Source of the DNA: an uncultured Planktomarina sp.
GTDB taxonomy: Bacteria; Pseudomonadota; Alphaproteobacteria; Rhodobacterales; Rhodobacteraceae
Reading direction: 5' to 3' (one strand)
Length of the DNA stretch: 64,000 bases
Assembly: GCF_951543265.1 (NCBI RefSeq)
Contig: NZ_CATOCO010000004.1
The stretch's first letter is position 1. Every line of letters begins with the position of its first letter. This document shows, in pieces, positions 1 to 64,000 of the stretch. Below the pieces are notes generated by a model, which saw only the letters and a list, made by a program, of their open reading frames with translations, searched no databases and had not been told where the DNA came from. The translations under genes were made by a program, and so were the position numbers.

Positions 1-1411
1 CATCCGCTGCATAAATATATGCGTTCAGTTCATCATTTATACGGGTTTGCGTGTGAGATAGAAATTGTTCGCGGGTAAAGTCGGGCGATGCACCCTCAAC
101 GTCCATACCCATTATATTAGACACAGATGTTTCCTGCAGTATATCAATTTCGATTTTATTTTGAAGGCCTTGCAGCGACCCATCAGCACCGAGCTTAAAC
201 AAATCAAGCGTTAATTTATCGTCAACATTCTGATAAATTTGAATTTTCTTATCATCTCCATAAGCTTCATTAATTGAACGTTCAACCTCAGCGGCAAGTT
301 GTTCAGCGTTGTAAAGGCCAGGTCGGACATCAATAGATACTGGGGCATCACTGTCATCAACATTTACAGTCAGAAAGTCTTTTCCCCAGAAAATATCACT
401 GTCACTTTTACCGCCCTCACGGGTTGCCTTGAACAGTAACGGATCGGTCACAATCTCAACCAGCTTGTCTCCCTCTTCACCAAAGTCAAACGCACTTTGC
501 TCGCCGCGAAGGGTCGCAGGTTGAGAATCAACCTGTTGCTTGAGATCATCCAATTTATAAAGTGGGGATCCTTTCCCCTCTAGAAAGTAGTTGTCATCAG
601 GCACGGCTGTCGTTTGATTACCGAAGCGATCGATGAACAGCTGTTTTTCACTATCATCAACAGCCTTCACCAAATCAGGTCCGATAATCGTGTCATTAAT
701 AACAAGTCGCGTGTCATATTTGTTTGTAGGATCGTCGCCAGAAGCGTTCTGGGTCTTAATAAAATAAATTGTCGCAATCGTTGGATTACCAAGGTCATCA
801 AAAATAGTAATGGATGTGGAATTTGTATAACTATTTGAATCGTTCTGATCAAATGTGTAACCGTCCGCAAATTGTTCTAACTGTGTAACAACAGCCGCAT
901 CAGCTGGAACGTTGACGCCCAGATCAATTGTTCCCGTAGCCTTCGGCTCACCCGACGTGACCGGAAGCTGCAAAGGCACCGCGCTGTCGAGGTCTTTCGC
1001 TGTAACCGAACCGTCAAGGTTAACCGGATAAGTCATTAGGTACTGACCCGCGCTATCAACAACATAACGGTCGTTATCCACGTTGAACGAACCGTTCCGT
1101 GTGTAAACAGTTTGAGTTGAAGTCAGTGAGGGCTTGAGGGCAAAAAAGCCTTGTCCAGATACAGCAAGGTCAAGCGCGTTCAACGACGAGGCAATGTTGC
1201 CTTGGGTAAACTGCTGCTTCACGCCCTTCAAGATAGTACCAGAACCAATCGAAGAGGATGCGTTTTGGAGTGGCGATGTCGCAAAAATATCGCCAAATTC
1301 TGCCCTGCTTCGTTTAAACCCCGTGGTCCCAACGTTCGCAATGTTATTCGAAGTAGACGCGATCTCAGCTTGTGCACCATTGAGGCCGGTCAAAGCGGTA
1401 TAGAATGACAT
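1..1411 (-). CDS. flgE: flagellar hook protein FlgE, N-terminal >=470 aa (C-terminus runs off the left edge)
   Basis: Absent from the ORF track because there is no stop in the window. My translation from ATG 1411 gives MSFYTALTGLNGAQAEIASTSNNIANVGTTGFKRSRAEF..., the conserved axial-protein N-terminus. The frame is open where spot-checked at both ends. It follows flgB-flgC-flgD. Confidence 0.8.
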   Translation of the reverse strand, partial: MSFYTALTGLNGAQAEIASTSNNIANVGTTGFKRSRAEFGDIFATSPLQNASSSIGSGTILKGVKQQFTQGNIASSLNALDLAVSGQGFFALKPSLTSTQTVYTRNGSFNVDNDRYVVDSAGQYLMTYPVNLDGSVTAKDLDSAVPLQLPVTSGEPKATGTIDLGVNVPADAAVVTQLEQFADGYTFDQNDSNSYTNSTSITIFDDLGNPTIATIYFIKTQNASGDDPTNKYDTRLVINDTIIGPDLVKAVDDSEKQLFIDRFGNQTTAVPDDNYFLEGKGSPLYKLDDLKQQVDSQPATLRGEQSAFDFGEEGDKLVEIVTDPLLFKATREGGKSDSDIFWGKDFLTVNVDDSDAPVSIDVRPGLYNAEQLAAEVERSINEAYGDDKKIQIYQNVDDKLTLDLFKLGADGSLQGLQNKIEIDILQETSVSNIMGMDVEGASPDFTREQFLSHTQTRINDELNAYIYAAD

Positions 1412-1476
1412 GTCTTAACCTTTCGTATTTTATCATGTGGCCCAATGGCCCAAACTTTTATCTGACGTTCACAAGA

Positions 1477-2178
1477 TTAACGAATGCGACTAACGCTACT
1501 TGCACTAATCGTGCCATAATCCTGGACATCAAGGGTCGCAGTTTCACTCGCATCACCAAAGGAAGAGGCAGACAGCACTTTAGCATAAACTGATGGGCCT
1601 ATACTCTCCATGCCTTTGCCGGTGTTTGCAGATATATCTACCTTAATTTTTCGGTCCGATTCACGTACTGCAATTGGAATGTTAGTCCAATTGAAACCGG
1701 TAAGGCCGGTACCTTGCGGACCAAGATCTTCGCTGTGCAGCAATTCACCACTTACCGCATCGGTAAATGACACACGCGTCGCACTCGCAGCTTGAGGAAG
1801 TTCAAAAACTCCATGGATTTCACCATTGTCATCTGGTCGAGCCATTGAACCAGGCACAAGAACAGAATGCCCCAATAAAGTCGACGCCGTCGCAATACGA
1901 GCTTGCTTCATGTCCGCTGAAAGCGATTCTAAGTTTTTATTAATTTGCTCAATACCAGACACTGTCGAAAACTGAGCCATCTGCGCAATAAAGTCACCGT
2001 TCTCCATGGGTGCAAACGGATCCTGATTTTGAAGCTGCGCTGTCATCAACTGTAAAAAATCATCTTGGCCAAGCTTATCACTTGAGCCTCGTTCGTCGGC
2101 ACTTTTGTTTGTATTAATTCCAAGCTTATCAAAAATAGCTTGCTGTGCCGAGGCACTGGCTGAATCTACATTACTCAT
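1477..2178 (-). CDS. flgD: flagellar hook assembly/capping protein FlgD
   Basis: Contains DDFLQLMTAQLQNQDPFAPMENGDFIAQMAQFSTVSG, the FlgD signature region. Lies between flgC and flgE. Confidence 0.9.
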   Translation of the reverse strand: MSNVDSASASAQQAIFDKLGINTNKSADERGSSDKLGQDDFLQLMTAQLQNQDPFAPMENGDFIAQMAQFSTVSGIEQINKNLESLSADMKQARIATASTLLGHSVLVPGSMARPDDNGEIHGVFELPQAASATRVSFTDAVSGELLHSEDLGPQGTGLTGFNWTNIPIAVRESDRKIKVDISANTGKGMESIGPSVYAKVLSASSFGDASETATLDVQDYGTISASSVSRIR

Positions 2179-2193
2179 GATTTTTCCTTCTAC

Positions 2194-2610
2194 CTAGCGG
2201 CCCATATTTACGGTGCGCATCATCAGAGAGCGCAGCGTGGAGACGACTTCTAAATTATTCTGATACTGACGGGAGGCCTCGAGCATCTCGACCATTTCTT
2301 CTTCAACATTCACCGCGGATCCCCAAACGTAGCCAGCTGCGTCAGCTTTGGGATGCTGCGGAAGGTGAACCCGGTTTGGCTCCAAATTTGACGGTACAAT
2401 CCCACGGACGTTGACTGTTGCTAATCCTGAGGTCTGGGCGTGCGAAGCATACTCCGTCTCGAACAAGGGCTTGATCGCAACATACGCTTCCTCCTTACTG
2501 TCGGCAAAGCTTCTTGCATTAGCCAAGTTACTGGCCACAGTATTAAGACGCGTCATTTGAGCAGACATTGCGCGACCTGAGATATCAAAAATGTTTTGAA
2601 TTCCCGACAT
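2194..2610 (-). CDS. flgC: flagellar basal-body rod protein FlgC
   Basis: N-terminal SGRAMSAQMTRLNTVASNLANA and C-terminal SRQYQNNLEVVSTLRSLMMRT rod-protein motifs. 138 aa. Confidence 0.92.
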   Translation of the reverse strand: MSGIQNIFDISGRAMSAQMTRLNTVASNLANARSFADSKEEAYVAIKPLFETEYASHAQTSGLATVNVRGIVPSNLEPNRVHLPQHPKADAAGYVWGSAVNVEEEMVEMLEASRQYQNNLEVVSTLRSLMMRTVNMGR

Positions 2611-2611
2611 T

Positions 2612-2998
2612 TTATTCTCCCTTGATTGCGGACATCAGGCCCGAAATTTTACGGTTCAGAAGAGTAAGAGAGCTTTGGTATCTGACAACATTTTCAGAGA
2701 ATTCCATTTGCTCGACCGCTAATTCCACCGTATTTCCGTCCAAAGATGGGTTTATGGGGGTGCGGTATAGCAAACCACCACCTGTCGAATTTCCGGCCTG
2801 CGCTATATGCCTATTATTTGATGTGGAGATTAGACCACTCGGCATTACCGCGGCTAAAGATGCTTCAAAATCAACATCCCTGGCTTTAAAATGAGGTGTT
2901 GCTGCGTTTGCTATATTTGACGCCAGGATATTATTGCGCTTTGATCGCAGTGTTAATGCGTCATCATGTATACCAAAATGGTCACGAATACTGTTCAT
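2612..2998 (-). CDS. flgB: flagellar basal-body rod protein FlgB
   Basis: Contains [25 protein letters not shown]. 128 aa. First gene of flgBCDE and 1 nt from flgC. Confidence 0.9.
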
Positions 2999-3040
2999 AC
3001 CTGTCTCGCTTCATCAAATTTAAGGGAAAGTCCCTCATCT

Positions 3041-3056
3041 TGGAGCGTTAATTGCA
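3041..3056 (+). promoter_or_regulatory. candidate sigma54 promoter for the 3091-4007 operon
   Basis: The plus strand reads TGGAGC-gttaa-TTGCA, with GG and GC at the correct 10-nt spacing. The -12 element is about 35 nt upstream of ATG 3091. It shares the TTGCAA palindrome with the flgB promoter. Confidence 0.5.
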
Positions 3057-3068
3057 AGTTGAGTGCCA
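3053..3068 (-). promoter_or_regulatory. sigma54 (-24/-12) promoter for flgBCDE
   Basis: The minus strand reads TGGCAC-tcaac-TTGCA, an exact match to TGGCAC-N5-TTGCW. The -12 element is about 55 nt upstream of the flgB ATG (2998). Confidence 0.8.
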
Positions 3069-3090
3069 AACGGAACTGCGAAAGAAAAAA

Positions 3091-3654
3091 ATGTTAAAAC
3101 CGTACAAATTGCTCCAAAATAATGATGGCACCAGTCAAAAGCTGTCTGCCAATTTATTGCGTATGAGAATGAAAATGTTAAAATCGGTTCAAGATGAAAC
3201 GCTTGATGACGCATTATCATTATTAAGAAGCCGCCATGGCGCCGAAAAAGACGTTAATATGCGATTGGCATCCATGGCTGCCCAAACTTGGATAATTAGG
3301 CAAAAATTTCTTGGTATAGGATCAAACCAACCAACATCAGTTAAAGAGTACATAACGGAATTAGCACCAAAAAAAGACAAGTTAGCTGCCATTAGGGTAA
3401 AGCCATCAGATGATGTGGCTGGAGTAACTGATGACGCGGTCACCATAAGCAGGTGGCAAAAAGTTAAGATACTTAAAGAGACAGAAGTAAACGGCATGCA
3501 ATTTTTTGAAAACACGACAATCAATGTAAGCAAGGATGATGCCGACAAGCTGATCACCGCCAAGAAGGCTATACTAGCTGACGATGGCACGCCGGACGAC
3601 GCGCCAGAAAAATCTACGCCACAGAAGGCGAAAACAAGTAAGGCTAAATCATGA
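3091..3654 (+). CDS. hypothetical protein, no family recognised (soluble, Lys-rich C-terminal tail)
   Basis: ORF track 3052..3654. I moved the start to ATG 3091 (MLKPYKLLQ...) because 3052-3068 is occupied by the sigma54 promoters. ATGA overlap with the next ORF. Confidence 0.55.
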   Translation: MLKPYKLLQNNDGTSQKLSANLLRMRMKMLKSVQDETLDDALSLLRSRHGAEKDVNMRLASMAAQTWIIRQKFLGIGSNQPTSVKEYITELAPKKDKLAAIRVKPSDDVAGVTDDAVTISRWQKVKILKETEVNGMQFFENTTINVSKDDADKLITAKKAILADDGTPDDAPEKSTPQKAKTSKAKS

Positions 3655-4007
3655 TGAAGTGGGCAGTATGCGGGATTTTAGCGATCGGACTCTTGGCTAT
3701 GATCTCATTAGGGAATTTAGGATCATTCAAAAGGTTCGAACATCGTACAATAACTTGCATGAACCAAATGATTGGGCCGTTTGAGCTGGTAGTGAATAAG
3801 ATAAAAATTGGAGAATTTGCTCAGCTGATCCAGCCTCAAGGCGAGGAGGCCTTGGAGATAACAGGTGTTTCTGAAGGTGCTATCATCGCTGAAGCTGGTG
3901 ATCGAAAACTACGTTTTACAATAGACTTTGAAGGCGCAAAGGTTTTGGTTCAGGAAAATTTAAAACTAAGGAGCTCGACGTGTAAAACAACTGGTTTTTC
4001 AATGTAA
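3651..4007 (+). CDS. hypothetical small exported/membrane-anchored protein
   Basis: N-terminal hydrophobic segment MMKWAVCGILAIGLLAMISLG. Start overlaps the stop of the upstream ORF (ATGA), which suggests translational coupling. Confidence 0.5.
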   Translation: MMKWAVCGILAIGLLAMISLGNLGSFKRFEHRTITCMNQMIGPFELVVNKIKIGEFAQLIQPQGEEALEITGVSEGAIIAEAGDRKLRFTIDFEGAKVLVQENLKLRSSTCKTTGFSM

Positions 4008-4015
4008 CTGCTTTA

Positions 4016-4744
4016 TTACTCAGCGACCCCACCTAAAAAATCTGCCATCCCATCACGTAAATTCCCTATAGCTGATTTCTTAATTTGAGATACGCGACCA
4101 GTTGTGACCCCTAGGATTTCAGCAATTTCATAAACGTTTAGTTCTTCAACGTAATACAACTGCATTACGAGAGCCTCGCGTTCCGAAAGCTTTGTCAATT
4201 GATCACGCAACCCACGCTGCATTTCTTGTTTACTTAGCAACTCTTCGGGATTCGAATCTTTAGACACAAACCAAACGGAATGGGCATCATGCATTTCATC
4301 AATGGATTGATGCAAGTTAGCCTCGAACGCTTGCCTCCACTTTCTTAATTCTTCAAATGTAATATTCAGCGTCTGAGAAACTTCTTCGTCAGTCGGATAG
4401 CGTTGCAACTTTTGCTCTAGGCCCAAAATAGTTTGATCAACTTTTTGCTTCATCGCAATCGTCGTACGACAAAGGTTTGAACTCCGGCGAAGGTGATCAA
4501 CGATTGAACCGCGAATACGGATTTTTGCATAACTACTGAATGTCACACCAGGTTTTTTAACGTATTTTTGGCTCGCATCGATCAGGCCTATGTACCCGAC
4601 TTGCACCAAATCATCGACTTCTACAGCACCTTTGACACGGCCGTAAAAATAGTAAGCAATTCTACGAACCGTCTGAAGTTCAGATGCAATTAAATCCTCA
4701 GGCCTGGGTTTTTGTTCCTGATAGTGCCCTGTATTTACAGTCAT
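4016..4744 (-). CDS. fliA: flagellar RNA polymerase sigma factor FliA (sigma28)
   Basis: Sigma70-family regions: DLVQVGYIGLIDASQKY, IRIRGSIVDHLRR, and a C-terminal HTH EIAEILGVTTGRVSQIKKSA. Lies downstream of flhF-flhG. Confidence 0.9.
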   Translation of the reverse strand: MTVNTGHYQEQKPRPEDLIASELQTVRRIAYYFYGRVKGAVEVDDLVQVGYIGLIDASQKYVKKPGVTFSSYAKIRIRGSIVDHLRRSSNLCRTTIAMKQKVDQTILGLEQKLQRYPTDEEVSQTLNITFEELRKWRQAFEANLHQSIDEMHDAHSVWFVSKDSNPEELLSKQEMQRGLRDQLTKLSEREALVMQLYYVEELNVYEIAEILGVTTGRVSQIKKSAIGNLRDGMADFLGGVAE

Positions 4745-5547
4745 ACTATTTCTTTCGATACGGAATTATTACCAAAAAAGCGAATACCATCATATGTATT
4801 CATAGGACACTTGAGTATCTTTTGCGACAGTGACTTAAAAGCGAGCAACTCTTTCTCAGGGGTGTTGGAATTTTTAGCTAATAATGGCTTGCGCTGCACA
4901 ACAGACTGACGCATTGGTGCGGAAAAAGGTACATGACCAACAAATGTAAGATTTACATCTAAAAATCTCATAGCAATATCTCGGAATTTTTCAAAGCTTT
5001 TGAGAGCCTCCGCCCCATCTTTCGCCATATTAATTACGATAGAGAAATTCTGGAGCTTATGTTCAAAATGAGCAGCCTTTATAACGGCGTATGCATCCAT
5101 GAAGCTTGTTGGCTCCGCAACCACGACAACCACAACCCGCTGGGATGCAGCGACAAAGGCAAGCGCGCTGTCGCTTGCACCTGCTGGCACATCAGTGATC
5201 AAAATATCCGTTTTATCAGCGATTGTATCTACATTTCGAATTAATTGATAACGTGCCGCAGAGTCGATATTCATCATTTCAACCAGCCCGCTGCCACCAG
5301 CTAGCAGCTTCACTCCGTCAGGCCCCGTTTCAACGATATCTTCGAGTGTCGAACCTCCCGACAACGCATCATAAAGAGTTTTTTTGGCGTTCTTACCCAT
5401 CAAGATATGAGAGTTCGCAAGCCCAAAATCAGCGTCAAAAAGACAAACACGATGCCCAAGTCGTGCAAACATGATAGCCAGGTTGACAGCTATACATGTT
5501 TTCCCAACGCCGCCTTTCCCGCTGGCTATTGTGATTGAATTGGTCAT
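4741..5547 (-). CDS. flhG: MinD/ParA-type flagellar number regulator FlhG (FleN)
   Basis: Deviant Walker A ASGKGGVGKTCIAVNLA. 4-nt overlaps with flhF and fliA. Confidence 0.88.
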   Translation of the reverse strand: MTNSITIASGKGGVGKTCIAVNLAIMFARLGHRVCLFDADFGLANSHILMGKNAKKTLYDALSGGSTLEDIVETGPDGVKLLAGGSGLVEMMNIDSAARYQLIRNVDTIADKTDILITDVPAGASDSALAFVAASQRVVVVVVAEPTSFMDAYAVIKAAHFEHKLQNFSIVINMAKDGAEALKSFEKFRDIAMRFLDVNLTFVGHVPFSAPMRQSVVQRKPLLAKNSNTPEKELLAFKSLSQKILKCPMNTYDGIRFFGNNSVSKEIV

Positions 5548-6869
5548 GATCCATAATCCAATTTTATTGCGCCTTCCTCTTTTGAGACGTCTGTAAAGTA
5601 CCCTTGCAAATATTGTTCCATAATAGCTGTAGAAGCCTTCACGAGGTTGCCCTCAAGATCGCACGTCCCCGCAAACCAGCCCACTTTTGCAGAGCTTGTC
5701 AACAGTTGTGAAATCTCAGGTACCGAACATTCACATTCATCCAGCTTGGTCATTACAACTTCAACGATCAAATCGTCTGTCTTAATCAACTCATTCTCAA
5801 TGCGCTTAGGTGTCAGCCCGCTTGGAAGTGCCACAACAATATGCACGCGCTGGTTTTGAAAGTGCTCTTGAAGTTGTGGCCATATTTGAATCGCATTTTC
5901 TGTGGTGCATGCCACATCGATAATGTGCAGTTTATCTTTACCAATTGGGGTCCACATATCCTGCTGATCGATCAGCCAATTATTCATAGGTAGGCTCAAC
6001 TGTTGGCAGTAATGGTTTAAAAGCCCACTTTGTAGCGATGCCACGCCATCCAGACTGACCAATTCAATCTGCCGATCTCCTATCATATCTCCCAGTAAGG
6101 TTGCAAATTTAGCGGCCAAAGTGGTTTTGCCTGCACCAGAAGGGCCCATAATAACAATCACGTCTGCATTAATGGTTTTTTGTAATTCACTGGATACAAC
6201 TTGATCTGCCAGATGTCGTATCAGATTAGATTGAACGACTGGATGCCCATTTTTTGTGCAATTTAAAATAGCGGCGTCGACGTGTACTCCCTCAAACCCC
6301 AAATCAACCATGTTTTGATACTTAAAGCCGTCAATCGTAGGCGCAAGGCCTTTAACCACGGGCGCTGTTTTCTGGACTAGATCAAGCATGCTCTCAATCC
6401 GCGCAAGGCGCGTCTCTATGCTATTGCTATCAACTTCCTCTAATTGGACAGTGCTACTGAGATTTAGAGACGGTTCCACGCGACGCACGGCACTCTTCAA
6501 AATCAGTGCCGGCATTTTCTCGACATTCGGAGCTAGCCCTTTATTGTTTTGAGAATTTTTTAATCCACCTTCAACTGAAAACAGTTTAGGTTGCTCAGTC
6601 TGATAAGCTTGGAGGTTAGTGTCTACAATAGGCGCCTGTAGCCGTTTACTCGGTGCAAACTGTTTTTCAAATTCCTCTTCAAAAACCGTCTGAACAGCAT
6701 TTGGCCTGCGTGGAATAGACGTCATAGGGTCAATCGTTGCCTTAATCTGAACCAAACCGTCGAACTGGGACGTTGATAGGATATAGGCATCCGATCCAAG
6801 CTGGCGAATGACTTCATCCATAGCCATGGCGCTATCTGGCGCTGTAACAGTTATTGTGGGCATATTCAT
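5544..6869 (-). CDS. flhF: flagellar biosynthesis SRP-type GTPase FlhF
   Basis: C-terminal G domain with IMGPSGAGKTTLAAKFA and MTKLDE. Lies between flhA and flhG. Confidence 0.88.
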   Translation of the reverse strand: MNMPTITVTAPDSAMAMDEVIRQLGSDAYILSTSQFDGLVQIKATIDPMTSIPRRPNAVQTVFEEEFEKQFAPSKRLQAPIVDTNLQAYQTEQPKLFSVEGGLKNSQNNKGLAPNVEKMPALILKSAVRRVEPSLNLSSTVQLEEVDSNSIETRLARIESMLDLVQKTAPVVKGLAPTIDGFKYQNMVDLGFEGVHVDAAILNCTKNGHPVVQSNLIRHLADQVVSSELQKTINADVIVIMGPSGAGKTTLAAKFATLLGDMIGDRQIELVSLDGVASLQSGLLNHYCQQLSLPMNNWLIDQQDMWTPIGKDKLHIIDVACTTENAIQIWPQLQEHFQNQRVHIVVALPSGLTPKRIENELIKTDDLIVEVVMTKLDECECSVPEISQLLTSSAKVGWFAGTCDLEGNLVKASTAIMEQYLQGYFTDVSKEEGAIKLDYGS

Positions 6870-6874
6870 TCCCC

Positions 6875-9037
6875 TTATACAGTTTCAAGTTGGCGCTCAG
6901 AGGTTGTTGGCAAAACGTCGCCATTTCCCTCAGACGCAAGTGCATCAAACCCGCCGATTGTAGCGTAGACTTCGACACGCCGATTTTCGGGTAATTCAGT
7001 AAAGCTTAAAATAATAATGTCTGGCACATGTGAACGTACAAAATCTGAAAACAAGCGCCGGATTTGTGGAGCCACCACCATGATACTTGGACGTCCCTCA
7101 GCACTTAGCTTCTCACTCGTATCGTTAATAGACAGCATTAATTGCTGGGCAAGCGTTCCCTCAAGGATCAATCCTTCTTCACCACTTTGTCGCACAGTAC
7201 GCAGCATAAGTTGTTCAAGTTCGGGCGTTAATGTCATCAATGGGAGTACTGTTCCCAATGGCGCAACCTGTTGAATCAGTAGAGGCGCCAATGCGGGTCG
7301 CAATGCTTCCGCCATTTCATTAGGTCCCATATTGGGTCCCACAAGGTTTGAAAGCCCTTCTAACACGCGGCGAAAATCAGAAATAGGGATACGTTCAGAT
7401 AACAACCTGCGCAAAACTAAAGTCAGCACGTGAAGTGGGATAAGTTTGGGCACAATTGATTTCACAAGGTTAGGGCTAATTTCGGTAAGGCGGTCCAATA
7501 AATCCTGCACATCGTCCTGCCCCACAAGGTCTGCAGCATGTTTATTGAGTAATTGACTAAGATGAGTTGAAATAACTGAATCGGGTTCAACAACCGCATA
7601 GTCATTGGCTTCCGCCTCAGCCTGCTGCTCTGGGCGAATCCAAACCGCATCTATCCCAAATGAAGGATCTTTGACTTCGATGCCATCGAGATGGATGTGC
7701 GATCCATCACCTGGCAGAGCCAATTTTCTATCTGGGTACACGACATCTTCACCGACAATCGTTTGACCAATGCGAATGCGATATTGATTAGGCTCCAACG
7801 ACAGATCGTCACGAATACGCACGCCTGGCACAACAAAACCTAGGCCACGCGAAACCTCACGCCGTATTCCAGTAATCCGATTCACAAGTGGACCAGATTG
7901 CTCTTCATCGACAAGGCTAATCAATCCATAACCAAGCTGCATAGAAATCGCAGAGTAGTCTGTGATATCAGACAACAGAACGGACTCTGCCTCTGGTTCC
8001 ACGGTTTCAGATGCTTCGATTTCGTTTTGTGCATCATCAATCGTTTTTTTAGCTTCGGATCGATGTGCGAAGAATGCGGCCGTAGCAGCCATCAATGCAA
8101 ACCCAATAAAAAGCTGATTTGGCATCCCAGGCACCAAACCAAGAATGAACACCACAACTGCCGTAGGAATCCAAGCCCGTGAAAGATTAACTTGGCCGCC
8201 AATATGTTGAGCCATGTCTTGTGTCGATGACACACGGGTCACGATAATAGCTGTTGCAATCGACAACAGTAGAGATGGAATCTGTGCAACAAGGCCATCA
8301 CCGATAGACAGCAAAATATAAGATTGTGCGGCATCGGCTACAGCCATTTGATGCTGAGCTATACCAATTATCAAACCGCCGACAATGTTAATAGCCAAGA
8401 TAAGCAAGCCAGCAACCGCATCACCCTTTACAAACTTTGAAGCACCATCCATCGAGCCATAGAAGTCAGCTTCGTCGCCAACCTCTTGCCGGCGAGCAGT
8501 GGCCTCTTCAGGTGTTAAAATTCCTGCATTCAAGTCTGCGTCAATTGCCATTTGCTTGCCTGGCATCGCGTCCAATGTGAAACGTGCCGATACCTCTGAC
8601 ACGCGGCCTGCACCTTTTGTGATAACCACCAAGTTTATTATCACAAGAATGATGAATACAAATATACCAACAGCATAATTTCCCGCCACGACAAATTCGC
8701 CAAACGCCTTGATAACCTGTCCCGCAGCATCTGCACCCGTGTGTCCTTCACTAAGAACAATACGCGTAGATGCCACGTTCAATGCCAACCTCAAAACCGT
8801 GGCTATTAAGATCAGGTTTGGAAAGGACGAAAAATCAAGTGGTCTGTGCGTATGCAAGGCTACCATCAAAATCAATAATGACAGAACAATATTCACAACA
8901 AAGAATGTATCAAGTAAAATTACGGGCAAAGGTAATACCATCATCGCCACGAGGATTAAAATCCCAATAGGCAAAACAGATCCACCCACTGCAGATTTCA
9001 GATCATCTGTCAGATTTCTACTACGTGTCAAATCCAT
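6875..9037 (-). CDS. flhA: flagellar type III export gate protein FlhA
   Basis: 720 aa. Polytopic N-terminal domain, the conserved GDEADFYGSMDGASKFVKGDA segment, and a large cytoplasmic C-terminal domain. Confidence 0.95.
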   Translation of the reverse strand: MDLTRSRNLTDDLKSAVGGSVLPIGILILVAMMVLPLPVILLDTFFVVNIVLSLLILMVALHTHRPLDFSSFPNLILIATVLRLALNVASTRIVLSEGHTGADAAGQVIKAFGEFVVAGNYAVGIFVFIILVIINLVVITKGAGRVSEVSARFTLDAMPGKQMAIDADLNAGILTPEEATARRQEVGDEADFYGSMDGASKFVKGDAVAGLLILAINIVGGLIIGIAQHQMAVADAAQSYILLSIGDGLVAQIPSLLLSIATAIIVTRVSSTQDMAQHIGGQVNLSRAWIPTAVVVFILGLVPGMPNQLFIGFALMAATAAFFAHRSEAKKTIDDAQNEIEASETVEPEAESVLLSDITDYSAISMQLGYGLISLVDEEQSGPLVNRITGIRREVSRGLGFVVPGVRIRDDLSLEPNQYRIRIGQTIVGEDVVYPDRKLALPGDGSHIHLDGIEVKDPSFGIDAVWIRPEQQAEAEANDYAVVEPDSVISTHLSQLLNKHAADLVGQDDVQDLLDRLTEISPNLVKSIVPKLIPLHVLTLVLRRLLSERIPISDFRRVLEGLSNLVGPNMGPNEMAEALRPALAPLLIQQVAPLGTVLPLMTLTPELEQLMLRTVRQSGEEGLILEGTLAQQLMLSINDTSEKLSAEGRPSIMVVAPQIRRLFSDFVRSHVPDIIILSFTELPENRRVEVYATIGGFDALASEGNGDVLPTTSERQLETV

Positions 9038-9181
9038 GACACCGTCCTATTGTCAAAAACCCGACTAGTCGCAACCAATTGGCGTGCCACTTTTTGACGA
9101 TTGTTCATTGGCTTTACAGGCGTTTCCAAAACAAAAGAGTCCCTATTAATGTATGCGGAAAACCCGCAGTCATTGTATGGA

Positions 9182-9197
9182 AGCAAAAGTCGTGCCA
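9182..9197 (-). promoter_or_regulatory. sigma54 promoter for flhA-flhF-flhG-fliA
   Basis: The minus strand reads TGGCAC-gactt-TTGCT, an exact consensus match. It lies about 145 nt upstream of the flhA ATG (9037). Confidence 0.75.
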
Positions 9198-9232
9198 AGT
9201 TGAGTCAACTTTTTTTATCTAGTGAAATCGCT

Positions 9233-9248
9233 TGGCATGATTTCTGCA
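9233..9248 (+). promoter_or_regulatory. sigma54 promoter for flgP-flgT-like-flgA
   Basis: The plus strand reads TGGCAT-gattt-CTGCA, with GG/GC at the canonical positions. The -12 element is about 38 nt upstream of the flgP ATG (9286). Confidence 0.6.
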
Positions 9249-9285
9249 CAACAACAACGTAGAAATTCGACAGGAGCTTTAAATC

Positions 9286-9882
9286 ATGAGCAAGCAGAAC
9301 ACACCTAAGCGGCTGCGCCACCATTTTCTGGCCATATCATTTAGCTTGAGCGCCATTGGTCTATCAGGTTGCGGCCAGGTGTTTGATGTTTTCAATCCAA
9401 CGGAAAAATCGGAAGCCCAGGTTACATCACAAGCTCAGGCCAAAGAATTAAAGGTCGTTAGGACTGCAATTGAAGCCAGCTCACAAAAAACCAAATCAGC
9501 GGCTTCAAAAGCCATCGCAGCACAGCCGACGATTGTAGTCAAGCAGCCAACCGTACCGACAATTTCAGCGGTTGGGTATTCATCTGTCGCGTCACAGCCC
9601 GGAAAAACACTCAATCAGCGGCGACTAATGGCAATTCGCGCGGCCCGCATGGACGCAATGCGCGCTTTGACTGAACAGATTCACGGGCTCACTGTGCAAG
9701 GCGACACCCAGTTGTCTGAAAATGTAATACAGTCCGACACCCTTCGCGCATCGGTTGTGGGGCTAGTCAGAGGCGCGCGAACTGTCAAAATCGAACCCAA
9801 AGGCAGCGACACTTATGCAGTAATGCTTGAAATTGATCGAGCAACAATCGTACAACTTATTAAAGCAAACCGTAGCTGGTGA
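9286..9882 (+). CDS. flgP: LPP20/FlgP-family flagellar lipoprotein
   Basis: Lipobox LSGC after a signal peptide. The C-terminal domain AVGYSSVASQPGKTLNQRRLMAIRAARMDAMRALTEQIHG...YAVMLEID resembles LPP20/FlgP. Confidence 0.7.
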   Translation: MSKQNTPKRLRHHFLAISFSLSAIGLSGCGQVFDVFNPTEKSEAQVTSQAQAKELKVVRTAIEASSQKTKSAASKAIAAQPTIVVKQPTVPTISAVGYSSVASQPGKTLNQRRLMAIRAARMDAMRALTEQIHGLTVQGDTQLSENVIQSDTLRASVVGLVRGARTVKIEPKGSDTYAVMLEIDRATIVQLIKANRSW

Positions 9883-11033
9883 TCACAATGTATGCTGGCC
9901 GCCTAAGCAAAATACAAAATATCAAGCATCTGATAATATCTATGATAGCAGCAACACTTTTGCCGCTAGCTGGGTCCGCAGATATTGTGACTGTTGAAGC
10001 TGTTGGGCAAGCTGTGGCGACTGGTACATTGGCCGATAATAATCTTAAAAAGCGCGCCTTGCAGGACGCATTGTATCTAGCTGCGCTAAAAGGTGGCGCT
10101 GATGTAGATGGTTATAGTGTATTAACAAATTCATCTCTGACCAGCGATGTTTTGGTTATTCGCCCCAACGCCCATATTCTTGATTACTCAGTCATTTCCT
10201 CCAAAGTCACAAACAAAAAAGCTCAGGTCACAATTCGTGCAGTTGTTGGCAGTCTGGATTCACCGGGCATTTGCGCACGGCGTGCATCGCTAGATATTGC
10301 ATTGCAAGTTCCACAGATCATTGCTTCACCGTCAGCACCAGCATGGTTAAACAACTTACAAAACACGGGTGCTGAAGCACTTAAGCGCGGTATTGGAGCG
10401 ATAGAAGGCGTGACAGTATCTTACTCCGCCGTGCATCGGGCGAAACTAAACTCAAATGTTGATGCACAATTCGATTATACCGCCCTAACTCTCGGCATTG
10501 CCGATAACAGCGATACCAGGCCAGGAACAAAAACACTGACAACCCAAATCTCGCTGTCATCACCAAACCAAGGAGTAAATCCAGAAATACTTCAAGTAAA
10601 AATTATAACAGTATTGTTGGATCCAAGTTTACAGTCCCCACCCTTGAAACGTCACACGTCCCAGACCATTTTGCTGCGTAAAAGGACTCTATTTGCAAGT
10701 ATCAATGCACACTCCATCGTATCACGTGGAGACGTTATTGATCAAATCAATGCCATGGCTGTTGAGGCTGCTCAATATTTGATAGCCAAACGCGCCTGTC
10801 AAGCAATGTCAGCGCCGCTAGTCCTAGCCTCTGGTAAGCTAACCGCTCCATTTGGACGTAAAGACGGGCTGACCCAAAACCATCTGGCCTATACTCAAGG
10901 CGATGACACTCCTTATGAAATTTTGGAAATTGAAGCGCTAAAAGAAAATTCCGTACACTTACGCCCGCTTGATAGCAATCGAACTAAAGCATCTTTCGAG
11001 GGACAAACGATTGAATTTATGGAGCTCAAGTAA
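9879..11033 (+). CDS. FlgT-like periplasmic flagellar (H-ring type) protein
   Basis: Signal peptide, then VEAVGQAVATG...KKRALQDALYLAALKGGADVDGYS...AQVTIRAVVGSLDSPGIC. This follows the FlgT N-domain pattern as I remember it from Vibrio FlgT. Size 384 aa (Vibrio FlgT is about 377 aa). An alternative in-frame ATG is at 9888. Confidence 0.55.
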   Translation: MITMYAGRLSKIQNIKHLIISMIAATLLPLAGSADIVTVEAVGQAVATGTLADNNLKKRALQDALYLAALKGGADVDGYSVLTNSSLTSDVLVIRPNAHILDYSVISSKVTNKKAQVTIRAVVGSLDSPGICARRASLDIALQVPQIIASPSAPAWLNNLQNTGAEALKRGIGAIEGVTVSYSAVHRAKLNSNVDAQFDYTALTLGIADNSDTRPGTKTLTTQISLSSPNQGVNPEILQVKIITVLLDPSLQSPPLKRHTSQTILLRKRTLFASINAHSIVSRGDVIDQINAMAVEAAQYLIAKRACQAMSAPLVLASGKLTAPFGRKDGLTQNHLAYTQGDDTPYEILEIEALKENSVHLRPLDSNRTKASFEGQTIEFMELK

Positions 11034-11770
11034 TGCGAAGATGCCAATCTTTATTGAAGACCGTACTTTTAAGTCTCCTTTTTGCACCCCTATTCAACCA
11101 GGCTGAGGCCAATACCGTAGTGACCGGCCTAAATGTCAAAGAGGCAATTTTAAATCGATTATCAGAAGAAGAAATTCTTGCAATACCAAAAGTCTCTGAA
11201 AACCGGGTGTATTATGCGTGCGCAACCAAATTGGTGGTCACCCCAAAGTATGAAGGCAATTGGGATACAGTGACAGTTATATGCCCCAACTCCAATAAAG
11301 TTTTGGAATGGTCCGTCATGATCCGTCTCGTCGACGCAACACCAAAAATGGAAATTAATTCGCCATCCACTCCTAATAATTCTCCAAAAGTTGTCGTTCT
11401 ACTGGCGAGTGTAAAAAAAGGAGAGGTTTTGACACCTGACATTATAGCTTTGGCTCCATCGTTAAGAGGTTCACGCCTTAGTTCATTTTACCGTATCGAG
11501 GACGTAGCAGGACGGCGCGCTACCCAAAGCCTCAGCGCGATGCAACCATTGCGTGCGAGGCACCTAGAATATGATTGGGCTCTAACAAATGGCCAGCCTG
11601 TGCTGATTGTTCAAAGGATCTCAGGATTAGAAATTTCGACTATCGGCGAGTCACTTGATAATGCGCAAATAAATGATATTATTAGAGTGAAGAATATTAA
11701 ATCAGGCAAAATTATCAGTGTGCGCGTAGACAGCTCAAAAAAAGTTACGCCGATCGCTAACATCAACTAG
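11033..11770 (+). CDS. flgA: flagellar P-ring assembly chaperone FlgA
   Basis: Signal peptide. SAF-like KKGEVLTPDIIAL. C-terminal ISGLEISTIGESLDNAQINDIIRVKNIKSGKIISVRV, typical of FlgA. Confidence 0.8.
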   Translation: MRRCQSLLKTVLLSLLFAPLFNQAEANTVVTGLNVKEAILNRLSEEEILAIPKVSENRVYYACATKLVVTPKYEGNWDTVTVICPNSNKVLEWSVMIRLVDATPKMEINSPSTPNNSPKVVVLLASVKKGEVLTPDIIALAPSLRGSRLSSFYRIEDVAGRRATQSLSAMQPLRARHLEYDWALTNGQPVLIVQRISGLEISTIGESLDNAQINDIIRVKNIKSGKIISVRVDSSKKVTPIANIN

Positions 11771-11808
11771 ATTTGTGTCGTTAGAGTTGTATCAGGAGGA
11801 ATGAAGTC

Positions 11809-12108
11809 ATGGTTGACTCAATTAAACATAACGTAAGGCAGATGCTTGCACCAGCAGCTCAAGAGGCGAAGGCTTCAACGGCTCGGAACAATGATGCTGC
11901 CGTGAAAATGTCCCCGAATGTATCGGGTGGTACAGATGAAATAAGTGTATCAATGAAGGCGTCAGTTTCATCTTTGGCGGAAAAACCTCCAGTTGATATC
12001 GAAGTCGTAAATAAGATAAAGCAAGCGATTTCAGATGGTAAGTATCCGATTAATCTTGATCTTGTATCCGAGCGTCTAATGGAGAGTTATCTGGAAATGC
12101 AGGGTTAA
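11809..12108 (+). CDS. flgM: anti-sigma28 factor FlgM
   Basis: 99 aa. C-terminal VDIEVVNKIKQAISDGKYPINLDLVSERLME matches the FlgM C-terminal sigma28-binding region. Lies after flgA. Confidence 0.8.
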   Translation: MVDSIKHNVRQMLAPAAQEAKASTARNNDAAVKMSPNVSGGTDEISVSMKASVSSLAEKPPVDIEVVNKIKQAISDGKYPINLDLVSERLMESYLEMQG

Positions 12109-12126
12109 TTCAAATGAATCAACTTA

Positions 12127-12420
12127 ATGTTGATCAAAATGAATCTTGAAAAATCATTAGATCATCTTACAAACCTTATTTCAGAGTGTTGGGAAAACAG
12201 GAAAAACCCAGCGCTCTTGGACGCGTACAGAATAAGCATTCAGAACTCGGTATCAACGGTTATAAAGTTTTCTGAAACTAGTAAGGGTGCATTTCCACTC
12301 GACGAGCATTCGCTCAAAAAAATAAATGATGTTTTGGATCTCATAGACAACCTGGAAAAAAATCTTAGACGTAAACACGGCGAATTAGATTATATAATTA
12401 ATAACGCGTTAAAAAAGTAA
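12127..12420 (+). CDS. small helical protein in the flgN position (possible FlgN-like chaperone)
   Basis: Positional evidence only: it lies directly after flgM. 97 aa, shorter than typical FlgN. No motif recognised. Confidence 0.35.
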   Translation: MLIKMNLEKSLDHLTNLISECWENRKNPALLDAYRISIQNSVSTVIKFSETSKGAFPLDEHSLKKINDVLDLIDNLEKNLRRKHGELDYIINNALKK

Positions 12421-12422
12421 GG

Positions 12423-12442
12423 TGCCTTTTTTTAGCAAGGCA
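12423..12442. terminator. weak hairpin between convergent genes
   Basis: 6-bp stem tgcctt / aaggca around a T-rich 8-nt loop, between the stop of 12127..12420 and the stop of 12468..13106. Confidence 0.3.
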
Positions 12443-12467
12443 AATATTACAATAGCAATACGACAAC

Positions 12468-13106
12468 TCAATCTGCAACGCTTGAAAAAGCTGAACCCTC
12501 AAATATCCCAATTGATTTATTTTGAGCAATGATCAAATCGGCTGCTTCTAAATAGTTTGCAATTTCATTACTTCCCTCAAAGCCGCCCTTAATCCCCAAG
12601 GCTTGAGCAATAGAGTACCAAATATATGACACTTCATAGTCCGGTATAGTCAGAAATTCTGATTGGATTCGAGCATATTTAATAATTGCACTCCGATCTC
12701 CATTAGACAATTGACTAGTCAGCCTATCGATAATGCGACTATAGTTCATCTCTATTTCTTCCTCTGGCAGGACTTTTGACAGTTGAGAAACTAGCGAGCT
12801 GGCTCTAAGTTCTCCCCCTAAATCAGAAAGTACGGCCCAGAAGTAAGCCTCAGAAAAATTTCTAGGCTGCCCCATTCCTGCCTTTATCAAAAGAGCAGCA
12901 TTAAATTGCGCGTCAGATACATCATCATTTGCAAGCGACTTAAAAATACTTAAAGCTTTTCGAAAATCCTTATCATTAACTGCCTCTACCGCCTCGTCAA
13001 AACGCAAATTCGTGTCATCGTAATGGGTGTCTGCTATAGCGTAGGCCGCCTGAAAAAATACAGAAATAGCCACACAAAATGATAAGATAAAATGTGCTGC
13101 CTTCAT
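12468..13106 (-). CDS. secreted Sel1/TPR-like repeat protein
   Basis: Signal peptide MKAAHFILSFCVAISVFFQAAYA. Repeated A-x-x-W/F...A-x-x-G Sel1-like units (EAYFWAVLSDLGG, SYIWYSIAQALGIKGG). 212 aa. Confidence 0.6.
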   Translation of the reverse strand: MKAAHFILSFCVAISVFFQAAYAIADTHYDDTNLRFDEAVEAVNDKDFRKALSIFKSLANDDVSDAQFNAALLIKAGMGQPRNFSEAYFWAVLSDLGGELRASSLVSQLSKVLPEEEIEMNYSRIIDRLTSQLSNGDRSAIIKYARIQSEFLTIPDYEVSYIWYSIAQALGIKGGFEGSNEIANYLEAADLIIAQNKSIGIFEGSAFSSVAD

Positions 13107-13492
13107 TTTCCTGCCTGCATAACCAACTGAAGATAGAATACTCGTGACTTAAATTTAGAACCATGTTGCCGCTCATAAACAACGAGCTTTGGCCTATTGG
13201 CCGTTGTTTTACTGACTTCTATAAACATAGTTGAAGGCAAATGAACGCCTCCGTCTGCCAAAGCTTTCAATGGGTCTACAGTAAATTCCCGTTCAAACTG
13301 ATCATCTAACCATGCCCGTGCAAGCGCTCTACCAAGAATATCCGGAAGCTGATTGCGAACCTCTTCGCGATTGGAAAGGACGACATCCCCATGTGCCGAT
13401 GTCGACTTGGATTTTTTCGGAGCATCGCGCAAAGCAACAGCCGTTGACGGCGCAGGCACCTGAACCAATGCTGTTGAATCATTACGTTTCAT
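13103..13492 (-). CDS. small protein with nitrile-hydratase-alpha/NHLP-like domain
   Basis: ARAWLDDQFEREFTVDPLKALADGGVHLPSTMFIEV matches the NHLP / NHase-alpha N-terminal pattern (AW-D--F---L--DP--AL-e-Gv-lP). ATGA overlap with the Sel1 gene. Confidence 0.5.
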   Translation of the reverse strand: MKRNDSTALVQVPAPSTAVALRDAPKKSKSTSAHGDVVLSNREEVRNQLPDILGRALARAWLDDQFEREFTVDPLKALADGGVHLPSTMFIEVSKTTANRPKLVVYERQHGSKFKSRVFYLQLVMQAGK

Positions 13493-13672
13493 AAGGCCCT
13501 CTCTGCATTTTTTGCTCTCAAAACATTTTGAATTTATATCATAGTTGAAACAAGTATAAAGTTAAATCTCTTTAGCATTATGACATTAATGCGTTAAAAG
13601 CTGTTTTGCATTGCATTTGATATCTTCCTTAAATACCTTCAAACTAATCAAGCGGCTTGAAAAGTTGAAAAA

Positions 13673-14782
13673 TTGACACCATCTTCAAAACGTCCAGCAC
13701 AATCCATAATCATCGGCAGCTCAAAGCTAACAATGGATATGAAGAATCTTATAGAGATTGTTGCCCCCTCAATCGGACCAGTTTTAGTGTACGGGCCAAC
13801 GGGTGCTGGCAAAGAACTTGTTGCGGAAGAAATTCATACGCATAGTGGGCGAAAGGGTAAACTTGTTGCCGTAAACTGCGCTGCTATTCCAAGTGAGCTT
13901 ATAGAATCTGAATTGTTTGGATACGAAAAAGGTGCATTCACCGGTGCCGATAAGCAGCGTCTTGGACGCTTTGAAATATCACATAAAGGAACACTATTTT
14001 TAGATGAAATCGGAGATATGCCACTATCTTTACAATCCAAGTTGCTTCGTGTGCTGGAAAATCATTCCATACAACGGGTTGGTGGCAAAGATGATGTTGC
14101 CCTAGACCTAAGGATTGTTTGCGCAACACATAAGAATTTACAAACTATGGTTGATTCAGGTACCTTCCGTGCGGACTTGTTTTATCGGTTAAATGTATTT
14201 CCAATTACGGTACCGTCACTCAAGGAACGTGGTGATGATATCCTTGAGCTACTGGCGATGCTTCTCGAAAAACGGCGAGGCCAAACGCCCAATGTGCCCC
14301 TTCCAACGTTCTCAAAAAATGGCACAACTGAGCTATTAGCTTATGATTGGCCAGGAAATGTTCGAGAGTTACGAAATGTTGTTGAGCGAGCATATATCCT
14401 CTTTTCAGGCAGGGAAATTTCTGGACAAAATGTGCGTGAAAATCTTTTAACTCTGCAAATGCCAAGTTCAAATTCCGAAGAAGAGAATAATGCGATTTGG
14501 GACGCAACGAGTGATTTAGTTGGTCGTTCCAAAGACAACATAGAACATGCCGTTTCAGGCAGGCCACCGCAGCCACAAGATTACCAAGTATGGTTTCAAC
14601 ATCATAATAACATTGATTTACGCGGACATTTGCAGGATATTGAGGTTGTTTTGATTGAAGCTGCTTTAGAAGTAACAAACGGCATGGTCAGTGCTGCTTC
14701 CGATCGCCTTAATATTGGGCGTACAACACTGATCGAGAAGATGAAAAAACTTATGATTTCAAAAGACAAAACGTTAATCTGA
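13673..14782 (+). CDS. sigma54-dependent transcriptional activator (AAA+ and Fis-type HTH, no receiver domain), FleQ/FlrA-like
   Basis: Walker A GPTGAGKE, the sigma54-contact motif ESELFGYEKGAFTGA, and a C-terminal HTH AASDRLNIGRTTLIEKMKK. Only about 35 aa precede the AAA+ core. TTG start at 13673; alternative ATG at 13733. Confidence 0.88.
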   Translation: MTPSSKRPAQSIIIGSSKLTMDMKNLIEIVAPSIGPVLVYGPTGAGKELVAEEIHTHSGRKGKLVAVNCAAIPSELIESELFGYEKGAFTGADKQRLGRFEISHKGTLFLDEIGDMPLSLQSKLLRVLENHSIQRVGGKDDVALDLRIVCATHKNLQTMVDSGTFRADLFYRLNVFPITVPSLKERGDDILELLAMLLEKRRGQTPNVPLPTFSKNGTTELLAYDWPGNVRELRNVVERAYILFSGREISGQNVRENLLTLQMPSSNSEEENNAIWDATSDLVGRSKDNIEHAVSGRPPQPQDYQVWFQHHNNIDLRGHLQDIEVVLIEAALEVTNGMVSAASDRLNIGRTTLIEKMKKLMISKDKTLI

Positions 14783-16411
14783 TTTTGCCCAAGCTTTCAT
14801 AATTGTTGTAATGTAATCACCTGTTGATTTAAGCTTTGTGACAGCCTGTTCCATTTTTGCAAATTTTCTAAGCTCCCGCGCTTCTATAATTTCAGCTTTA
14901 TCGTCAGCTTCAGTTAGTTTATCCTTATAGTCAGCGGCTCGAGCTTTTAAGTATGTTTCTTTCGTTGTGATATCACCACGCACAGATGTAATAGTCTCCA
15001 AATAATCTGACAATTTATTGACAAGCGATCGGCCAATATAAACGTCACTAGCCAAATTTCCATCTGCGACGGAAAGTGTGCCTGCGTTTATGATCATGCC
15101 ATTGAAATTTCCATTGAGCTTATAAAACTCTCGATCACCATTAGCATTCGTTCTGGAAGACAATGCCTGGCCGTTTATAGTGGCACTATCACTGGCCGCG
15201 TCATATAAAAATCCTTGGACACCTGTCAGCGGTTTAGCACTAGATCCAAAGCTGACCTGTAGGTTATCAAGCTGCATAGAGTTTGAAGAATTATAAATAG
15301 CGTTAAGCTTTTCTGGTGACTTGATCAGTACACTTTCAAGCTTCAAAGTATCTATACTTAGCGTGCCGTCTAGATTGGTTTTCACACCAAGATCTGTCAA
15401 ATAAAACGGCTCAGCACCAAAGCCTGTCAATGGGGACGTCGTAATGGAACCCAATTCACGCCCAATCGACGCAATTAATGCATCTCCCGCGAGCGCACCA
15501 CCATCAGCGCCATTCAGTCCCCTAGCGGATGCTTCCTTAAGATAGCTACGCATGGTGTTTATTTGATCAACCAGTGCCTGTAATTCGCCCGTTGCACCAG
15601 CAGTGTCAGTTGCCACAGACAAATCCACATTCGACGCAGAAACTGCATTAAGGGTCAAAGTGGCCCCACTAACCAAATCAGTAATCGTATTTTTTTCGCG
15701 CAAAACTGTAATGCCATTTATTAAAATTTCAGCATCTTGCGCTGCTGCAATTTCATTGCTTCCATCTGTAGTATCAAATGTCGTTGGACCACCCTCAGAA
15801 GCCGTAATGCGAAGGGAATTTTTTTCTCCGAATTCAGACATAAGACTTAAAGAAAAGGTTCCGTCGCCTTTGTTAACGATCTGCGCCGTTATACCACTCA
15901 AAGCATTCATTTTAGTAGCAAAATCTTTTATTGACACACCCCCACTCGCGACAGTGACAGTTTGGGCCGTAACGCTACTGTTTGCTGAAAATATGTCGTC
16001 GGCTGACCATGAGCCAGCTTCCACCGTCAAAGTACCTGCTCCAACCGTCGCATCAACGGACGCAAACCCACTAAATTCTAAAACCTGGCGGCTAGCCAAT
16101 CTATTGATCTTGATCGATGTATTCCCAACGGAAAGCGCATTAGCGTCACTGACTTCCATCGACACAGCAGTGCTAGAGCTTTTTACTTGGAATACGCCAG
16201 TTTCCCCCGCGACGCTTAGAGCACCTTCCAATATTGCAGCCTTAACGCGAAACTTTGCAACTTCGGAAATCGCTAAATCATTGACACCCACGTTTTTGTT
16301 GATAAGTGCTTTTACTGGCTCGATTTCTGCCGCAACTATACTGTCCACCAACTGAGTGATGTTCAGTCCAGAGCCCTTACTGTTCAAAGTACTCAGATAA
16401 TCGACAGCCAT
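14774..16411 (-). CDS. fliD: flagellar filament cap protein FliD
   Basis: N-terminal SKGSGLNITQLVDSIVAAEIEPVKAL and C-terminal coiled-coil ...RKFAKMEQAVTKLKSTGDYI. 545 aa. Confidence 0.88.
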   Translation of the reverse strand: MAVDYLSTLNSKGSGLNITQLVDSIVAAEIEPVKALINKNVGVNDLAISEVAKFRVKAAILEGALSVAGETGVFQVKSSSTAVSMEVSDANALSVGNTSIKINRLASRQVLEFSGFASVDATVGAGTLTVEAGSWSADDIFSANSSVTAQTVTVASGGVSIKDFATKMNALSGITAQIVNKGDGTFSLSLMSEFGEKNSLRITASEGGPTTFDTTDGSNEIAAAQDAEILINGITVLREKNTITDLVSGATLTLNAVSASNVDLSVATDTAGATGELQALVDQINTMRSYLKEASARGLNGADGGALAGDALIASIGRELGSITTSPLTGFGAEPFYLTDLGVKTNLDGTLSIDTLKLESVLIKSPEKLNAIYNSSNSMQLDNLQVSFGSSAKPLTGVQGFLYDAASDSATINGQALSSRTNANGDREFYKLNGNFNGMIINAGTLSVADGNLASDVYIGRSLVNKLSDYLETITSVRGDITTKETYLKARAADYKDKLTEADDKAEIIEARELRKFAKMEQAVTKLKSTGDYITTIMKAWAKSD

Positions 16412-16484
16412 TTATCGGCGCCTTTCATTGTTTTTCTACTATTCAAACGACCGTATTTCAAAAAAATTGAGTCCTGCCGCTTGG

Positions 16485-17699
16485 TTAGTAACTTATCTCA
16501 ATTTCAATTCGACGGTTTTGATCCCGTCCTTCGGCTGTAGCGTTGTCAGCAATTGGCTTCGTTTCACCCAAGCTCACTGCTTTCAACTTTCCCGCTGGCA
16601 CCAAGCCCGTGGCTTGCATTGATTGCACTACACTTGCTGCACGTCCTGCAGCCAAGTCCCAGTTATCACGGTAGAGACCACCGGAAATCGGTACATCATC
16701 AGTGTGTCCCGTCACAGTAACTTCGCTGTCACCTGTCATAGACGCATAGGCAACTCTGCTTAGAATATCACGAGCCGCTCCAGTCAAATCTGCTGACCCA
16801 GAAGGGAATGCTCCACCAGAACCCACTGTTACAAAGACCGACCCATCTCGACGCTCTACGGTCACAAGGCCTTGCGCAATTTCGTCTTGCAGCGCAACAG
16901 CCAACTGCATTTCAGTCAAATTTGCATTTGCGAGCACCGCTTGATCTCTTATTTCTTCCTGTTCATTTTTTTCTGAAGGTCCGAAGCCTTGGTTATCTGC
17001 ATTTACCGCCATAGCAAGCTGTTTAAGTTGCTGCTCGAGCCCACCTAATAGGATTTCGCTATCGGCCTGTCCGCTTGCATTCCGAGCCTCAGCCAGTGCG
17101 GCTAAGGTTTCTTCTAGCAAGCTTGGTAAATCTTTTTGAGTCTCGTCCGGCGATGGGAAATTGATCACAACATTCTCTCCGATCATTTCGACCGACACAT
17201 CCCCATCCTGGATTGCAGCTTGCAATGCGGCGCCAAGTTCGGCTGCGTCCATTTGAGCCGCTGTCAGCGTCCCATCCGTGTCGCCCGCTTGGCCACTACC
17301 TTGGTCCTGTCCTAAATTGTCTTGTTGATTGCCGTCAACAGAATCTTCTTTTTTGCTATCAATCTCAATCTCTGGTTTTTGCATTTCCGTCGTTTGCTGT
17401 GTCATTTCTTGCGTCACAGATGGGCTTGGTGAGGGACTAAATTCGAGAGAAATAACAGTAGTACCCTTTGGTTGTTCAACAACAGGAACTACTTTTTGTA
17501 CACCAAATGCATTTTTAAGTGACCCAGAGATCATCTTAAATTTTGGCGTGTTGAATTCTGCGAACGACAAAATCAAAACAAAAAATGCCATCAACAACGT
17601 CGCCATATCGGCAAATGTCGCCATCCATGCAGGAGCACCCACAGGCGGGCACTTCGGACATTCTTCTTCGTCGTCTTCGACTTCTACTACTTCAGCCAT
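16485..17699 (-). CDS. motB: flagellar stator protein MotB/PomB with OmpA-like peptidoglycan-binding domain
   Basis: N-terminal APAWMATFADMATLLMAFFVLIL (plug/TM with the conserved Asp). C-terminal VTGHTDDVPI...YRDNWDLAAGRAASVV...NRRIEIEI. Confidence 0.88.
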   Translation of the reverse strand: MAEVVEVEDDEEECPKCPPVGAPAWMATFADMATLLMAFFVLILSFAEFNTPKFKMISGSLKNAFGVQKVVPVVEQPKGTTVISLEFSPSPSPSVTQEMTQQTTEMQKPEIEIDSKKEDSVDGNQQDNLGQDQGSGQAGDTDGTLTAAQMDAAELGAALQAAIQDGDVSVEMIGENVVINFPSPDETQKDLPSLLEETLAALAEARNASGQADSEILLGGLEQQLKQLAMAVNADNQGFGPSEKNEQEEIRDQAVLANANLTEMQLAVALQDEIAQGLVTVERRDGSVFVTVGSGGAFPSGSADLTGAARDILSRVAYASMTGDSEVTVTGHTDDVPISGGLYRDNWDLAAGRAASVVQSMQATGLVPAGKLKAVSLGETKPIADNATAEGRDQNRRIEIEISY

Positions 17700-17735
17700 G
17701 ACAGGCTCCTAAAAGGTGCATTTATTTTTACAGAC

Positions 17736-18497
17736 TTAAGCGGCCTCAAGTTTAGCTTGCAATTTAGGTGGCAAATTAGCAGCCATTTGATCTTGAATTG
17801 TACGTGGGCTTTCGCTTCTAGCAATCCCACTCAACCCCGAGATAACCATGTCACGGTATGTAGATTCGTGCAGAGTATATCCTTCAAGTTTCGTTAACAT
17901 TGGGCTAAAAAGAACGTTAGCAATGAAAGCTCCGTAAAGGGTAGTCAGCAAGGCAACAGCCATAGCAGGGCCAATAGCCTTCGGATCAGCCATATTCCCA
18001 AGCATCAAAACAAGACCAACGAGCGTTCCAATCATGCCCATCGCAGGAGCGATATCAATCCAGGCTTTGACCACACCTTGATTAGCCTCATGGCGGAGTT
18101 TCATCGATTTAACTTCCTGCTTCATTTGACGGACAAGCGTACCTTCATCCGCCCCATCAACCAGCATTTGAAGACCTTTTTCAAAGAACTTATCTGGAAC
18201 AGCCTGACCTTCCAGAGCCATCATGCCATCTTTACGGGCGATTGCGGCTAACTCAATCATACGTTCGATCATTACGTCTGGCTTTTTTACTGGAGGTAGA
18301 AAGGCTTTTGACATCGCACCAAAGCTACCTAAAAAGGTACCGAGGGGCGCAGTATACATGACGGCAAAAAATGTTCCGCCAAACACAATTAAAATAGACG
18401 CAGTATCAATGAACGCACCGAGTCCACCGCCTGAAAGCATAGCGCCAACAATCATACCAACAGCGCCAATTAGGCCAATGAGAGAAGCAAGATCCAT
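17736..18497 (-). CDS. motA: flagellar stator protein MotA/PomA
   Basis: 253 aa, four-TM MotA/TolQ/ExbB family (MDLASLIGLIGAVGMIVGAML..., ...GPAMAVALLTTLYGAFIAN). Lies directly upstream of motB. Confidence 0.9.
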   Translation of the reverse strand: MDLASLIGLIGAVGMIVGAMLSGGGLGAFIDTASILIVFGGTFFAVMYTAPLGTFLGSFGAMSKAFLPPVKKPDVMIERMIELAAIARKDGMMALEGQAVPDKFFEKGLQMLVDGADEGTLVRQMKQEVKSMKLRHEANQGVVKAWIDIAPAMGMIGTLVGLVLMLGNMADPKAIGPAMAVALLTTLYGAFIANVLFSPMLTKLEGYTLHESTYRDMVISGLSGIARSESPRTIQDQMAANLPPKLQAKLEAA

Positions 18498-18655
18498 TCT
18501 TAGTACCTTTTTGTCGAATTCACCTCACCACCTTCAATTTCCGTACCAAGTTTAAAACTGCTACAAAATTTATTATTGTGGTAAGCTGAACAATAATTTC
18601 AAGGATGGTATACATATTGCGAGGGTGAAGACAATTGCTACAAACGCGAGGGAAA

Positions 18656-19123
18656 ATGTTAAAGGTACTTATTTTTATTCTGGGGCTCAGTCCTGCTCAC
18701 GCTCTTAAGGCTCAGTTCTATACGCAAGGGAACTTCGTTACGGACCTGTCACAGGGTATAATCTGGCTGCGGTGCTCATTAGGTCAACGCTGGGACCCCA
18801 CAACCAAACGGTGCTCAGGCAATGCTAAGCGTCTCAATTTTGAGGAAATTGATCAAGCTATTTCTCAAGCGAATGAACAACTGGGTGGAACATGGCGACT
18901 TCCAACATTAGAAGAATTGGAACATATTGTTTGCCAAGAGTGCGGTCCCCCAAAAATTGATTCTGGTTCTTTTCCAAACACTCAATCAGAACCTTATTGG
19001 ACCTCTGACGTCAATTGGATGTCCTCTCGCAACCGTTGGAGTGTTAATTTCATGACAGGCCTTAAGTACGGGCGATTTTTTCCCCAACAACAACTTGCAG
19101 TCCGTTTAGTCTCGGACAAATAA
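18656..19123 (+). CDS. DUF1566 (Lcl C-terminal-like) domain protein, secreted
   Basis: GIIWLRCSLGQRW...GGTWRLPTLEELEHIV...EPYWTSD...RWSVNFMTG fits the DUF1566 pattern. Start moved to ATG 18656 (MLKVLIFILGLSPAHA signal peptide) behind GAGGGA. Confidence 0.6.
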   Translation: MLKVLIFILGLSPAHALKAQFYTQGNFVTDLSQGIIWLRCSLGQRWDPTTKRCSGNAKRLNFEEIDQAISQANEQLGGTWRLPTLEELEHIVCQECGPPKIDSGSFPNTQSEPYWTSDVNWMSSRNRWSVNFMTGLKYGRFFPQQQLAVRLVSDK

Positions 19124-19180
19124 CTTTGCCCATTACGGATCATAGTATAGATGCAACATAATAAAAATTGAGTTAACGTT

Positions 19181-19870
19181 TTGAAGCGAAGATATTTTTT
19201 ATCCGCCATAAGCGCCAGCGCTATTTTTCAAGCTCAAATTTCACCCGCTGAAAACGGAGGTATCAAAGGAACTAGTTTATTTTTTAAATCACCAAAGCAG
19301 CCTTTGATTGATATTCAAGCAAGCACAGGTTTTTTTAATCACTTCGAACCCGATGAAATGCCAGAACACCTTGGAACAAAAGTTTTACGGACCCCACAAG
19401 TGTCACTTGAAGAAAATGCAAGTCTGACAATGCGCAACACAAACACAGACGAATACATAAGCATAAGACCCATGACTTCATTGGGCTTGGATCATGGTGA
19501 ACTTAAGCGCGCAAATTATTTCATGCGAGACTGGCGGCTTAACGAAGTTAAAAAAATTGATCCAAATATTATTTTGCGGTTACTAGAGATTCAGCAAGGC
19601 GCTCGAAGGAATGGATTCAATACTGACATTCAGTTTCTATCAGGGTATCGCAGCGCTGAAACCAATAAAATTCTGAGACAAAAAACTAATGGAGTCGCAC
19701 CTAATTCTTTGCATATTCAAGCCAAAGCTATTGATTTCTTTTTACCCAAGGTGCCCGTCAAGGAGTCTATCAGGCTTGCCAAAGCGGTCGGAATTAGCGG
19801 CGTTGGTGGATATGTTAATTTTGTGCACATTGACAGTGGCCGTCGGCGATTGTGGGGTACTGCAACGTGA
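19181..19870 (+). CDS. Tat-exported DUF882 / peptidase M15A family protein (YcbK/MepK-like)
   Basis: TTG start followed by the twin-arginine motif KRRYFLSAISASA. C-terminal SGYRSAETN...NSLHIQAKAIDF...GGYVNFVHIDSG, a zinc-peptidase pattern of DUF882. Confidence 0.7.
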   Translation: MKRRYFLSAISASAIFQAQISPAENGGIKGTSLFFKSPKQPLIDIQASTGFFNHFEPDEMPEHLGTKVLRTPQVSLEENASLTMRNTNTDEYISIRPMTSLGLDHGELKRANYFMRDWRLNEVKKIDPNIILRLLEIQQGARRNGFNTDIQFLSGYRSAETNKILRQKTNGVAPNSLHIQAKAIDFFLPKVPVKESIRLAKAVGISGVGGYVNFVHIDSGRRRLWGTAT

Positions 19871-20118
19871 CGTCAGACATGCCTTTCCAGAATACAGGGT
19901 CGCGACAGACTGGCCCAGAGATAATATAATTATAAGCACATTAGAGCTATGATCATATGAAGTTTTAATGAAACTTTATGTATCTTTAGGTCTGAAAATT
20001 ACACTCAACTCAACCTATGTTTAACTCTTAATATGCAAGGAATTGCCATCTTAAATTTTGTAATGATGCACTAATTTTCCTCAGACACAGTTGTTGTGCG
20101 TGGTTAAAAGCAAGAAGC

Positions 20119-22566
20119 CTAAACTTTGGTCCTTGCCCCCGAAGGATCATACATCGGCTTTAGGGAAACCTCGGCATTCACCCGAGTTCCCGCCACATCA
20201 ATCTCATAGGTTGAAGACAAAATATCTGCGATGGTCTCACCGGCACAGGGCACATACCCCAGACCAATGGCCCTACCCAAGTGATGCCCATAGCTACCTG
20301 AGGATAGAAAGCCCACTATCTTCCCGTCACGGATCACAGGCTCGTTGTGGTACAGAAGGGGCTCAGGATCCATCAACTTGAACTGCAGCATACGCATATT
20401 GAGACCAGTCTCCTTCTTGCGCAGCACCGAGTCGCGGCCGATAAAATCCGGCTTGTCAGTTTTAATCGCAAAGCCAAGTCCGGCTTCCAACACATGATCC
20501 TCACAAGTGATATCATGGCCAAAATGGCGAAATCCTTTCTCGATCCGGCAACTGTCCATCATATGCATGCCGCAAAGCTTGGCATTCAGGTTTTGCCCTG
20601 CTTCCCAGAGCGTTTCGAAGGCATGAGCGGCCATATCGGAGCTAACATAGACTTCCCAGCCCAACTCGCCCACATAGGTCACCCGGTGCACCCTCGCCAT
20701 GCCCATACCCAACTCAATTTCTTGTGCTGTCCCAAACGGGTTAGAATTATTGTTAAAATCGTTCGGCGACACCATCTCAAGTAATTTGCGAGAATTTGGC
20801 CCCATCACCGCCAAGACAGCCTCTCCAGACGTGACATCAGTGATCACCACATTAAAGGCACCTTTATGACGCATCATCCAAGTTTGATCGGCCAACCGTG
20901 TCGCGGCAGGCGTCACCACTAAATAGGCAGTTTCAGCCATGCGGGTCACTGTGACATCAGCTTCAATGCCGGCACCCTCGTTCAGAAATTGAGTGTAAAC
21001 AATCTTGCCCAAAGGCACATCATATTGTCCCCCTCCAATATAGTTCATGAAGGCGCAGGCATCGGGCCCTTCGACTCTGATTTTTCCAAAGGACGACATA
21101 TCATAAAGCCCAAGATTTTCGCGTACCGCCTTATGTTCAGTAGCCACATTTTCAAAGAAATTCTGCCGCTTCCAACTATAAGCGTAACTTGGATCTTGGC
21201 CCTCACTGGCGAACCAATTGGCGCGCTCCCATCCGGCCAATTCTCCAAACACCGCCCCATTTTCCTTGAGGTGATGATGAAATGGCGAGCGACGCACTCC
21301 GCGGGCGGTATTCTTCTGTAAATAGGGGAAGTGATCGGCATAGAGCAGGCCCAACGTTTCCTTGGAACGCTCAAACAGATAATGTTTATTACCCTGAAAT
21401 GGCTGCATGCGGCTGATATCGACATCACCCAAATCAAAAGGTTTTTGACCAGCATCCATCCATTGCGCCAAGGCTTGTCCTGCTCCACCGGCTGATTGAA
21501 TGCCCACAGAGTTAAACCCGGCGGCTACCCAAACATTATCCATCTCTGGTGCGAAGCCAAGATGATATGCATCATCAGGGGTGAAGCTTTCTGGGCCATT
21601 GAAAAACGTATGTATGCCTGCTTCAGCAAGCATCGGCATCCGCGCCACGGCGGATGCCAATATAGGTTCGAAATGGTCAAAATCTTCTGGCAATTGATCA
21701 AATTCAAAATCCTGTGGAATACCGTCCATAGCCCATGGTTTTGAGACAGGCTCAAATGCACCCAACAGCATTTTGCCCGCGTCTTCTTTATAATAGGCGC
21801 ATTCATCTGGCACTCTCAGCACTGGCATTTGAGCCAGACCTGCAATTGCCTCGGTGACAATGTAAAAATGCTCACAAGCATGCAAAGGCACGTTCATACC
21901 CAACATGCGTCCAACCTCATGGCCCCACATGCCGCCACAATTGATCACGTTTTCACAGTCAATTGAGCCACTTTCACCCTGCTCATTTTCCCATTTCACT
22001 GAAGTGATCCTGCGGCCCTGACGCGTCACGCCCATGGCTTTGGTTCGCTCTAACACCTGAGCGCCCATTTGCCGTGCGCCTTTAGCCAACGCCAAAGCGA
22101 TATTGGCTGGATCGCCCTGCCCATCCAATGGCAACCATACACCACCGGTGACACCCTCAATATTGAGGTGCTCATATTTTGCCTTCACCTCTGCGGGACT
22201 GATCTCTTCAACATCCACCCCAAAAGCGCGTGCCATGGCAGCCTGACGAAAAATTTCTTCTTTGCGTTCCTCGGTGAGGGCGACCGTGATGGACCCGCAA
22301 CGCTTAAAGCCCGTGGCCACCCCAGTTTCAGCTTCCAAATTTCCATAAAGCTCTTGACTATACTTGGCCAATTTCGTCATGTTGGCAGACGCACGCAGCT
22401 GAGCGATTAGGCCTGCCGCATGCCAGGTGGTACCAGAGGTAAGCTGTTTACGCTCCAGCAACACAACTTCTTTCCAGCCCAACTTGGCCAAATGATAGGC
22501 CACAGAACAGCCTATAACTCCGCCACCAATGATAACGGCACGTGCTTTAGTAGGAACCTGAGCCAT
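20119..22566 (-). CDS. dimethylglycine/sarcosine dehydrogenase-family FAD oxidoreductase with GcvT-like C-terminal domain
   Basis: FAD fold VIIGGGVIGCSVAYHLAKLG. About 815 aa with an aminomethyltransferase-like C-terminus. Start set to ATG 22566 behind GGGAGGG. Confidence 0.85.
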   Translation of the reverse strand: MAQVPTKARAVIIGGGVIGCSVAYHLAKLGWKEVVLLERKQLTSGTTWHAAGLIAQLRASANMTKLAKYSQELYGNLEAETGVATGFKRCGSITVALTEERKEEIFRQAAMARAFGVDVEEISPAEVKAKYEHLNIEGVTGGVWLPLDGQGDPANIALALAKGARQMGAQVLERTKAMGVTRQGRRITSVKWENEQGESGSIDCENVINCGGMWGHEVGRMLGMNVPLHACEHFYIVTEAIAGLAQMPVLRVPDECAYYKEDAGKMLLGAFEPVSKPWAMDGIPQDFEFDQLPEDFDHFEPILASAVARMPMLAEAGIHTFFNGPESFTPDDAYHLGFAPEMDNVWVAAGFNSVGIQSAGGAGQALAQWMDAGQKPFDLGDVDISRMQPFQGNKHYLFERSKETLGLLYADHFPYLQKNTARGVRRSPFHHHLKENGAVFGELAGWERANWFASEGQDPSYAYSWKRQNFFENVATEHKAVRENLGLYDMSSFGKIRVEGPDACAFMNYIGGGQYDVPLGKIVYTQFLNEGAGIEADVTVTRMAETAYLVVTPAATRLADQTWMMRHKGAFNVVITDVTSGEAVLAVMGPNSRKLLEMVSPNDFNNNSNPFGTAQEIELGMGMARVHRVTYVGELGWEVYVSSDMAAHAFETLWEAGQNLNAKLCGMHMMDSCRIEKGFRHFGHDITCEDHVLEAGLGFAIKTDKPDFIGRDSVLRKKETGLNMRMLQFKLMDPEPLLYHNEPVIRDGKIVGFLSSGSYGHHLGRAIGLGYVPCAGETIADILSSTYEIDVAGTRVNAEVSLKPMYDPSGARTKV

Positions 22567-22614
22567 ATGACCCTCCCAAAAAATTAAAGTGATGAAGCGC
22601 ACAAATATGAGCCA

Positions 22615-22995
22615 TCATGGGTACATCTGCGCAAATTTATCTTTGTAGAGGGCCACAATCGCGTTGATCCGTCCGGCCAAGTCCACCCAAAAGGCCTGCG
22701 ACTGCGGGTAGAACGCATCAAAAGCTGCGCTGCCACGGCGCAGCACAGATGTCGTTCCCCTTATCCGCCAACCTTTACAGGTAAAGTTGTCCACAAAATT
22801 AACCTCTAGCTCTTGGCTATGGCCAATATTGCTGCTCGTGCCGGGAGAGCAAATCGCGCCGAAGGCCAGCATGCGCCCATCCAACACCACAAAAGTACCC
22901 TTCGGCGGCACCGAAGGTCTGCATTTAGGTGTGACAGAGGCCGCGAACCCTAACCGCACCCTTTCAATACAATCTATGGCAGAGGCGTTCAACAT
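22615..22995 (-). CDS. pyridoxamine 5'-phosphate oxidase-like FMN-binding protein
   Basis: Internal Met of ORF 22615..23100 (MLNASAIDCIERVRLGFAASV...PKGTFVVLDG). The longer ORF would overlap the upstream gene by 100 nt. Confidence 0.5.
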   Translation of the reverse strand: MLNASAIDCIERVRLGFAASVTPKCRPSVPPKGTFVVLDGRMLAFGAICSPGTSSNIGHSQELEVNFVDNFTCKGWRIRGTTSVLRRGSAAFDAFYPQSQAFWVDLAGRINAIVALYKDKFAQMYP

Positions 22996-22999
22996 GTGT

Positions 23000-23866
23000 C
23001 TATGCTCTGAAGTGATTGGACAAAGCAGTAATATGATCTGGACCCACTTCGCAACACCCGCCAATAATCGAAGCACCACCCTCAGCCCAAGACTTGGCAA
23101 AGGACAAATACTCGGCAGGTCCTAAATCTGTGCGGGCTTTCAACAGATCAACCGTCGCATCTATCGAGTTGAAATCAGAATGAATGCCCGTAAATCCGTT
23201 GGCATATGCACCAAGGGTAAAGCCATGGTCAGCCAAAATTGGCAAGCCCTGCGATACCGCTTCTGGTAATGAGCAATTGATCAAAACCACTACGGGATTA
23301 TACTCTTTAAGCATTTCTACCGCATCCGCCAAGGCCTCGCCAGAGCGCAATTTTGTGCCATCAGCGTCATCGACAGACAAAGACACCCACACCGGCTTAC
23401 CCGTAACGCCTGCTCCCATCAATCCACCACGGGCTTGATCAATTGAGGACATTGTTTCCAGCAGGTGAAAATCAACATAATCTGCATGCAAGCGTGCCAT
23501 ATCCGCATAGACTTCTGCGGCCTGATCGGCCGGCGGGGATTTGTCTGGCTGGTAGGAAAATCCTTGCGGTCCCAAAGACCCTGCAACCTGTCCTGATCCA
23601 TGGGTATCTCGGGCAGCCACGGCCATTTCACAAGCAGATCTGGTCAGCGGCAACAAATGCTCACCCAAGCCTTTGGTCTCCAACCGATCCGGCAGAATGG
23701 AATAGGTATTGGTGGTCGCAATCTCAGCACCAGCGGCAAAATATTCATCATGCACTTGGCGCACCATACCTGGCATGTCTAACAGGGCTTGCATCGACCA
23801 CAGGTCAGTCGCCATGCCCCCTCGTTTCACCAATTCTTGGCCCATGCCACCATCAAGAATAATCAT
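23000..23866 (-). CDS. homocysteine S-methyltransferase family protein (betaine-homocysteine methyltransferase-like)
   Basis: MIILDGGMGQEL...TNTY N-terminal motif and the C-terminal zinc-site GGCCEVGP. Confidence 0.8.
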   Translation of the reverse strand: MIILDGGMGQELVKRGGMATDLWSMQALLDMPGMVRQVHDEYFAAGAEIATTNTYSILPDRLETKGLGEHLLPLTRSACEMAVAARDTHGSGQVAGSLGPQGFSYQPDKSPPADQAAEVYADMARLHADYVDFHLLETMSSIDQARGGLMGAGVTGKPVWVSLSVDDADGTKLRSGEALADAVEMLKEYNPVVVLINCSLPEAVSQGLPILADHGFTLGAYANGFTGIHSDFNSIDATVDLLKARTDLGPAEYLSFAKSWAEGGASIIGGCCEVGPDHITALSNHFRA

Positions 23867-23951
23867 GTTTGGTTTCCTACTTTTCCAACATCAGTTTCAG
23901 CAAAAATCCAAACTCCGGGCCTTTGCAAAAGATGGCCCACCACCTCTGAAT

Positions 23952-26402
23952 TTATCCCCGTAACCGCGCGTTGCTTGGGTCCCAAAGGGGCTGGTCCTCT
24001 TGCACCACCGCCTTGCAACGTTGGCCAAAAATCTCAACCTCAACCTTAGTGCCAGCCACAGCCAGATCTGGCCGCACCATACCCAGTGCAATCGATTTTC
24101 CAACTCGGTGGCCAAAATCGCCAGAGGTCGTTTCTCCAACCACTTTGCCCTCATGCCAAATCGTCGACATATATGGCGCATCCGAAGCACCCGCATCAAC
24201 AATTAGCGTTGCAAACATCTTTTTACTGCCCTGTTGTTTTTCGTTTTGCAATGCAGCTTTTCCCGGGAAATCCTGAGGTTTGTCTAGTTTTACAAACCTT
24301 CCAAGACCACCTTCCAATAGACTGTAATCTGTGGACAGATCACCTTTCCAAGCTCTGTATCCTTTTTCAACCCGCAAGCTGTTGAGAGCATACATGCCAA
24401 AAGGCTTAGCACCGGCGACGATCACCGCGTCATACAGTCTCGGAATCTTGGCGTTTTTCGCATGAATTTCCCACCCCAATTCACCGGCAAAAGACACCCG
24501 AAGCAAAGCACAAGCCTGCCCCGCGACAGTGGCTGTTTGATGGCTCAACCATCCAAGGCTCAAATCCGCATCTGTGCCCATGGCGGTTAGGACATCTCGT
24601 GCTTTTGGTCCGGTGACAATCAGAGTTGAATACGAGGTTGTGTGATCCGTTAGGCTAACACCCTCGGGCAATCCCACATTAAGAACATCAAAATCATGCC
24701 ATTGTGCAGTAGCGGCGGTGATCAAAGTGAAATGATCTTCGCCGTGGCGCACGACTGACATCTCCGTCAAAATCCGTCCACGGTTGTCTGCAAAATAAGC
24801 GAGGTTCATGCGTCCAACTTTGGGCAAGCCACCGGTGATCAAGCTCCGTAGATATTCTGCGGTTCCCACACCTATAAGATTAAAACGGCTAAAGCCCGGC
24901 AGATCCAACACGCCGCAATTGTCGCGAACGTTCTCAGCCTCTTGTTTTATACACGCCGCCCAAGGGCCTTCGCGCTCCCAAGTATGCGTCGCCTCCAAAG
25001 ATATGTCATCGCCCGTCTGAGCAAACCAATTGGCTCGCTCCCAGCCATTATAAGCCCCCATAACCCCTCCAGCAGCGATCACCTTATAATGCACTGGTGA
25101 GAGTTTTTTGTCGCGTGCAGCAGGCCATTCATGATGGGGGAAGTGCATGGCGTATTCATGGCCATAAACTTCCATGGCTTTTCTATCACAGTAATCTTGA
25201 TCCGTATAATCTGTGAAACGGCGCGGATCGATGGCCCACATGTCCCATTCGGTTTCACCTTCGGTGATCCATTCGGCCAGCACCTTACCTGCGCCGCCGC
25301 CCTGGGTGATGCCAAAGGTAAAGACACAGCCCTCATAAGCGTTTTTAACGCCCGGCATGGGACCCACCAACGGTAAACCATCCGGAGCATATGGGATCGG
25401 GCCATTAATCACCCTACCCACCCCTTGCGAACCCAAGATTGGAACCCGCGCCATGGCATCCTCAATATACCATTCCAACCGTTCCAGATCATCGGGATAT
25501 AGCTGGAAGCTGAAATCTTCAGGCATGGGATCTTCGGGAGTGACCCAATGGGCCTTACAATTTCGCTCATAAGGACCAAGGTTCAGGCCATGCTTGTCTT
25601 GGCGTAGATAATAGGACGAATCTACATCGCGCAGCAGAGGCACTTTGCGGCCATTAGCCTCGGTCCATTTCTTAAGCTCTGGAATTTCTTCGGTCAGAAA
25701 ATACTGGTGGCTCATGACTGTCATAGGCACCATACGACCGCCATAGGGTTTGAACCACTCCCCCACACGTTGAGCATAATATCCTGCACAATTTACCACT
25801 TTTTCGCAACGTATGTCGCCCTTGTCGGTGTGAACAATCCACTCATCACCAACTTGCGTCACACCTGTGGCTGGGCAAAACCTTTGGATGCTAGCACCCA
25901 GATCCCGTGAACCTTTGGCCAAAGCTTGTGTCAGCTGTGCCGGATCAATATCACCATCGTCCGGATCCCAAAGCCCACCAGCAAGATCATGGGTTTCCAA
26001 AAACGGATACGCGTCGTTCATGTCCGACACTGACATCATCTCAATGTCCAAGCCTTGATAGCGTCCCATCGTGCGAGCGCGCTCAAACTCAAGCATCCGG
26101 TTTTTGTCATGTGCCAAACGAATGGAGCCGGTCACATGGTAATTCATTGGATAGTTCACCGCATCCGCCAGCCCCGCATAAAGGCCCAGAGAATAGCGTT
26201 GCATGTTCATCACCGCCCAACTCGTACTGAACGAGGGGCAGTTGCCCGCTGCGTGCCAAGTAGATCCTGCCGTAAGCTCGTTCTTTTCAAGCAGGACGCA
26301 GTCAGTCCAGCCCGCTTTGGCCAAATGATACAATGTTGATACGCCAACAACGCCGCCGCCAATGATAACAACCCGTGCTGTGGATGGAAAATCGCTCATC
26401 AT
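23952..26402 (-). CDS. second dimethylglycine/sarcosine dehydrogenase-family FAD oxidoreductase with GcvT-like domain
   Basis: VVIIGGGVVGVSTLYHLAKAG, about 815 aa, paralogue of 20119..22566. The track start 26414 is TTG; ATG 26402 sits behind GAGGGAGA. Confidence 0.85.
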   Translation of the reverse strand: MMSDFPSTARVVIIGGGVVGVSTLYHLAKAGWTDCVLLEKNELTAGSTWHAAGNCPSFSTSWAVMNMQRYSLGLYAGLADAVNYPMNYHVTGSIRLAHDKNRMLEFERARTMGRYQGLDIEMMSVSDMNDAYPFLETHDLAGGLWDPDDGDIDPAQLTQALAKGSRDLGASIQRFCPATGVTQVGDEWIVHTDKGDIRCEKVVNCAGYYAQRVGEWFKPYGGRMVPMTVMSHQYFLTEEIPELKKWTEANGRKVPLLRDVDSSYYLRQDKHGLNLGPYERNCKAHWVTPEDPMPEDFSFQLYPDDLERLEWYIEDAMARVPILGSQGVGRVINGPIPYAPDGLPLVGPMPGVKNAYEGCVFTFGITQGGGAGKVLAEWITEGETEWDMWAIDPRRFTDYTDQDYCDRKAMEVYGHEYAMHFPHHEWPAARDKKLSPVHYKVIAAGGVMGAYNGWERANWFAQTGDDISLEATHTWEREGPWAACIKQEAENVRDNCGVLDLPGFSRFNLIGVGTAEYLRSLITGGLPKVGRMNLAYFADNRGRILTEMSVVRHGEDHFTLITAATAQWHDFDVLNVGLPEGVSLTDHTTSYSTLIVTGPKARDVLTAMGTDADLSLGWLSHQTATVAGQACALLRVSFAGELGWEIHAKNAKIPRLYDAVIVAGAKPFGMYALNSLRVEKGYRAWKGDLSTDYSLLEGGLGRFVKLDKPQDFPGKAALQNEKQQGSKKMFATLIVDAGASDAPYMSTIWHEGKVVGETTSGDFGHRVGKSIALGMVRPDLAVAGTKVEVEIFGQRCKAVVQEDQPLWDPSNARLRG

Positions 26403-26410
26403 GGTCTCCC

Positions 26411-27037
26411 TCAATCGATGATCAAACGGGCTGCAAGCCCACCGAATAGAATTGCCGTTAATTTATTCAAAAAGCCTACGCGCGCTCTCAAGGCGCCAGC
26501 AAAATAACCTGACGCCGCGCCAAGACACATGACAAACACAAAGCCGTTTGCCAAAAAGATTGCTCCAAGAACCAGAACTTGCACCCAGATCGGGCCGTTC
26601 TGAGGATCGATAAACTGTGGGATGAAGGCGAAGATAAACAGGGCAGTTTTAGGGTTCAACAAGTTGGTGACAAATCCCCGCCGCAGCGCCTGTGCCGCAA
26701 ATGGCGCTGCACGGCCACGCCCCAAAGCACCGTCACTGCGCCAAGCCTGCAAAGCCATCCTAGCAAGATATGCCGCCCCGCCGATGCGAATGGCATCATA
26801 AGCCGCAGGATGGGCCAACAGCAGCGCCGACACGCCAGCGGCAGCCGCCAAAACATGTATCACAATACCAAGGTTCACCCCCAAAGCCGCGGCCATCCCA
26901 ATTCGGGAACCCCCAGCAAGCCCGCTTGCTGAGATAAAGATAAAATCCGCGCCCGGTGTGATATTCAAAATAAGCCCAGCAAAAATGTACCCGACCAGCA
27001 AGCCCGGCTCAAATCCGATGATCACATCCCAAATCAT
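26411..27037 (-). CDS. LysE/RhtB-family amino-acid exporter
   Basis: About 208 aa, six-TM pattern, N-terminal ...NITPGADFIFI.... Start moved to ATG 27037. Confidence 0.75.
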   Translation of the reverse strand: MIWDVIIGFEPGLLVGYIFAGLILNITPGADFIFISASGLAGGSRIGMAAALGVNLGIVIHVLAAAAGVSALLLAHPAAYDAIRIGGAAYLARMALQAWRSDGALGRGRAAPFAAQALRRGFVTNLLNPKTALFIFAFIPQFIDPQNGPIWVQVLVLGAIFLANGFVFVMCLGAASGYFAGALRARVGFLNKLTAILFGGLAARLIID

Positions 27038-27050
27038 AGCACTGCCATCC

Positions 27051-27668
27051 TCACGATCCAGTCTGCACAGAGGCGCCGCCAAGCAGGACCCCATACATCA
27101 CAAAACAAATCGCCAGTCCGCGCCGCAGAGTCACGTTGAACACTTTTGCCATTGCTGAATTACCACAGGCAGCACCCAGAGCTGTATACCCGCTGTAGGA
27201 CAGAGCCGTGAGGCACAGAGCCGTTGGCATGATCATGGTCATCTGCTCCCAAATAGGCACATCTGGTTGCACAAATTGGCTGAAGGCTGCCAAATATCCC
27301 GCCACTGATTTCGCATTTATGCTGGCAATGGCCAAAGCCCGGCCATAGATTGATCCCACAGCTGGGTTCAACTTCGGCGGGGTTGCAGCTATCATCCAGC
27401 CACGAACCCCGAGAAAGATTAAGAATGCCGCACCAATAAATTTTACCATAGTAAATGCTGTAGATGAGGCCACCAACAGCGCCGATATGCCATAGGCCGA
27501 CAGTAGCAAAAATACAGTGGCTTGGGTTAGAATCGCCAGCACGCCCCAAAGACCCCGGCGCAGGCCCAAGCTCATGCCATTGCACATGCAGTTGACCGCA
27601 TTTGGCCCGGGCGTGACAACAAACATTGCCCAGAAGGTCGCAAATATTATCCAGCCCTGTAATGACAT
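27051..27668 (-). CDS. LysE/RhtB-family amino-acid exporter (second copy)
   Basis: N-terminal FATFWAMFVVTPGPNAV, characteristic of the LysE family. 205 aa. Confidence 0.75.
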   Translation of the reverse strand: MSLQGWIIFATFWAMFVVTPGPNAVNCMCNGMSLGLRRGLWGVLAILTQATVFLLLSAYGISALLVASSTAFTMVKFIGAAFLIFLGVRGWMIAATPPKLNPAVGSIYGRALAIASINAKSVAGYLAAFSQFVQPDVPIWEQMTMIMPTALCLTALSYSGYTALGAACGNSAMAKVFNVTLRRGLAICFVMYGVLLGGASVQTGS

Positions 27669-28237
27669 TAATACACCGGTGGGGCGATGACCCAGATCAC
27701 CTTACAGGGTTCGTCGGCAGGGTTTTCCCAGCGAAATTGCTCGCCCTTTATGCGAAAACTGTCGCCCGGGAACAGAGAAAACTCAGCGTCTCCAATCCAA
27801 AGTTTTAGTTGACCAGACAAAATATAGCCAACCTCTTGTGTCGGGCGCGACACAGCGGGAAACAGCTTTGCTCCCGGTTCGAAGGTGGAGTGCAGCATTT
27901 CAAAATCGTCAGTCAAATCTGGTGACAGCAACTCTTCTACCAGCCCCGCCTCACGGCTGCCAATGGGTCGTCGGCTGTCTTTGCGCACCACAAATCCCGC
28001 TTCATCCACCGGTGCAGGGCCCGTCCCAAACAACGAAGATACGGAGATATCAAGCGCTTTGGCCAGATATCGCAGATCATTGACTCCCGGCTCTGACTTG
28101 TCTCGCTCAACTTGGCTCAACCATCCGACGGATCGGCCAAGGATATCGGACAGATCCACAAGAGTCAGTCCCCGCGCTTTGCGCAAGGCCCGTATATCGG
28201 CACCAAGGGTGGCTGTGTCTGATCTCGTTTGATACAT
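27668..28237 (-). CDS. XRE-family HTH transcriptional regulator with C-terminal cupin domain
   Basis: HTH LGADIRALRKARGLTLVDLSDILGRSVGWLSQVERDK. Cupin-like C-terminus (GYILSGQLKLWIGD...PGDSFRI). Its stop overlaps the start of the LysE gene. Confidence 0.8.
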   Translation of the reverse strand: MYQTRSDTATLGADIRALRKARGLTLVDLSDILGRSVGWLSQVERDKSEPGVNDLRYLAKALDISVSSLFGTGPAPVDEAGFVVRKDSRRPIGSREAGLVEELLSPDLTDDFEMLHSTFEPGAKLFPAVSRPTQEVGYILSGQLKLWIGDAEFSLFPGDSFRIKGEQFRWENPADEPCKVIWVIAPPVY

Positions 28238-28309
28238 GATGTGAAATTATTCTTCGTTTTTTCATAATTACACGAGTTAGTGAAAAAAATCAAGAAAATT
28301 TCACAAGCT

Positions 28310-28765
28310 TTAACGTGCAAAAACCGTCGCAAGAATTTCGGCCAGAGAATCGGCATCAAGAACGGTAAATGCATCAAATTGATCGCTGTCGATATCCAAC
28401 ACCGCCAGCAATGTACCAGCACGATCCCAGACCGGCAAAACCAGCTCCGAACGGGTGGAACTGGCACAGGCGATATGGTCCGCAAAGGCCTTCACATCCG
28501 GAACCAATTGCGTCTCCCCGAGCCGCGCCGCCGCCCCACAAACACCGCGTGTGAATGGAATTTGCAAACAACCATGCCCGCCTTGATAGGGTCCGATCTT
28601 AAGCATTTCCGGCGATGTCACCCGGTAAAACCCGGTCCAGTCAAAACGGTCATCACTGTGATGCAGTTCACATACAACCGTGGCCATCAGCGCGATCATG
28701 TCGTCTTCGCCCTCGGTCAAGCTGGCTATGGTTTTGATAAGGGAGGTGTAATCAACTTGAGACAT
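28310..28765 (-). CDS. GAF-domain protein (free methionine-R-sulfoxide reductase / YebR-like)
   Basis: DWTGFYRV...GPYQGGHGCLQIPFTRGVCGAAA...DVKAFADHIACASSTRSELVLPV, the YebR-family pattern. Confidence 0.7.
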   Translation of the reverse strand: MSQVDYTSLIKTIASLTEGEDDMIALMATVVCELHHSDDRFDWTGFYRVTSPEMLKIGPYQGGHGCLQIPFTRGVCGAAARLGETQLVPDVKAFADHIACASSTRSELVLPVWDRAGTLLAVLDIDSDQFDAFTVLDADSLAEILATVFAR

Positions 28766-28776
28766 TGGTAGATCTC

Positions 28777-29955
28777 TCACAAACGCTCAATCGCAATGGC
28801 CGTACCTTCGCCACCACCAATGCAAATCGCAGCCACTCCGCGTTTAAGATCATGCCGCTCTAAAGCGTTCAGCAACGTCACAATAATTCTCGCACCAGAA
28901 GCACCTATTGGATGTCCCAAAGCACAGGCGCCGCCGTAGATATTCACAACATCAGGGCTCAGCGCCATCTTGTGCATAAAGGCCATTGGGACCACTGCGA
29001 AGGCTTCATTCACCTCCCAGAGATCAACATCCGAAACGCTCCAGCCCAGTTGATCCAAAAGCTTGCGCGCGGCAGGTACAGGCGCAGTTGTAAACCAACC
29101 GGGCGCTTGCGCATGGCTCGCATGACCCATGATCCGCGCCCTTGGTGCAAGGCCTCGCACATCGGCGGAGGTTTGGTTGGCCAAAACAAGGGCTGCAGCA
29201 CCGTCTGAAATCGAAGAAGAATTGGCCGCGGTAACCGTTCCGCCTTCACGAAACGCGGGTTTCAGATGTGGAATCTTTTCAGGGCGCGCATTACCAGGTT
29301 GTTCATCCACACCAATCTGCGCCGTGCCCTTACGCGTGGTCAAAGACACAGGCGCAATTTCAGCGGCAAAAGCACCGCTGGCTTGGGCCGCCACCGCGCG
29401 CTCCAAAGATCGCAGCGCATAGGCGTCTTGAGCCTCGCGGGTGAATTGGAAGTGCTTAGCGCAATCTTCGGCGAATGTGCCCATAAGCCGACCCTGATCA
29501 TAGGCATCTTCGAGACCATCCAGAAACATGCTGTCTTGAACCTGCCCATGACCCAACCGCGCGCCGCCGCGCATTTTCGGCAGGAGGTATGGCGCTCGCG
29601 TCATGCTTTCCATGCCACCTACAACTATGACTTGATCGCGGCCCATAGTTAGCTGGTCATAGCCCATCATTGTGGTTTTCATGCCAGAACCACACATTTT
29701 GTTGACCGTGGTGGCTGGTACGCCCTCCCCGAGGCCAGCTGCGAACCCTGCTTGCCGCGCCGGTGCTTGACCTTGACCTGCGGGTAAAACACAGCCCATC
29801 AAAAGCTCATCAACCTGTTCAGGAGAAACTTGTGCCGCCTCAAGTGCAGCTGCAATCGCCACGCCCCCCAATTGGCTGGCTGGCGCATCTGCAAAGGCAC
29901 CCTGTAATCCACCCATGGGCGTCCGACCGGTTCCAAGAATATAAACTGTTTCCAT
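28777..29955 (-). CDS. acetyl-CoA C-acyl/acetyltransferase (thiolase)
   Basis: VNKMCGSGMKT (active-site Cys), NEAFA, and C-terminal GGACALGHPIGASGARI...CIGGGEG. Start moved to METVYILG (29955). Confidence 0.88.
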   Translation of the reverse strand: METVYILGTGRTPMGGLQGAFADAPASQLGGVAIAAALEAAQVSPEQVDELLMGCVLPAGQGQAPARQAGFAAGLGEGVPATTVNKMCGSGMKTTMMGYDQLTMGRDQVIVVGGMESMTRAPYLLPKMRGGARLGHGQVQDSMFLDGLEDAYDQGRLMGTFAEDCAKHFQFTREAQDAYALRSLERAVAAQASGAFAAEIAPVSLTTRKGTAQIGVDEQPGNARPEKIPHLKPAFREGGTVTAANSSSISDGAAALVLANQTSADVRGLAPRARIMGHASHAQAPGWFTTAPVPAARKLLDQLGWSVSDVDLWEVNEAFAVVPMAFMHKMALSPDVVNIYGGACALGHPIGASGARIIVTLLNALERHDLKRGVAAICIGGGEGTAIAIERL

Positions 29956-30125
29956 CACAAACCCCAATTCAACACCGTTGGATAACTTATGCATTGCTCC
30001 GCCCCCTCGACACAAGGGTGAGCATCATCCGGGCTGTTGTGTCGCAATCTTGGCGGAAGCTCTCGCCACTGCTAGTAAAGTCGCTATGGTTGATCAACAA
30101 TTGATTTATTGAGGCACTTGATCCC

Positions 30126-31703
30126 ATGCGTGACTTCCACCTTCCCGGCCGTTCTGCGGTTTATGCAACCAACGGCATGTGCGCAACGTCGCATCCCTTG
30201 GCCGCCACCGCAGCTCTCGACATCTTAAAATCTGGCGGAAACGCAGTCGATGCGGCCATTGCTGGCGCTGTGTTGCTAGGTATTTGTGAGCCACAGATGA
30301 CCGGTTTGGGCGGTGACATGTTTGCACTCATTCAAAAAGACCCGAGCGCCGATGTTGTGGCGCTCAATGGATCAGGGCGCGCGCCACAGGCTGCAAATGC
30401 AACAGCCTTGCGGGCCAAAGGGTTGAGCACCATACCGCTGCACAGCGCTGAGGCCATTACGGTTCCCGGCGCAGTGGACGGATTTTGCCGCATGGCAGAG
30501 GATTTCGGGAACCTAAGTTTGGGCGACATATTGGCCCCTGCTATTCACTACGCCCGCACTGGTATTCCAGTGGCACCAAGGGTCGCCTTTGATTGGGACC
30601 TCAGCGCTGCATTGTTGCAAGGCACCGCTCGGGACAAATTCCTAATTGCGGGCGCAGCCCCAAAAGTTGGCCAACTCTTTGCGTCGCCCTGCCAAGCAGA
30701 CGCGCTAGAGTGCATCACGGCCAATGGCCGCGACGGCTTTTACGCCGGAGCAGTCGCCAAAGATATGGTCGCCAGCCTTCAAGCCGTTGGTGGCAGCCAC
30801 AGCATGGAAGATTTTGCAGCAACCAAAGCCACCTATGGCACTCCTCTGCGCAGCAGCTACCAAGGGATAGAGATGCTAGAGCATCCGGCCAATGGCCAAG
30901 GCGCAACGGCGCTGTTGATGCTCAATATGATGAAACATTTTGACATCGCCAATATGGATCCATTTGGTGCAGAGCGCGCCCACATTGAGGCAGAAATCTC
31001 TAAACTGGCTTATGACGCCCGCAATCGTTTTATTGCTGATGCGAATTACACTACGCGCATCGCGCATATGTTGGCCGCCGAAACCGCCACGAATCTGGCG
31101 GCTTTGATTGATCCAAGCCGCTCAATGGCGGACCCTTCCAGTTTGTCCGAGGCCGTTCATAAAGACACCATCTATATCACTGTCGTGGATAAAAATCAGA
31201 TGGCGGTTTCGCTGATTTATTCCATCTTCCACGCCTTCGGCTCTGGCATTGCCTCCGAGAAATACGGCATCTTATTCCAAAACCGAGGTGCAGGGTTTAC
31301 CCTAGAGCAGGGCCATCCCAATGAGCTGGCAGGCGGCAAACGCCCGATGCACACAATCATACCCGGCATGCTGGCGGAAAATGGCAGGGTGACAATGCCA
31401 TTCGGCGTTATGGGCGGCGCATATCAGCCCAACGGCCACGCTCGCTTGCTGTCAAATATGGTTGATTTCGGCATGGACAATCAAACAGCCATTGATGCGC
31501 CAAGATGTTTTTCTGACCGAGGCCTTATGAAAGTGGAACGCGGCTACGTATCACAGGTACATCAAACCCTTGCTGACATGGGTCACAAAGTTGAGATTCC
31601 AGCTGGACCAATTGGGGGTGCTCAGGCAATATTAATTGGTAAAGATGGCGTTCTACAAGGCGCATCCGATCCTCGAAAAGATGGCTGTGCCTTGGGATAT
31701 TAA
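30126..31703 (+). CDS. gamma-glutamyltransferase family protein (no signal peptide)
   Basis: ATSHPLAATAALDILKSGGNAVDAA..., GLGGDMF, and the nucleophile region GKRPMHTIIPGM. Confidence 0.85.
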   Translation: MRDFHLPGRSAVYATNGMCATSHPLAATAALDILKSGGNAVDAAIAGAVLLGICEPQMTGLGGDMFALIQKDPSADVVALNGSGRAPQAANATALRAKGLSTIPLHSAEAITVPGAVDGFCRMAEDFGNLSLGDILAPAIHYARTGIPVAPRVAFDWDLSAALLQGTARDKFLIAGAAPKVGQLFASPCQADALECITANGRDGFYAGAVAKDMVASLQAVGGSHSMEDFAATKATYGTPLRSSYQGIEMLEHPANGQGATALLMLNMMKHFDIANMDPFGAERAHIEAEISKLAYDARNRFIADANYTTRIAHMLAAETATNLAALIDPSRSMADPSSLSEAVHKDTIYITVVDKNQMAVSLIYSIFHAFGSGIASEKYGILFQNRGAGFTLEQGHPNELAGGKRPMHTIIPGMLAENGRVTMPFGVMGGAYQPNGHARLLSNMVDFGMDNQTAIDAPRCFSDRGLMKVERGYVSQVHQTLADMGHKVEIPAGPIGGAQAILIGKDGVLQGASDPRKDGCALGY

Positions 31704-31715
31704 AGGCTAAAAGCC

Positions 31716-32039
31716 TTAATTGAGCTGAAACTGTAGCGGATAGGCTCCGTTTTCGAATGGGCCAAATATATCTTCAATATCGGGATGATCCACCGGATCG
31801 CCCGATACATCCGCCATCAAATTTTGCTCAGAGACATAGGCAATGTAATAGCTCTGATCATTTTCAGCCAGCAGATGATAAAATGGCTGATCTTTCACGG
31901 GCCGCGCCTCTTCGGGAATCGCCGCGTACCATTCATCGGTATTAGAAAACTCTGGATCCACATCAAAAATAACGCCCCGAAAGGGGTGTTTTTTATGGCA
32001 AACCACTTGGCCCAAATAATATTTCGCTTCAGCTTGCAC
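31716..32039 (-). CDS. hspQ: heat-shock protein HspQ / hemimethylated-DNA-binding YccV family
   Basis: YYLGQVVCHKKHPFRGVIFDVDPEF...QPFYHLLAEN...YVSEQNL, the typical HspQ pattern. 107 aa. Confidence 0.8.
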   Translation of the reverse strand: MQAEAKYYLGQVVCHKKHPFRGVIFDVDPEFSNTDEWYAAIPEEARPVKDQPFYHLLAENDQSYYIAYVSEQNLMADVSGDPVDHPDIEDIFGPFENGAYPLQFQLN

Positions 32040-32247
32040 GGTGCACCCTTTTCTAGAGGCTTCCTCTTACTTGATTTATGCCTGAAATGTCTATGCGTTC
32101 AAGACAATTTGATTGAGCCGAGACCCGAGACACCATTTCGCTAAGCTCCCAGTGTGTTTAGACATTCACATCGTTGCAAAATCATTTTGGAATTGGTATG
32201 TTTTCCGTAATAAACTAATAAAAATAATAAAAATTGCGAGCGGCACC

Positions 32248-32838
32248 ATGAGCAGTATCCTTCGCGCCTTGATTTTGGTGACCCTGCTAGCCGGGTGTTC
32301 CTTTCCTGGCGGCAATGTGAATGCACCTAGAAATTTGGACAATGCTTGTTCAATTTTGGATCAAAGACGCAGTTTCCTTCCCGCATTTAAGGCCGCCAAA
32401 CGCAAATATGGCGTTCCGATTTCTGTGCAAATGGCAATTATTTGGCAGGAAAGTAAATTCAAGGCCAAGGCTAAAACCCCACGTAAATATACGCTTTGGG
32501 TGATCCCTACTGGCCGTCAAAGCTCCGCCTATGGCTATTCACAGGCTCTGGATGGCACATGGAAGGAATATAAAGCAAGTGCCGGGCGTTGGGGCGCCAG
32601 CCGCACCAGCATTCGCGATTCTGCTGACTTTATGGGCTGGTATATGGCAGGCAACCGTCGCGAGCTTGGCATCTCCATGTCCGATACCCGCAACCAATAT
32701 TTAGCATATCATGAGGGCCGCTCCGGATACCGTCGCGGGTCTTACAAATCAAAACGCTGGCTGCTGAATGTTGCGAACAAACTAGAAGATCGCGCGATTA
32801 TGTATCACGTTCAATTGCAGCGCTGCGGCAAGACCTAA
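32248..32838 (+). CDS. lipoprotein with lytic-transglycosylase (SLT)-like motif
   Basis: Lipobox LLAGCS. AIIWQESKFKAKAK (catalytic-Glu context) and YGYSQALDGTW. Start moved to ATG 32248. Confidence 0.55.
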   Translation: MSSILRALILVTLLAGCSFPGGNVNAPRNLDNACSILDQRRSFLPAFKAAKRKYGVPISVQMAIIWQESKFKAKAKTPRKYTLWVIPTGRQSSAYGYSQALDGTWKEYKASAGRWGASRTSIRDSADFMGWYMAGNRRELGISMSDTRNQYLAYHEGRSGYRRGSYKSKRWLLNVANKLEDRAIMYHVQLQRCGKT

Positions 32839-32866
32839 CAACAAAAGCGGGTTAAATCAGCCCACT

Positions 32867-33454
32867 TTAATTTGCCCGCCGTTGCATTTCTGCTTGTATG
32901 TTGAATAGGATGCTTGGCATCTTGTGACCTTGCGTCCAATCTCCCAAAACAATCTGAGTTTTGCTGCCGGAATTATCATCGACGATCCATTGATGCAGTT
33001 GCACAGGATTATCGGTGAAGACCAATTGTATAAACCCATATTCAGGACGATCAGGATCTTGCAGTGTGATCAAGGTGCGAGGACCATCGCTGGTATGTGC
33101 CACCACCATATCACGCCGCGCCAAATCAACGTTGCGCTCAAGAACCAAGCTCAAAGGTGTTTGGTTAAGTGGAAAGCGGGTTGGCTCAGAATTCGCCTTG
33201 GGATCAAACACCGCAACCTGTCCGCCACCGACAACAACCAAGGCCAGATTAGGGGGATCATATTCAAACCGAATTCTGCCGGGCCGTTTGATGTACATTC
33301 GCCCCAAGGATTGATTGCCATCGTCACTGTTTTGAATGAACGCAGCTTCAGCGGAGGTCATCGCATTAAAGTAAGAAGACACCGCGTCCAAGCTAAGCTT
33401 TTCGGCTGATGCGGGCGCTGCGATCAGCAACATGATGACAATAAATTTTTTCAT
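32867..33454 (-). CDS. lolA: outer-membrane lipoprotein carrier LolA
   Basis: Signal peptide plus F-Q...G-MYIKRPGRIRFEYDPP pattern. Adjacent to ftsK. Confidence 0.75.
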   Translation of the reverse strand: MKKFIVIMLLIAAPASAEKLSLDAVSSYFNAMTSAEAAFIQNSDDGNQSLGRMYIKRPGRIRFEYDPPNLALVVVGGGQVAVFDPKANSEPTRFPLNQTPLSLVLERNVDLARRDMVVAHTSDGPRTLITLQDPDRPEYGFIQLVFTDNPVQLHQWIVDDNSGSKTQIVLGDWTQGHKMPSILFNIQAEMQRRAN

Positions 33455-33539
33455 GATTCATCCTACCGCGATATGACACAGCGCCGAAAGCCCGCTCCTG
33501 TCACAATTACGTCAGGTCGGGGCCTTCGGCAAAACTTTG

Positions 33540-36350
33540 CTAGTTTTGTTCGGGCATCAATATCTCGCGTTTGCCAACATGGTTGGCCGCGCTGACCAAT
33601 CCATTGTCTTCCATTTGCTCGACCAAACGCGCCGCCTTGTTATATCCGATCGCCAATTTGCGCTGGATGTAACTGGTGGAGCATTTCCGATCTTTGGCTA
33701 CGATTTGTACAGCGGTGTCATAGAGCGCATCTTCCATATCGGTATTGCCGCCCAACCCCAAGATAGCATCAATGTCGCTCTCTTTGTCATCGATGGAGCC
33801 CTCAACGACACCCGAAAGATAGGTCGGCGGTCCGAAGGTTTTGAGATGGTTGACTACGTCTTCGACTTCTTCATCGGAACAAAACGGCCCATGCACCCGC
33901 GTAATCTTGCCACCTCCAGCCATGTAAAGCATGTCGCCCATGCCCAAAAGCTGCTCTGCGCCCATTTCACCTAGGATCGTGCGACTATCGACTTTTGACG
34001 TCACTTGAAACGAAATTCGTGTGGGGAAGTTAGCCTTGATGGTACCGGTGATCACATCCACAGAAGGCCGCTGTGTCGCCATGATAATATGAATACCAGA
34101 GGCTCGCGCCATTTGCGCCAAACGCTGGATACAGGCTTCAATTTCCTTGCCCGCCACCATCATCAAGTCGGCCATCTCATCCACGATCACTACGATATAT
34201 GGCAATGTCTCTGGATCAAATTTTTCCGTTTCAAACAGTGGTTCGCCGGTGCCATCATCAAAACCGGTTTGCACGGTACGGCTGAACATTTCACCCTTAG
34301 ACAAAGCATCTTTCACCCGGCTGTTATAACCATCAATATTTCTTACGCCCATTTTTGACATTTTGCGGTAGCGATCTTCCATCTCGCCCACAGTCCATTT
34401 CAAGGCAACCACGGCCTTCTTTGGATCTGTGACAACAGGGCTAAGCAGATGCGGAATGCCGTCATAGACACTCAATTCCAGCATCTTGGGATCAATCATG
34501 ATCATTCGGCATTCATCAGGCGTCAAACGATAAAGCAGCGATAAAATCATCGTATTGATCGCCACAGATTTACCGGAGCCGGTGGTCCCCGCGATCAGCA
34601 AGTGAGGCATTTTCGCGAGGTTGGCCACGATAGGCTCACCACCAATATCTTTGCCCAAAGCCAAGGGCAGGCGCATATTCGCATCCCCAAATTCACGGGC
34701 AGAAAGAATTTCACGCAAAGCGCACATTTCGCGGTGTTCATTGGGCAGTTCAATCCCAATGACTGAACGGCCAGGAACGGTGCTCACCCGAGCTGAAAGC
34801 GCCGACATTGAGCGCGCAATATCGTCAGACAGGCCGATCACTCGGCTGGCTTTCAAGCCTGGCGCAGGTTCCAGCTCATACATAGTTACAACAGGACCCG
34901 GGCGCACACTGACAATCTCGCCCTTGACGCCATAATCGTCCAAAACGCTTTCCAGCATACGCGCATTGGCTTCCAACGCATCGTCACTCAGCACATGGCG
35001 CTCGATGGATGATGGGCTCATCAAAAGTCGAAGTGGTGGTTTTTCGTAAGTCTTCTCGGAGCCCGAAGGCTCAAATTCTAATTTTGGCTGAGCTTCTGCA
35101 ATCGCCTGAGCTGACGGTTGGATTGGTCGTTTTAAGGCATGCTGTACAACTTGTTTCGGCTGCACCGTGAGCGGTGGATCAACGGCATAGGACGGAATTT
35201 GAATTTCGGAATCTGCAAGATACTCATCATCCAGAATGTCCGTATCGTCTTCCATAAATGGCGCTTCCGAAACCGGATGCTGCAAAACCATTGGCACAGG
35301 CCCCATCGGGCGGCCCGGTTTTGCGGTAACAATAGGAGTTTGACCTTGAGCTGTCAAAGCAGCCTGCGGATCGCGGGAGCGAATGGCATCCGTAATCTTG
35401 CCGCGAATGCGGTCCTCAAACGGGTCTTCGGACGTGCCTTTAGTGTTTGCTTGCAATTGCGGTTTTGCGTTAAGCTCAGGCGTTCGTTTCAGCATAGACG
35501 GCACGCGAGCAAAGAGTGATTTCGACACCCACGGCTCAACGGGCAACGGCAAAGCTGCAGAAGTCGTGGGCATCGCTGGGTTGGCACGAATTACTGACGC
35601 GACGCGGGCAGCTTCGCTGCGCGATACAGGATTGAAGTTTGGTTCATGTTGCAATTGCGCGCGGTTTTCCTGACGGGTTCGTAGCCCCTGCGCCCCACGC
35701 GATACACCGCTTGAAAGCAAAGACAGCACAAACATCAAAAATCGGCTGCCCGCCAAGTTGATGGCACGAAAACTGGTTTTGATTTCACCGAACACCAGCC
35801 CCGTCACATAGCCCCCCAGGAGCAAGACCAGAGCCCCTAAAATCAACGCAACGATATTGGCGCCCAATGCCGCTGATCCGGGCAGGATTTGCAACAACAT
35901 GAATAAAACTGTGTCACCGAATAGACCGCCCATTGAAAAACTATGAGCCCAGCTGGATATTGGGTTGAGAGTTGCCGCATAAAGAGAGCACAGGGCCCAG
36001 AAGATTGGAGCATAAATCAACCGCATTAACATGCGTTCGGCCCCCATATGCGTGATCAAACGCAATCCCCATACCACAAAGGCAATAGGTATACCCCAGC
36101 TTCCAAGTCCCATGATTTTGATCAAAGGTGCCGAAATTGTGGCGCCAATTTGGCCGGCCCAATTTGCGATCTCACGCCCGCCTGAGGCGATCCAGGCAGA
36201 ATCTTCTGGCGAATAGCTAGCAAGGGCGAGTGCAAACATAACACCTACCGCTAAAATCACTAAACCAAGAGCCTCAACGCCCCGCCTTTCTAAAAAAGCT
36301 TGGGTCGATGCGTCCAAAAGCGGATCACGTCCGCGGGTTGGATAAGCCAT
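33540..36350 (-). CDS. ftsK: DNA translocase FtsK
   Basis: N-terminal TM domain, Pro/Gln-rich linker, motor domain with Walker [18 protein letters not shown], and a C-terminal gamma (winged-helix) domain ...[24 protein letters not shown]. Confidence 0.95.
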
Positions 36351-36363
36351 TTATACCTCAACA

Positions 36364-37527
36364 TCATTTATACAGACAGTCGCGCATAAGAGTTAACCCG
36401 CGCTGCATTTCTTCTTTTGGAGCCACCAAAGCGACTCGGACGTAGCCAGACCCAGGGTTCTGCTCGTTTGCGACTTGCCCCAGATATGATCCTGGTAGCA
36501 CCCGCACCCCTGTTTCGATCCAAAGTTTCACTGCTGCAGCTTCATCGTCTTCGACTGGCAACCACAAGAAAAACCCGGCTTCTGGCGAATTATAGGACTG
36601 AATCTCGGCAAAAATGTGGTCCGCCGCCTCAAATTTGCCACAATAGAGTTGCCGGTTGGCAACAACGTGATCTTCATCTGCCCATACCTTAGCAGAAACA
36701 TGCTGAATAGGTCCAGCGATAGGACAACCCGCATAAGCGCGCAGCTGTTTGATTCGTGCAATATTTTTACGACCCGAGGCCACAAAGCCAGATCGAAGCC
36801 CCGGCAGGTTTGAACGTTTTGACAAAGAATGGAACACCACAATCCGCTCAGGATCAGCACCCATCCTTGCTGCAACCTCTAAGGCTCCCGGAGGTGGGGC
36901 GTTGCGATAGATCTCACTATAGCATTCATCGGCAAAGATTTTGAAGTCATAGGTCTCAGCTAATATGATCAAGCGCGCCCAATATTCCGCACTGGCCACA
37001 GCGCCCTGCGGGTTGGACGGAGAGCATAAAAAAAAGGCTGATGTCTCGCTCAGCTCGGCCGGCGTCAGCGCGTCAAGATCTGGCAAAAATCCTGTTTGAG
37101 CATGCGCTGGAAGGTAAACTGACTGCGCGCCCACAGCCATAGCTGCAACCGTATAAACTTGATAAAATGGGTTTGGGATTAGAACTTTAGACCCTGTAGG
37201 ACAAAGTGCAACAACAGCATTAAACAGCCCTTCTCTTGTGCCATTAAGTGCCATAATTTGGGCGTCGGAATCCAAATCGATGCCATAGCGGCGTTGCAGA
37301 AATCCAGCGATAGACCCGCGCAATTCCGGTGTGCCGTTGTTGTCAGGATAGCTGTTGAATTGTCCTAAAGCGTCGTTCAGAGTTGGACCGACCCACTCGG
37401 GAAATTTATGCTTAGGCTCCCCAATGGTCATATTGATGACCTCACCGCCCGCCGCATGCCCGTCCAGCAAGGCGCGCAAACGCGGCCAAGTAGCTGTGGG
37501 CAAAGCATCAAATCGGTTGGGCATCAT
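36364..37527 (-). CDS. class I/II PLP-dependent aminotransferase (DapC-like)
   Basis: PLP-lysine region FHSLSKRSNLPGLRSGF. 387 aa. Confidence 0.7.
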   Translation of the reverse strand: MMPNRFDALPTATWPRLRALLDGHAAGGEVINMTIGEPKHKFPEWVGPTLNDALGQFNSYPDNNGTPELRGSIAGFLQRRYGIDLDSDAQIMALNGTREGLFNAVVALCPTGSKVLIPNPFYQVYTVAAMAVGAQSVYLPAHAQTGFLPDLDALTPAELSETSAFFLCSPSNPQGAVASAEYWARLIILAETYDFKIFADECYSEIYRNAPPPGALEVAARMGADPERIVVFHSLSKRSNLPGLRSGFVASGRKNIARIKQLRAYAGCPIAGPIQHVSAKVWADEDHVVANRQLYCGKFEAADHIFAEIQSYNSPEAGFFLWLPVEDDEAAAVKLWIETGVRVLPGSYLGQVANEQNPGSGYVRVALVAPKEEMQRGLTLMRDCLYK

Positions 37528-37592
37528 GAATTATATCCTCTTAATTACTGGATTAGGCCAGCCAGCGCACCACTGCAAATCGAAAAGTAGTA

Positions 37593-38921
37593 TCATACCA
37601 AAGCATTTTCCGCCGCCGCCCCAAGCCGGAGCAGGTGATGCTCTTGCATCGGTGGGCAAACCAGCATCAATCCACAAGACGGAACTCCTGTCGGCAAGGT
37701 CAAAGCGCAGGCGCCCATCAAATTCCCAATGCGCGTGTTTCTCAACGCCAAGAGGTTTTCATTAACATAATAGTCGTGATCTTGGTCCAGCCGATCGATA
37801 TTAGGCGGCAAGATCGGCGAACTGGGCATCAGCACTGCATCATAGCCCACCGTCTCCGCGTAATAGGCTTCACGCAGTCGATCTAATTCCAGCCAAGCGG
37901 CCACATAATCCGCCGCTGAAACCTGCGCACCGCTGCGAAATCGCAAAAGAATTTCAGAAAACATTGCGTCAGGATTGGCCTCGATCTGATCCTTCCAAGT
38001 CCCATAAGCCTCTGAGGCAAACAACACCCCTGACAGCGCCAAGGCGGCCTGTGCTTCTGGAATTTTCACCCGTTCCACCACAGCCCCCATCCGGCGCAAA
38101 CGATCCACTGCAGTGTTGAAGGCAACCAAAGGTGCCTCGCGGATATCGTCAAAAGCGGATGTGTCACAAATGGCAAACCTGCGGTCTTCCAAAGTGGCAT
38201 TGGTGAGATCCACCGGCTTACTGCCCTCCAGAGCGGCAAGCGCAAGGGCTGCATCCTCCACCGATCGGCACAGCGGTCCCACCGTATCAAACCGCGCACA
38301 GAGCGGCAAAACGCCCTGCAATGAAATCCGCCCGCTGGTTGTTTTCAAACCCACCAAATCATTCCACGCCGCTGGAATCCGCACCGATCCACCCGTATCT
38401 GAGCCAATTGCCAAGGGAGCTAAACCAAAGGCCACAGAGGCCGCAGCCCCCGAAGATGACCCGCCAGAAACCGCCATATGATCATTCACACAGGGTGGCG
38501 TGGCGGTGCAGGGGTTGTGGCCAAGGCCAGAAAACGCCAGCTCCGACATATGGGTTTTCCCAAGACACACCAAACCTAAAGCTGTGGCCGTGCGCAACAC
38601 TTCGCAATCCGCATCCGGCACACGGTCTTTGAGCAAAAGGCTGCCCGCCTCGGTGGCAATTCCAGCGCTGTCAAAAAGATCTTTCCAGGATACAGGCACC
38701 CCATCGAGAGCCGATTTACGCAGCCCGAGCTTGGCGCGCTCCGCGGAGGCTGCCGCCTCAGTCAAGGCGCGTTCATGGGTTACAACCGTATAAATGCGAT
38801 CTGCAAAAGGATGCGCATCAATCGCGTCCAGATAGGTTTTTGCCAAAGCCACAGGATCAATATCACCCTTACCAATTGCGCGGCCCAAAGCTGCGGCGCT
38901 CATCGTCAACCATCTTTGCAT
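37593..38921 (-). CDS. amidase-signature family amidase
   Basis: AS motif GGSSSGAAASVAFGLAPLAIGSDTGGSVRIPAA. Confidence 0.85.
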   Translation of the reverse strand: MQRWLTMSAAALGRAIGKGDIDPVALAKTYLDAIDAHPFADRIYTVVTHERALTEAAASAERAKLGLRKSALDGVPVSWKDLFDSAGIATEAGSLLLKDRVPDADCEVLRTATALGLVCLGKTHMSELAFSGLGHNPCTATPPCVNDHMAVSGGSSSGAAASVAFGLAPLAIGSDTGGSVRIPAAWNDLVGLKTTSGRISLQGVLPLCARFDTVGPLCRSVEDAALALAALEGSKPVDLTNATLEDRRFAICDTSAFDDIREAPLVAFNTAVDRLRRMGAVVERVKIPEAQAALALSGVLFASEAYGTWKDQIEANPDAMFSEILLRFRSGAQVSAADYVAAWLELDRLREAYYAETVGYDAVLMPSSPILPPNIDRLDQDHDYYVNENLLALRNTRIGNLMGACALTLPTGVPSCGLMLVCPPMQEHHLLRLGAAAENALV

Positions 38922-39002
38922 AGGTCATCCTCCTGATTTGCCCCCACGCTAACGATGTCGCACCCCCTCGACAATATCCCTTTGCTGCCCCATGTCTTGA
39001 TT

Positions 39003-40220
39003 ATGGTTTATGACGTTATCATTGCGGGCGGCGGGCTTAATGGGATCACCCTGGCCTTGGCGCTGGACAGTGCTGGAATTCGCGCCGCTGTGATTGACAA
39101 ACATGCGCCAGCCGCTGCTCTGAAAAATGGCTTTGACGGCCGATCCTACGCATTAGCCGCAGCGAGCCAAAAAATGCTTGAGGTTCTGGGCTTATGGGAC
39201 GAGCTGGCGGATAATGCAGAGCCCATGTTGGAAATCAAAGTCAGTGATGGCTTTGTGGGAGAAACCCCGTCGCCCTTTGTTATGGAGTTTGGACAGGAAG
39301 ATTTCAGGCAAGGCCCCATGGGATATATGATTGAAGATCGGCATTTGCGTGCGGCTTTGCACAATGCTCTGAAGCGCTCTTCTGTGGTCACCATGTCAGA
39401 CTGCGAAATCTTAACGCAAACCATCCACCCCACACATGCCGCAGTGGCAATGATCTCAGGCACCACCTTGACCGCAGCACTCTTAGTCGGAGCGGATGGA
39501 CGCAACTCATCTATAGCCAAGGCCGCCAGATTAACCCGTGCGGGTTGGGATTACGGGCAATCCTCTTTGGTCTGTGCCATAGCACATGATAGGCCGCACA
39601 ATGGTATTGCGCACCAATATTTCATGCCATCTGGTCCATTAGCAATCCTGCCCTTAACCCAAAATCGTAGTGGCATTGTTTGGACCGAGAAAACCGAAAC
39701 GGCGCAGAACATTCACGCGCTGAATGATGTGGATTATCTGGATGTGTTACGCCCAAGATTTGGCACGTTTTTGGGCGACATCTCTCTGGCCGGTGACAGA
39801 TATATCTACCCTCTGTCTCTCTCAACAACCCACAGAATGATCGCATCACGGGTGGCTTTGGTCGGGGATGCGGCCCATGCGGTGCACCCTATCGCAGGCC
39901 AAGGCCTCAATTCAGGGTTCAAAGATGTGGCCGCCTTAGCACAAGTGTTATGTGACACAAAACGCAGGGGTCAAGATCTGGGAATTCATACCTCGCTTGA
40001 AGAATATCAACGCTGGCGCGGCTTCGACAACGCTTTGCTGTGCACCGCCACCAATACTTTCAACCGCCTCTTCTCGAACGACAACCCGGTCATGCGCGGC
40101 TTGAGAGATTTGGGCTTGGGCTTGGTCAATAATACGCCTGCGTTGCGCCAGGCATTTGTAGCCAATGCAGCCGGAGCAGCCGGTGATGTACCAAAACTGT
40201 TACGTGGAGAGCCGCTTTAA
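39003..40220 (+). CDS. UbiH/UbiF/VisC/COQ6-family FAD-dependent hydroxylase
   Basis: YDVIIAGGGLNGITLAL and LVGDAAHAVHPIAGQGLNSGFKD. Start moved to ATG 39003. Confidence 0.8.
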   Translation: MVYDVIIAGGGLNGITLALALDSAGIRAAVIDKHAPAAALKNGFDGRSYALAAASQKMLEVLGLWDELADNAEPMLEIKVSDGFVGETPSPFVMEFGQEDFRQGPMGYMIEDRHLRAALHNALKRSSVVTMSDCEILTQTIHPTHAAVAMISGTTLTAALLVGADGRNSSIAKAARLTRAGWDYGQSSLVCAIAHDRPHNGIAHQYFMPSGPLAILPLTQNRSGIVWTEKTETAQNIHALNDVDYLDVLRPRFGTFLGDISLAGDRYIYPLSLSTTHRMIASRVALVGDAAHAVHPIAGQGLNSGFKDVAALAQVLCDTKRRGQDLGIHTSLEEYQRWRGFDNALLCTATNTFNRLFSNDNPVMRGLRDLGLGLVNNTPALRQAFVANAAGAAGDVPKLLRGEPL

Positions 40221-40223
40221 AGC

Positions 40224-40397
40224 TCAATCAATCTCGCGGGCTTCACTGACTAACATAATTGGAATGCCATTGCGAATTGGATAGGCTAAATGCGCCGATT
40301 TTGAGATCAATTCCTGTTGTTTGGCGTCATATTTCAAAGGCGCGCCAGTCTGCGGGCAGATCAAAGCCTCTAGCATTTTTCCATCGATATCACTCAT
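40224..40397 (-). CDS. Trm112/YcaR (UPF0434) family small protein, 57 aa
   Basis: Too short for the ORF track. My translation: [61 protein letters not shown] overlap with the upstream gene. Confidence 0.7.
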
Positions 40398-41035
40398 TGT
40401 AGAAAGTCCTCATCAGCCCCACCGCGCAGGGCGAATTCTATTAATGTGGTCAGAGTTTCGCGACGTGTGCTCAGGCTTGGCGCTTCAAGCAAAGCTTGTT
40501 TATCTTCCGGCTCAAACGGGCAGAGCATCGACAAAGAATTGATCAACAACTCATCATCCGCCTCCTGCATCGTTTCCCAATCCGTCGAAAGCTGTCGATC
40601 ATCAAAATACCGTTTCAGAGCCGCCATAAACACCGAACGTTCAAAGCTGTCATCGCGTTCGGCCTTACCTAAGTCACGCTCAAACCCGTCCCATGTCACG
40701 TGACAGCGGCGATAGGCGGCAAAGCCCTCAACCTCTTCTTTGATGCGAAATCGGCTCATCCCAGAAAGCGTAACCATGTAGCGGCCATCTTCGGTTTCAG
40801 AGAATTGGTTTAAACGCCCCACGCATCCAATGGAATGCAGCTTTGTCTCACCGCCACGCGATTGATAAGGTTGCACCATACCAATGAAGCGGCTAGAGGT
40901 TTTCATGCAATCTTCAATCATGCTGAGATAACGTGGTTCGAAAATGTGCAAAGGCAGCTTAGCCCGCGGCAACAAAAGTGCTCCCGGCAAAGGGAACACG
41001 GGGATCACATCGGGTATATCATATCTGAATTTCAT
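40394..41035 (-). CDS. LON N-terminal (substrate-binding) domain protein
   Basis: [34 protein letters not shown], the typical LON_substr_bdg N-terminus. 213 aa. Confidence 0.8.
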
Positions 41036-41061
41036 GGGTCTAAACTAGCTCGGCTGCTGGA

Positions 41062-41982
41062 TCATGCAAATATTAATGACGATAATTTGCGGCGACCATT
41101 TAAAACAACTGGATCATTTGCAGGCAGTGCGTCAAACACGGTGAACAACTGCGCTTTGGCCGCGCCATCATTCCAGTCACGGTCCCTACGAAACAGTTCC
41201 AACAATTGTTCAACGGCCGCCTCTGCGTCACCGCCAGCGTGCAGCGCCGTTGCTAGCTCAAGCCGCGCCTGATGATTGTCAGCATCAGCATCCACTGCGG
41301 CCTTAAGCTCATCCAACGGGCCAGCGTTTGCCGCTTGCTTGGCCAATTCCAATTGTGCGTGCACGGATTCCAACTCAGGTGCTTGGCTGATCTCTACCGG
41401 TGCGCCGTTCAAAATCGCCTCAGCTTGCTCCAAATCATTCAAAGCCAAATGGGACTGTACCAAGCCCACATAGGCACCCACGTTCGCGGGCTCTTCTTCG
41501 AGAACAGCCACAAAGGTTTGCGCCGCATCTTCTGCCGCGCCTTCGGCCAGCATTTCTTGTGCGGCAATCACCGCATCGGCCAAGCCACCGTCTTCCACAC
41601 CACCACCCATGGCGGCAACACGGGCGACAAAAGCTTGAATTTCAGAACCCGGCACCGCGCCTTGGAACCCATCAACTGGCTTGCCTTCCCAGAAGGCATA
41701 AACAGTTGGGACGGTTTGAATTTGCAATTGACCCGCAATGCCTTGGTTTTGATCAACGTTCACCTTAACCATCTTCACAGCACCACCGGCGGCGGTGACA
41801 GCTGCTTCCAATGCAGGGCCGAGGGTCTTGCACGGGCCACACCATGGCGCCCAGAAATCGACAATCACAGGCACAGTTTGGGACATCTCAATGACGTCCT
41901 GCATAAAGTTTTGCTCCGTTCCGTCTTTAATCAAATCGTCAGATGCCGGCGCTGCGGCGGGAGCGGTGTTGAGTTCCAACAT
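41062..41982 (-). CDS. thioredoxin-domain plus TPR co-chaperone (YbbN/CnoX-like)
   Basis: VPVIVDFWAPWCGPCKTLGP followed by a helical TPR-like C-terminal half. Confidence 0.8.
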   Translation of the reverse strand: MLELNTAPAAAPASDDLIKDGTEQNFMQDVIEMSQTVPVIVDFWAPWCGPCKTLGPALEAAVTAAGGAVKMVKVNVDQNQGIAGQLQIQTVPTVYAFWEGKPVDGFQGAVPGSEIQAFVARVAAMGGGVEDGGLADAVIAAQEMLAEGAAEDAAQTFVAVLEEEPANVGAYVGLVQSHLALNDLEQAEAILNGAPVEISQAPELESVHAQLELAKQAANAGPLDELKAAVDADADNHQARLELATALHAGGDAEAAVEQLLELFRRDRDWNDGAAKAQLFTVFDALPANDPVVLNGRRKLSSLIFA

Positions 41983-42044
41983 GGATAATTTCCTTATATG
42001 TTACGCTCTATATGAGCGCCGCTATAGCTTTTGCCAAGGGGCAG

Positions 42045-42833
42045 TTAGAGATCAAAGCTGGCAAGGACCGGTGCGTGATCAGAGGGCTTTTCCCATCCCC
42101 GCACGGCGCGCAAGACGCGGCTGGAATGCGCAGAAGCGGCAATATCTGAGGTGGCCCAAACGTGGTCTAAGCGGCGGCCCTTATCGGCATCGTCCCAATC
42201 TTTGGCGCGATAAGACCACCAGCTATACAACAAACCTTCAGGAATATCTTGTCGGGTAACATCCACCCAATCGCCAGCAGCCATCACATCATTGAGGTGC
42301 TCAACCTCAATCGGGGTATGGCTCACAATTTTTAAGAGCTTCTTATGGTCCCAAACATCATCTTCACGCGGTGCAATGTTCAAATCACCCACCAAAATAG
42401 CCCGCTGGGGTTTGTCAGCTCTAAAGATGTCACGCAGTTCGGTGAGGTAGTCGAGTTTATGACCAAACTTCTCATTCTTCTCTCGGTCCGGCACATCGCC
42501 ACCGGCGGGCACATAATGATTGTGAATGGTTACCCCATTTGGGAGCGTTGCTGCCACATGCCGCGCATGACCAAGGTTGGCGAGATCCAACCCGCCTGCA
42601 TCCTGCAAAGGCAGCTTGGATAAGATCGCAACGCCATTATACCCCTTTTGCCCACGTGCCACCATATGATTATAGCCCAACGCGGCGAAGCCTTCCGTAG
42701 GAATAAGATCAACCAGGCTTTTGCATTCTTGCAGGCACAATAGATCAGGAGCTTCATCACGCAACAAGTGCAGAACAATAGGTTCGCGCAGCCGCACTGA
42801 GTTGATGTTCCATGTGGCGAGGGTAAAGGTCAT
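42045..42833 (-). CDS. xthA: exodeoxyribonuclease III
   Basis: MTFTLATWNINSVRLR...LCLQECK...DHAPVLASFDL. 262 aa from ATG 42833. The 391-aa track ORF is an unsupported 5' extension. Confidence 0.88.
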   Translation of the reverse strand: MTFTLATWNINSVRLREPIVLHLLRDEAPDLLCLQECKSLVDLIPTEGFAALGYNHMVARGQKGYNGVAILSKLPLQDAGGLDLANLGHARHVAATLPNGVTIHNHYVPAGGDVPDREKNEKFGHKLDYLTELRDIFRADKPQRAILVGDLNIAPREDDVWDHKKLLKIVSHTPIEVEHLNDVMAAGDWVDVTRQDIPEGLLYSWWSYRAKDWDDADKGRRLDHVWATSDIAASAHSSRVLRAVRGWEKPSDHAPVLASFDL

Positions 42834-42956
42834 GAAGTCGGCTCCGCTAAGTTCTAATCCTGACCACCTATAGAGCATGGTGCGCCGCAACCAACCCGTT
42901 TTGATGAAATCATTTCGATGGTGACACGCTAAGGGCATTAAAGGTATCACCAGACT

Positions 42957-43592
42957 ATGACCAATTTCCCAATATTTGAGTTTGAACAAGCACTCCATGC
43001 ACAGGGCAGCCGCCATATAGCCGGTGTCGATGAAGTGGGCCGTGGCCCTTTGGCCGGTCCTGTTTTTGCAGCGGCTGTGATCTTGGACCCCAAGCATATC
43101 CCCGCCGGGTTGAATGACAGCAAAAAACTCTCTGCAAAAAAACGCGATTTGCTTCTTAAGGCCATCATGGAGCATGCCGATGTATCCATTTCCAGCGCGT
43201 CCGAACGTGAAATTGAACAAATCAACATTTTGCGCGCGTCACATTTGGCCATGGTGCGCGCTGTGCAGGGCTTGCGACAGTGCCCGGATCATGTGCTGGT
43301 GGATGGCAATTTGATCCCGCGAGATTTGAACATTCCAGCCACCGCAGTGATCAAAGGAGACTCGCGTTCGGTGTCGATTGCGGCGGCTTCAATTGTGGCA
43401 AAAATTAGGCGTGATTTGGTCATGTGTGATTTAGGGCAACAGTTTCCCGGATATGGATGGGAAAAAAACGCCGGATATCCGACGACACAGCACCTAAAAG
43501 CACTCCAAGATTTGGGGGTGACTCCTCACCATAGACGTACCTTCAAACCGATACACAATATCTTGTATCAAGCAAAAAAATTAAGCGGCTGA
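42957..43592 (+). CDS. rnhB: ribonuclease HII
   Basis: AGVDEVGRGPLAGPVFAAAVILD and DSKKLS motifs. Confidence 0.9.
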   Translation: MTNFPIFEFEQALHAQGSRHIAGVDEVGRGPLAGPVFAAAVILDPKHIPAGLNDSKKLSAKKRDLLLKAIMEHADVSISSASEREIEQINILRASHLAMVRAVQGLRQCPDHVLVDGNLIPRDLNIPATAVIKGDSRSVSIAAASIVAKIRRDLVMCDLGQQFPGYGWEKNAGYPTTQHLKALQDLGVTPHHRRTFKPIHNILYQAKKLSG

Positions 43593-43626
43593 TTAGAAAA
43601 AGAAATTGACGGCGAATCGATCATGA

Positions 43627-44796
<1,170 letters not shown>

Positions 44797-44859
44797 GGCC
44801 TTCTATCAAAAGTTAAGTTACCGCCTGTGCTTGCGTCTGTTTGCGAAGCGCCACCTTAT

Positions 44860-44889
44860 GCCCCGCCCTTTGTGGTGGGGCTTTTTTAT
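44860..44889 (+). terminator. rho-independent terminator downstream of ccrM
   Basis: Stem gccccgcc / ggtggggc (one G-U pair), loop ctttgt, followed by TTTTTTATT. Confidence 0.65.
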
Positions 44890-45548
44890 TCAATGGGGTC
44901 TCGGGTTTTGTGCCTTATTACAGGGCGTCCAATCCGCGATTTCGTGGCAATACATCTTCTGCCAGCGCCGCTCTTTTGGGAAGAACCAAAAAAGCTTTCA
45001 TTATATCGCGCCGCCACCGGATCACGCAGCGTGCCAATATAGCGGTGATGCCCCCTGAAAAAATGTGAATACAGCACCATAGCCAGCAAGATATCGGCAA
45101 TCCATCGCTCAACCCGTGGCTTTTGATGTATCATCTCATGGCTATAATTTATGCCAATCATGCCGGCGACAACCTCAACACCCACAAACAAAGTCGCTCC
45201 CAGATGCCCAGACAAGCTGACATAAAGCAAAACACCAAAGACCGAAACAAACTGAACCGGCGCCCACAGATGCGTGGTTAATCGGTATGGGCCCAGCTCC
45301 ATTTCGTCAGTTGCTGGTTCCTCATTAGCAACCTTAAGCCCCAACACCGTATCCACGAGAGGGAACAAATACTAGGTCAAAACTAGCAAAAGCAAAACAC
45401 ATAAGCCACCCCACATAGCGCTGAGCCAGACAGCAGGAATGAGCGCAAATGACAGCCAAAATGGCAGGACTTTCTGCCAATCATTGATCTTTAAAGCGGG
45501 GCACAAAACGCTCAAGGACAAATCCTTTAGCAATTCGTTTTCGTGCAA
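44886..45548 (-). pseudogene. decayed alkane-1-monooxygenase (AlkB)-like membrane di-iron hydroxylase remnant
   Basis: SHEMIHQK (HExxHxK box) and YSHFFRGHHRYIGTLRDPVAARYNESFF (RGHH box, lacking the usual EH). An in-frame TAG at 45372-45374 interrupts a continuous hydrophobic N-terminus. The third His box is absent and the C-terminal half is missing or frameshifted. Confidence 0.5.
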
Positions 45549-45581
45549 TGTATCGCCTTAGATAAATCGTGCCGACCTCAG

Positions 45582-46628
45582 CTATTGGAGCTCGGCAGCG
45601 ATGCTCCATACCTTGCGCATCACTGTGGGAAGATCCATCGGCCGGAAATCAGATTTTTTGGTAAAATGGCGGTTGCTGCTATCTTGCGGCACAGATGCCA
45701 CCATCACACGTAACTGCAAATGAAAATGCGTGAACGTGTGGCGCACCGCCTCCGATGCCTCGACCCAATCGGCATGAAAGGGTGGTGTCAGCTCTGGAGC
45801 CACTTCGGTCCAATCACTGCCGGGCCAACCCAGCATGCCACCAAGTAAACCGCGATCTGGACGTTGTTCCAATAAGACCGCCCCATCTGTACGGCAGGCC
45901 ACAAAAGCGATCCCGAGCCGCGTTGGTTTGTTGGCCTTGGGCAATTTCTTCGGCAGCTCAGCCGCCGTGCCGCGCACCTGCGCCAAACAACAGCCTCGCC
46001 ATGGGCAAAGATCACAGCTTGGCAATTTGGGCGTGCACACCGTAGCTCCAAGGTCCATCACGGCCTGTGCATAATCGCCCGAGCGTTTGCGCGGCGTCAG
46101 TCCTTCAGCCAAATAGATCAAGGGCACTTTAGCAGTGGGCAGAGGGATATGCACATCAAACAGCCGCGCCATAACACGCTCAACATTGCCATCCACGACA
46201 GTCTCAGGTTGATCAAAAGCAATCGATGCCAAGGCCGCACTGGTGTAAGGTCCAATGCCCGGCAGGTTTTGCAACTGGACACGATTTGGTGGAAAATGCC
46301 CCTCAAATTCAGCCACCACAGTGCGCGCACATTTCAGCAGATTACGGGCGCGGGCATAATACCCAAGTCCGGCCCAAGCGGCCATCACATCCGAATCATC
46401 AGCCGCAGCCAAATCAAAAACTGTTGGCCACAATGCAGTGAACTTCAAAAAATAAGCCTTAACGACCGCGACGGTTGTTTGCTGCAACATAATTTCAGAC
46501 AGCCAAATGCGGTAAGGGTCTGGTATTTGACCCAACTTTCGATCCACAGGCGCCACGCGCCACGGTAGAACTCGAGCATTGGCATCATACCAAGCCAAAA
46601 GTGCCTTAGAGTTGGGGTGATCACGCAA
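45582..46628 (-). CDS. mutY: A/G-specific adenine DNA glycosylase MutY
   Basis: LPWRV...DPYRIWLSEIMLQQTTV, the Fe-S cluster loop CTPKLPSCDLCPWRGCC, and a NUDIX-like C-terminus. Confidence 0.9.
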   Translation of the reverse strand: MRDHPNSKALLAWYDANARVLPWRVAPVDRKLGQIPDPYRIWLSEIMLQQTTVAVVKAYFLKFTALWPTVFDLAAADDSDVMAAWAGLGYYARARNLLKCARTVVAEFEGHFPPNRVQLQNLPGIGPYTSAALASIAFDQPETVVDGNVERVMARLFDVHIPLPTAKVPLIYLAEGLTPRKRSGDYAQAVMDLGATVCTPKLPSCDLCPWRGCCLAQVRGTAAELPKKLPKANKPTRLGIAFVACRTDGAVLLEQRPDRGLLGGMLGWPGSDWTEVAPELTPPFHADWVEASEAVRHTFTHFHLQLRVMVASVPQDSSNRHFTKKSDFRPMDLPTVMRKVWSIAAELQ

Positions 46629-46713
46629 AGGTTGCGGTACTTTCTGTAAAAGAGGTGGCGTTGCGCCGTGCTTAGGGTAAAATAGAGTAAATCAGGAAGA
46701 GTAAGTAAAATCG

Positions 46714-47235
46714 ATGCAAAAAACTGCGGGATCATACGAAAAACGCCGAGCAGGATTTCGGCGCACCTCGATATTAGTCGAGCAAAAGCTGCGCGCCGCC
46801 GGGGAATCGCGTGGATTTGCAATCATGCGCCTGCTGACTCACTGGAGCGAGATTGTGGGCGCACAGGTCGCACAAATTTGTACACCAGTCAAAGTAAGCT
46901 TTGCACAGAAGGGGTTTGGTGCCACTTTGGTGATCCTCACAACCGGTGCACAGGCCCAAATGCTTGAAATGCAACTGCCGCAACTGCGTGAAAAAGTGAA
47001 CGCCTGCTACGGCTACAACGCAATTTCGCGCATTCGGATCACGCAAACCGCCCCAGTTGGGTTTTCTGATGGTAAAGCACGGTTCAACACAGCTCCCAAA
47101 CGCACCTGTCCAGAGCCTTGCCCAGAAACAGCGGCTAAAGCATCGGCAATTGCCTGCGATATAAAAGACGAAGGCCTCAGAGCAGCGCTCGCCGCTTTCG
47201 GTGAAAACATTATAAAACATGAAAAGAGATCTTAA
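46714..47235 (+). CDS. DUF721 (DciA-like) protein
   Basis: RLLTHWSEIVGAQVAQICTPVKV...LVILTTGAQAQMLEMQLPQLREKVN fits the DUF721 pattern. Divergent from mutY. Confidence 0.65.
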   Translation: MQKTAGSYEKRRAGFRRTSILVEQKLRAAGESRGFAIMRLLTHWSEIVGAQVAQICTPVKVSFAQKGFGATLVILTTGAQAQMLEMQLPQLREKVNACYGYNAISRIRITQTAPVGFSDGKARFNTAPKRTCPEPCPETAAKASAIACDIKDEGLRAALAAFGENIIKHEKRS

Positions 47236-47236
47236 G

Positions 47237-47896
47237 ATGAAGAAGAATTATGTATTAGGCTCGGCATTTGTGGCAGCTCTCGTCCTTGGCGTCTATTTTG
47301 CCATGACGCCCAAATCCTCTAACCTGATGGGCCCCAGCTTTGGCGCGGCGAATGCAGCAGTGTCCGGCGAAGCTGACACGTCAGCTGTCGTTGATATGGT
47401 CATGGGAGCTGAAGATGCTCCTATCACAATAATTGAATATGCGAGCTACACTTGCCCTCACTGCCGCTCGTTTCATCAAGGCGCTTTTCAAAACCTGAAG
47501 ACTGATTACATCAACACCGGCAAGGTACGCTTTACCTATCGGGAAATTTACTTTGACCGTTATGGGCTTTGGGGCTCGATTATCGCACGCTGTGGCGGGC
47601 AGGATAAATTCTTTGCCATTTCAGATCTTCTGTACACCAAGCAAAGCGAATGGACCAAAGGCAGCCCAGCAGAGATTGCCGACAATCTGCGCCGGATCGG
47701 CATCACAGCAGGCTTGTCACAAGACGCAGTACAGGCCTGTTTCTCTGACGGTCAAAAAGCTCAGAATTTGGTGGCGTGGTATGAAAAAAACCGCGCGGCT
47801 GACGACATCAGCTCAACACCGTCTTTTGTGATCAACGGAATCAAATATGCCAATATGTCCTATGCAGAATTTCAAAAAATTCTAGACGCGCAATAG
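47237..47896 (+). CDS. DsbA-family thiol:disulfide oxidoreductase
   Basis: TM/signal anchor, then ITIIEYASYTCPHCRSFH (CPHC active site). Start moved to ATG 47237. Confidence 0.8.
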   Translation: MKKNYVLGSAFVAALVLGVYFAMTPKSSNLMGPSFGAANAAVSGEADTSAVVDMVMGAEDAPITIIEYASYTCPHCRSFHQGAFQNLKTDYINTGKVRFTYREIYFDRYGLWGSIIARCGGQDKFFAISDLLYTKQSEWTKGSPAEIADNLRRIGITAGLSQDAVQACFSDGQKAQNLVAWYEKNRAADDISSTPSFVINGIKYANMSYAEFQKILDAQ

Positions 47897-47900
47897 GAAA

Positions 47901-48878
47901 TCACAATCCAAGATCGGCCAATTTTGCGTCGATCTTGGACCAATCAGCAATTGCAAGCCGCACCGGCAAAGCCAAAACATCCAAACGGTATTGCGAGGGC
48001 AATCTTGCGGCATCTTTTTCGGTACACACCAGCTGAGCATTTAAGGACTTCGCTTTGGTGGCCAGTCTGTTCATCAAGGTGGCAGATAGCGGCTCATGAT
48101 CCGAAAGCGCCTCGTGGCCCAAGATATTGACACCCAATCCGCGCAGAGTGCCAAAGAATTTTTCTGGGTGCGCAATGCCTGCGAACGCAAATACCGCTAA
48201 ACCGTCCCAGCGCATGCCCGTGAGCAAAGGTTTAATTTCCCCGATCACATGCGGTACAGTCACAGGGGCTGCAAAACACTTTTGATCCCAGTCTGCGCCA
48301 ATAGACAAACAAAGATCTGCCCGCTTTAAACCGGCGGCCAATGGCTCACGCAGAGGCCCAGCTGGCATGCAAAACCCATTCCCAAACCCAAGGACCGCAT
48401 TGACCACGACAATGGAGAGATCTTTATGCACAGAGGGGTCTTGAAAACCATCATCCAGCAAAATCACATCGGGTTTTTGCGCAAGCACCAACTCCAGCCC
48501 TGAGGCCCGTTTGCGAGACACTACTACTGGGCAGAAAGCGGCGATGAGCAAAGGTTCATCCCCTACCTGCCCCGCCCCATGTGTCCGGGGGTCCACCAGT
48601 GTTGGCACCGTCACAGCAGCACCATATCCACGCGACAAAACCACAACCCGGCGCCCCCGGCCTTGCAAATGCTCTGCCATGGCAATGGTGGTTGGTGTTT
48701 TTCCTGTACCACCGGCATTAATATTGCCGATGCAAATCACCGGGCAGGATGCCCGGGTGGCCTTCTTGGCCCAGCGCTGGCGCAAGGCAGTTATACCCCC
48801 AAAAAGCCGACCAAACGGCCAAAGGCCAAATGCCAGTATGCCACGCGGTTGGTGCCAAAATTTTGGAGTGCGAATCAT
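47901..48878 (-). CDS. lpxK: tetraacyldisaccharide 4'-kinase
   Basis: VICIGNINAGGTGKTPTTIAMAEHL...VLSRGYG. Confidence 0.88.
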   Translation of the reverse strand: MIRTPKFWHQPRGILAFGLWPFGRLFGGITALRQRWAKKATRASCPVICIGNINAGGTGKTPTTIAMAEHLQGRGRRVVVLSRGYGAAVTVPTLVDPRTHGAGQVGDEPLLIAAFCPVVVSRKRASGLELVLAQKPDVILLDDGFQDPSVHKDLSIVVVNAVLGFGNGFCMPAGPLREPLAAGLKRADLCLSIGADWDQKCFAAPVTVPHVIGEIKPLLTGMRWDGLAVFAFAGIAHPEKFFGTLRGLGVNILGHEALSDHEPLSATLMNRLATKAKSLNAQLVCTEKDAARLPSQYRLDVLALPVRLAIADWSKIDAKLADLGL

Positions 48879-50011
48879 TGCTCTAGCTCGCCAAATCCAA
48901 GCGTTTGCAGGGTCAACTCAACCAACCGGTCAGTTACCACCGCGCCCTCAGACACAACTTGCCATCCCTTTGCCGCCATATCAGCGCAGTGGTCAGGCTC
49001 CATCAGAGCGGCAACCCTCTGGCTTAAATCGCTCTCAACCTGCAGGGGCTGCGTAGCCCCCGCTTCACTCAGGCGCCCATAGGCATGCTGGTAGTTTTCG
49101 ACTTTAGGACCATGCACGACCGCGCTGCCTAATGCTGCGGCAATTAAAGGATTGGGCACAGCACACCCAGAAAAACTGCCCCCCATGTAGGACATCGAGG
49201 CCAGACGGTACCAAAGGCCCGTGTCACTGTCGTCATCGATGAGAAACACCTGCGTGCGTGCATCAGGCTCACCCTCCTCCACCCTTGCGTGGGTTATCAG
49301 ATCAAGTTCATCACACAGCTTCAGAAAATCCACTTCGCAGGCAGGATCAGCCAAATCAAAAATTAAAAGCATCCGATGCACTTTGCGTTGCGCTTGCAAG
49401 AATGCCAGTAAAACAAGTCGCATTTCTTGCGCTGGCACTTGATGCGCAAACCAAACCGGCCGCCCAGCTAAGATCTCGCCGATACGGTCCCGCTCTGCCT
49501 CGTCACATCTCGGCGCCACAACCCCACTCAACAAGGGGCCGAGAACTTCAATATTGCTTGCAGGTAGCCCAAGGTTGCGTAAATGCCCCGTAGCCTCGCC
49601 TGTTTCAACGAAAGCATAGGACACAGGCCACAGGGCTTGCCGAGCAATGGTTTTGCGCCAAAGCCAGGTCCGACCACGCAATTTCCGGGTTTTAGCATTG
49701 ATCAGTATAATGGGAATCGAAAATCGATGGCTCAACGCAAACAAAGGGGTACTGATACTGTCATCAGCCCATAAACACAGATCCGGCGACACCTTGTTGA
49801 GGAAATTCACACCTAATTGAGGCTCGGACTCGTTCAAAATAACGACTTCACTGTCAAAAATCTGATCGGACGCCGGAGCAGACATTAAATAGGATATGGA
49901 AGGTTCACTGATATGAGCACGCATCAGCACCTCACGCATCGCATCAATTGCAGCCGGTGTGGCTGCATGCGCCCATATCATAGGACCGTCTGCCCGCGTG
50001 AGTATTGTCAT
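48875..50011 (-). CDS. waaA: 3-deoxy-D-manno-octulosonic-acid transferase-like glycosyltransferase
   Basis: GPMIWAHAAT N-terminal motif. 4-nt overlap with lpxK (the usual waaA-lpxK pairing). Shorter (378 aa) than typical WaaA. Confidence 0.65.
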   Translation of the reverse strand: MTILTRADGPMIWAHAATPAAIDAMREVLMRAHISEPSISYLMSAPASDQIFDSEVVILNESEPQLGVNFLNKVSPDLCLWADDSISTPLFALSHRFSIPIILINAKTRKLRGRTWLWRKTIARQALWPVSYAFVETGEATGHLRNLGLPASNIEVLGPLLSGVVAPRCDEAERDRIGEILAGRPVWFAHQVPAQEMRLVLLAFLQAQRKVHRMLLIFDLADPACEVDFLKLCDELDLITHARVEEGEPDARTQVFLIDDDSDTGLWYRLASMSYMGGSFSGCAVPNPLIAAALGSAVVHGPKVENYQHAYGRLSEAGATQPLQVESDLSQRVAALMEPDHCADMAAKGWQVVSEGAVVTDRLVELTLQTLGFGELEQ

Positions 50012-50097
50012 TCCAACACCATCTTACCCAAGACACCAAGCGCGATACCTAAGGTTTCCTCATGTTTTGTATCATCAAGGGGTATCTGAACCCAAGC

Positions 50098-50871
50098 TTA
50101 GGTCAAGCCTGCTATAAGGCCAAAGTGAATGTCGCTGTTGCTTGCAACAATACCGTTCAATTGCCCAGTGATGGAATTAAACACCGGCTGCACTCCGGTT
50201 TGTTCGGTCGCCAGCCCTCCAGCCTCGGCCACAATCAAACATCCTGCCGCCACATCCCATTCCCATGTGGGACGCAGAGTGAGCATGCCATCAAATTCGC
50301 CATTGGCCACCAAACACAGCCGGTAGGCCAAAGACGAACGAAAACTACGTTGTAAATCTGGAAAACCACCAGGCCAAAACTCTTCCTTAAAATTGGCTTT
50401 GGAGGATAAAATATTCGCCCCCGGAGTTTCCCGCCGCGCGGATACGTTGATTGGCACATCGTTCAAATATGCTCCCCCACCCAGCGTTGCGGTGAACATC
50501 AAATCCAACATGGGCATATAGATCGCCGCCACCTCAACCCGCCCCGATTTCGCAATCGCCAAAGAATGCGCCCAATGCGGCGCCCCTTCGATAAAGGCGC
50601 GGGTGCCATCAATTGGGTCAACGATAAACACATTCTCTTGTGAAAGTCGGGTAGCCGAATCTTCAGTTTCCTCAGACAACCAGCCGTAGTCAGGCCGAGC
50701 GGCACGCAGATCATCCGATAGCATGCGATCCACCTCAAGATCTGCTTCAGTGACCGGACCCGCGCTGCCGCCTTTATCCCAAACCTTAGGGCTTTTTTGG
50801 AAGTAGCGCCGGGCGATATCACCAGCTGAGCGCGCCGCCTCGGTTAAGAGTGCGAGATCATTCACCGGCAA
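50098..50871 (-). CDS. inositol monophosphatase / bisphosphate nucleotidase family protein
   Basis: WLSEETED and FIVDPIDGTRAF metal-binding motifs, plus WDVAAG. Confidence 0.85.
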   Translation of the reverse strand: MPVNDLALLTEAARSAGDIARRYFQKSPKVWDKGGSAGPVTEADLEVDRMLSDDLRAARPDYGWLSEETEDSATRLSQENVFIVDPIDGTRAFIEGAPHWAHSLAIAKSGRVEVAAIYMPMLDLMFTATLGGGAYLNDVPINVSARRETPGANILSSKANFKEEFWPGGFPDLQRSFRSSLAYRLCLVANGEFDGMLTLRPTWEWDVAAGCLIVAEAGGLATEQTGVQPVFNSITGQLNGIVASNSDIHFGLIAGLT

Positions 50872-52204
50872 TCGCCATTCCTGGAATCAGCATAGATGGG
50901 ATGACGCGAGACAGATGCGCCCGACCATCATTGGCAGGTACAATTCGCATGAGCATATCGCGCAAATTACCAGCAATCGTACATTCATTCACCGGGTAGG
51001 CAATCTCACCATTTTCCACCCAATACCCAGAAGCGCCACGAGAATAGTCCCCAGTAGTGGAATTGATGGAAGAGCCAATCAAAGAGGTCAACAAGAGCCC
51101 CGTGCCCATATCACGAATCAAATCTTCGCGGCTTTGCGTGCCGGGCGTCAACTCAACATTACCAACGCCGGGTGACGGGGGTCCAGAGGGGCCTCGCATA
51201 GCGGATCCCGTGCTGGACAGCCCCAACTGGGCAGCTGTGGCAAGATCCAAAGTCCATTGCTGCAAGACCCCATCTTCCACAATGTGACGCATAACCACCG
51301 GCAAACCCTCGCCGTCAAACGGACGTGAACCGCCAGTGCGGACCCGATGCGGATTTTCAATCAAAGATATGCCATCGGGCAAAACGGATCCCTGCATCGC
51401 GTCATGCAGCCATGTGGCACCGCGCGCAACCGCAGCACCATTGGTGGCAGACAGTAAATGCCCAATCAACCCGCTTGAAATACGCTCATCATAAAGAACC
51501 GGGAACACCCCTGTGGGCGGCTTGCGCGCGCCCTGGCGCGCAACTGCCCGGGTGCCTGCGCTGTGCCCAACCTCGCCAGCGCCTCGTAAGTCCGCACGGA
51601 AAATACGCGAGTCGCCATCGTAGTCGCGTTCCATATGTGCACCAGTTCCCGAGATTGCGACACATGAAAACCCATGATCAGTCCGCACATAGCCACCGCT
51701 AAATCCATTTGACATACACAGATGAATTCGGCGTGATCCAAATCCTGCACCCGCAGATTGGCACTGCATGACCCCATCCACATCGAGCGCACTTGCTTCG
51801 GCCTCAAGTGCCGTTTGTTGCAATTCTACGGCAGTTGGTTCTTCCGCAGGATCAGCAAGTTGCAAAGCCTCCACGTCCCAATCCGAGGCCAACTCCACCG
51901 CTGTGGCTTGGCGAATGAAAGCGTCATCTGGCGCTTGGCGCGCCATTTCGACGGCACGTTCGGCCATCTGTTGGATCGTATCGGGGCTGGTATCTGACGC
52001 AGAGACACAGGCCTGCCGTGCCCCAACAAAGACCCGCAGGCCAATATCCACCCCTTCGGAGCGCTCTGCTTGCTCAAGCTTTCCCGCGCGCACTTCGATC
52101 GAATGAGAAATGCCATCTACCGCCATGGCGTCACAGGCATCTGCTCCGGCACGTTTGGCAGCATCCAGCAACTGTTGGCCAAGGTCTGTTAAAGATCGTG
52201 TCAT
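50858..52204 (-). CDS. TldD/PmbA-family metalloprotease
   Basis: 448 aa. C-terminal ...GDYSRGASGYWVENGEIAYPV, typical of PmbA/TldE. Confidence 0.8.
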   Translation of the reverse strand: MTRSLTDLGQQLLDAAKRAGADACDAMAVDGISHSIEVRAGKLEQAERSEGVDIGLRVFVGARQACVSASDTSPDTIQQMAERAVEMARQAPDDAFIRQATAVELASDWDVEALQLADPAEEPTAVELQQTALEAEASALDVDGVMQCQSAGAGFGSRRIHLCMSNGFSGGYVRTDHGFSCVAISGTGAHMERDYDGDSRIFRADLRGAGEVGHSAGTRAVARQGARKPPTGVFPVLYDERISSGLIGHLLSATNGAAVARGATWLHDAMQGSVLPDGISLIENPHRVRTGGSRPFDGEGLPVVMRHIVEDGVLQQWTLDLATAAQLGLSSTGSAMRGPSGPPSPGVGNVELTPGTQSREDLIRDMGTGLLLTSLIGSSINSTTGDYSRGASGYWVENGEIAYPVNECTIAGNLRDMLMRIVPANDGRAHLSRVIPSMLIPGMAIAGE

Positions 52205-52406
52205 GGGTTATTCCTCTTCTCACACCTAGCTAACCAGCAATGCCCGGCCCTACAAGGCGGAGCGGTTTCAAGACTTGTTCTCGGCAAAGATTGTTCGTGA
52301 CGATTGGCAGAGTTTGTTAATCTTTACTTGAAACACTCGCTCAACTGCTTATCAGAGCCTCAAACATCGCAGCCAAAACCTGCGCACCAAACAGAGGGGA
52401 AATGAA

Positions 52407-53417
52407 ATGACAAGAATTGGTCTTTTAGGCGCAGGCCGCATCGGACAAGTCCACGCACGCGCCGTGTCGTCCGTGCCAAATGCGCAATTGGTGGCCATAG
52501 CCGACCCTATGGCTGCCGCCGCCAAAGCTGTCCGCGACACCTATGGCTGCGAGATTCGCACCATCGATCAAATTTTGGTGTCTGACGATATCGATGCGGT
52601 AATCATCTGCACACCAACCGACACCCATGCAGATCTGATCGAACAATTTGCCCGTGCCCGCAAAGCAATCTTTTGCGAAAAGCCAGTAGATCTTGACCTT
52701 GCGCGGGTACAAGCCTGTCTTACAGTCGTTGAGGAAACTCAGGCAACTTTGATGGTTGGCTTTCAGCGCCGCTATGATCCTGACTTCCAAGCCCTTCGTG
52801 CGGCCATCGACGCGGGCCAAATTGGCGATGTGGAAATGGTCACGCTAATCAGCCGCGATCCGGGCGCGCCGCCTTATGACTACATTGAACGCTCAGGCGG
52901 AATTTTCCGCGATATGATGATTCATGATTTTGACGTGGCCCGGTGGATGCTTGGCGAAGAAGTTGAGACCGTGCAGGCCGCAGCTTCTGTGCTCACCGAT
53001 CCTGAAATTGGCAACCGTGGTGATTTTGACAGCGCCAACGCGATCCTGCGTACAGCCAGTGGCAAGCAATGCACCATCACCAACTCACGTCGCGCGACAT
53101 TTGGCTATGATCAACGCATTGAAGTGCACGGCTCTGGGGGCTCTGTGACCGCAGACAATCATCATCAATCGAGGATCACTTTGGCCAATGGCGCAGGCTA
53201 TACCCGCGCACCTTTGCTCGATTTTTTCATGAACCGCTATATCGCCGCCTATGCCGCAGAGATTGGGCATTTTGTAGAGTGCGTGACTACAGGCAGTCAG
53301 CCACGCACCAGCGGCTATGATGGGCTGATGTCTATCGCGCTTGCCGAAGCCGCATTAGAATCTGTGCGCACAGGTGCCGCCGTACGTCCCGCCGACATTT
53401 TGGCAGGTCGTAAATAA
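52407..53417 (+). CDS. Gfo/Idh/MocA-family oxidoreductase (inositol 2-dehydrogenase-like)
   Basis: MTRIGLLGAGRIGQVHA Rossmann motif, IFCEKP. 336 aa. Confidence 0.75.
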   Translation: MTRIGLLGAGRIGQVHARAVSSVPNAQLVAIADPMAAAAKAVRDTYGCEIRTIDQILVSDDIDAVIICTPTDTHADLIEQFARARKAIFCEKPVDLDLARVQACLTVVEETQATLMVGFQRRYDPDFQALRAAIDAGQIGDVEMVTLISRDPGAPPYDYIERSGGIFRDMMIHDFDVARWMLGEEVETVQAAASVLTDPEIGNRGDFDSANAILRTASGKQCTITNSRRATFGYDQRIEVHGSGGSVTADNHHQSRITLANGAGYTRAPLLDFFMNRYIAAYAAEIGHFVECVTTGSQPRTSGYDGLMSIALAEAALESVRTGAAVRPADILAGRK

Positions 53418-53505
53418 GCAGACTGACACTCGGCAACATAAATAAGGTGACAGAATATGGCATTATGTGTCACGTTCTGTCATCTCATTATGAAAGCCAA
53501 GACAG

Positions 53506-53921
53506 ATGACTTTGCACAAACGCATTCGGCCTTTTAACACCAAAGAAACCTATCCAGAGCAACAGCTGGACAATGATCTGTGCCAAGCCGTCGTGCGCGG
53601 GGCAGAATGGTTTTTCTACGTGGGCAAGTCTCTCAAGATCTCGACAGCCGCGAAAACCTTCACGAGGGAGACTCAGCCAAGCAAACCGAAAAGACGATGC
53701 GGAATATCGCCTTACTTTTAGAAGAGGCCGGAACCACGATGGGGGCCGTCTGCCGCATTGTGGTGTACCTCACCGATATTCGCTATCGCGAAGCGGTTTA
53801 TCAAGAGATGGGCAAATGGCTTAAAGGCGTGCATCCCTGCTCCACCGGCATTGTGGTCTCAGCCCTAGCGCGCCCAGAATGGGTCGTCGAGATTGAAGTT
53901 ACCGCTGTGATCCCAGATTAA
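53506..53921 (+). pseudogene. RidA/YjgF-family gene with an apparent -1 frameshift
   Basis: The N-terminal part (MTLHKRIRPFNTKETYPEQQLDNDLCQAVVRG) is in frame 1. The rest (VFLRGQVSQDLD...EIEVTAVIPD) is in another frame. The switch point coincides with the GGGG run at 53599-53602. Confidence 0.6.
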
Positions 53922-53958
53922 CACGATGGGCGTAGGCGCGCTCTGTAAAGGATAGCCC

Positions 53959-54636
53959 ATGACATTCTCTATCACAGGTCGTTGCGTAGAAACTGGGATG
54001 TTTGGAGTGGCGATTAGCACATCCTCAATTAACGTTGGATCCCGTTGCCCACATTCCCGCGCAGGTGTGGGTGCTGTGGCCACGCAAAATATAACAGACC
54101 CGCATTTGGCGCGTTTGGTTTTGGATGAGATGGAGGCGGGATACTCAGCCCAAGAGGCCATCAGTCGCATCACTGAAAATCGCGAGTTCATCGACTACCG
54201 ACAACTCACCGCCGTGGACACAGCAGGCACCACCGCCCATTTCACCGGCACGCATATACTGGGCACTCATACCGTCCATCAGGCGCGCGATTGCGTTGCG
54301 GCGGGCAATCTACTGTCCTCTGCCCATGTGCCCAAAGCGATGACAGCGGGCTTCAACCAAGACCCAACGGCACATTTGGCGGACCGCTTACTGTCAGGCT
54401 TGGAGGCAGGGATTGCCGCAGGAGGCGAAGCCGGCCCCGTACATTCCGCAGCTTTGATTGTGTCGGATAAGATGCCGTTTTATTTGGTGGACCTGCGGAT
54501 CGACTGGGACGAAGACGATCCGGTAGCAAAGCTGCGCCAGCATTGGCAGGCCTATGCGCCTCAAATGCAGGATTATTTGAACCGCGCGATCAACCCCACA
54601 GCAGCTCCAAGTTATGGCGTGGCAGGTGACCCCTAA
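53959..54636 (+). CDS. DUF1028 (Ntn-hydrolase-like) family protein
   Basis: MTFSITGRC...GMFGVAISTSS...VGAVATQN N-terminal pattern of DUF1028. Confidence 0.7.
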   Translation: MTFSITGRCVETGMFGVAISTSSINVGSRCPHSRAGVGAVATQNITDPHLARLVLDEMEAGYSAQEAISRITENREFIDYRQLTAVDTAGTTAHFTGTHILGTHTVHQARDCVAAGNLLSSAHVPKAMTAGFNQDPTAHLADRLLSGLEAGIAAGGEAGPVHSAALIVSDKMPFYLVDLRIDWDEDDPVAKLRQHWQAYAPQMQDYLNRAINPTAAPSYGVAGDP

Positions 54637-54707
54637 GCTTGCGTCATATTCAAATGGACAGTCCGCGCAAAGATGCCTAGCCTCTATTTAGAAACGCGGA
54701 GTTGCCC

Positions 54708-54989
54708 ATGCCTTTACCCCTTGCCCCCATCGCAGGATTTGCAATCAGATATGGTGCCGTTGCCTTGGCGACCTATGCAGCAACACGCGCCATTGCCCAT
54801 CTACCAAGATCACAATCGTCGGAAGATGCTTTGGATCGAGTGAACGAAGGGCTTGAGCTGCGTCGTGATCGCGAACAAGTAAACGCCTCAGGCCGCTGGC
54901 GGCGGTCCATAAGACTTAGCAAAACCGGGCCGGGCGTTGAGATTGACGCGACAGCTCTCACAAGAATTCAGCTTCGGAAGGTGACTTAA
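54708..54989 (+). CDS. hypothetical small protein with N-terminal hydrophobic segment
   Basis: ORF only; ATG 54708 preferred over TTG 54702. No motif recognised. Confidence 0.35.
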   Translation: MPLPLAPIAGFAIRYGAVALATYAATRAIAHLPRSQSSEDALDRVNEGLELRRDREQVNASGRWRRSIRLSKTGPGVEIDATALTRIQLRKVT

Positions 54990-54990
54990 T

Positions 54991-55596
54991 ATGCAATTGA
55001 TCATGGCGGAGGCCTCTCCCTTTGCGCGGAAGGTACGAGTGCTCTTACGCGAAACAGGCCAGCTAAAAGATGTGCAGGAGGTCCATGTGGCCACTTCACC
55101 CATGCACACTGACGCCAAGGTTAAAGCGGCCAATCCCACCGGGCGTATCCCGTCGCTCATTCGCCCTGACGGCCCCGCGCTTTACGACAGCCGCGTCATC
55201 ACACGCTATCTAGACGCACGCGTCAATGCAGGCCTTTACCCAGAGGCGGAGCTTTGGGACGTGCTGACGCTGGAAGCTACTGGCGATTCGATGATGGATA
55301 GTGCCGTCAGCATTTCCTATGAAAGCCGCTTGCGATCTGAACATATGGTCAGCACCGATTGGATGGATGCCCAATGGACGAAAGTCATGGGCGGCTGCGA
55401 TGCGCTACAAAGCGATTGGATGCCTCAGCTGAACGGCCCAATGACCATGGCCCACATATCTACGGCCTGCGCCTTAGGCTATCTCGACCTGCGCCATGAT
55501 GCACGCAACTGGCGGCAAGGTCACGACGCTTTGGCCACATGGTTCACCACCTTCGCAAAGCGCGACAGCCTCGTGGACACGCATTTCGACGGATAA
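54991..55596 (+). CDS. glutathione S-transferase family protein
   Basis: SPFARKVRVLL...NPTGRIPSL...LYDSRVITRYLD, a thioredoxin-like GST N-domain. Confidence 0.8.
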   Translation: MQLIMAEASPFARKVRVLLRETGQLKDVQEVHVATSPMHTDAKVKAANPTGRIPSLIRPDGPALYDSRVITRYLDARVNAGLYPEAELWDVLTLEATGDSMMDSAVSISYESRLRSEHMVSTDWMDAQWTKVMGGCDALQSDWMPQLNGPMTMAHISTACALGYLDLRHDARNWRQGHDALATWFTTFAKRDSLVDTHFDG

Positions 55597-55794
55597 TGTC
55601 TCCGCAGCAGCCCTTATCGCCCAGCATTTAGAAATGTCACTTAAATGCGGCAAATTTACCCCTTGTAGGCTGCGCCCGAATGTCCGCTGGACGTGGCCCG
55701 ATCCCTGGGCTAGGAACCGCATCGAGTGACCCTACATTAGTGGGGTTCGAGTCTTTGGGCCAGTTATGGTCATAAATTAACTTGGAGGAACCTC

Positions 55795-56367
55795 GTGGCG
55801 CATACAGATGAACACGAAGGCACCCGTAGAGATTTTCTCTACTACGCAACTGCAGGTGCAGGCGCAGTAGCGACGGGCGCAGCGGTTTGGCCTTTGGTCA
55901 ACCAGATGAACCCCTCGGCGGACGTATTGGCCTTAGCCTCGATCCGTGTGGATGTCGCTGACGTTGAACCCGGCACGCAAATCACCGTTCTATGGCAAGG
56001 TAAGCCTGTTTTCATCCGCCGTCGCACCGACAGCGAGATCCAAGCAGCCCGTGCTGTAAACATAGATGAGTTGATTGACGGCAATGACCGCAACGACAAC
56101 AAACCTGATCTGCCCGCTACTGACGAAAATCGCACGTTGGACGAAAACGGCGAATGGTTGGTCATGCTGGGAGTTTGCACCCACTTGGGCTGTGTGCCTT
56201 TGGGCGATGGCGCCGGTGAATTCGGTGGTTGGTTCTGCCCATGCCACGGGTCGCACTATGATACAGCAGGCCGCATCCGCAAAGGTCCGGCTCCAAAAAA
56301 TCTATTGGTTCCAGTAGCCCGTTTCGACGGTGAGACTGAACTGGTTATCGGTAAGGAGAACGCATAA
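55795..56367 (+). CDS. petA: ubiquinol-cytochrome c reductase Rieske iron-sulfur subunit
   Basis: Tat-like [14 protein letters not shown]. Rieske boxes CTHLGCVP and [12 protein letters not shown] start. Confidence 0.93.
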
Positions 56368-57704
56368 TGGGCGGCATTCCACACGATCATTACGAACCAA
56401 AGTCGAAATCAGCAAAAGCGTTTCATGCGCGCTTGCCGATAGTTGGTCTATTATATGACACATTGATGTTTCCAACTCCAAAAAATCTAAACTGGATGTG
56501 GATTTGGGGTATCGTTTTGACATTTTGTCTTGCGATGCAAATCGTTACTGGCGTTGTGCTGGTGATGCATTACACGCCACATGTTGATCTGGCTTTTGCC
56601 TCGATCGAACACATCATGCGTGATGTAAACGGCGGCCATATGATTCGCTATTTCCACATGAATGGCGCGTCTTTGTTCTTTATTGCTGTTTATGCGCATA
56701 TTTTTCGTGGCCTATATTATGGCAGCTACAAAGCTCCACGTGAGGTCACGTGGATCATAGGCATGCTGATCTACCTCCTTATGATGGCAACCGGTTTCTT
56801 GGGCTATGTTTTGCCTTGGGGTCAAATGTCATTCCACGGTACAGCTGTAATCACCGGTCTTTTTGGCGCTATCCCCTTCATTGGTGAATCGCTTCAAACT
56901 TGGCTGCTGGGCGCAAGCGCAGTGGGTCAACCTGCTTTGAACCGCTTTTTCAGCCTGCACTATCTCCTTCCATTCCTGATCGCGGGTTTAGTAATCGTGC
57001 ACATCTGGGCGTTCCACACCACTGGCAACAATAACCCAACCGGTGTCGAAGTGCGCAGAGGTTCAAAGGTAGAAGCGGAAAAAGACACACTGCCATTCTG
57101 GCCATATTTTGTAGTGAAAGATTTGTTTGCTTTAGCGCTGATCCTCACTGTGTTCATGGCGATTGTTGGCTTTATGCCAAACTATCTGGGCCACCCCGAT
57201 AACTATATTGAGGCCAACGCATTAGTGACACCTGCGCATATTGTGCCAGAATGGTACTACCTACCATTCTACGCAATCCTGCGCGCCTTCACATCTGAGG
57301 TTTGGGTTGTTCAAATCGCAAGCTTTGTCACCGGTGGTATTGTCGATGCTAAGTTCTTTGGTGTCTTGGCTATGTTTGGTGCCATTGCGGTTATGGCTTT
57401 GGCGCCTTGGTTAGACACATCCACCGTTCGTTCAGGCCGTTACCGCCCAATGTTCAAATGGTGGTTTGGCATCTTGGTTGCTGACTTCATCTTCCTGATG
57501 TGGTTGGGCGCACGCCCTGCAGCAGAGCCCTATGCAACTTTCTCCCTGATTGGCGCAACCTACTGGTTTGCCTACTTCCTGGTTATCTTGCCTTTGTTGG
57601 GCGTGCTCGAAAAACCATCGACACCCCCCACAACTATCGAAGATGACTTTAATGCCAAATACGGCAAATCGGGCGCAGCTGATGCTGCCAACCCGGCAGA
57701 GTGA
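56367..57704 (+). CDS. petB: cytochrome b
   Basis: 445 aa, with [21 protein letters not shown] (sic) and [13 protein letters not shown] motifs. Confidence 0.95.
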
Positions 57705-57718
57705 GAAGGGAACTAGAT

Positions 57719-58519
57719 ATGTTCAAGAGACTCACATTAGGTGTCACACTGGCTTTAGCCCTTGCCGCTGGCGGGGCACAAGCTGCCGGCAGCGAAGGTC
57801 ATGTCGAAGATCACGCCTTCTCGTTTGAAGGCCCGTTCGGCTCCTACGATCAAGAGCAACTGCGTCGCGGTCTGAAGGTTTATACCGAAGTCTGCTCCGC
57901 ATGTCACGGCATGAAGTTTGTTGCCATCCGCTCTTTGGGCGATGAGGGCGGTCCCCTTTTGAGCAAAGCTGAGGTGCGTGCCTATGCATCCGAATTTGTT
58001 GAAGTCTGGGATCAGTCACTGAATGATGGTGAAGGTGATTATCGCGAGGCACTGCCCGCCGATCACTTCCCAAAAGGTGGCAATGCAAACGCTCCTGACT
58101 TATCATTGATGGCGAAAGCTCGTGCGGGCTTTCACGGCCCAGCCGGTACAGGTATTAACCAACTGCTGAAAGGCATGGGCGGTGCTGAGTATATTTATTC
58201 GTTAATTACAGGCTATACTGGTGAGGAAAAAACATCGGCGGGTGTGACCCTATATGAAAACAGTGCTTATCCTGGTGGTTGGATCTCAATGGCCCCCCCT
58301 CTTTACGGTGAAGACGTTGAATTTGCAGATGGACACAAGAATGATCTCGAGCATCTTTCTGAGGACATTTCCGCGTTTCTAATGTGGACGGCAGAGCCAA
58401 AACTCAACGATCGCAAACGCGCTGGACTGCTTGGAGTTCTAATATTGGGCTTTTTGACGCTGATGTTGTTTTTGGCTAACAAAGCCCTGTGGCGGCCAAT
58501 AAAATACAAAAAAGACTAG
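57719..58519 (+). CDS. petC: cytochrome c1
   Basis: Signal peptide MFKRLTLGVTLALALAAGGAQA, heme site CSACHGM, and a C-terminal TM anchor. Confidence 0.9.
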   Translation: MFKRLTLGVTLALALAAGGAQAAGSEGHVEDHAFSFEGPFGSYDQEQLRRGLKVYTEVCSACHGMKFVAIRSLGDEGGPLLSKAEVRAYASEFVEVWDQSLNDGEGDYREALPADHFPKGGNANAPDLSLMAKARAGFHGPAGTGINQLLKGMGGAEYIYSLITGYTGEEKTSAGVTLYENSAYPGGWISMAPPLYGEDVEFADGHKNDLEHLSEDISAFLMWTAEPKLNDRKRAGLLGVLILGFLTLMLFLANKALWRPIKYKKD

Positions 58520-58537
58520 GTCTTTTAAAATACCGAG

Positions 58538-58567
58538 AAAACGCGTCTCAACTGAGGCGCGTTTTTT
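58538..58567. terminator. bidirectional rho-independent terminator between petC and thiQ
   Basis: Stem cgcgtctc / gaggcgcg (one G-U pair), loop aact, flanked by AAAA on the left and TTTTTT on the right. Confidence 0.65.
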
Positions 58568-59264
58568 ATGTCCTATGACCAAGATAGGCACGCAAAGCCG
58601 GTGGCGGTGCGTCAAACAACTGCTGGATTGGCTGCGGTACCATAGCCACGCCATCCGCCACCAGTATCGCTTGATTTGCAAAAGCCAAGGCGTCCTTTGG
58701 ATCATGGGTGACCATCAAAGCGGTAGCGCTTGTGACGTGTAATATCTGGCGCAACACATCAAGCATTTCATCCTTTAAGGCAGGCCCAAGTGCCGAGAAC
58801 GGTTCGTCCAGCAATAACAATGGGCGTTGCCGCAACAACATCCGAGCAAGGCCAACCCGACCTTGTTGCCCGCCTGACAAGTCACGCGGATAGGAAGCTG
58901 ATTTATCTGATAATCCGACCTGATCCAAAGCGGCTCGAACCTGCTGCTTTTGCGTCTGCGACAGCCGCATGTCCCGACTGATGCCAATCGCGACATTGTC
59001 CATTACATTTAAGTGCGGAAACAAATTATGATCTTGAAATAATATACTCAGAGGGCGCAACCCCGGATGATCCGGCATCGGCTGGCCCTGCCAAAGAACC
59101 TGCCCCTCGTCAGTTGCGATAAATCCAGCAATGCCGTTCAAAAAAGTGGATTTACCACCCCCCGATGGGCCAATCACCGCCACACGTGCGCCCGTTGGAA
59201 TTAAAAGATCCGCCCCAAGTGTAAAATCACCCTGTCGAAACTGAACTTTATGGAGAGCCAGCAT
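58566..59264 (-). CDS. thiQ: thiamine ABC transporter ATP-binding protein
   Basis: Walker A GPSGGGKST, signature LSGGQQGRVGLAR, Walker B LLLDEP. Last gene after the permease and binding protein behind a TPP riboswitch. Confidence 0.8.
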   Translation of the reverse strand: MLALHKVQFRQGDFTLGADLLIPTGARVAVIGPSGGGKSTFLNGIAGFIATDEGQVLWQGQPMPDHPGLRPLSILFQDHNLFPHLNVMDNVAIGISRDMRLSQTQKQQVRAALDQVGLSDKSASYPRDLSGGQQGRVGLARMLLRQRPLLLLDEPFSALGPALKDEMLDVLRQILHVTSATALMVTHDPKDALAFANQAILVADGVAMVPQPIQQLFDAPPPALRAYLGHRT

Positions 59265-60816
59265 ATCCACGTCCCCCCCGGTCAAACATCCAAAACAAAG
59301 CTAGGCTTTGGGCCACCAATACCACAGCCACCGCAGCCGCCTGATCCATACGATAAGCTCCCATAAGCCGATATAGCATCAAGGGCAAAGTTTGCAGGTC
59401 AGGATCCGCAAACAATGCAATCACACCCAGATCCCCCATCGAGAGCGCCGCGGCCAATCCTGCAGCAAAGCCGAGCGGGCGACGCAGACGTGGCAAAAGA
59501 ATTCGATGCAACCAAACCCAACGCGTAACGTTTAGGCTGTTTCTAAGGATCAAATAATCCGCGTAGGTTTCACGCACTGCTGGCATGAGAACCCTCAAGG
59601 CGAAGGGCAGCGCCATCATCGCATTCACACTTGCCGTGATGGGCAGAGCAAATGTCATCGGATGAGCAAAAGGGAAGATCAGCAAAAACAACCCTGTGCC
59701 GACGACTAAGGGGCTGGTGGCCAATCCCAAGATCCCCACGCCTTCGGCCAAATTGCGTGCGACCCTACCGCGGCGCGCAAAGGCAAACGACAGACCAAGC
59801 GCCATGCTGATACAAACAACAGTGGAGGTCAACGCGATCAATACAGAGGTGATGCTGGCCGCAATTACTTGATGCGGCAGGCTTGCTATGTGCCCAAGGC
59901 CGCGGGTTAAAATAGCGCCCAATGGCAGAATCAGGAAAACAGCAGAACTCGCGATCCAAATGAAATCAACACTGCGATGGCCGTATGCATCCAACCGTTG
60001 CGGCAATTGCCCCAACCCCAATCCATCGGTTTGTGGCAGGGGGACGAGAAACGCCATCACCGCAACCGCACCACACAGTGAGAATTGCACCAGAGCCAAA
60101 CTGGCCGCCCTGCCCAAATCAAAATCCAACCGAAATGCTTGATAAATAGCCAATTCAATGGTGGTGCCTCTTGGCCCACCGCCGACGGCCAATGCAACTG
60201 CAAAGCTGGTGAGACACAGCAAAAAGATCAACAGAAAGGCCCCGGGAACCACGGATTTGAGCAAAGGCCATTCAATCAGTCGAAAGTATGCCCATGGCGA
60301 TGCTGCCAAGCTGTGCACAACTTTAAACCGTTCCGAAGGGACCGCCGCCCAGCCTTGCAACAGAAATCGCGTCGCCAGCGGCAGGTTGAAAAACACATGC
60401 GCCAAAATAACGCCGGGCGCCCCGTAAATTGACAGCTTGGCAAAACCGGCCCATGTCAACGCGTCACTGATCCAACCGGCACGGCCAAACACCGCCAACA
60501 GGCCCAAAACGCCCACGATTACAGGTAAAATAAATGGGGCGCCCAACAATGTGATCAGCGCTTGTCGACCCACAAAACTTTGGCGCGCCAAAGCACGGGC
60601 CACCGGAATGGCAATCGTAACACTCAGCCCCGCAGAGAGGCAGGCTTGCCAAAGGCTAAACCGAATGGCCGACCAGTCCGCCGCGCCCAACGCGCCTAGC
60701 CCCTGCCCTTGCGTTGTTACAGCGACAGCGGTGCCAATAGAAAATAGAAGCAGGGCGGCCAAAACCGCCCCACCCACAATTATCCGCAAAATTATTGCGA
60801 TAATGCTGTCTGCCAT
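59248..60816 (-). CDS. thiP: thiamine/thiamine-pyrophosphate ABC transporter permease (duplicated MalFG-type domain)
   Basis: 522 aa, about 12 TM. Operon context. Confidence 0.75.
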   Translation of the reverse strand: MADSIIAIILRIIVGGAVLAALLLFSIGTAVAVTTQGQGLGALGAADWSAIRFSLWQACLSAGLSVTIAIPVARALARQSFVGRQALITLLGAPFILPVIVGVLGLLAVFGRAGWISDALTWAGFAKLSIYGAPGVILAHVFFNLPLATRFLLQGWAAVPSERFKVVHSLAASPWAYFRLIEWPLLKSVVPGAFLLIFLLCLTSFAVALAVGGGPRGTTIELAIYQAFRLDFDLGRAASLALVQFSLCGAVAVMAFLVPLPQTDGLGLGQLPQRLDAYGHRSVDFIWIASSAVFLILPLGAILTRGLGHIASLPHQVIAASITSVLIALTSTVVCISMALGLSFAFARRGRVARNLAEGVGILGLATSPLVVGTGLFLLIFPFAHPMTFALPITASVNAMMALPFALRVLMPAVRETYADYLILRNSLNVTRWVWLHRILLPRLRRPLGFAAGLAAALSMGDLGVIALFADPDLQTLPLMLYRLMGAYRMDQAAAVAVVLVAQSLALFWMFDRGGRGYAGSP

Positions 60817-61769
60817 TCTGCAAGCGCCGCATTGCGCAGAGCAGCAGCTTCCGTTGGCGAGAAGATCAAGGATTGCGCGGCGTTCAAAGTATTTGGAAAG
60901 CCGTCAGGCAGACCGGCAACAGGCGTTACGGCCGGAAACATCCAATTTGTGGTTGGAATGATACTTTGAAAAGCATCGGAGACCATGAACTGCAAGAATT
61001 GATCCGCCAGCGCAGTTTGATCGGTGTTGGCAAGTTTGCCAGCCACTTCGATTTGCATGTAGTGACCCTCATCGAAAACCGCATAGCTTTTTGACGCGTC
61101 ACCCTCTGCTATCAAATGATAGGCTGGTGATGTAGTGTAGGATAAAACCATATCGGCTTCACCCTCTAGGAACATCCCGTAGGCCTCCGACCAACCGGCT
61201 GTCACTGTGACGATATTGTCATTCAAATCAGCCCAAATCTGTGCGGCATCATTACCATAGGCCGCTTTGACCCACATCAGTAGCCCCAATCCAGGCGTGG
61301 ATGAGCGGGGATCTTGTATTACAATCTTGAGATCGCTGTCGGCCAAGGCCCGGAAATTTGTTGGCGACTCAATCTCTGCGTTTTTCACGAAGGCAAAATA
61401 TCCCCAGTCAAATGGTGCAAAAAGCGGATCTGCCCAGCCCCCGGGGACGGTATAATTAGCAGTCACTGAAATTGGCGCAAATAATCCAGTTTCAGCTGCT
61501 GCCACGGTTATATTGGTATCCAACCCGAGGATAATATCTGCATCCGTGCGACTGCCCTCAAGTTTGAGCCGCGCCAAAAGAGCAGCGCCATCTCCGGCAC
61601 CGATCATTTGGAGATCACAGCCACAACTGGCCTCAAATGCCGCCTCAATTGCCGGGCCTGGGCCCCAATCTGAGACAAAGCTGTCGTAAGTATAGACTGT
61701 TAAAACTGGCGTATCGGCCATTGCCGTGGTTGCCAAAAACAGTCCTGCGAATAGGGAAGTGGTTCTCAT
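60792..61769 (-). CDS. thiB: thiamine ABC transporter periplasmic binding protein
   Basis: Signal peptide MRTTSLFAGLFLATTAMA. Family-1 solute-binding fold. First gene downstream of the TPP riboswitch. Confidence 0.75.
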   Translation of the reverse strand: MRTTSLFAGLFLATTAMADTPVLTVYTYDSFVSDWGPGPAIEAAFEASCGCDLQMIGAGDGAALLARLKLEGSRTDADIILGLDTNITVAAAETGLFAPISVTANYTVPGGWADPLFAPFDWGYFAFVKNAEIESPTNFRALADSDLKIVIQDPRSSTPGLGLLMWVKAAYGNDAAQIWADLNDNIVTVTAGWSEAYGMFLEGEADMVLSYTTSPAYHLIAEGDASKSYAVFDEGHYMQIEVAGKLANTDQTALADQFLQFMVSDAFQSIIPTTNWMFPAVTPVAGLPDGFPNTLNAAQSLIFSPTEAAALRNAALAEWQTALSQ

Positions 61770-61817
61770 AGTATTCTCCATATCGCCGGACGGGGTCAGG
61801 GATTGGAGTATTCCAAA

Positions 61818-61900
61818 CCTTCCCTCCGCCGGTGCTAGCCGGTTCAGGTTCTACGGGTTCGCTTGCGCGTCTCAGCCCTATTGGGCGCCCCGAGGTGAGG
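61818..61900 (-). promoter_or_regulatory. TPP (THI-box) riboswitch
   Basis: The minus strand reads CGGGGCGCCCAAUAGGGCUGAGACGCGCAAGCGAACCCGUAGAACCUGAACCGGCUAGCACCGGCGGAGGGAAGG. It contains the invariant CUGAGA, ACCC...GAACCUGA.CCGG.UA..ACCGGCG.AGGGA elements. It ends about 50 nt upstream of the thiB ATG. Confidence 0.9.
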
Positions 61901-62476
61901 TTTTTTTAATCTGAATTATGTTTGAATACAATACCGCAAACAACATAAGAAAAACCATCGCGGCGCATTACCTGCGCTGGTCAATATTTTAATATCTTTG
62001 GGTATCAGGCTTACTTTGCCTCCATACTACTTTGACCCTCAGCCCGGCAAAGCGCAACTTTTTCCGCCACATGCATGCTATGGCGAATGTGAGTGCCGCG
62101 ATCCAAGATCACGGTCCTTTGGTTGCAAGCCTGAAAATCAACTCGGTCCCTTGCAACGTTCAAAATAACGGAGGCTGCTACCTGGATATGTCTGGGGCGA
62201 ACAGGGTGAAGAACTCCCAGTTAATTTGTTCAGAAATCATGGCACTGTCTGTGCCTTTACCTTCACGGATAAAACCACATCAAAAAAGCGCGAGCTCTAT
62301 AAGATCAATAATTGTGCCGAATTGGTCCTGCGGGTAGAATTCTATGCGCGCAGAAAATCAGAATCTGAAACCTGCAGTTTGCTTGGGCATAGCTTGTAAA
62401 TTTAACCTTAAGGGGCTCAGCTAGCCCTTGCTCCGATGGAGTAGCAACGATATTGCAGACGCAAAGGAGCTGTCAC

Positions 62477-63580
62477 ATGAGCCTGAATACTTTTGGACAT
62501 TTTTTTCGAGTCACCACCTGGGGCGAAAGTCATGGGCCGGCCTTAGGGGCCACTATTGACGGTTGTCCTCCTGGCGTCGAAATTTCGGAAGAGATGATCC
62601 AGCACTGGCTCGACAAGCGCAAACCAGGTCAAAACAAATATACCACACAGCGTCGAGAAGCTGATCAGGTTAAGATCTTGTCTGGCGTATTTGAAGGCAA
62701 AACCACAGGAACGCCAGTTCAATTGATGATCGAAAATACCGATCAACGCTCAAAAGATTATGGCGATATTATGGACAAATTTCGTCCTGGCCATGCGGAC
62801 ATCACCTATTGGCAAAAATACGGTATTCGTGATTATCGCGGCGGTGGCCGCAGCTCTGCGCGTGAAACAGCGGCCCGAGTTGCCGCTGGCGGTTTGGCGC
62901 GGCAAGCGGTCAAGATGCTCGCCCCCTCAGTAAAAATCACTGGCTTCATGTGCCAAATGGGCCCACATAAGATCAACCGCGACAAAATAGATTTAGACCT
63001 TATCGAGCGAAATCCATTTTGGACTCCAGATGCACAGGCAGCGGAAGACTGGGCCACTTATTTGGACGGGTTGCGTAAATCAGGCAGTTCCGTCGGTGCG
63101 GTAATTGAAGTTGTAGCAACGGGCGTGCCCGCTGGGCTTGGCGCTCCAATATATTGCAAATTGGACACAGATTTAGCTGCAGCTATGATGAGCATCAACG
63201 CTGTAAAAGGTGTGGAAATTGGCGATGGAATGGCGGCGGCTGAACTCACAGGCGAGGCCAACGCCGATGAAATCTTCATGGGGTCAGACGGGCCAGAATA
63301 TAGCTCCAACCATGCGGGCGGCATTTTGGGCGGATTGAGCACGGGCCAGGATCTTGTGGTCCGATTTGCCGTGAAGCCAACATCCTCAATCCTGACCGCT
63401 CGAAAAACAATCAATAAATCAGGTGAAAACACCGAAATTATCACCAAAGGTCGTCATGACCCCTGCGTCGGCATCAGGGCCGTTCCTGTTGGTGAGGCAA
63501 TGATGGCCTGCGTTATATTGGACCACCTACTGTTACATCGGGGCCAAATTGGCGAGAATCAGGGTAAAATAGGCACGTAA
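62477..63580 (+). CDS. aroC: chorismate synthase
   Basis: [48 protein letters not shown]. Start at ATG 62477. Confidence 0.93.
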
Positions 63581-63588
63581 CCGAAGAC

Positions 63589-64000
63589 CTATGGGCGTTC
63601 GGTTACTGTAAACTTGATATCGAGCGTCCCTGCATTTTTGAACTGCAAGCTCGCCTCAATTTCGTCCCCTCCGGTCCAGCGATCGCTGAGGCCCATAAAC
63701 ATCACATGATACCCACCTGGTGCAAATTCGAGTTCGCCCTGCGCCGGAACTTCAACCATCATATGGTGCTTCATGGTCATAACGCCGTCCTGCATAAGCG
63801 ATTGGTGCATCATAACCCGCGGGAAATCAGCTGTAACATCCATCAAAACATCAGCAGGGCCGTCATTAGTTAGGGTGAAATAACCCGCGCTACTGCGCCC
63901 ATTGGTGGGGTAAGAAAACGATTCGGTTACTGTGATGTCGCCGAGGCTGTAGCTTTCAGCCAAAACGGAACTACACATCGTGAGAAAGACGGCTATTAAG
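63589..64000 (-). CDS. copper chaperone PCu(A)C (DUF461), N-terminus runs off the right edge
   Basis: SAGYFTLTNDG...H-x-M...GGYHVMFMGL pattern. The frame stays open upstream of the track Met (…LIAVFLTMCSSVLA looks like a signal peptide). Confidence 0.75.
   Translation of the reverse strand, partial: LIAVFLTMCSSVLAESYSLGDITVTESFSYPTNGRSSAGYFTLTNDGPADVLMDVTADFPRVMMHQSLMQDGVMTMKHHMMVEVPAQGELEFAPGGYHVMFMGLSDRWTGGDEIEASLQFKNAGTLDIKFTVTERP

Follow-up and report, generated by a model that had tools for sequence, protein, structure and literature searches.

The first 20 kb of the window (the whole stretch of DNA that was analysed, 64 000 nucleotides) carry a low-GC block rich in flagellar genes, which is followed by the host flank. 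The features discussed here are listed with their coordinates and strand.

2–1414, minus: flgE, giant hook protein, codons 1–471 (Pfam Flg_bb_rod, LlgE_F_G_D1, FlgE_D2), extending past the left end of the window
1477–2178, minus: flgD, hook cap (Pfam FlgD, E = 4e-24)
2194–2610, minus: flgC, proximal rod (Pfam Flg_bbr_C, Flg_bb_rod)
2612–2998, minus: flgB, proximal rod (Pfam Flg_bb_rod), ahead of flgC
3054–3068, minus: σ54-type promoter TGGCACTCAACTTGC, 56 nt upstream of the flgB start (exact consensus match)
3052–4007, plus: two conserved genes of unassigned function, 200 and 118 aa, the second with an N-terminal hydrophobic segment (hydrophobicity scan)
4016–4744, minus: fliA, σ28 (Pfam Sigma70 r2, r3, r4), after flhG
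4741–5547, minus: flhG (fleN), MinD/ParA-type ATPase (Pfam ParA, CbiA, AAA_31)
5544–6869, minus: flhF, divergent SRP-type GTPase (TIGR03499 FlhF, 68.8 bits against a cut-off of 174; weak SRP54 match)
6875–9037, minus: flhA, export gate (Pfam FHIPEP, E = 1e-238)
9183–9197, minus: σ54-type promoter TGGCACGACTTTTGC, 146 nt upstream of flhA (exact consensus match)
9233, plus: near-consensus σ54 site TGGCATGATTTCTGC, facing flgP (consensus scan)
9286–9882, plus: flgP-like LPP20 lipoprotein, basal disk (Pfam LPP20, 25.2 bits, slightly below the cut-off)
9879–11033, plus: flgT-like, H-ring (Pfam FlgT_N, E = 7e-9)
11033–11770, plus: flgA, P-ring chaperone (Pfam ChapFlgA, SAF)
11809–12108, plus: flgM, anti-σ28 (Pfam FlgM)
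12127–12420, plus: 97-aa helical protein (35–38% identity in sister lineages)
12468–13106, minus: periplasmic Sel1-repeat protein, 212 aa, with signal peptide (best PDB match a Sel1 repeat protein, E = 1e-6)
13103–13492, minus: NHLP/nitrile-hydratase-alpha-like protein, 129 aa (weak TIGR03793 and PF02979 matches)
13673–14782, plus: σ54-dependent activator, AAA+ and HTH_8 without a receiver domain, FleQ-like (Pfam Sigma54_activat, E = 1e-65; AAA_lid_14, HTH_8)
14774–16411, minus: fliD, filament cap (Pfam FliD_C, FliD_N)
16485–17699, minus: motB, 404 aa, with plug helix, long acidic linker and OmpA domain (Pfam MotB_plug, OmpA; sequence)
17736–18497, minus: motA, PomA-like stator subunit, 253 aa (Pfam MotA_ExbB; best NCBIfam model PomA, 271 bits against a cut-off of 341)
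18606, strand not given: near-consensus σ54 site ahead of the Lcl_C gene (consensus scan)
18635–19123, plus: secreted Lcl_C/DUF1566 protein, divergent from motA (Pfam Lcl_C, E = 8e-22)
19181–19870, plus: DUF882/M15 peptidase, last low-GC gene (Pfam Peptidase_M15_2)
19871–20127, no strand: right border, AT-rich spacer up to the stop codon of the first host flank gene (change point after 20127)
20119–28237, minus: host flank with two DAO+GCV_T dehydrogenases (dimethylglycine/sarcosine type), homocysteine S-methyltransferase, two LysE exporters and an HTH-cupin regulator (Pfam)

The flagellar genes named in the initial annotation were recovered with Pfam and NCBIfam models (flgEDCB, fliA–flhG–flhF–flhA, flgP-T-A-M, the activator, fliD and motBA). 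Full-length FlgE has 1263 residues in contigs of the same species (L012–L015, L122); FlgK of the cluster is also giant (1414 residues), and FlgJ is a 116-residue rod-binding protein with no muramidase domain, the SLT enzyme being separate. FlhF is only 42–46% identical to its counterparts in sister lineages. The ortholog of the FlgP-like protein on an Octadecabacter arcticus plasmid (L111) is annotated as an LPP20 family lipoprotein and adjoins FlgT, and a PDB sequence search with the FlgT-like protein gave no match. MotA had been described as PomA-sized, which agrees with its best NCBIfam model and with its best PDB match, Vibrio PomA (207 bits).

The description of the block as flagellar holds for most of its genes but not for the last two of low GC, Lcl_C/DUF1566 and the DUF882 peptidase, which are no classical flagellar genes. 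The Lcl_C gene lies directly upstream of, and divergent from, motA in 74 of 75 loci. The peptidase does not belong to the conserved genes of the cluster: other genera lack it beside Lcl_C, and L107 has a copy of only 34% identity. Among the remaining accessory genes, the 200-aa and 118-aa pair gave no Pfam or NCBIfam match and occupies the same place in sister lineages (53–57% identity); the 97-aa protein, also with no match in either collection, has a position that would suit a candidate FlgN. Every Rhodobacterales locus of this type retains the Sel1-repeat protein, and the NHLP-like protein is found at the same place in other loci with 48–74% identity.

Control by σ54, as first suggested, is borne out by the Pfam assignment of the activator and by the exact sites upstream of flgB and flhA, the only two in the window, against 0.38 expected. 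The site upstream of flgB is shared by same-species contigs (L011, L013, L015 and L122), and L102–104, L108–110 and the O. arcticus plasmid have an exact site at the corresponding place before flhA. Metagenome gene callers place the start of the activator at 13733. By homology with the model for Fla1 of Cereibacter sphaeroides, the receiver-less activator would fire TGGCAC-N5-TTGC promoters before the flgBCDE series, flhA–flhF–flhG–fliA and probably flgP-T-A-M; FlgM would restrain FliA until the hook is finished, and FliA would then switch on the late genes. Placement and number of the flagella are predicted to depend on FlhF and FlhG, the outer H-ring and basal disk to be built by FlgT and FlgP, and the stator to be formed by the PomA-like MotA with MotB.

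The compositional step noted at first inspection was confirmed. GC content is 44.3% in 1–20118 and 52.4% in 20119–64000, all 1 kb bins fall within 0.38–0.48 in the block and 0.47–0.57 outside, and per-gene GC3 is 0.401 ± 0.044 (23 genes) against 0.539 ± 0.035 (37 genes; Mann–Whitney p = 1.3e-9). GC1 (0.53 against 0.59) and GC2 (0.40 against 0.455) follow suit, and GC-normalized tetranucleotide profiles correlate with the outside reference at r = 0.74–0.84 in the four 5 kb bins of the block and at 0.92–0.95 in bins outside. The change, placed initially near 19.9–20.1 kb, is indeed abrupt: a single maximum-likelihood change point falls after base 20127 (log-likelihood ratio 185), and alignments to relatives end at the same border (L096 at 20119, L099 at 20118, L101 at 20126). 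A search of the 64 kb window gave no integrase, no tRNA gene and no flanking repeat. The right edge of the block as first delimited thus stands, but its left part lies outside the window; because the left end of the window cuts the block, which runs at least 18.5 kb further, 1–20118 is only part of it. The flagellar cluster is at least 38.6 kb long, of which the window holds the right-hand 20 kb.

Markers outside the block (a CcrM-type methylase, DciA (DUF721) beside MutY, Rieske/cytochrome b/cytochrome c1 and LolA–FtsK) were confirmed, and the host is an alphaproteobacterium. An NCBI protein from 'uncultured Planktomarina sp.' matches the flanking dehydrogenase at 100% identity, and the host is a Planktomarina-like roseobacter of the Rhodobacteraceae that carries the cluster on its chromosome. 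The gene order of the flank is common to relatives without the island at this junction, and the right edge of the block is a breakpoint of synteny with close relatives: those collinear in the right flank (L101 with 97%, L096–98 with ∼80% and L099 with ∼76% nucleotide identity) have other DNA past the dehydrogenase gene, which in L101, the closest seen, is unrelated and AT-rich. The neighbours of the cluster differ by genus, with DnaE–HisS–HisG–NrdJ in a Nereida MAG, KefB-type and MetY-type genes in a Lentibacter MAG, and IS and ribose transport genes in L107. In L003 and L107 the cluster contains or adjoins IS elements. In this species the cluster lies immediately behind the stop codon of the dimethylglycine-dehydrogenase-like gene, a site specific to the lineage.

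FlhA is 90–91% identical to copies in Rhodobacteraceae MAGs, 86% to that of Celeribacter marinus, 74–75% to those of Seohaeicola and Roseicyclus and 62% to that of the O. arcticus plasmid fla3 cluster. Identity falls to 43–48% for gamma/beta sequences (Pseudomonas, Aeromonas, Ralstonia, Salmonella, Vibrio) and to 35–37% for the alpha-native types of Azospirillum, Phyllobacterium and a Sulfitobacter plasmid, the last probably fla2-type. The best 80 MotA relatives in GTDB species genomes (75–87%) belong to Rhodobacterales, SAR116/Puniceispirillales and PS1/Parvibaculales; one MAG among them is labelled Gammaproteobacteria, the others carrying alphaproteobacterial or unspecific labels. The close relatives of both proteins (75–91%) are alphaproteobacterial, mostly Rhodobacteraceae, which the initial annotation itself had named as its refutation. 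The architecture is nevertheless beta/gamma-like, and so is the sequence at depth, given the FlhA identities and Vibrio PomA as the nearest solved structure to MotA.

The named genera of these relatives coincide with those scored fla3-positive in a 2025 survey, which include Nereida, Lentibacter, Planktotalea, C. marinus, Thalassobacter and Planktomarina temperata (PMC12363192 Table S1). The fla3 type of Rhodobacterales is the Fla1 of Cereibacter (Rhodobacter) sphaeroides 2.4.1, RSP_0032–RSP_0083 (PMC12363192, PMC7277832); it has spread within the order by horizontal operon transfer, and its phylogenies are incongruent with the species tree beyond the genus level (PMC12363192). The block is most probably this already described cluster, its membership resting on survey genera and shared traits, and the likeness to fla1 noted initially thereby becomes one of kind. 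P. temperata RCA23, listed as fla3-positive, is absent from the best 80 MotA and best 120 FlhA matches, which reflects either a loose host label or a different fla3 subtype.

Shared with C. sphaeroides Fla1 are a σ54 activator followed by FliA with FlgM, FlgT (H-ring) and FlgP, a giant FlgK (1363 residues there), a short FlgJ with a separate lytic transglycosylase, a chromosomal location, a scattered, horizontally spread distribution in roseobacters and a beta/gamma-like affinity at depth. In contrast to Fla1, motAB lies inside the cluster here, FlgE is far longer (423 residues there), FlhF and FlhG are present, the Sel1-repeat and Lcl_C/DUF1566 proteins are conserved parts and the gap in GC to the host is unusually wide; the region covered showed no rpoN2, FleT or MotF. 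The fla3 loci of Nereida ignava and of Nereida, Lentibacter and Sulfitobacter MAGs (L050, L052, L016, L018; Nereida is listed as fla3-only, PMC12363192) have an identical order (Lcl_C/MotA MotB FliD/activator/NHLP-like, Sel1/FlgM FlgA FlgT FlgP), with MotA 86–87% and MotB 76–79% identical to the window, but their chromosomal neighbours are distinct in each, their cluster GC is 50–57% against 44% and their peripheral proteins are only 38–65% identical. Plasmid pOA238_118 of O. arcticus 238 (NC_020909.1) is alike in its LPP20 lipoprotein, FlgT_N, FlgA, FlgM, SEL1-like and MotA/MotB proteins and in σ54 sites ahead of flhA and motA; unlike the window, its cluster is plasmid-borne, surrounded by IS elements, contains rpoN and has another gene order.

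The polar systems of Vibrio and Pseudomonas resemble the block in FlhF/FlhG control of number and placement, σ54 followed by σ28 and a PomA-like stator A subunit, and that of Vibrio also in its FlgT and FlgP outer rings. The block differs from them in that no FlrBC/FleSR pair occurs in its region seen, no MotY was found and MotB has its long acidic linker. The arrangement known from Vibrio and Pseudomonas is not one of a short FlgJ and a separate SLT enzyme, which speaks against the recent transfer of a gamma set.

A GC deficit accompanies the cluster elsewhere. Island and flank GC3 are 0.39 and 0.54 in the window, 0.45 and 0.56 in L107, 0.49 and 0.58 and 0.49 and 0.57 in Nereida, and 0.61 and 0.69 in Lentibacter; in other hosts related clusters lie 2–12 points under their flanks, the offset is negative in five of seven cases, and that of the window (−0.15) is the largest seen. 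For the same ten cluster genes GC3 ranges from 0.39 to 0.69, tracking host GC, with the lowest value among all copies examined in the window; the cluster type therefore does ameliorate, and of the claim that the composition is foreign and un-ameliorated only the first part survives. The junction (Lcl_C and M15 peptidase, then the dehydrogenase gene) recurs in at least 15 metagenome contigs from independent projects and assemblers, and these are 95.3–97.2% identical in the block against 98.0–98.5% in the flank. Third-position identity among them is 85–99% in the block and 96–99% in the flank, in a pattern that is mosaic across genes and contigs. The cluster has thus resided at the junction for a time sufficient to accumulate more allelic diversity than its flank. 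Since recent arrival would leave the block less diverged than the flank and the opposite is observed, the comparatively recent transfer proposed earlier is not supported and the arrival was probably not very recent. Because of this diversity and the deficits of related clusters, low GC is a standing trait of the cluster and no proof of recent arrival, in a form exaggerated here relative to most hosts examined.

These observations lead us to favour, with a probability of about 0.8, a fla3/Fla1-type cluster of at least 38.6 kb that circulates in marine Alphaproteobacteria and sits at a lineage-specific site in a Planktomarina-like roseobacter, rather than a fresh gammaproteobacterial import. The cluster type would have a beta/gamma-like deep ancestry and would now be circulating among marine Alphaproteobacteria; the standing low GC and the excess of allelic diversity suggest that the donor was another marine alphaproteobacterium and not a gammaproteobacterium. 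Arrival may have been fairly late and from an unsampled AT-rich lineage, no sampled donor explaining the lowest GC3. Direct and recent acquisition from a gammaproteobacterium of a polar set of the Vibrio/Pseudomonas type, with its donor composition retained, would account for the FlhF/FlhG/FliA/FlgM/FlgT/FlgP set, the PomA-like MotA, the strong GC and GC3 step and an FlhA nearer to gamma/beta than to alpha-native types. It is highly improbable, indeed close to refuted, when the best gamma/beta FlhA reaches only 43–48% against 62–91% for dozens of alphaproteobacterial copies, 79 of the best 80 MotA matches carry alphaproteobacterial or unspecific labels, FlgJ has no muramidase domain, the stretch seen has no FlrBC-type two-component pair and strain-level diversity is higher in the block than in the flank.

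It is also conceivable, if rather doubtful, that the cluster was inherited vertically from an ancestor of the Nereida/Planktomarina group with no transfer on the genus time scale, its neighbours having been rearranged and its low GC reflecting a local evolutionary regime, such as that of an accessory region which seldom recombines and is seldom expressed, where codon selection or biased gene conversion may be weak. P. temperata and N. ignava are both clade 4 and both fla3-only (PMC12363192 Table S1), the gene order is that of Nereida, island GC3 follows host GC3 with the mostly negative offset, synonymous sites make the block older than the flank and the IS elements of L003 and L107 could drive rearrangement. 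Set against this are the incongruent fla3 trees (PMC12363192), the plasmid-borne copy, the unrelated DNA at the junction of the closest relative seen, the exceptional offset in the window and the many cluster proteins only 35–60% identical to the nearest other lineages. Mis-assembly or mis-binning of a low-GC organism's flagellar contig onto a roseobacter contig would fit the abrupt GC step and a window whose left end lies within a long gene, long genes being frequent breakpoints of assemblies, but has a negligible probability: the junction is no assembly artefact, because it is seen in at least 15 independent contigs.

The flagellar block (window 1-20118) has a GC content of 44.3%, compared with 52.4% for 20119-64000, and 1-kb bins lie at 38-48% all through the block and at 47-57% outside it. 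Fitting one change point by likelihood puts the break after base 20127 (log-likelihood ratio 185), in agreement with the abrupt change near 19.9-20.1 kb described in the initial annotation. Genes inside the block (n = 23) average 0.401 in GC3 and those outside (n = 37) average 0.539 (Mann-Whitney p = 1.3e-9). The block is lower in GC1 and in GC2 as well, by about 6 points each, and the shift peaks at synonymous sites. The block and the rest of the window also differ in GC-normalised tetranucleotide usage, and the GC, GC3 and tetranucleotide profiles together bear out an AT-rich block in a higher-GC chromosome.

Pfam and NCBIfam searches confirm the flagellar gene list of the initial annotation. 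The block encodes the hook and rod proteins FlgE (truncated by the left end of the window), FlgD, FlgC and FlgB; FliA, FlhG, a divergent FlhF and FlhA for regulation and export, in the order flhA-flhF-flhG-fliA; an LPP20/FlgP lipoprotein, an FlgT_N protein, FlgA and FlgM; and a sigma54 activator (AAA+/HTH_8, lacking a receiver domain), FliD, MotB and a 253-aa MotA. FlgT_N is detected in Pfam with E = 7e-9; LPP20 scores 25.2 bits against a cut-off of 25.9, and LPP20 and FlgT are both annotated on the orthologs in the Octadecabacter arcticus plasmid pOA238_118. The alphaproteobacterial markers reported outside the block (a CcrM-type methylase, DciA beside MutY, the bc1 complex genes and LolA-FtsK) are likewise present.

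Individual features of the window
2-1414, minus strand: hook protein FlgE, partial
3651-4007: 118-aa protein with one hydrophobic segment
5544-6869, minus strand: FlhF
12468-13106, minus strand: periplasmic Sel1-repeat protein, 212 aa
13103-13492, minus strand: 129-aa protein with weak NHLP-leader / nitrile-hydratase-alpha similarity
18635-19123, plus strand: Lcl_C/DUF1566 protein
20119-26414: homocysteine S-methyltransferase between two paralogous DAO+GCV_T dehydrogenases (dimethylglycine/sarcosine type), then two LysE exporters

A metagenome scan identified same-species contigs that prolong the low-GC flagellar DNA leftward by 18.5 kb (39-49% GC), so that the flagellar region spans at least 38.6 kb. 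The added DNA encodes the rest of FlgE (1263 aa in full), FlgF, FlgG, FlgH, FlgI and FlgJ (116 aa, Rod-binding domain only) and, farther on, FlgK (1414 aa), FlgL, an SLT-domain enzyme following FlgL, a ClC channel, a rod-type protein, FliS and FliL, the last of these encoded in the same-species contig L122. The channel (L122 16388-18100), of the chloride type and with a CBS domain, lies between the SLT enzyme and the rod-type protein; a CBS-domain protein is also found in the O. arcticus plasmid cluster. At the right end, low GC persists through two final genes, for the secreted Lcl_C/DUF1566 protein and for a DUF882/M15 peptidase. The border lies where a DAO+GCV_T dehydrogenase gene has its stop codon, and alignments to three different relatives stop at 20118, 20119 and 20126. 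The peptidase was considered as a conserved end of the island and ruled out, the copy beside Lcl_C in the sister-lineage contig L107 being only 34% identical. Unrelated metagenome projects yielded at least 15 contigs that contain the same junction at 95-100% identity; the junction is therefore not an assembly artefact.

By composition and synteny, the block is an island. The expectation that close relatives would lack it at the same site is borne out, the absence referring to the junction site only: the relatives L101, L096-98 and L099-100 share a collinear right flank (LolA, SLT, GGT, thiolase, HTH-cupin, two LysE, dehydrogenase, methyltransferase, dehydrogenase) and carry other DNA beyond the dehydrogenase gene. 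L101, with a flank 97.0% identical over 12.4 kb, has ion-channel and methyltransferase genes of 34-40% GC at the junction; L096-98 (flank about 80% identical) have LacI, GST, radical-SAM enzyme, DapF and ATP synthase F0 genes; and L099 (about 76%) has a Sel1 protein, a PAD_porph-family enzyme and a phage integrase. AT-rich accessory DNA recurs at this junction, which behaves as a hotspot for it. The accessory genes of L101 (12458-15170, the counterpart of the window from 20118 leftwards) begin directly beyond the dehydrogenase stop codon. The neighbours of the cluster differ again in other genera, and one sister copy, which shows the same GC step of 7 points, adjoins ribose transport genes and an IS. 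An attempt to connect the sister-island lineages (L102-L108) with the relatives known only by their flank (L096-L099) gave no link: the sister-lineage contig L103 and L099 come from the same sample as separate contigs of differing coverage. A tRNA scan of the window found no tRNA gene, and Pfam/NCBIfam searches, which covered genes of the block and beside it on the right, detected neither an integrase nor a transposase. IS elements were seen only within or next to related clusters: in the same-species contig L003 (16115-17262) an IS (HTH_Tnp_1 and rve) replaces the expected flgM and its neighbours, in L107 (12536-13234) one lies at the island end, and the copy on the O. arcticus plasmid has IS66, IS256, ISL3 and IS21 elements all around it. 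The flank at 20119-26414 is a compact one-carbon / glycine-betaine demethylation cluster, the order of which is kept in all relatives seen.

An NCBI protein labelled 'uncultured Planktomarina sp.' matches the flanking dehydrogenase at 100% identity, and the closest named relatives of FlhA are all Rhodobacteraceae: MAGs at 90-91%, Celeribacter marinus at 86%, and Seohaeicola and Roseicyclus at 74-75%. When MotA was compared with one genome per GTDB species, the best 80 loci (75-87% identity, the top match being 87%) belonged to Rhodobacterales (Lentibacter, Nereida, Sulfitobacter-like MAGs, Seohaeicola, Roseicyclus, Gemmobacter, Roseovarius, Yoonia, Marivita, Planktotalea and Thalassobacter), SAR116/Puniceispirillales, PS1/Parvibaculales and one MAG labelled Gammaproteobacteria. 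The gene order of the window is exactly repeated in Nereida and in Lentibacter and Sulfitobacter MAGs. The sister copies also keep it, with FlhA at 90-91% and MotA at 91-93%; their peripheral proteins are highly divergent (FlhF 42-46%, FlgT 44-51%). FlhF, much more diverged than the genes beside it, also scores only 68.8 bits in NCBIfam, far under the 174-bit cut-off.

A 2025 survey of 306 Rhodobacterales genomes recognized three flagellar cluster types, of which fla1 is ancestral and vertically inherited while fla2 and fla3 'spread via horizontal operon transfers' (PMC12363192). In that survey, fla3 is defined by Cereibacter (Rhodobacter) sphaeroides RSP_0032-RSP_0083, the Fla1 system, for which earlier work proposed an ancient gammaproteobacterial donor (PMC7277832). 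Its Table S1 gives Nereida ignava and Planktomarina temperata fla3 only and scores Lentibacter algarum, Planktotalea, C. marinus and Thalassobacter as fla3-positive too; the best FlhA and MotA matches of the block (C. marinus, Nereida, Lentibacter, Planktotalea, Thalassobacter and the O. arcticus plasmid) are all fla3-positive in this table. The region also resembles C. sphaeroides Fla1 in having a sigma54-dependent activator and FliA/FlgM in the cluster, FlgT (H-ring) with an FlgP lipoprotein and, by the values in PMC7277832, a giant FlgK, a short single-domain FlgJ and a separate lytic transglycosylase (SltF); it differs in that FleT and rpoN2 were not seen in the stretch examined. Since the surveyed genera match and these Fla1 traits are shared, we file the block as a fla3-type cluster, an assignment based on pairwise identities, fla3-scored genera and shared traits. 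On this assignment the block belongs to a known, published kind of mobile flagellar cluster that hops among roseobacters. A literature search on Planktomarina flagella returned nothing relevant.

The initial annotation had described a gamma-type island and suggested a comparatively recent transfer. In a tblastn comparison with plasmids and chromids, FlhA shares 62% identity with the fla3 cluster of the O. arcticus plasmid; the values are 48% for Pseudomonas, Aeromonas and Sphingomonas, 45% for Ralstonia and Salmonella, 43% for Vibrio and 35-37% for Azospirillum, Phyllobacterium and a Sulfitobacter plasmid (35.5% for strain CB2047, whose plasmid copy is probably fla2-type). Among solved structures, MotA is best matched by Vibrio PomA, and FlhA by two full-length FlhA chains (692 and 702 aa); against the NCBIfam PomA model MotA scores 271 bits, under the 341-bit cut-off. 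Judged by such identities, the lineage of the cluster stands closer to the beta/gamma systems than to those native to alphaproteobacteria. FlhF and FlhG beside flhA and fliA are as in the Vibrio/Pseudomonas polar system. Unlike that system, in which an FlrBC-type pair is present, the region seen contains no such pair and its FlgJ is single-domain, without a muramidase; FlgJ of beta- and gammaproteobacteria is bifunctional, with a muramidase domain. No MotY-like gene was found in the region seen, unlike in Vibrio with its MotX/MotY T-ring. Representatives of FlhA clusters at 50% identity were tried as markers of origin and rejected: they are about 40% identical and come from mixed phyla (Nitrospira, Nitrospinae, Melainabacteria, Parvibaculum, Ferrimonas, E. 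coli), and so do not resolve the deep origin.

A sharp GC step and 'gamma-looking' flagellar genes invite the reading of a fresh transfer between classes, which is corrected here. The foreign, beta/gamma-like and Fla1-like character of the island stands; recent transfer from a gammaproteobacterium does not. The nearest relatives of the cluster are in the host's own family, and best hits for FlhA and MotA are alphaproteobacterial, no gammaproteobacterial protein approaching the alphaproteobacterial copies (FlhA 43-48% gamma/beta versus 62-91% alpha). The idea that composition has not ameliorated fares no better. Across ten orthologous genes GC3 ranges from 0.39 in the window to 0.69 in Seohaeicola, tracking host GC, which indicates that clusters of fla3 type do ameliorate, and the deficit relative to the flank recurs in other hosts; that of the window is the extreme case of a general trend. 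Low GC alone is consequently a poor clock for this element.

GC3 of flagellar islands and their flanks
Window: island 0.39, flank 0.54
L107 (sister lineage): island 0.45, flank 0.56
L052 (Nereida MAG): island 0.49, flank 0.58
L050 (Nereida ignava): island 0.49, flank 0.57
L016 (Lentibacter MAG): island 0.61, flank 0.69
L018 (Sulfitobacter-like MAG): island 0.67, flank 0.69

Diversity among strains with the same junction also opposes a recent arrival. Their blocks are 95.3-97.2% identical and their flanks 98.0-98.5%, with third-position identities of 85-99% inside the island (motB up to 100%) and 96-99% in the flank. By gene, these values are 85-86% for Lcl_C, 93% for the M15 peptidase, 87-100% for MotB (mosaic between contigs) and 92-99% for MotA, and 96-98% for the flanking dehydrogenase and 98.6% for the methyltransferase. 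Compared with window 16485-19870, motB third positions are 100% identical in two contigs of L112-L119 and 87% in another, Lcl_C being at 85-86% in all. Such mosaic diversity suggests that divergent alleles of the island recombine within the population. Being more diverged than the flank, the block carries older, recombined alleles; a recent sweep would give the opposite pattern.

The sigma54 consensus TGGCAC-N5-TTGC has two exact matches (0.38 expected), one preceding flgB by 56 nt and the other preceding flhA by 146 nt. Both are conserved in relatives, that of flhA being retained in the sister lineages and the O. arcticus plasmid. Near-consensus sites point toward flgP and the Lcl_C gene, the latter at 18606. 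A search for the sigma28 consensus gave matches not above chance and none well placed; a GCCGATAA motif stands directly ahead of the fliD start. By homology with the C. sphaeroides Fla1 hierarchy (PMC7277832), the receiver-less activator would open the sigma54 promoters, with late genes then gated by FliA and FlgM. FlhF and FlhG would restrict the cell to one flagellum at a polar or subpolar position, the H-ring and basal disk would be assembled from FlgT and FlgP, and the PomA-like MotA and a 404-aa MotB would form the stator.

The present copy adds to the published picture a cluster in an abundant uncultured Planktomarina-like lineage, a precise right junction and the largest GC deficit among the copies examined. 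A standing GC3 deficit relative to any host (2-15 points, largest in the window), alleles older and more mosaic than the flank, and a different site in each genus hint that clusters of fla3 type could be a semi-autonomous module in pelagic alphaproteobacteria, apparently with unrecognised conserved motor parts, a tentative proposal to which we would give a probability of only about 0.3. The parts in question appear to include the secreted Lcl_C/DUF1566 protein paired with motA in 74/75 genomes of three orders and a hook protein of three times the normal size, and may include the periplasmic Sel1-repeat protein as a stand-in for MotX. Linked to motAB in this way, the DUF1566 gene, together with the Sel1 protein and the giant FlgE, is of possible interest for flagellar motor diversity, and such side observations are the more original leads.

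The Lcl_C/DUF1566 gene is divergent from and immediately upstream of motA in that count, which covers genomes with enough upstream DNA (loci L016-L095; Rhodobacterales, SAR116 and Parvibaculales). A literature search found nothing tying DUF1566 to the flagellar stator, and neither Lcl_C nor FlgT matched any PDB sequence; we regard the protein as a candidate stator-associated periplasmic component. The full flgE gene (L122 2368-6159; L103 17734-21894) encodes a protein of 1263 aa in the species of the window and of 1381-1386 aa in a sister lineage; that of C. sphaeroides Fla1 has 423 aa. Similarity to solved FlgE chains is confined to about 235 residues at the N-terminus and about 190 at the C-terminus, and the middle of about 850 aa has neither a PDB sequence match nor, by self-BLAST, an internal repeat. 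Large assemblies seem to break within flgE, and FlgK is likewise giant. All clusters of this type examined in Rhodobacterales keep the Sel1-repeat protein (37-67% identity), which resembles Vibrio MotX in size, signal peptide and repeat type, by which analogy it could be MotX-like; a review of C. sphaeroides describes that organism as having no motX or motY homologue. The adjacent 129-aa protein occupies the same cluster position across genera at 48-74% identity.
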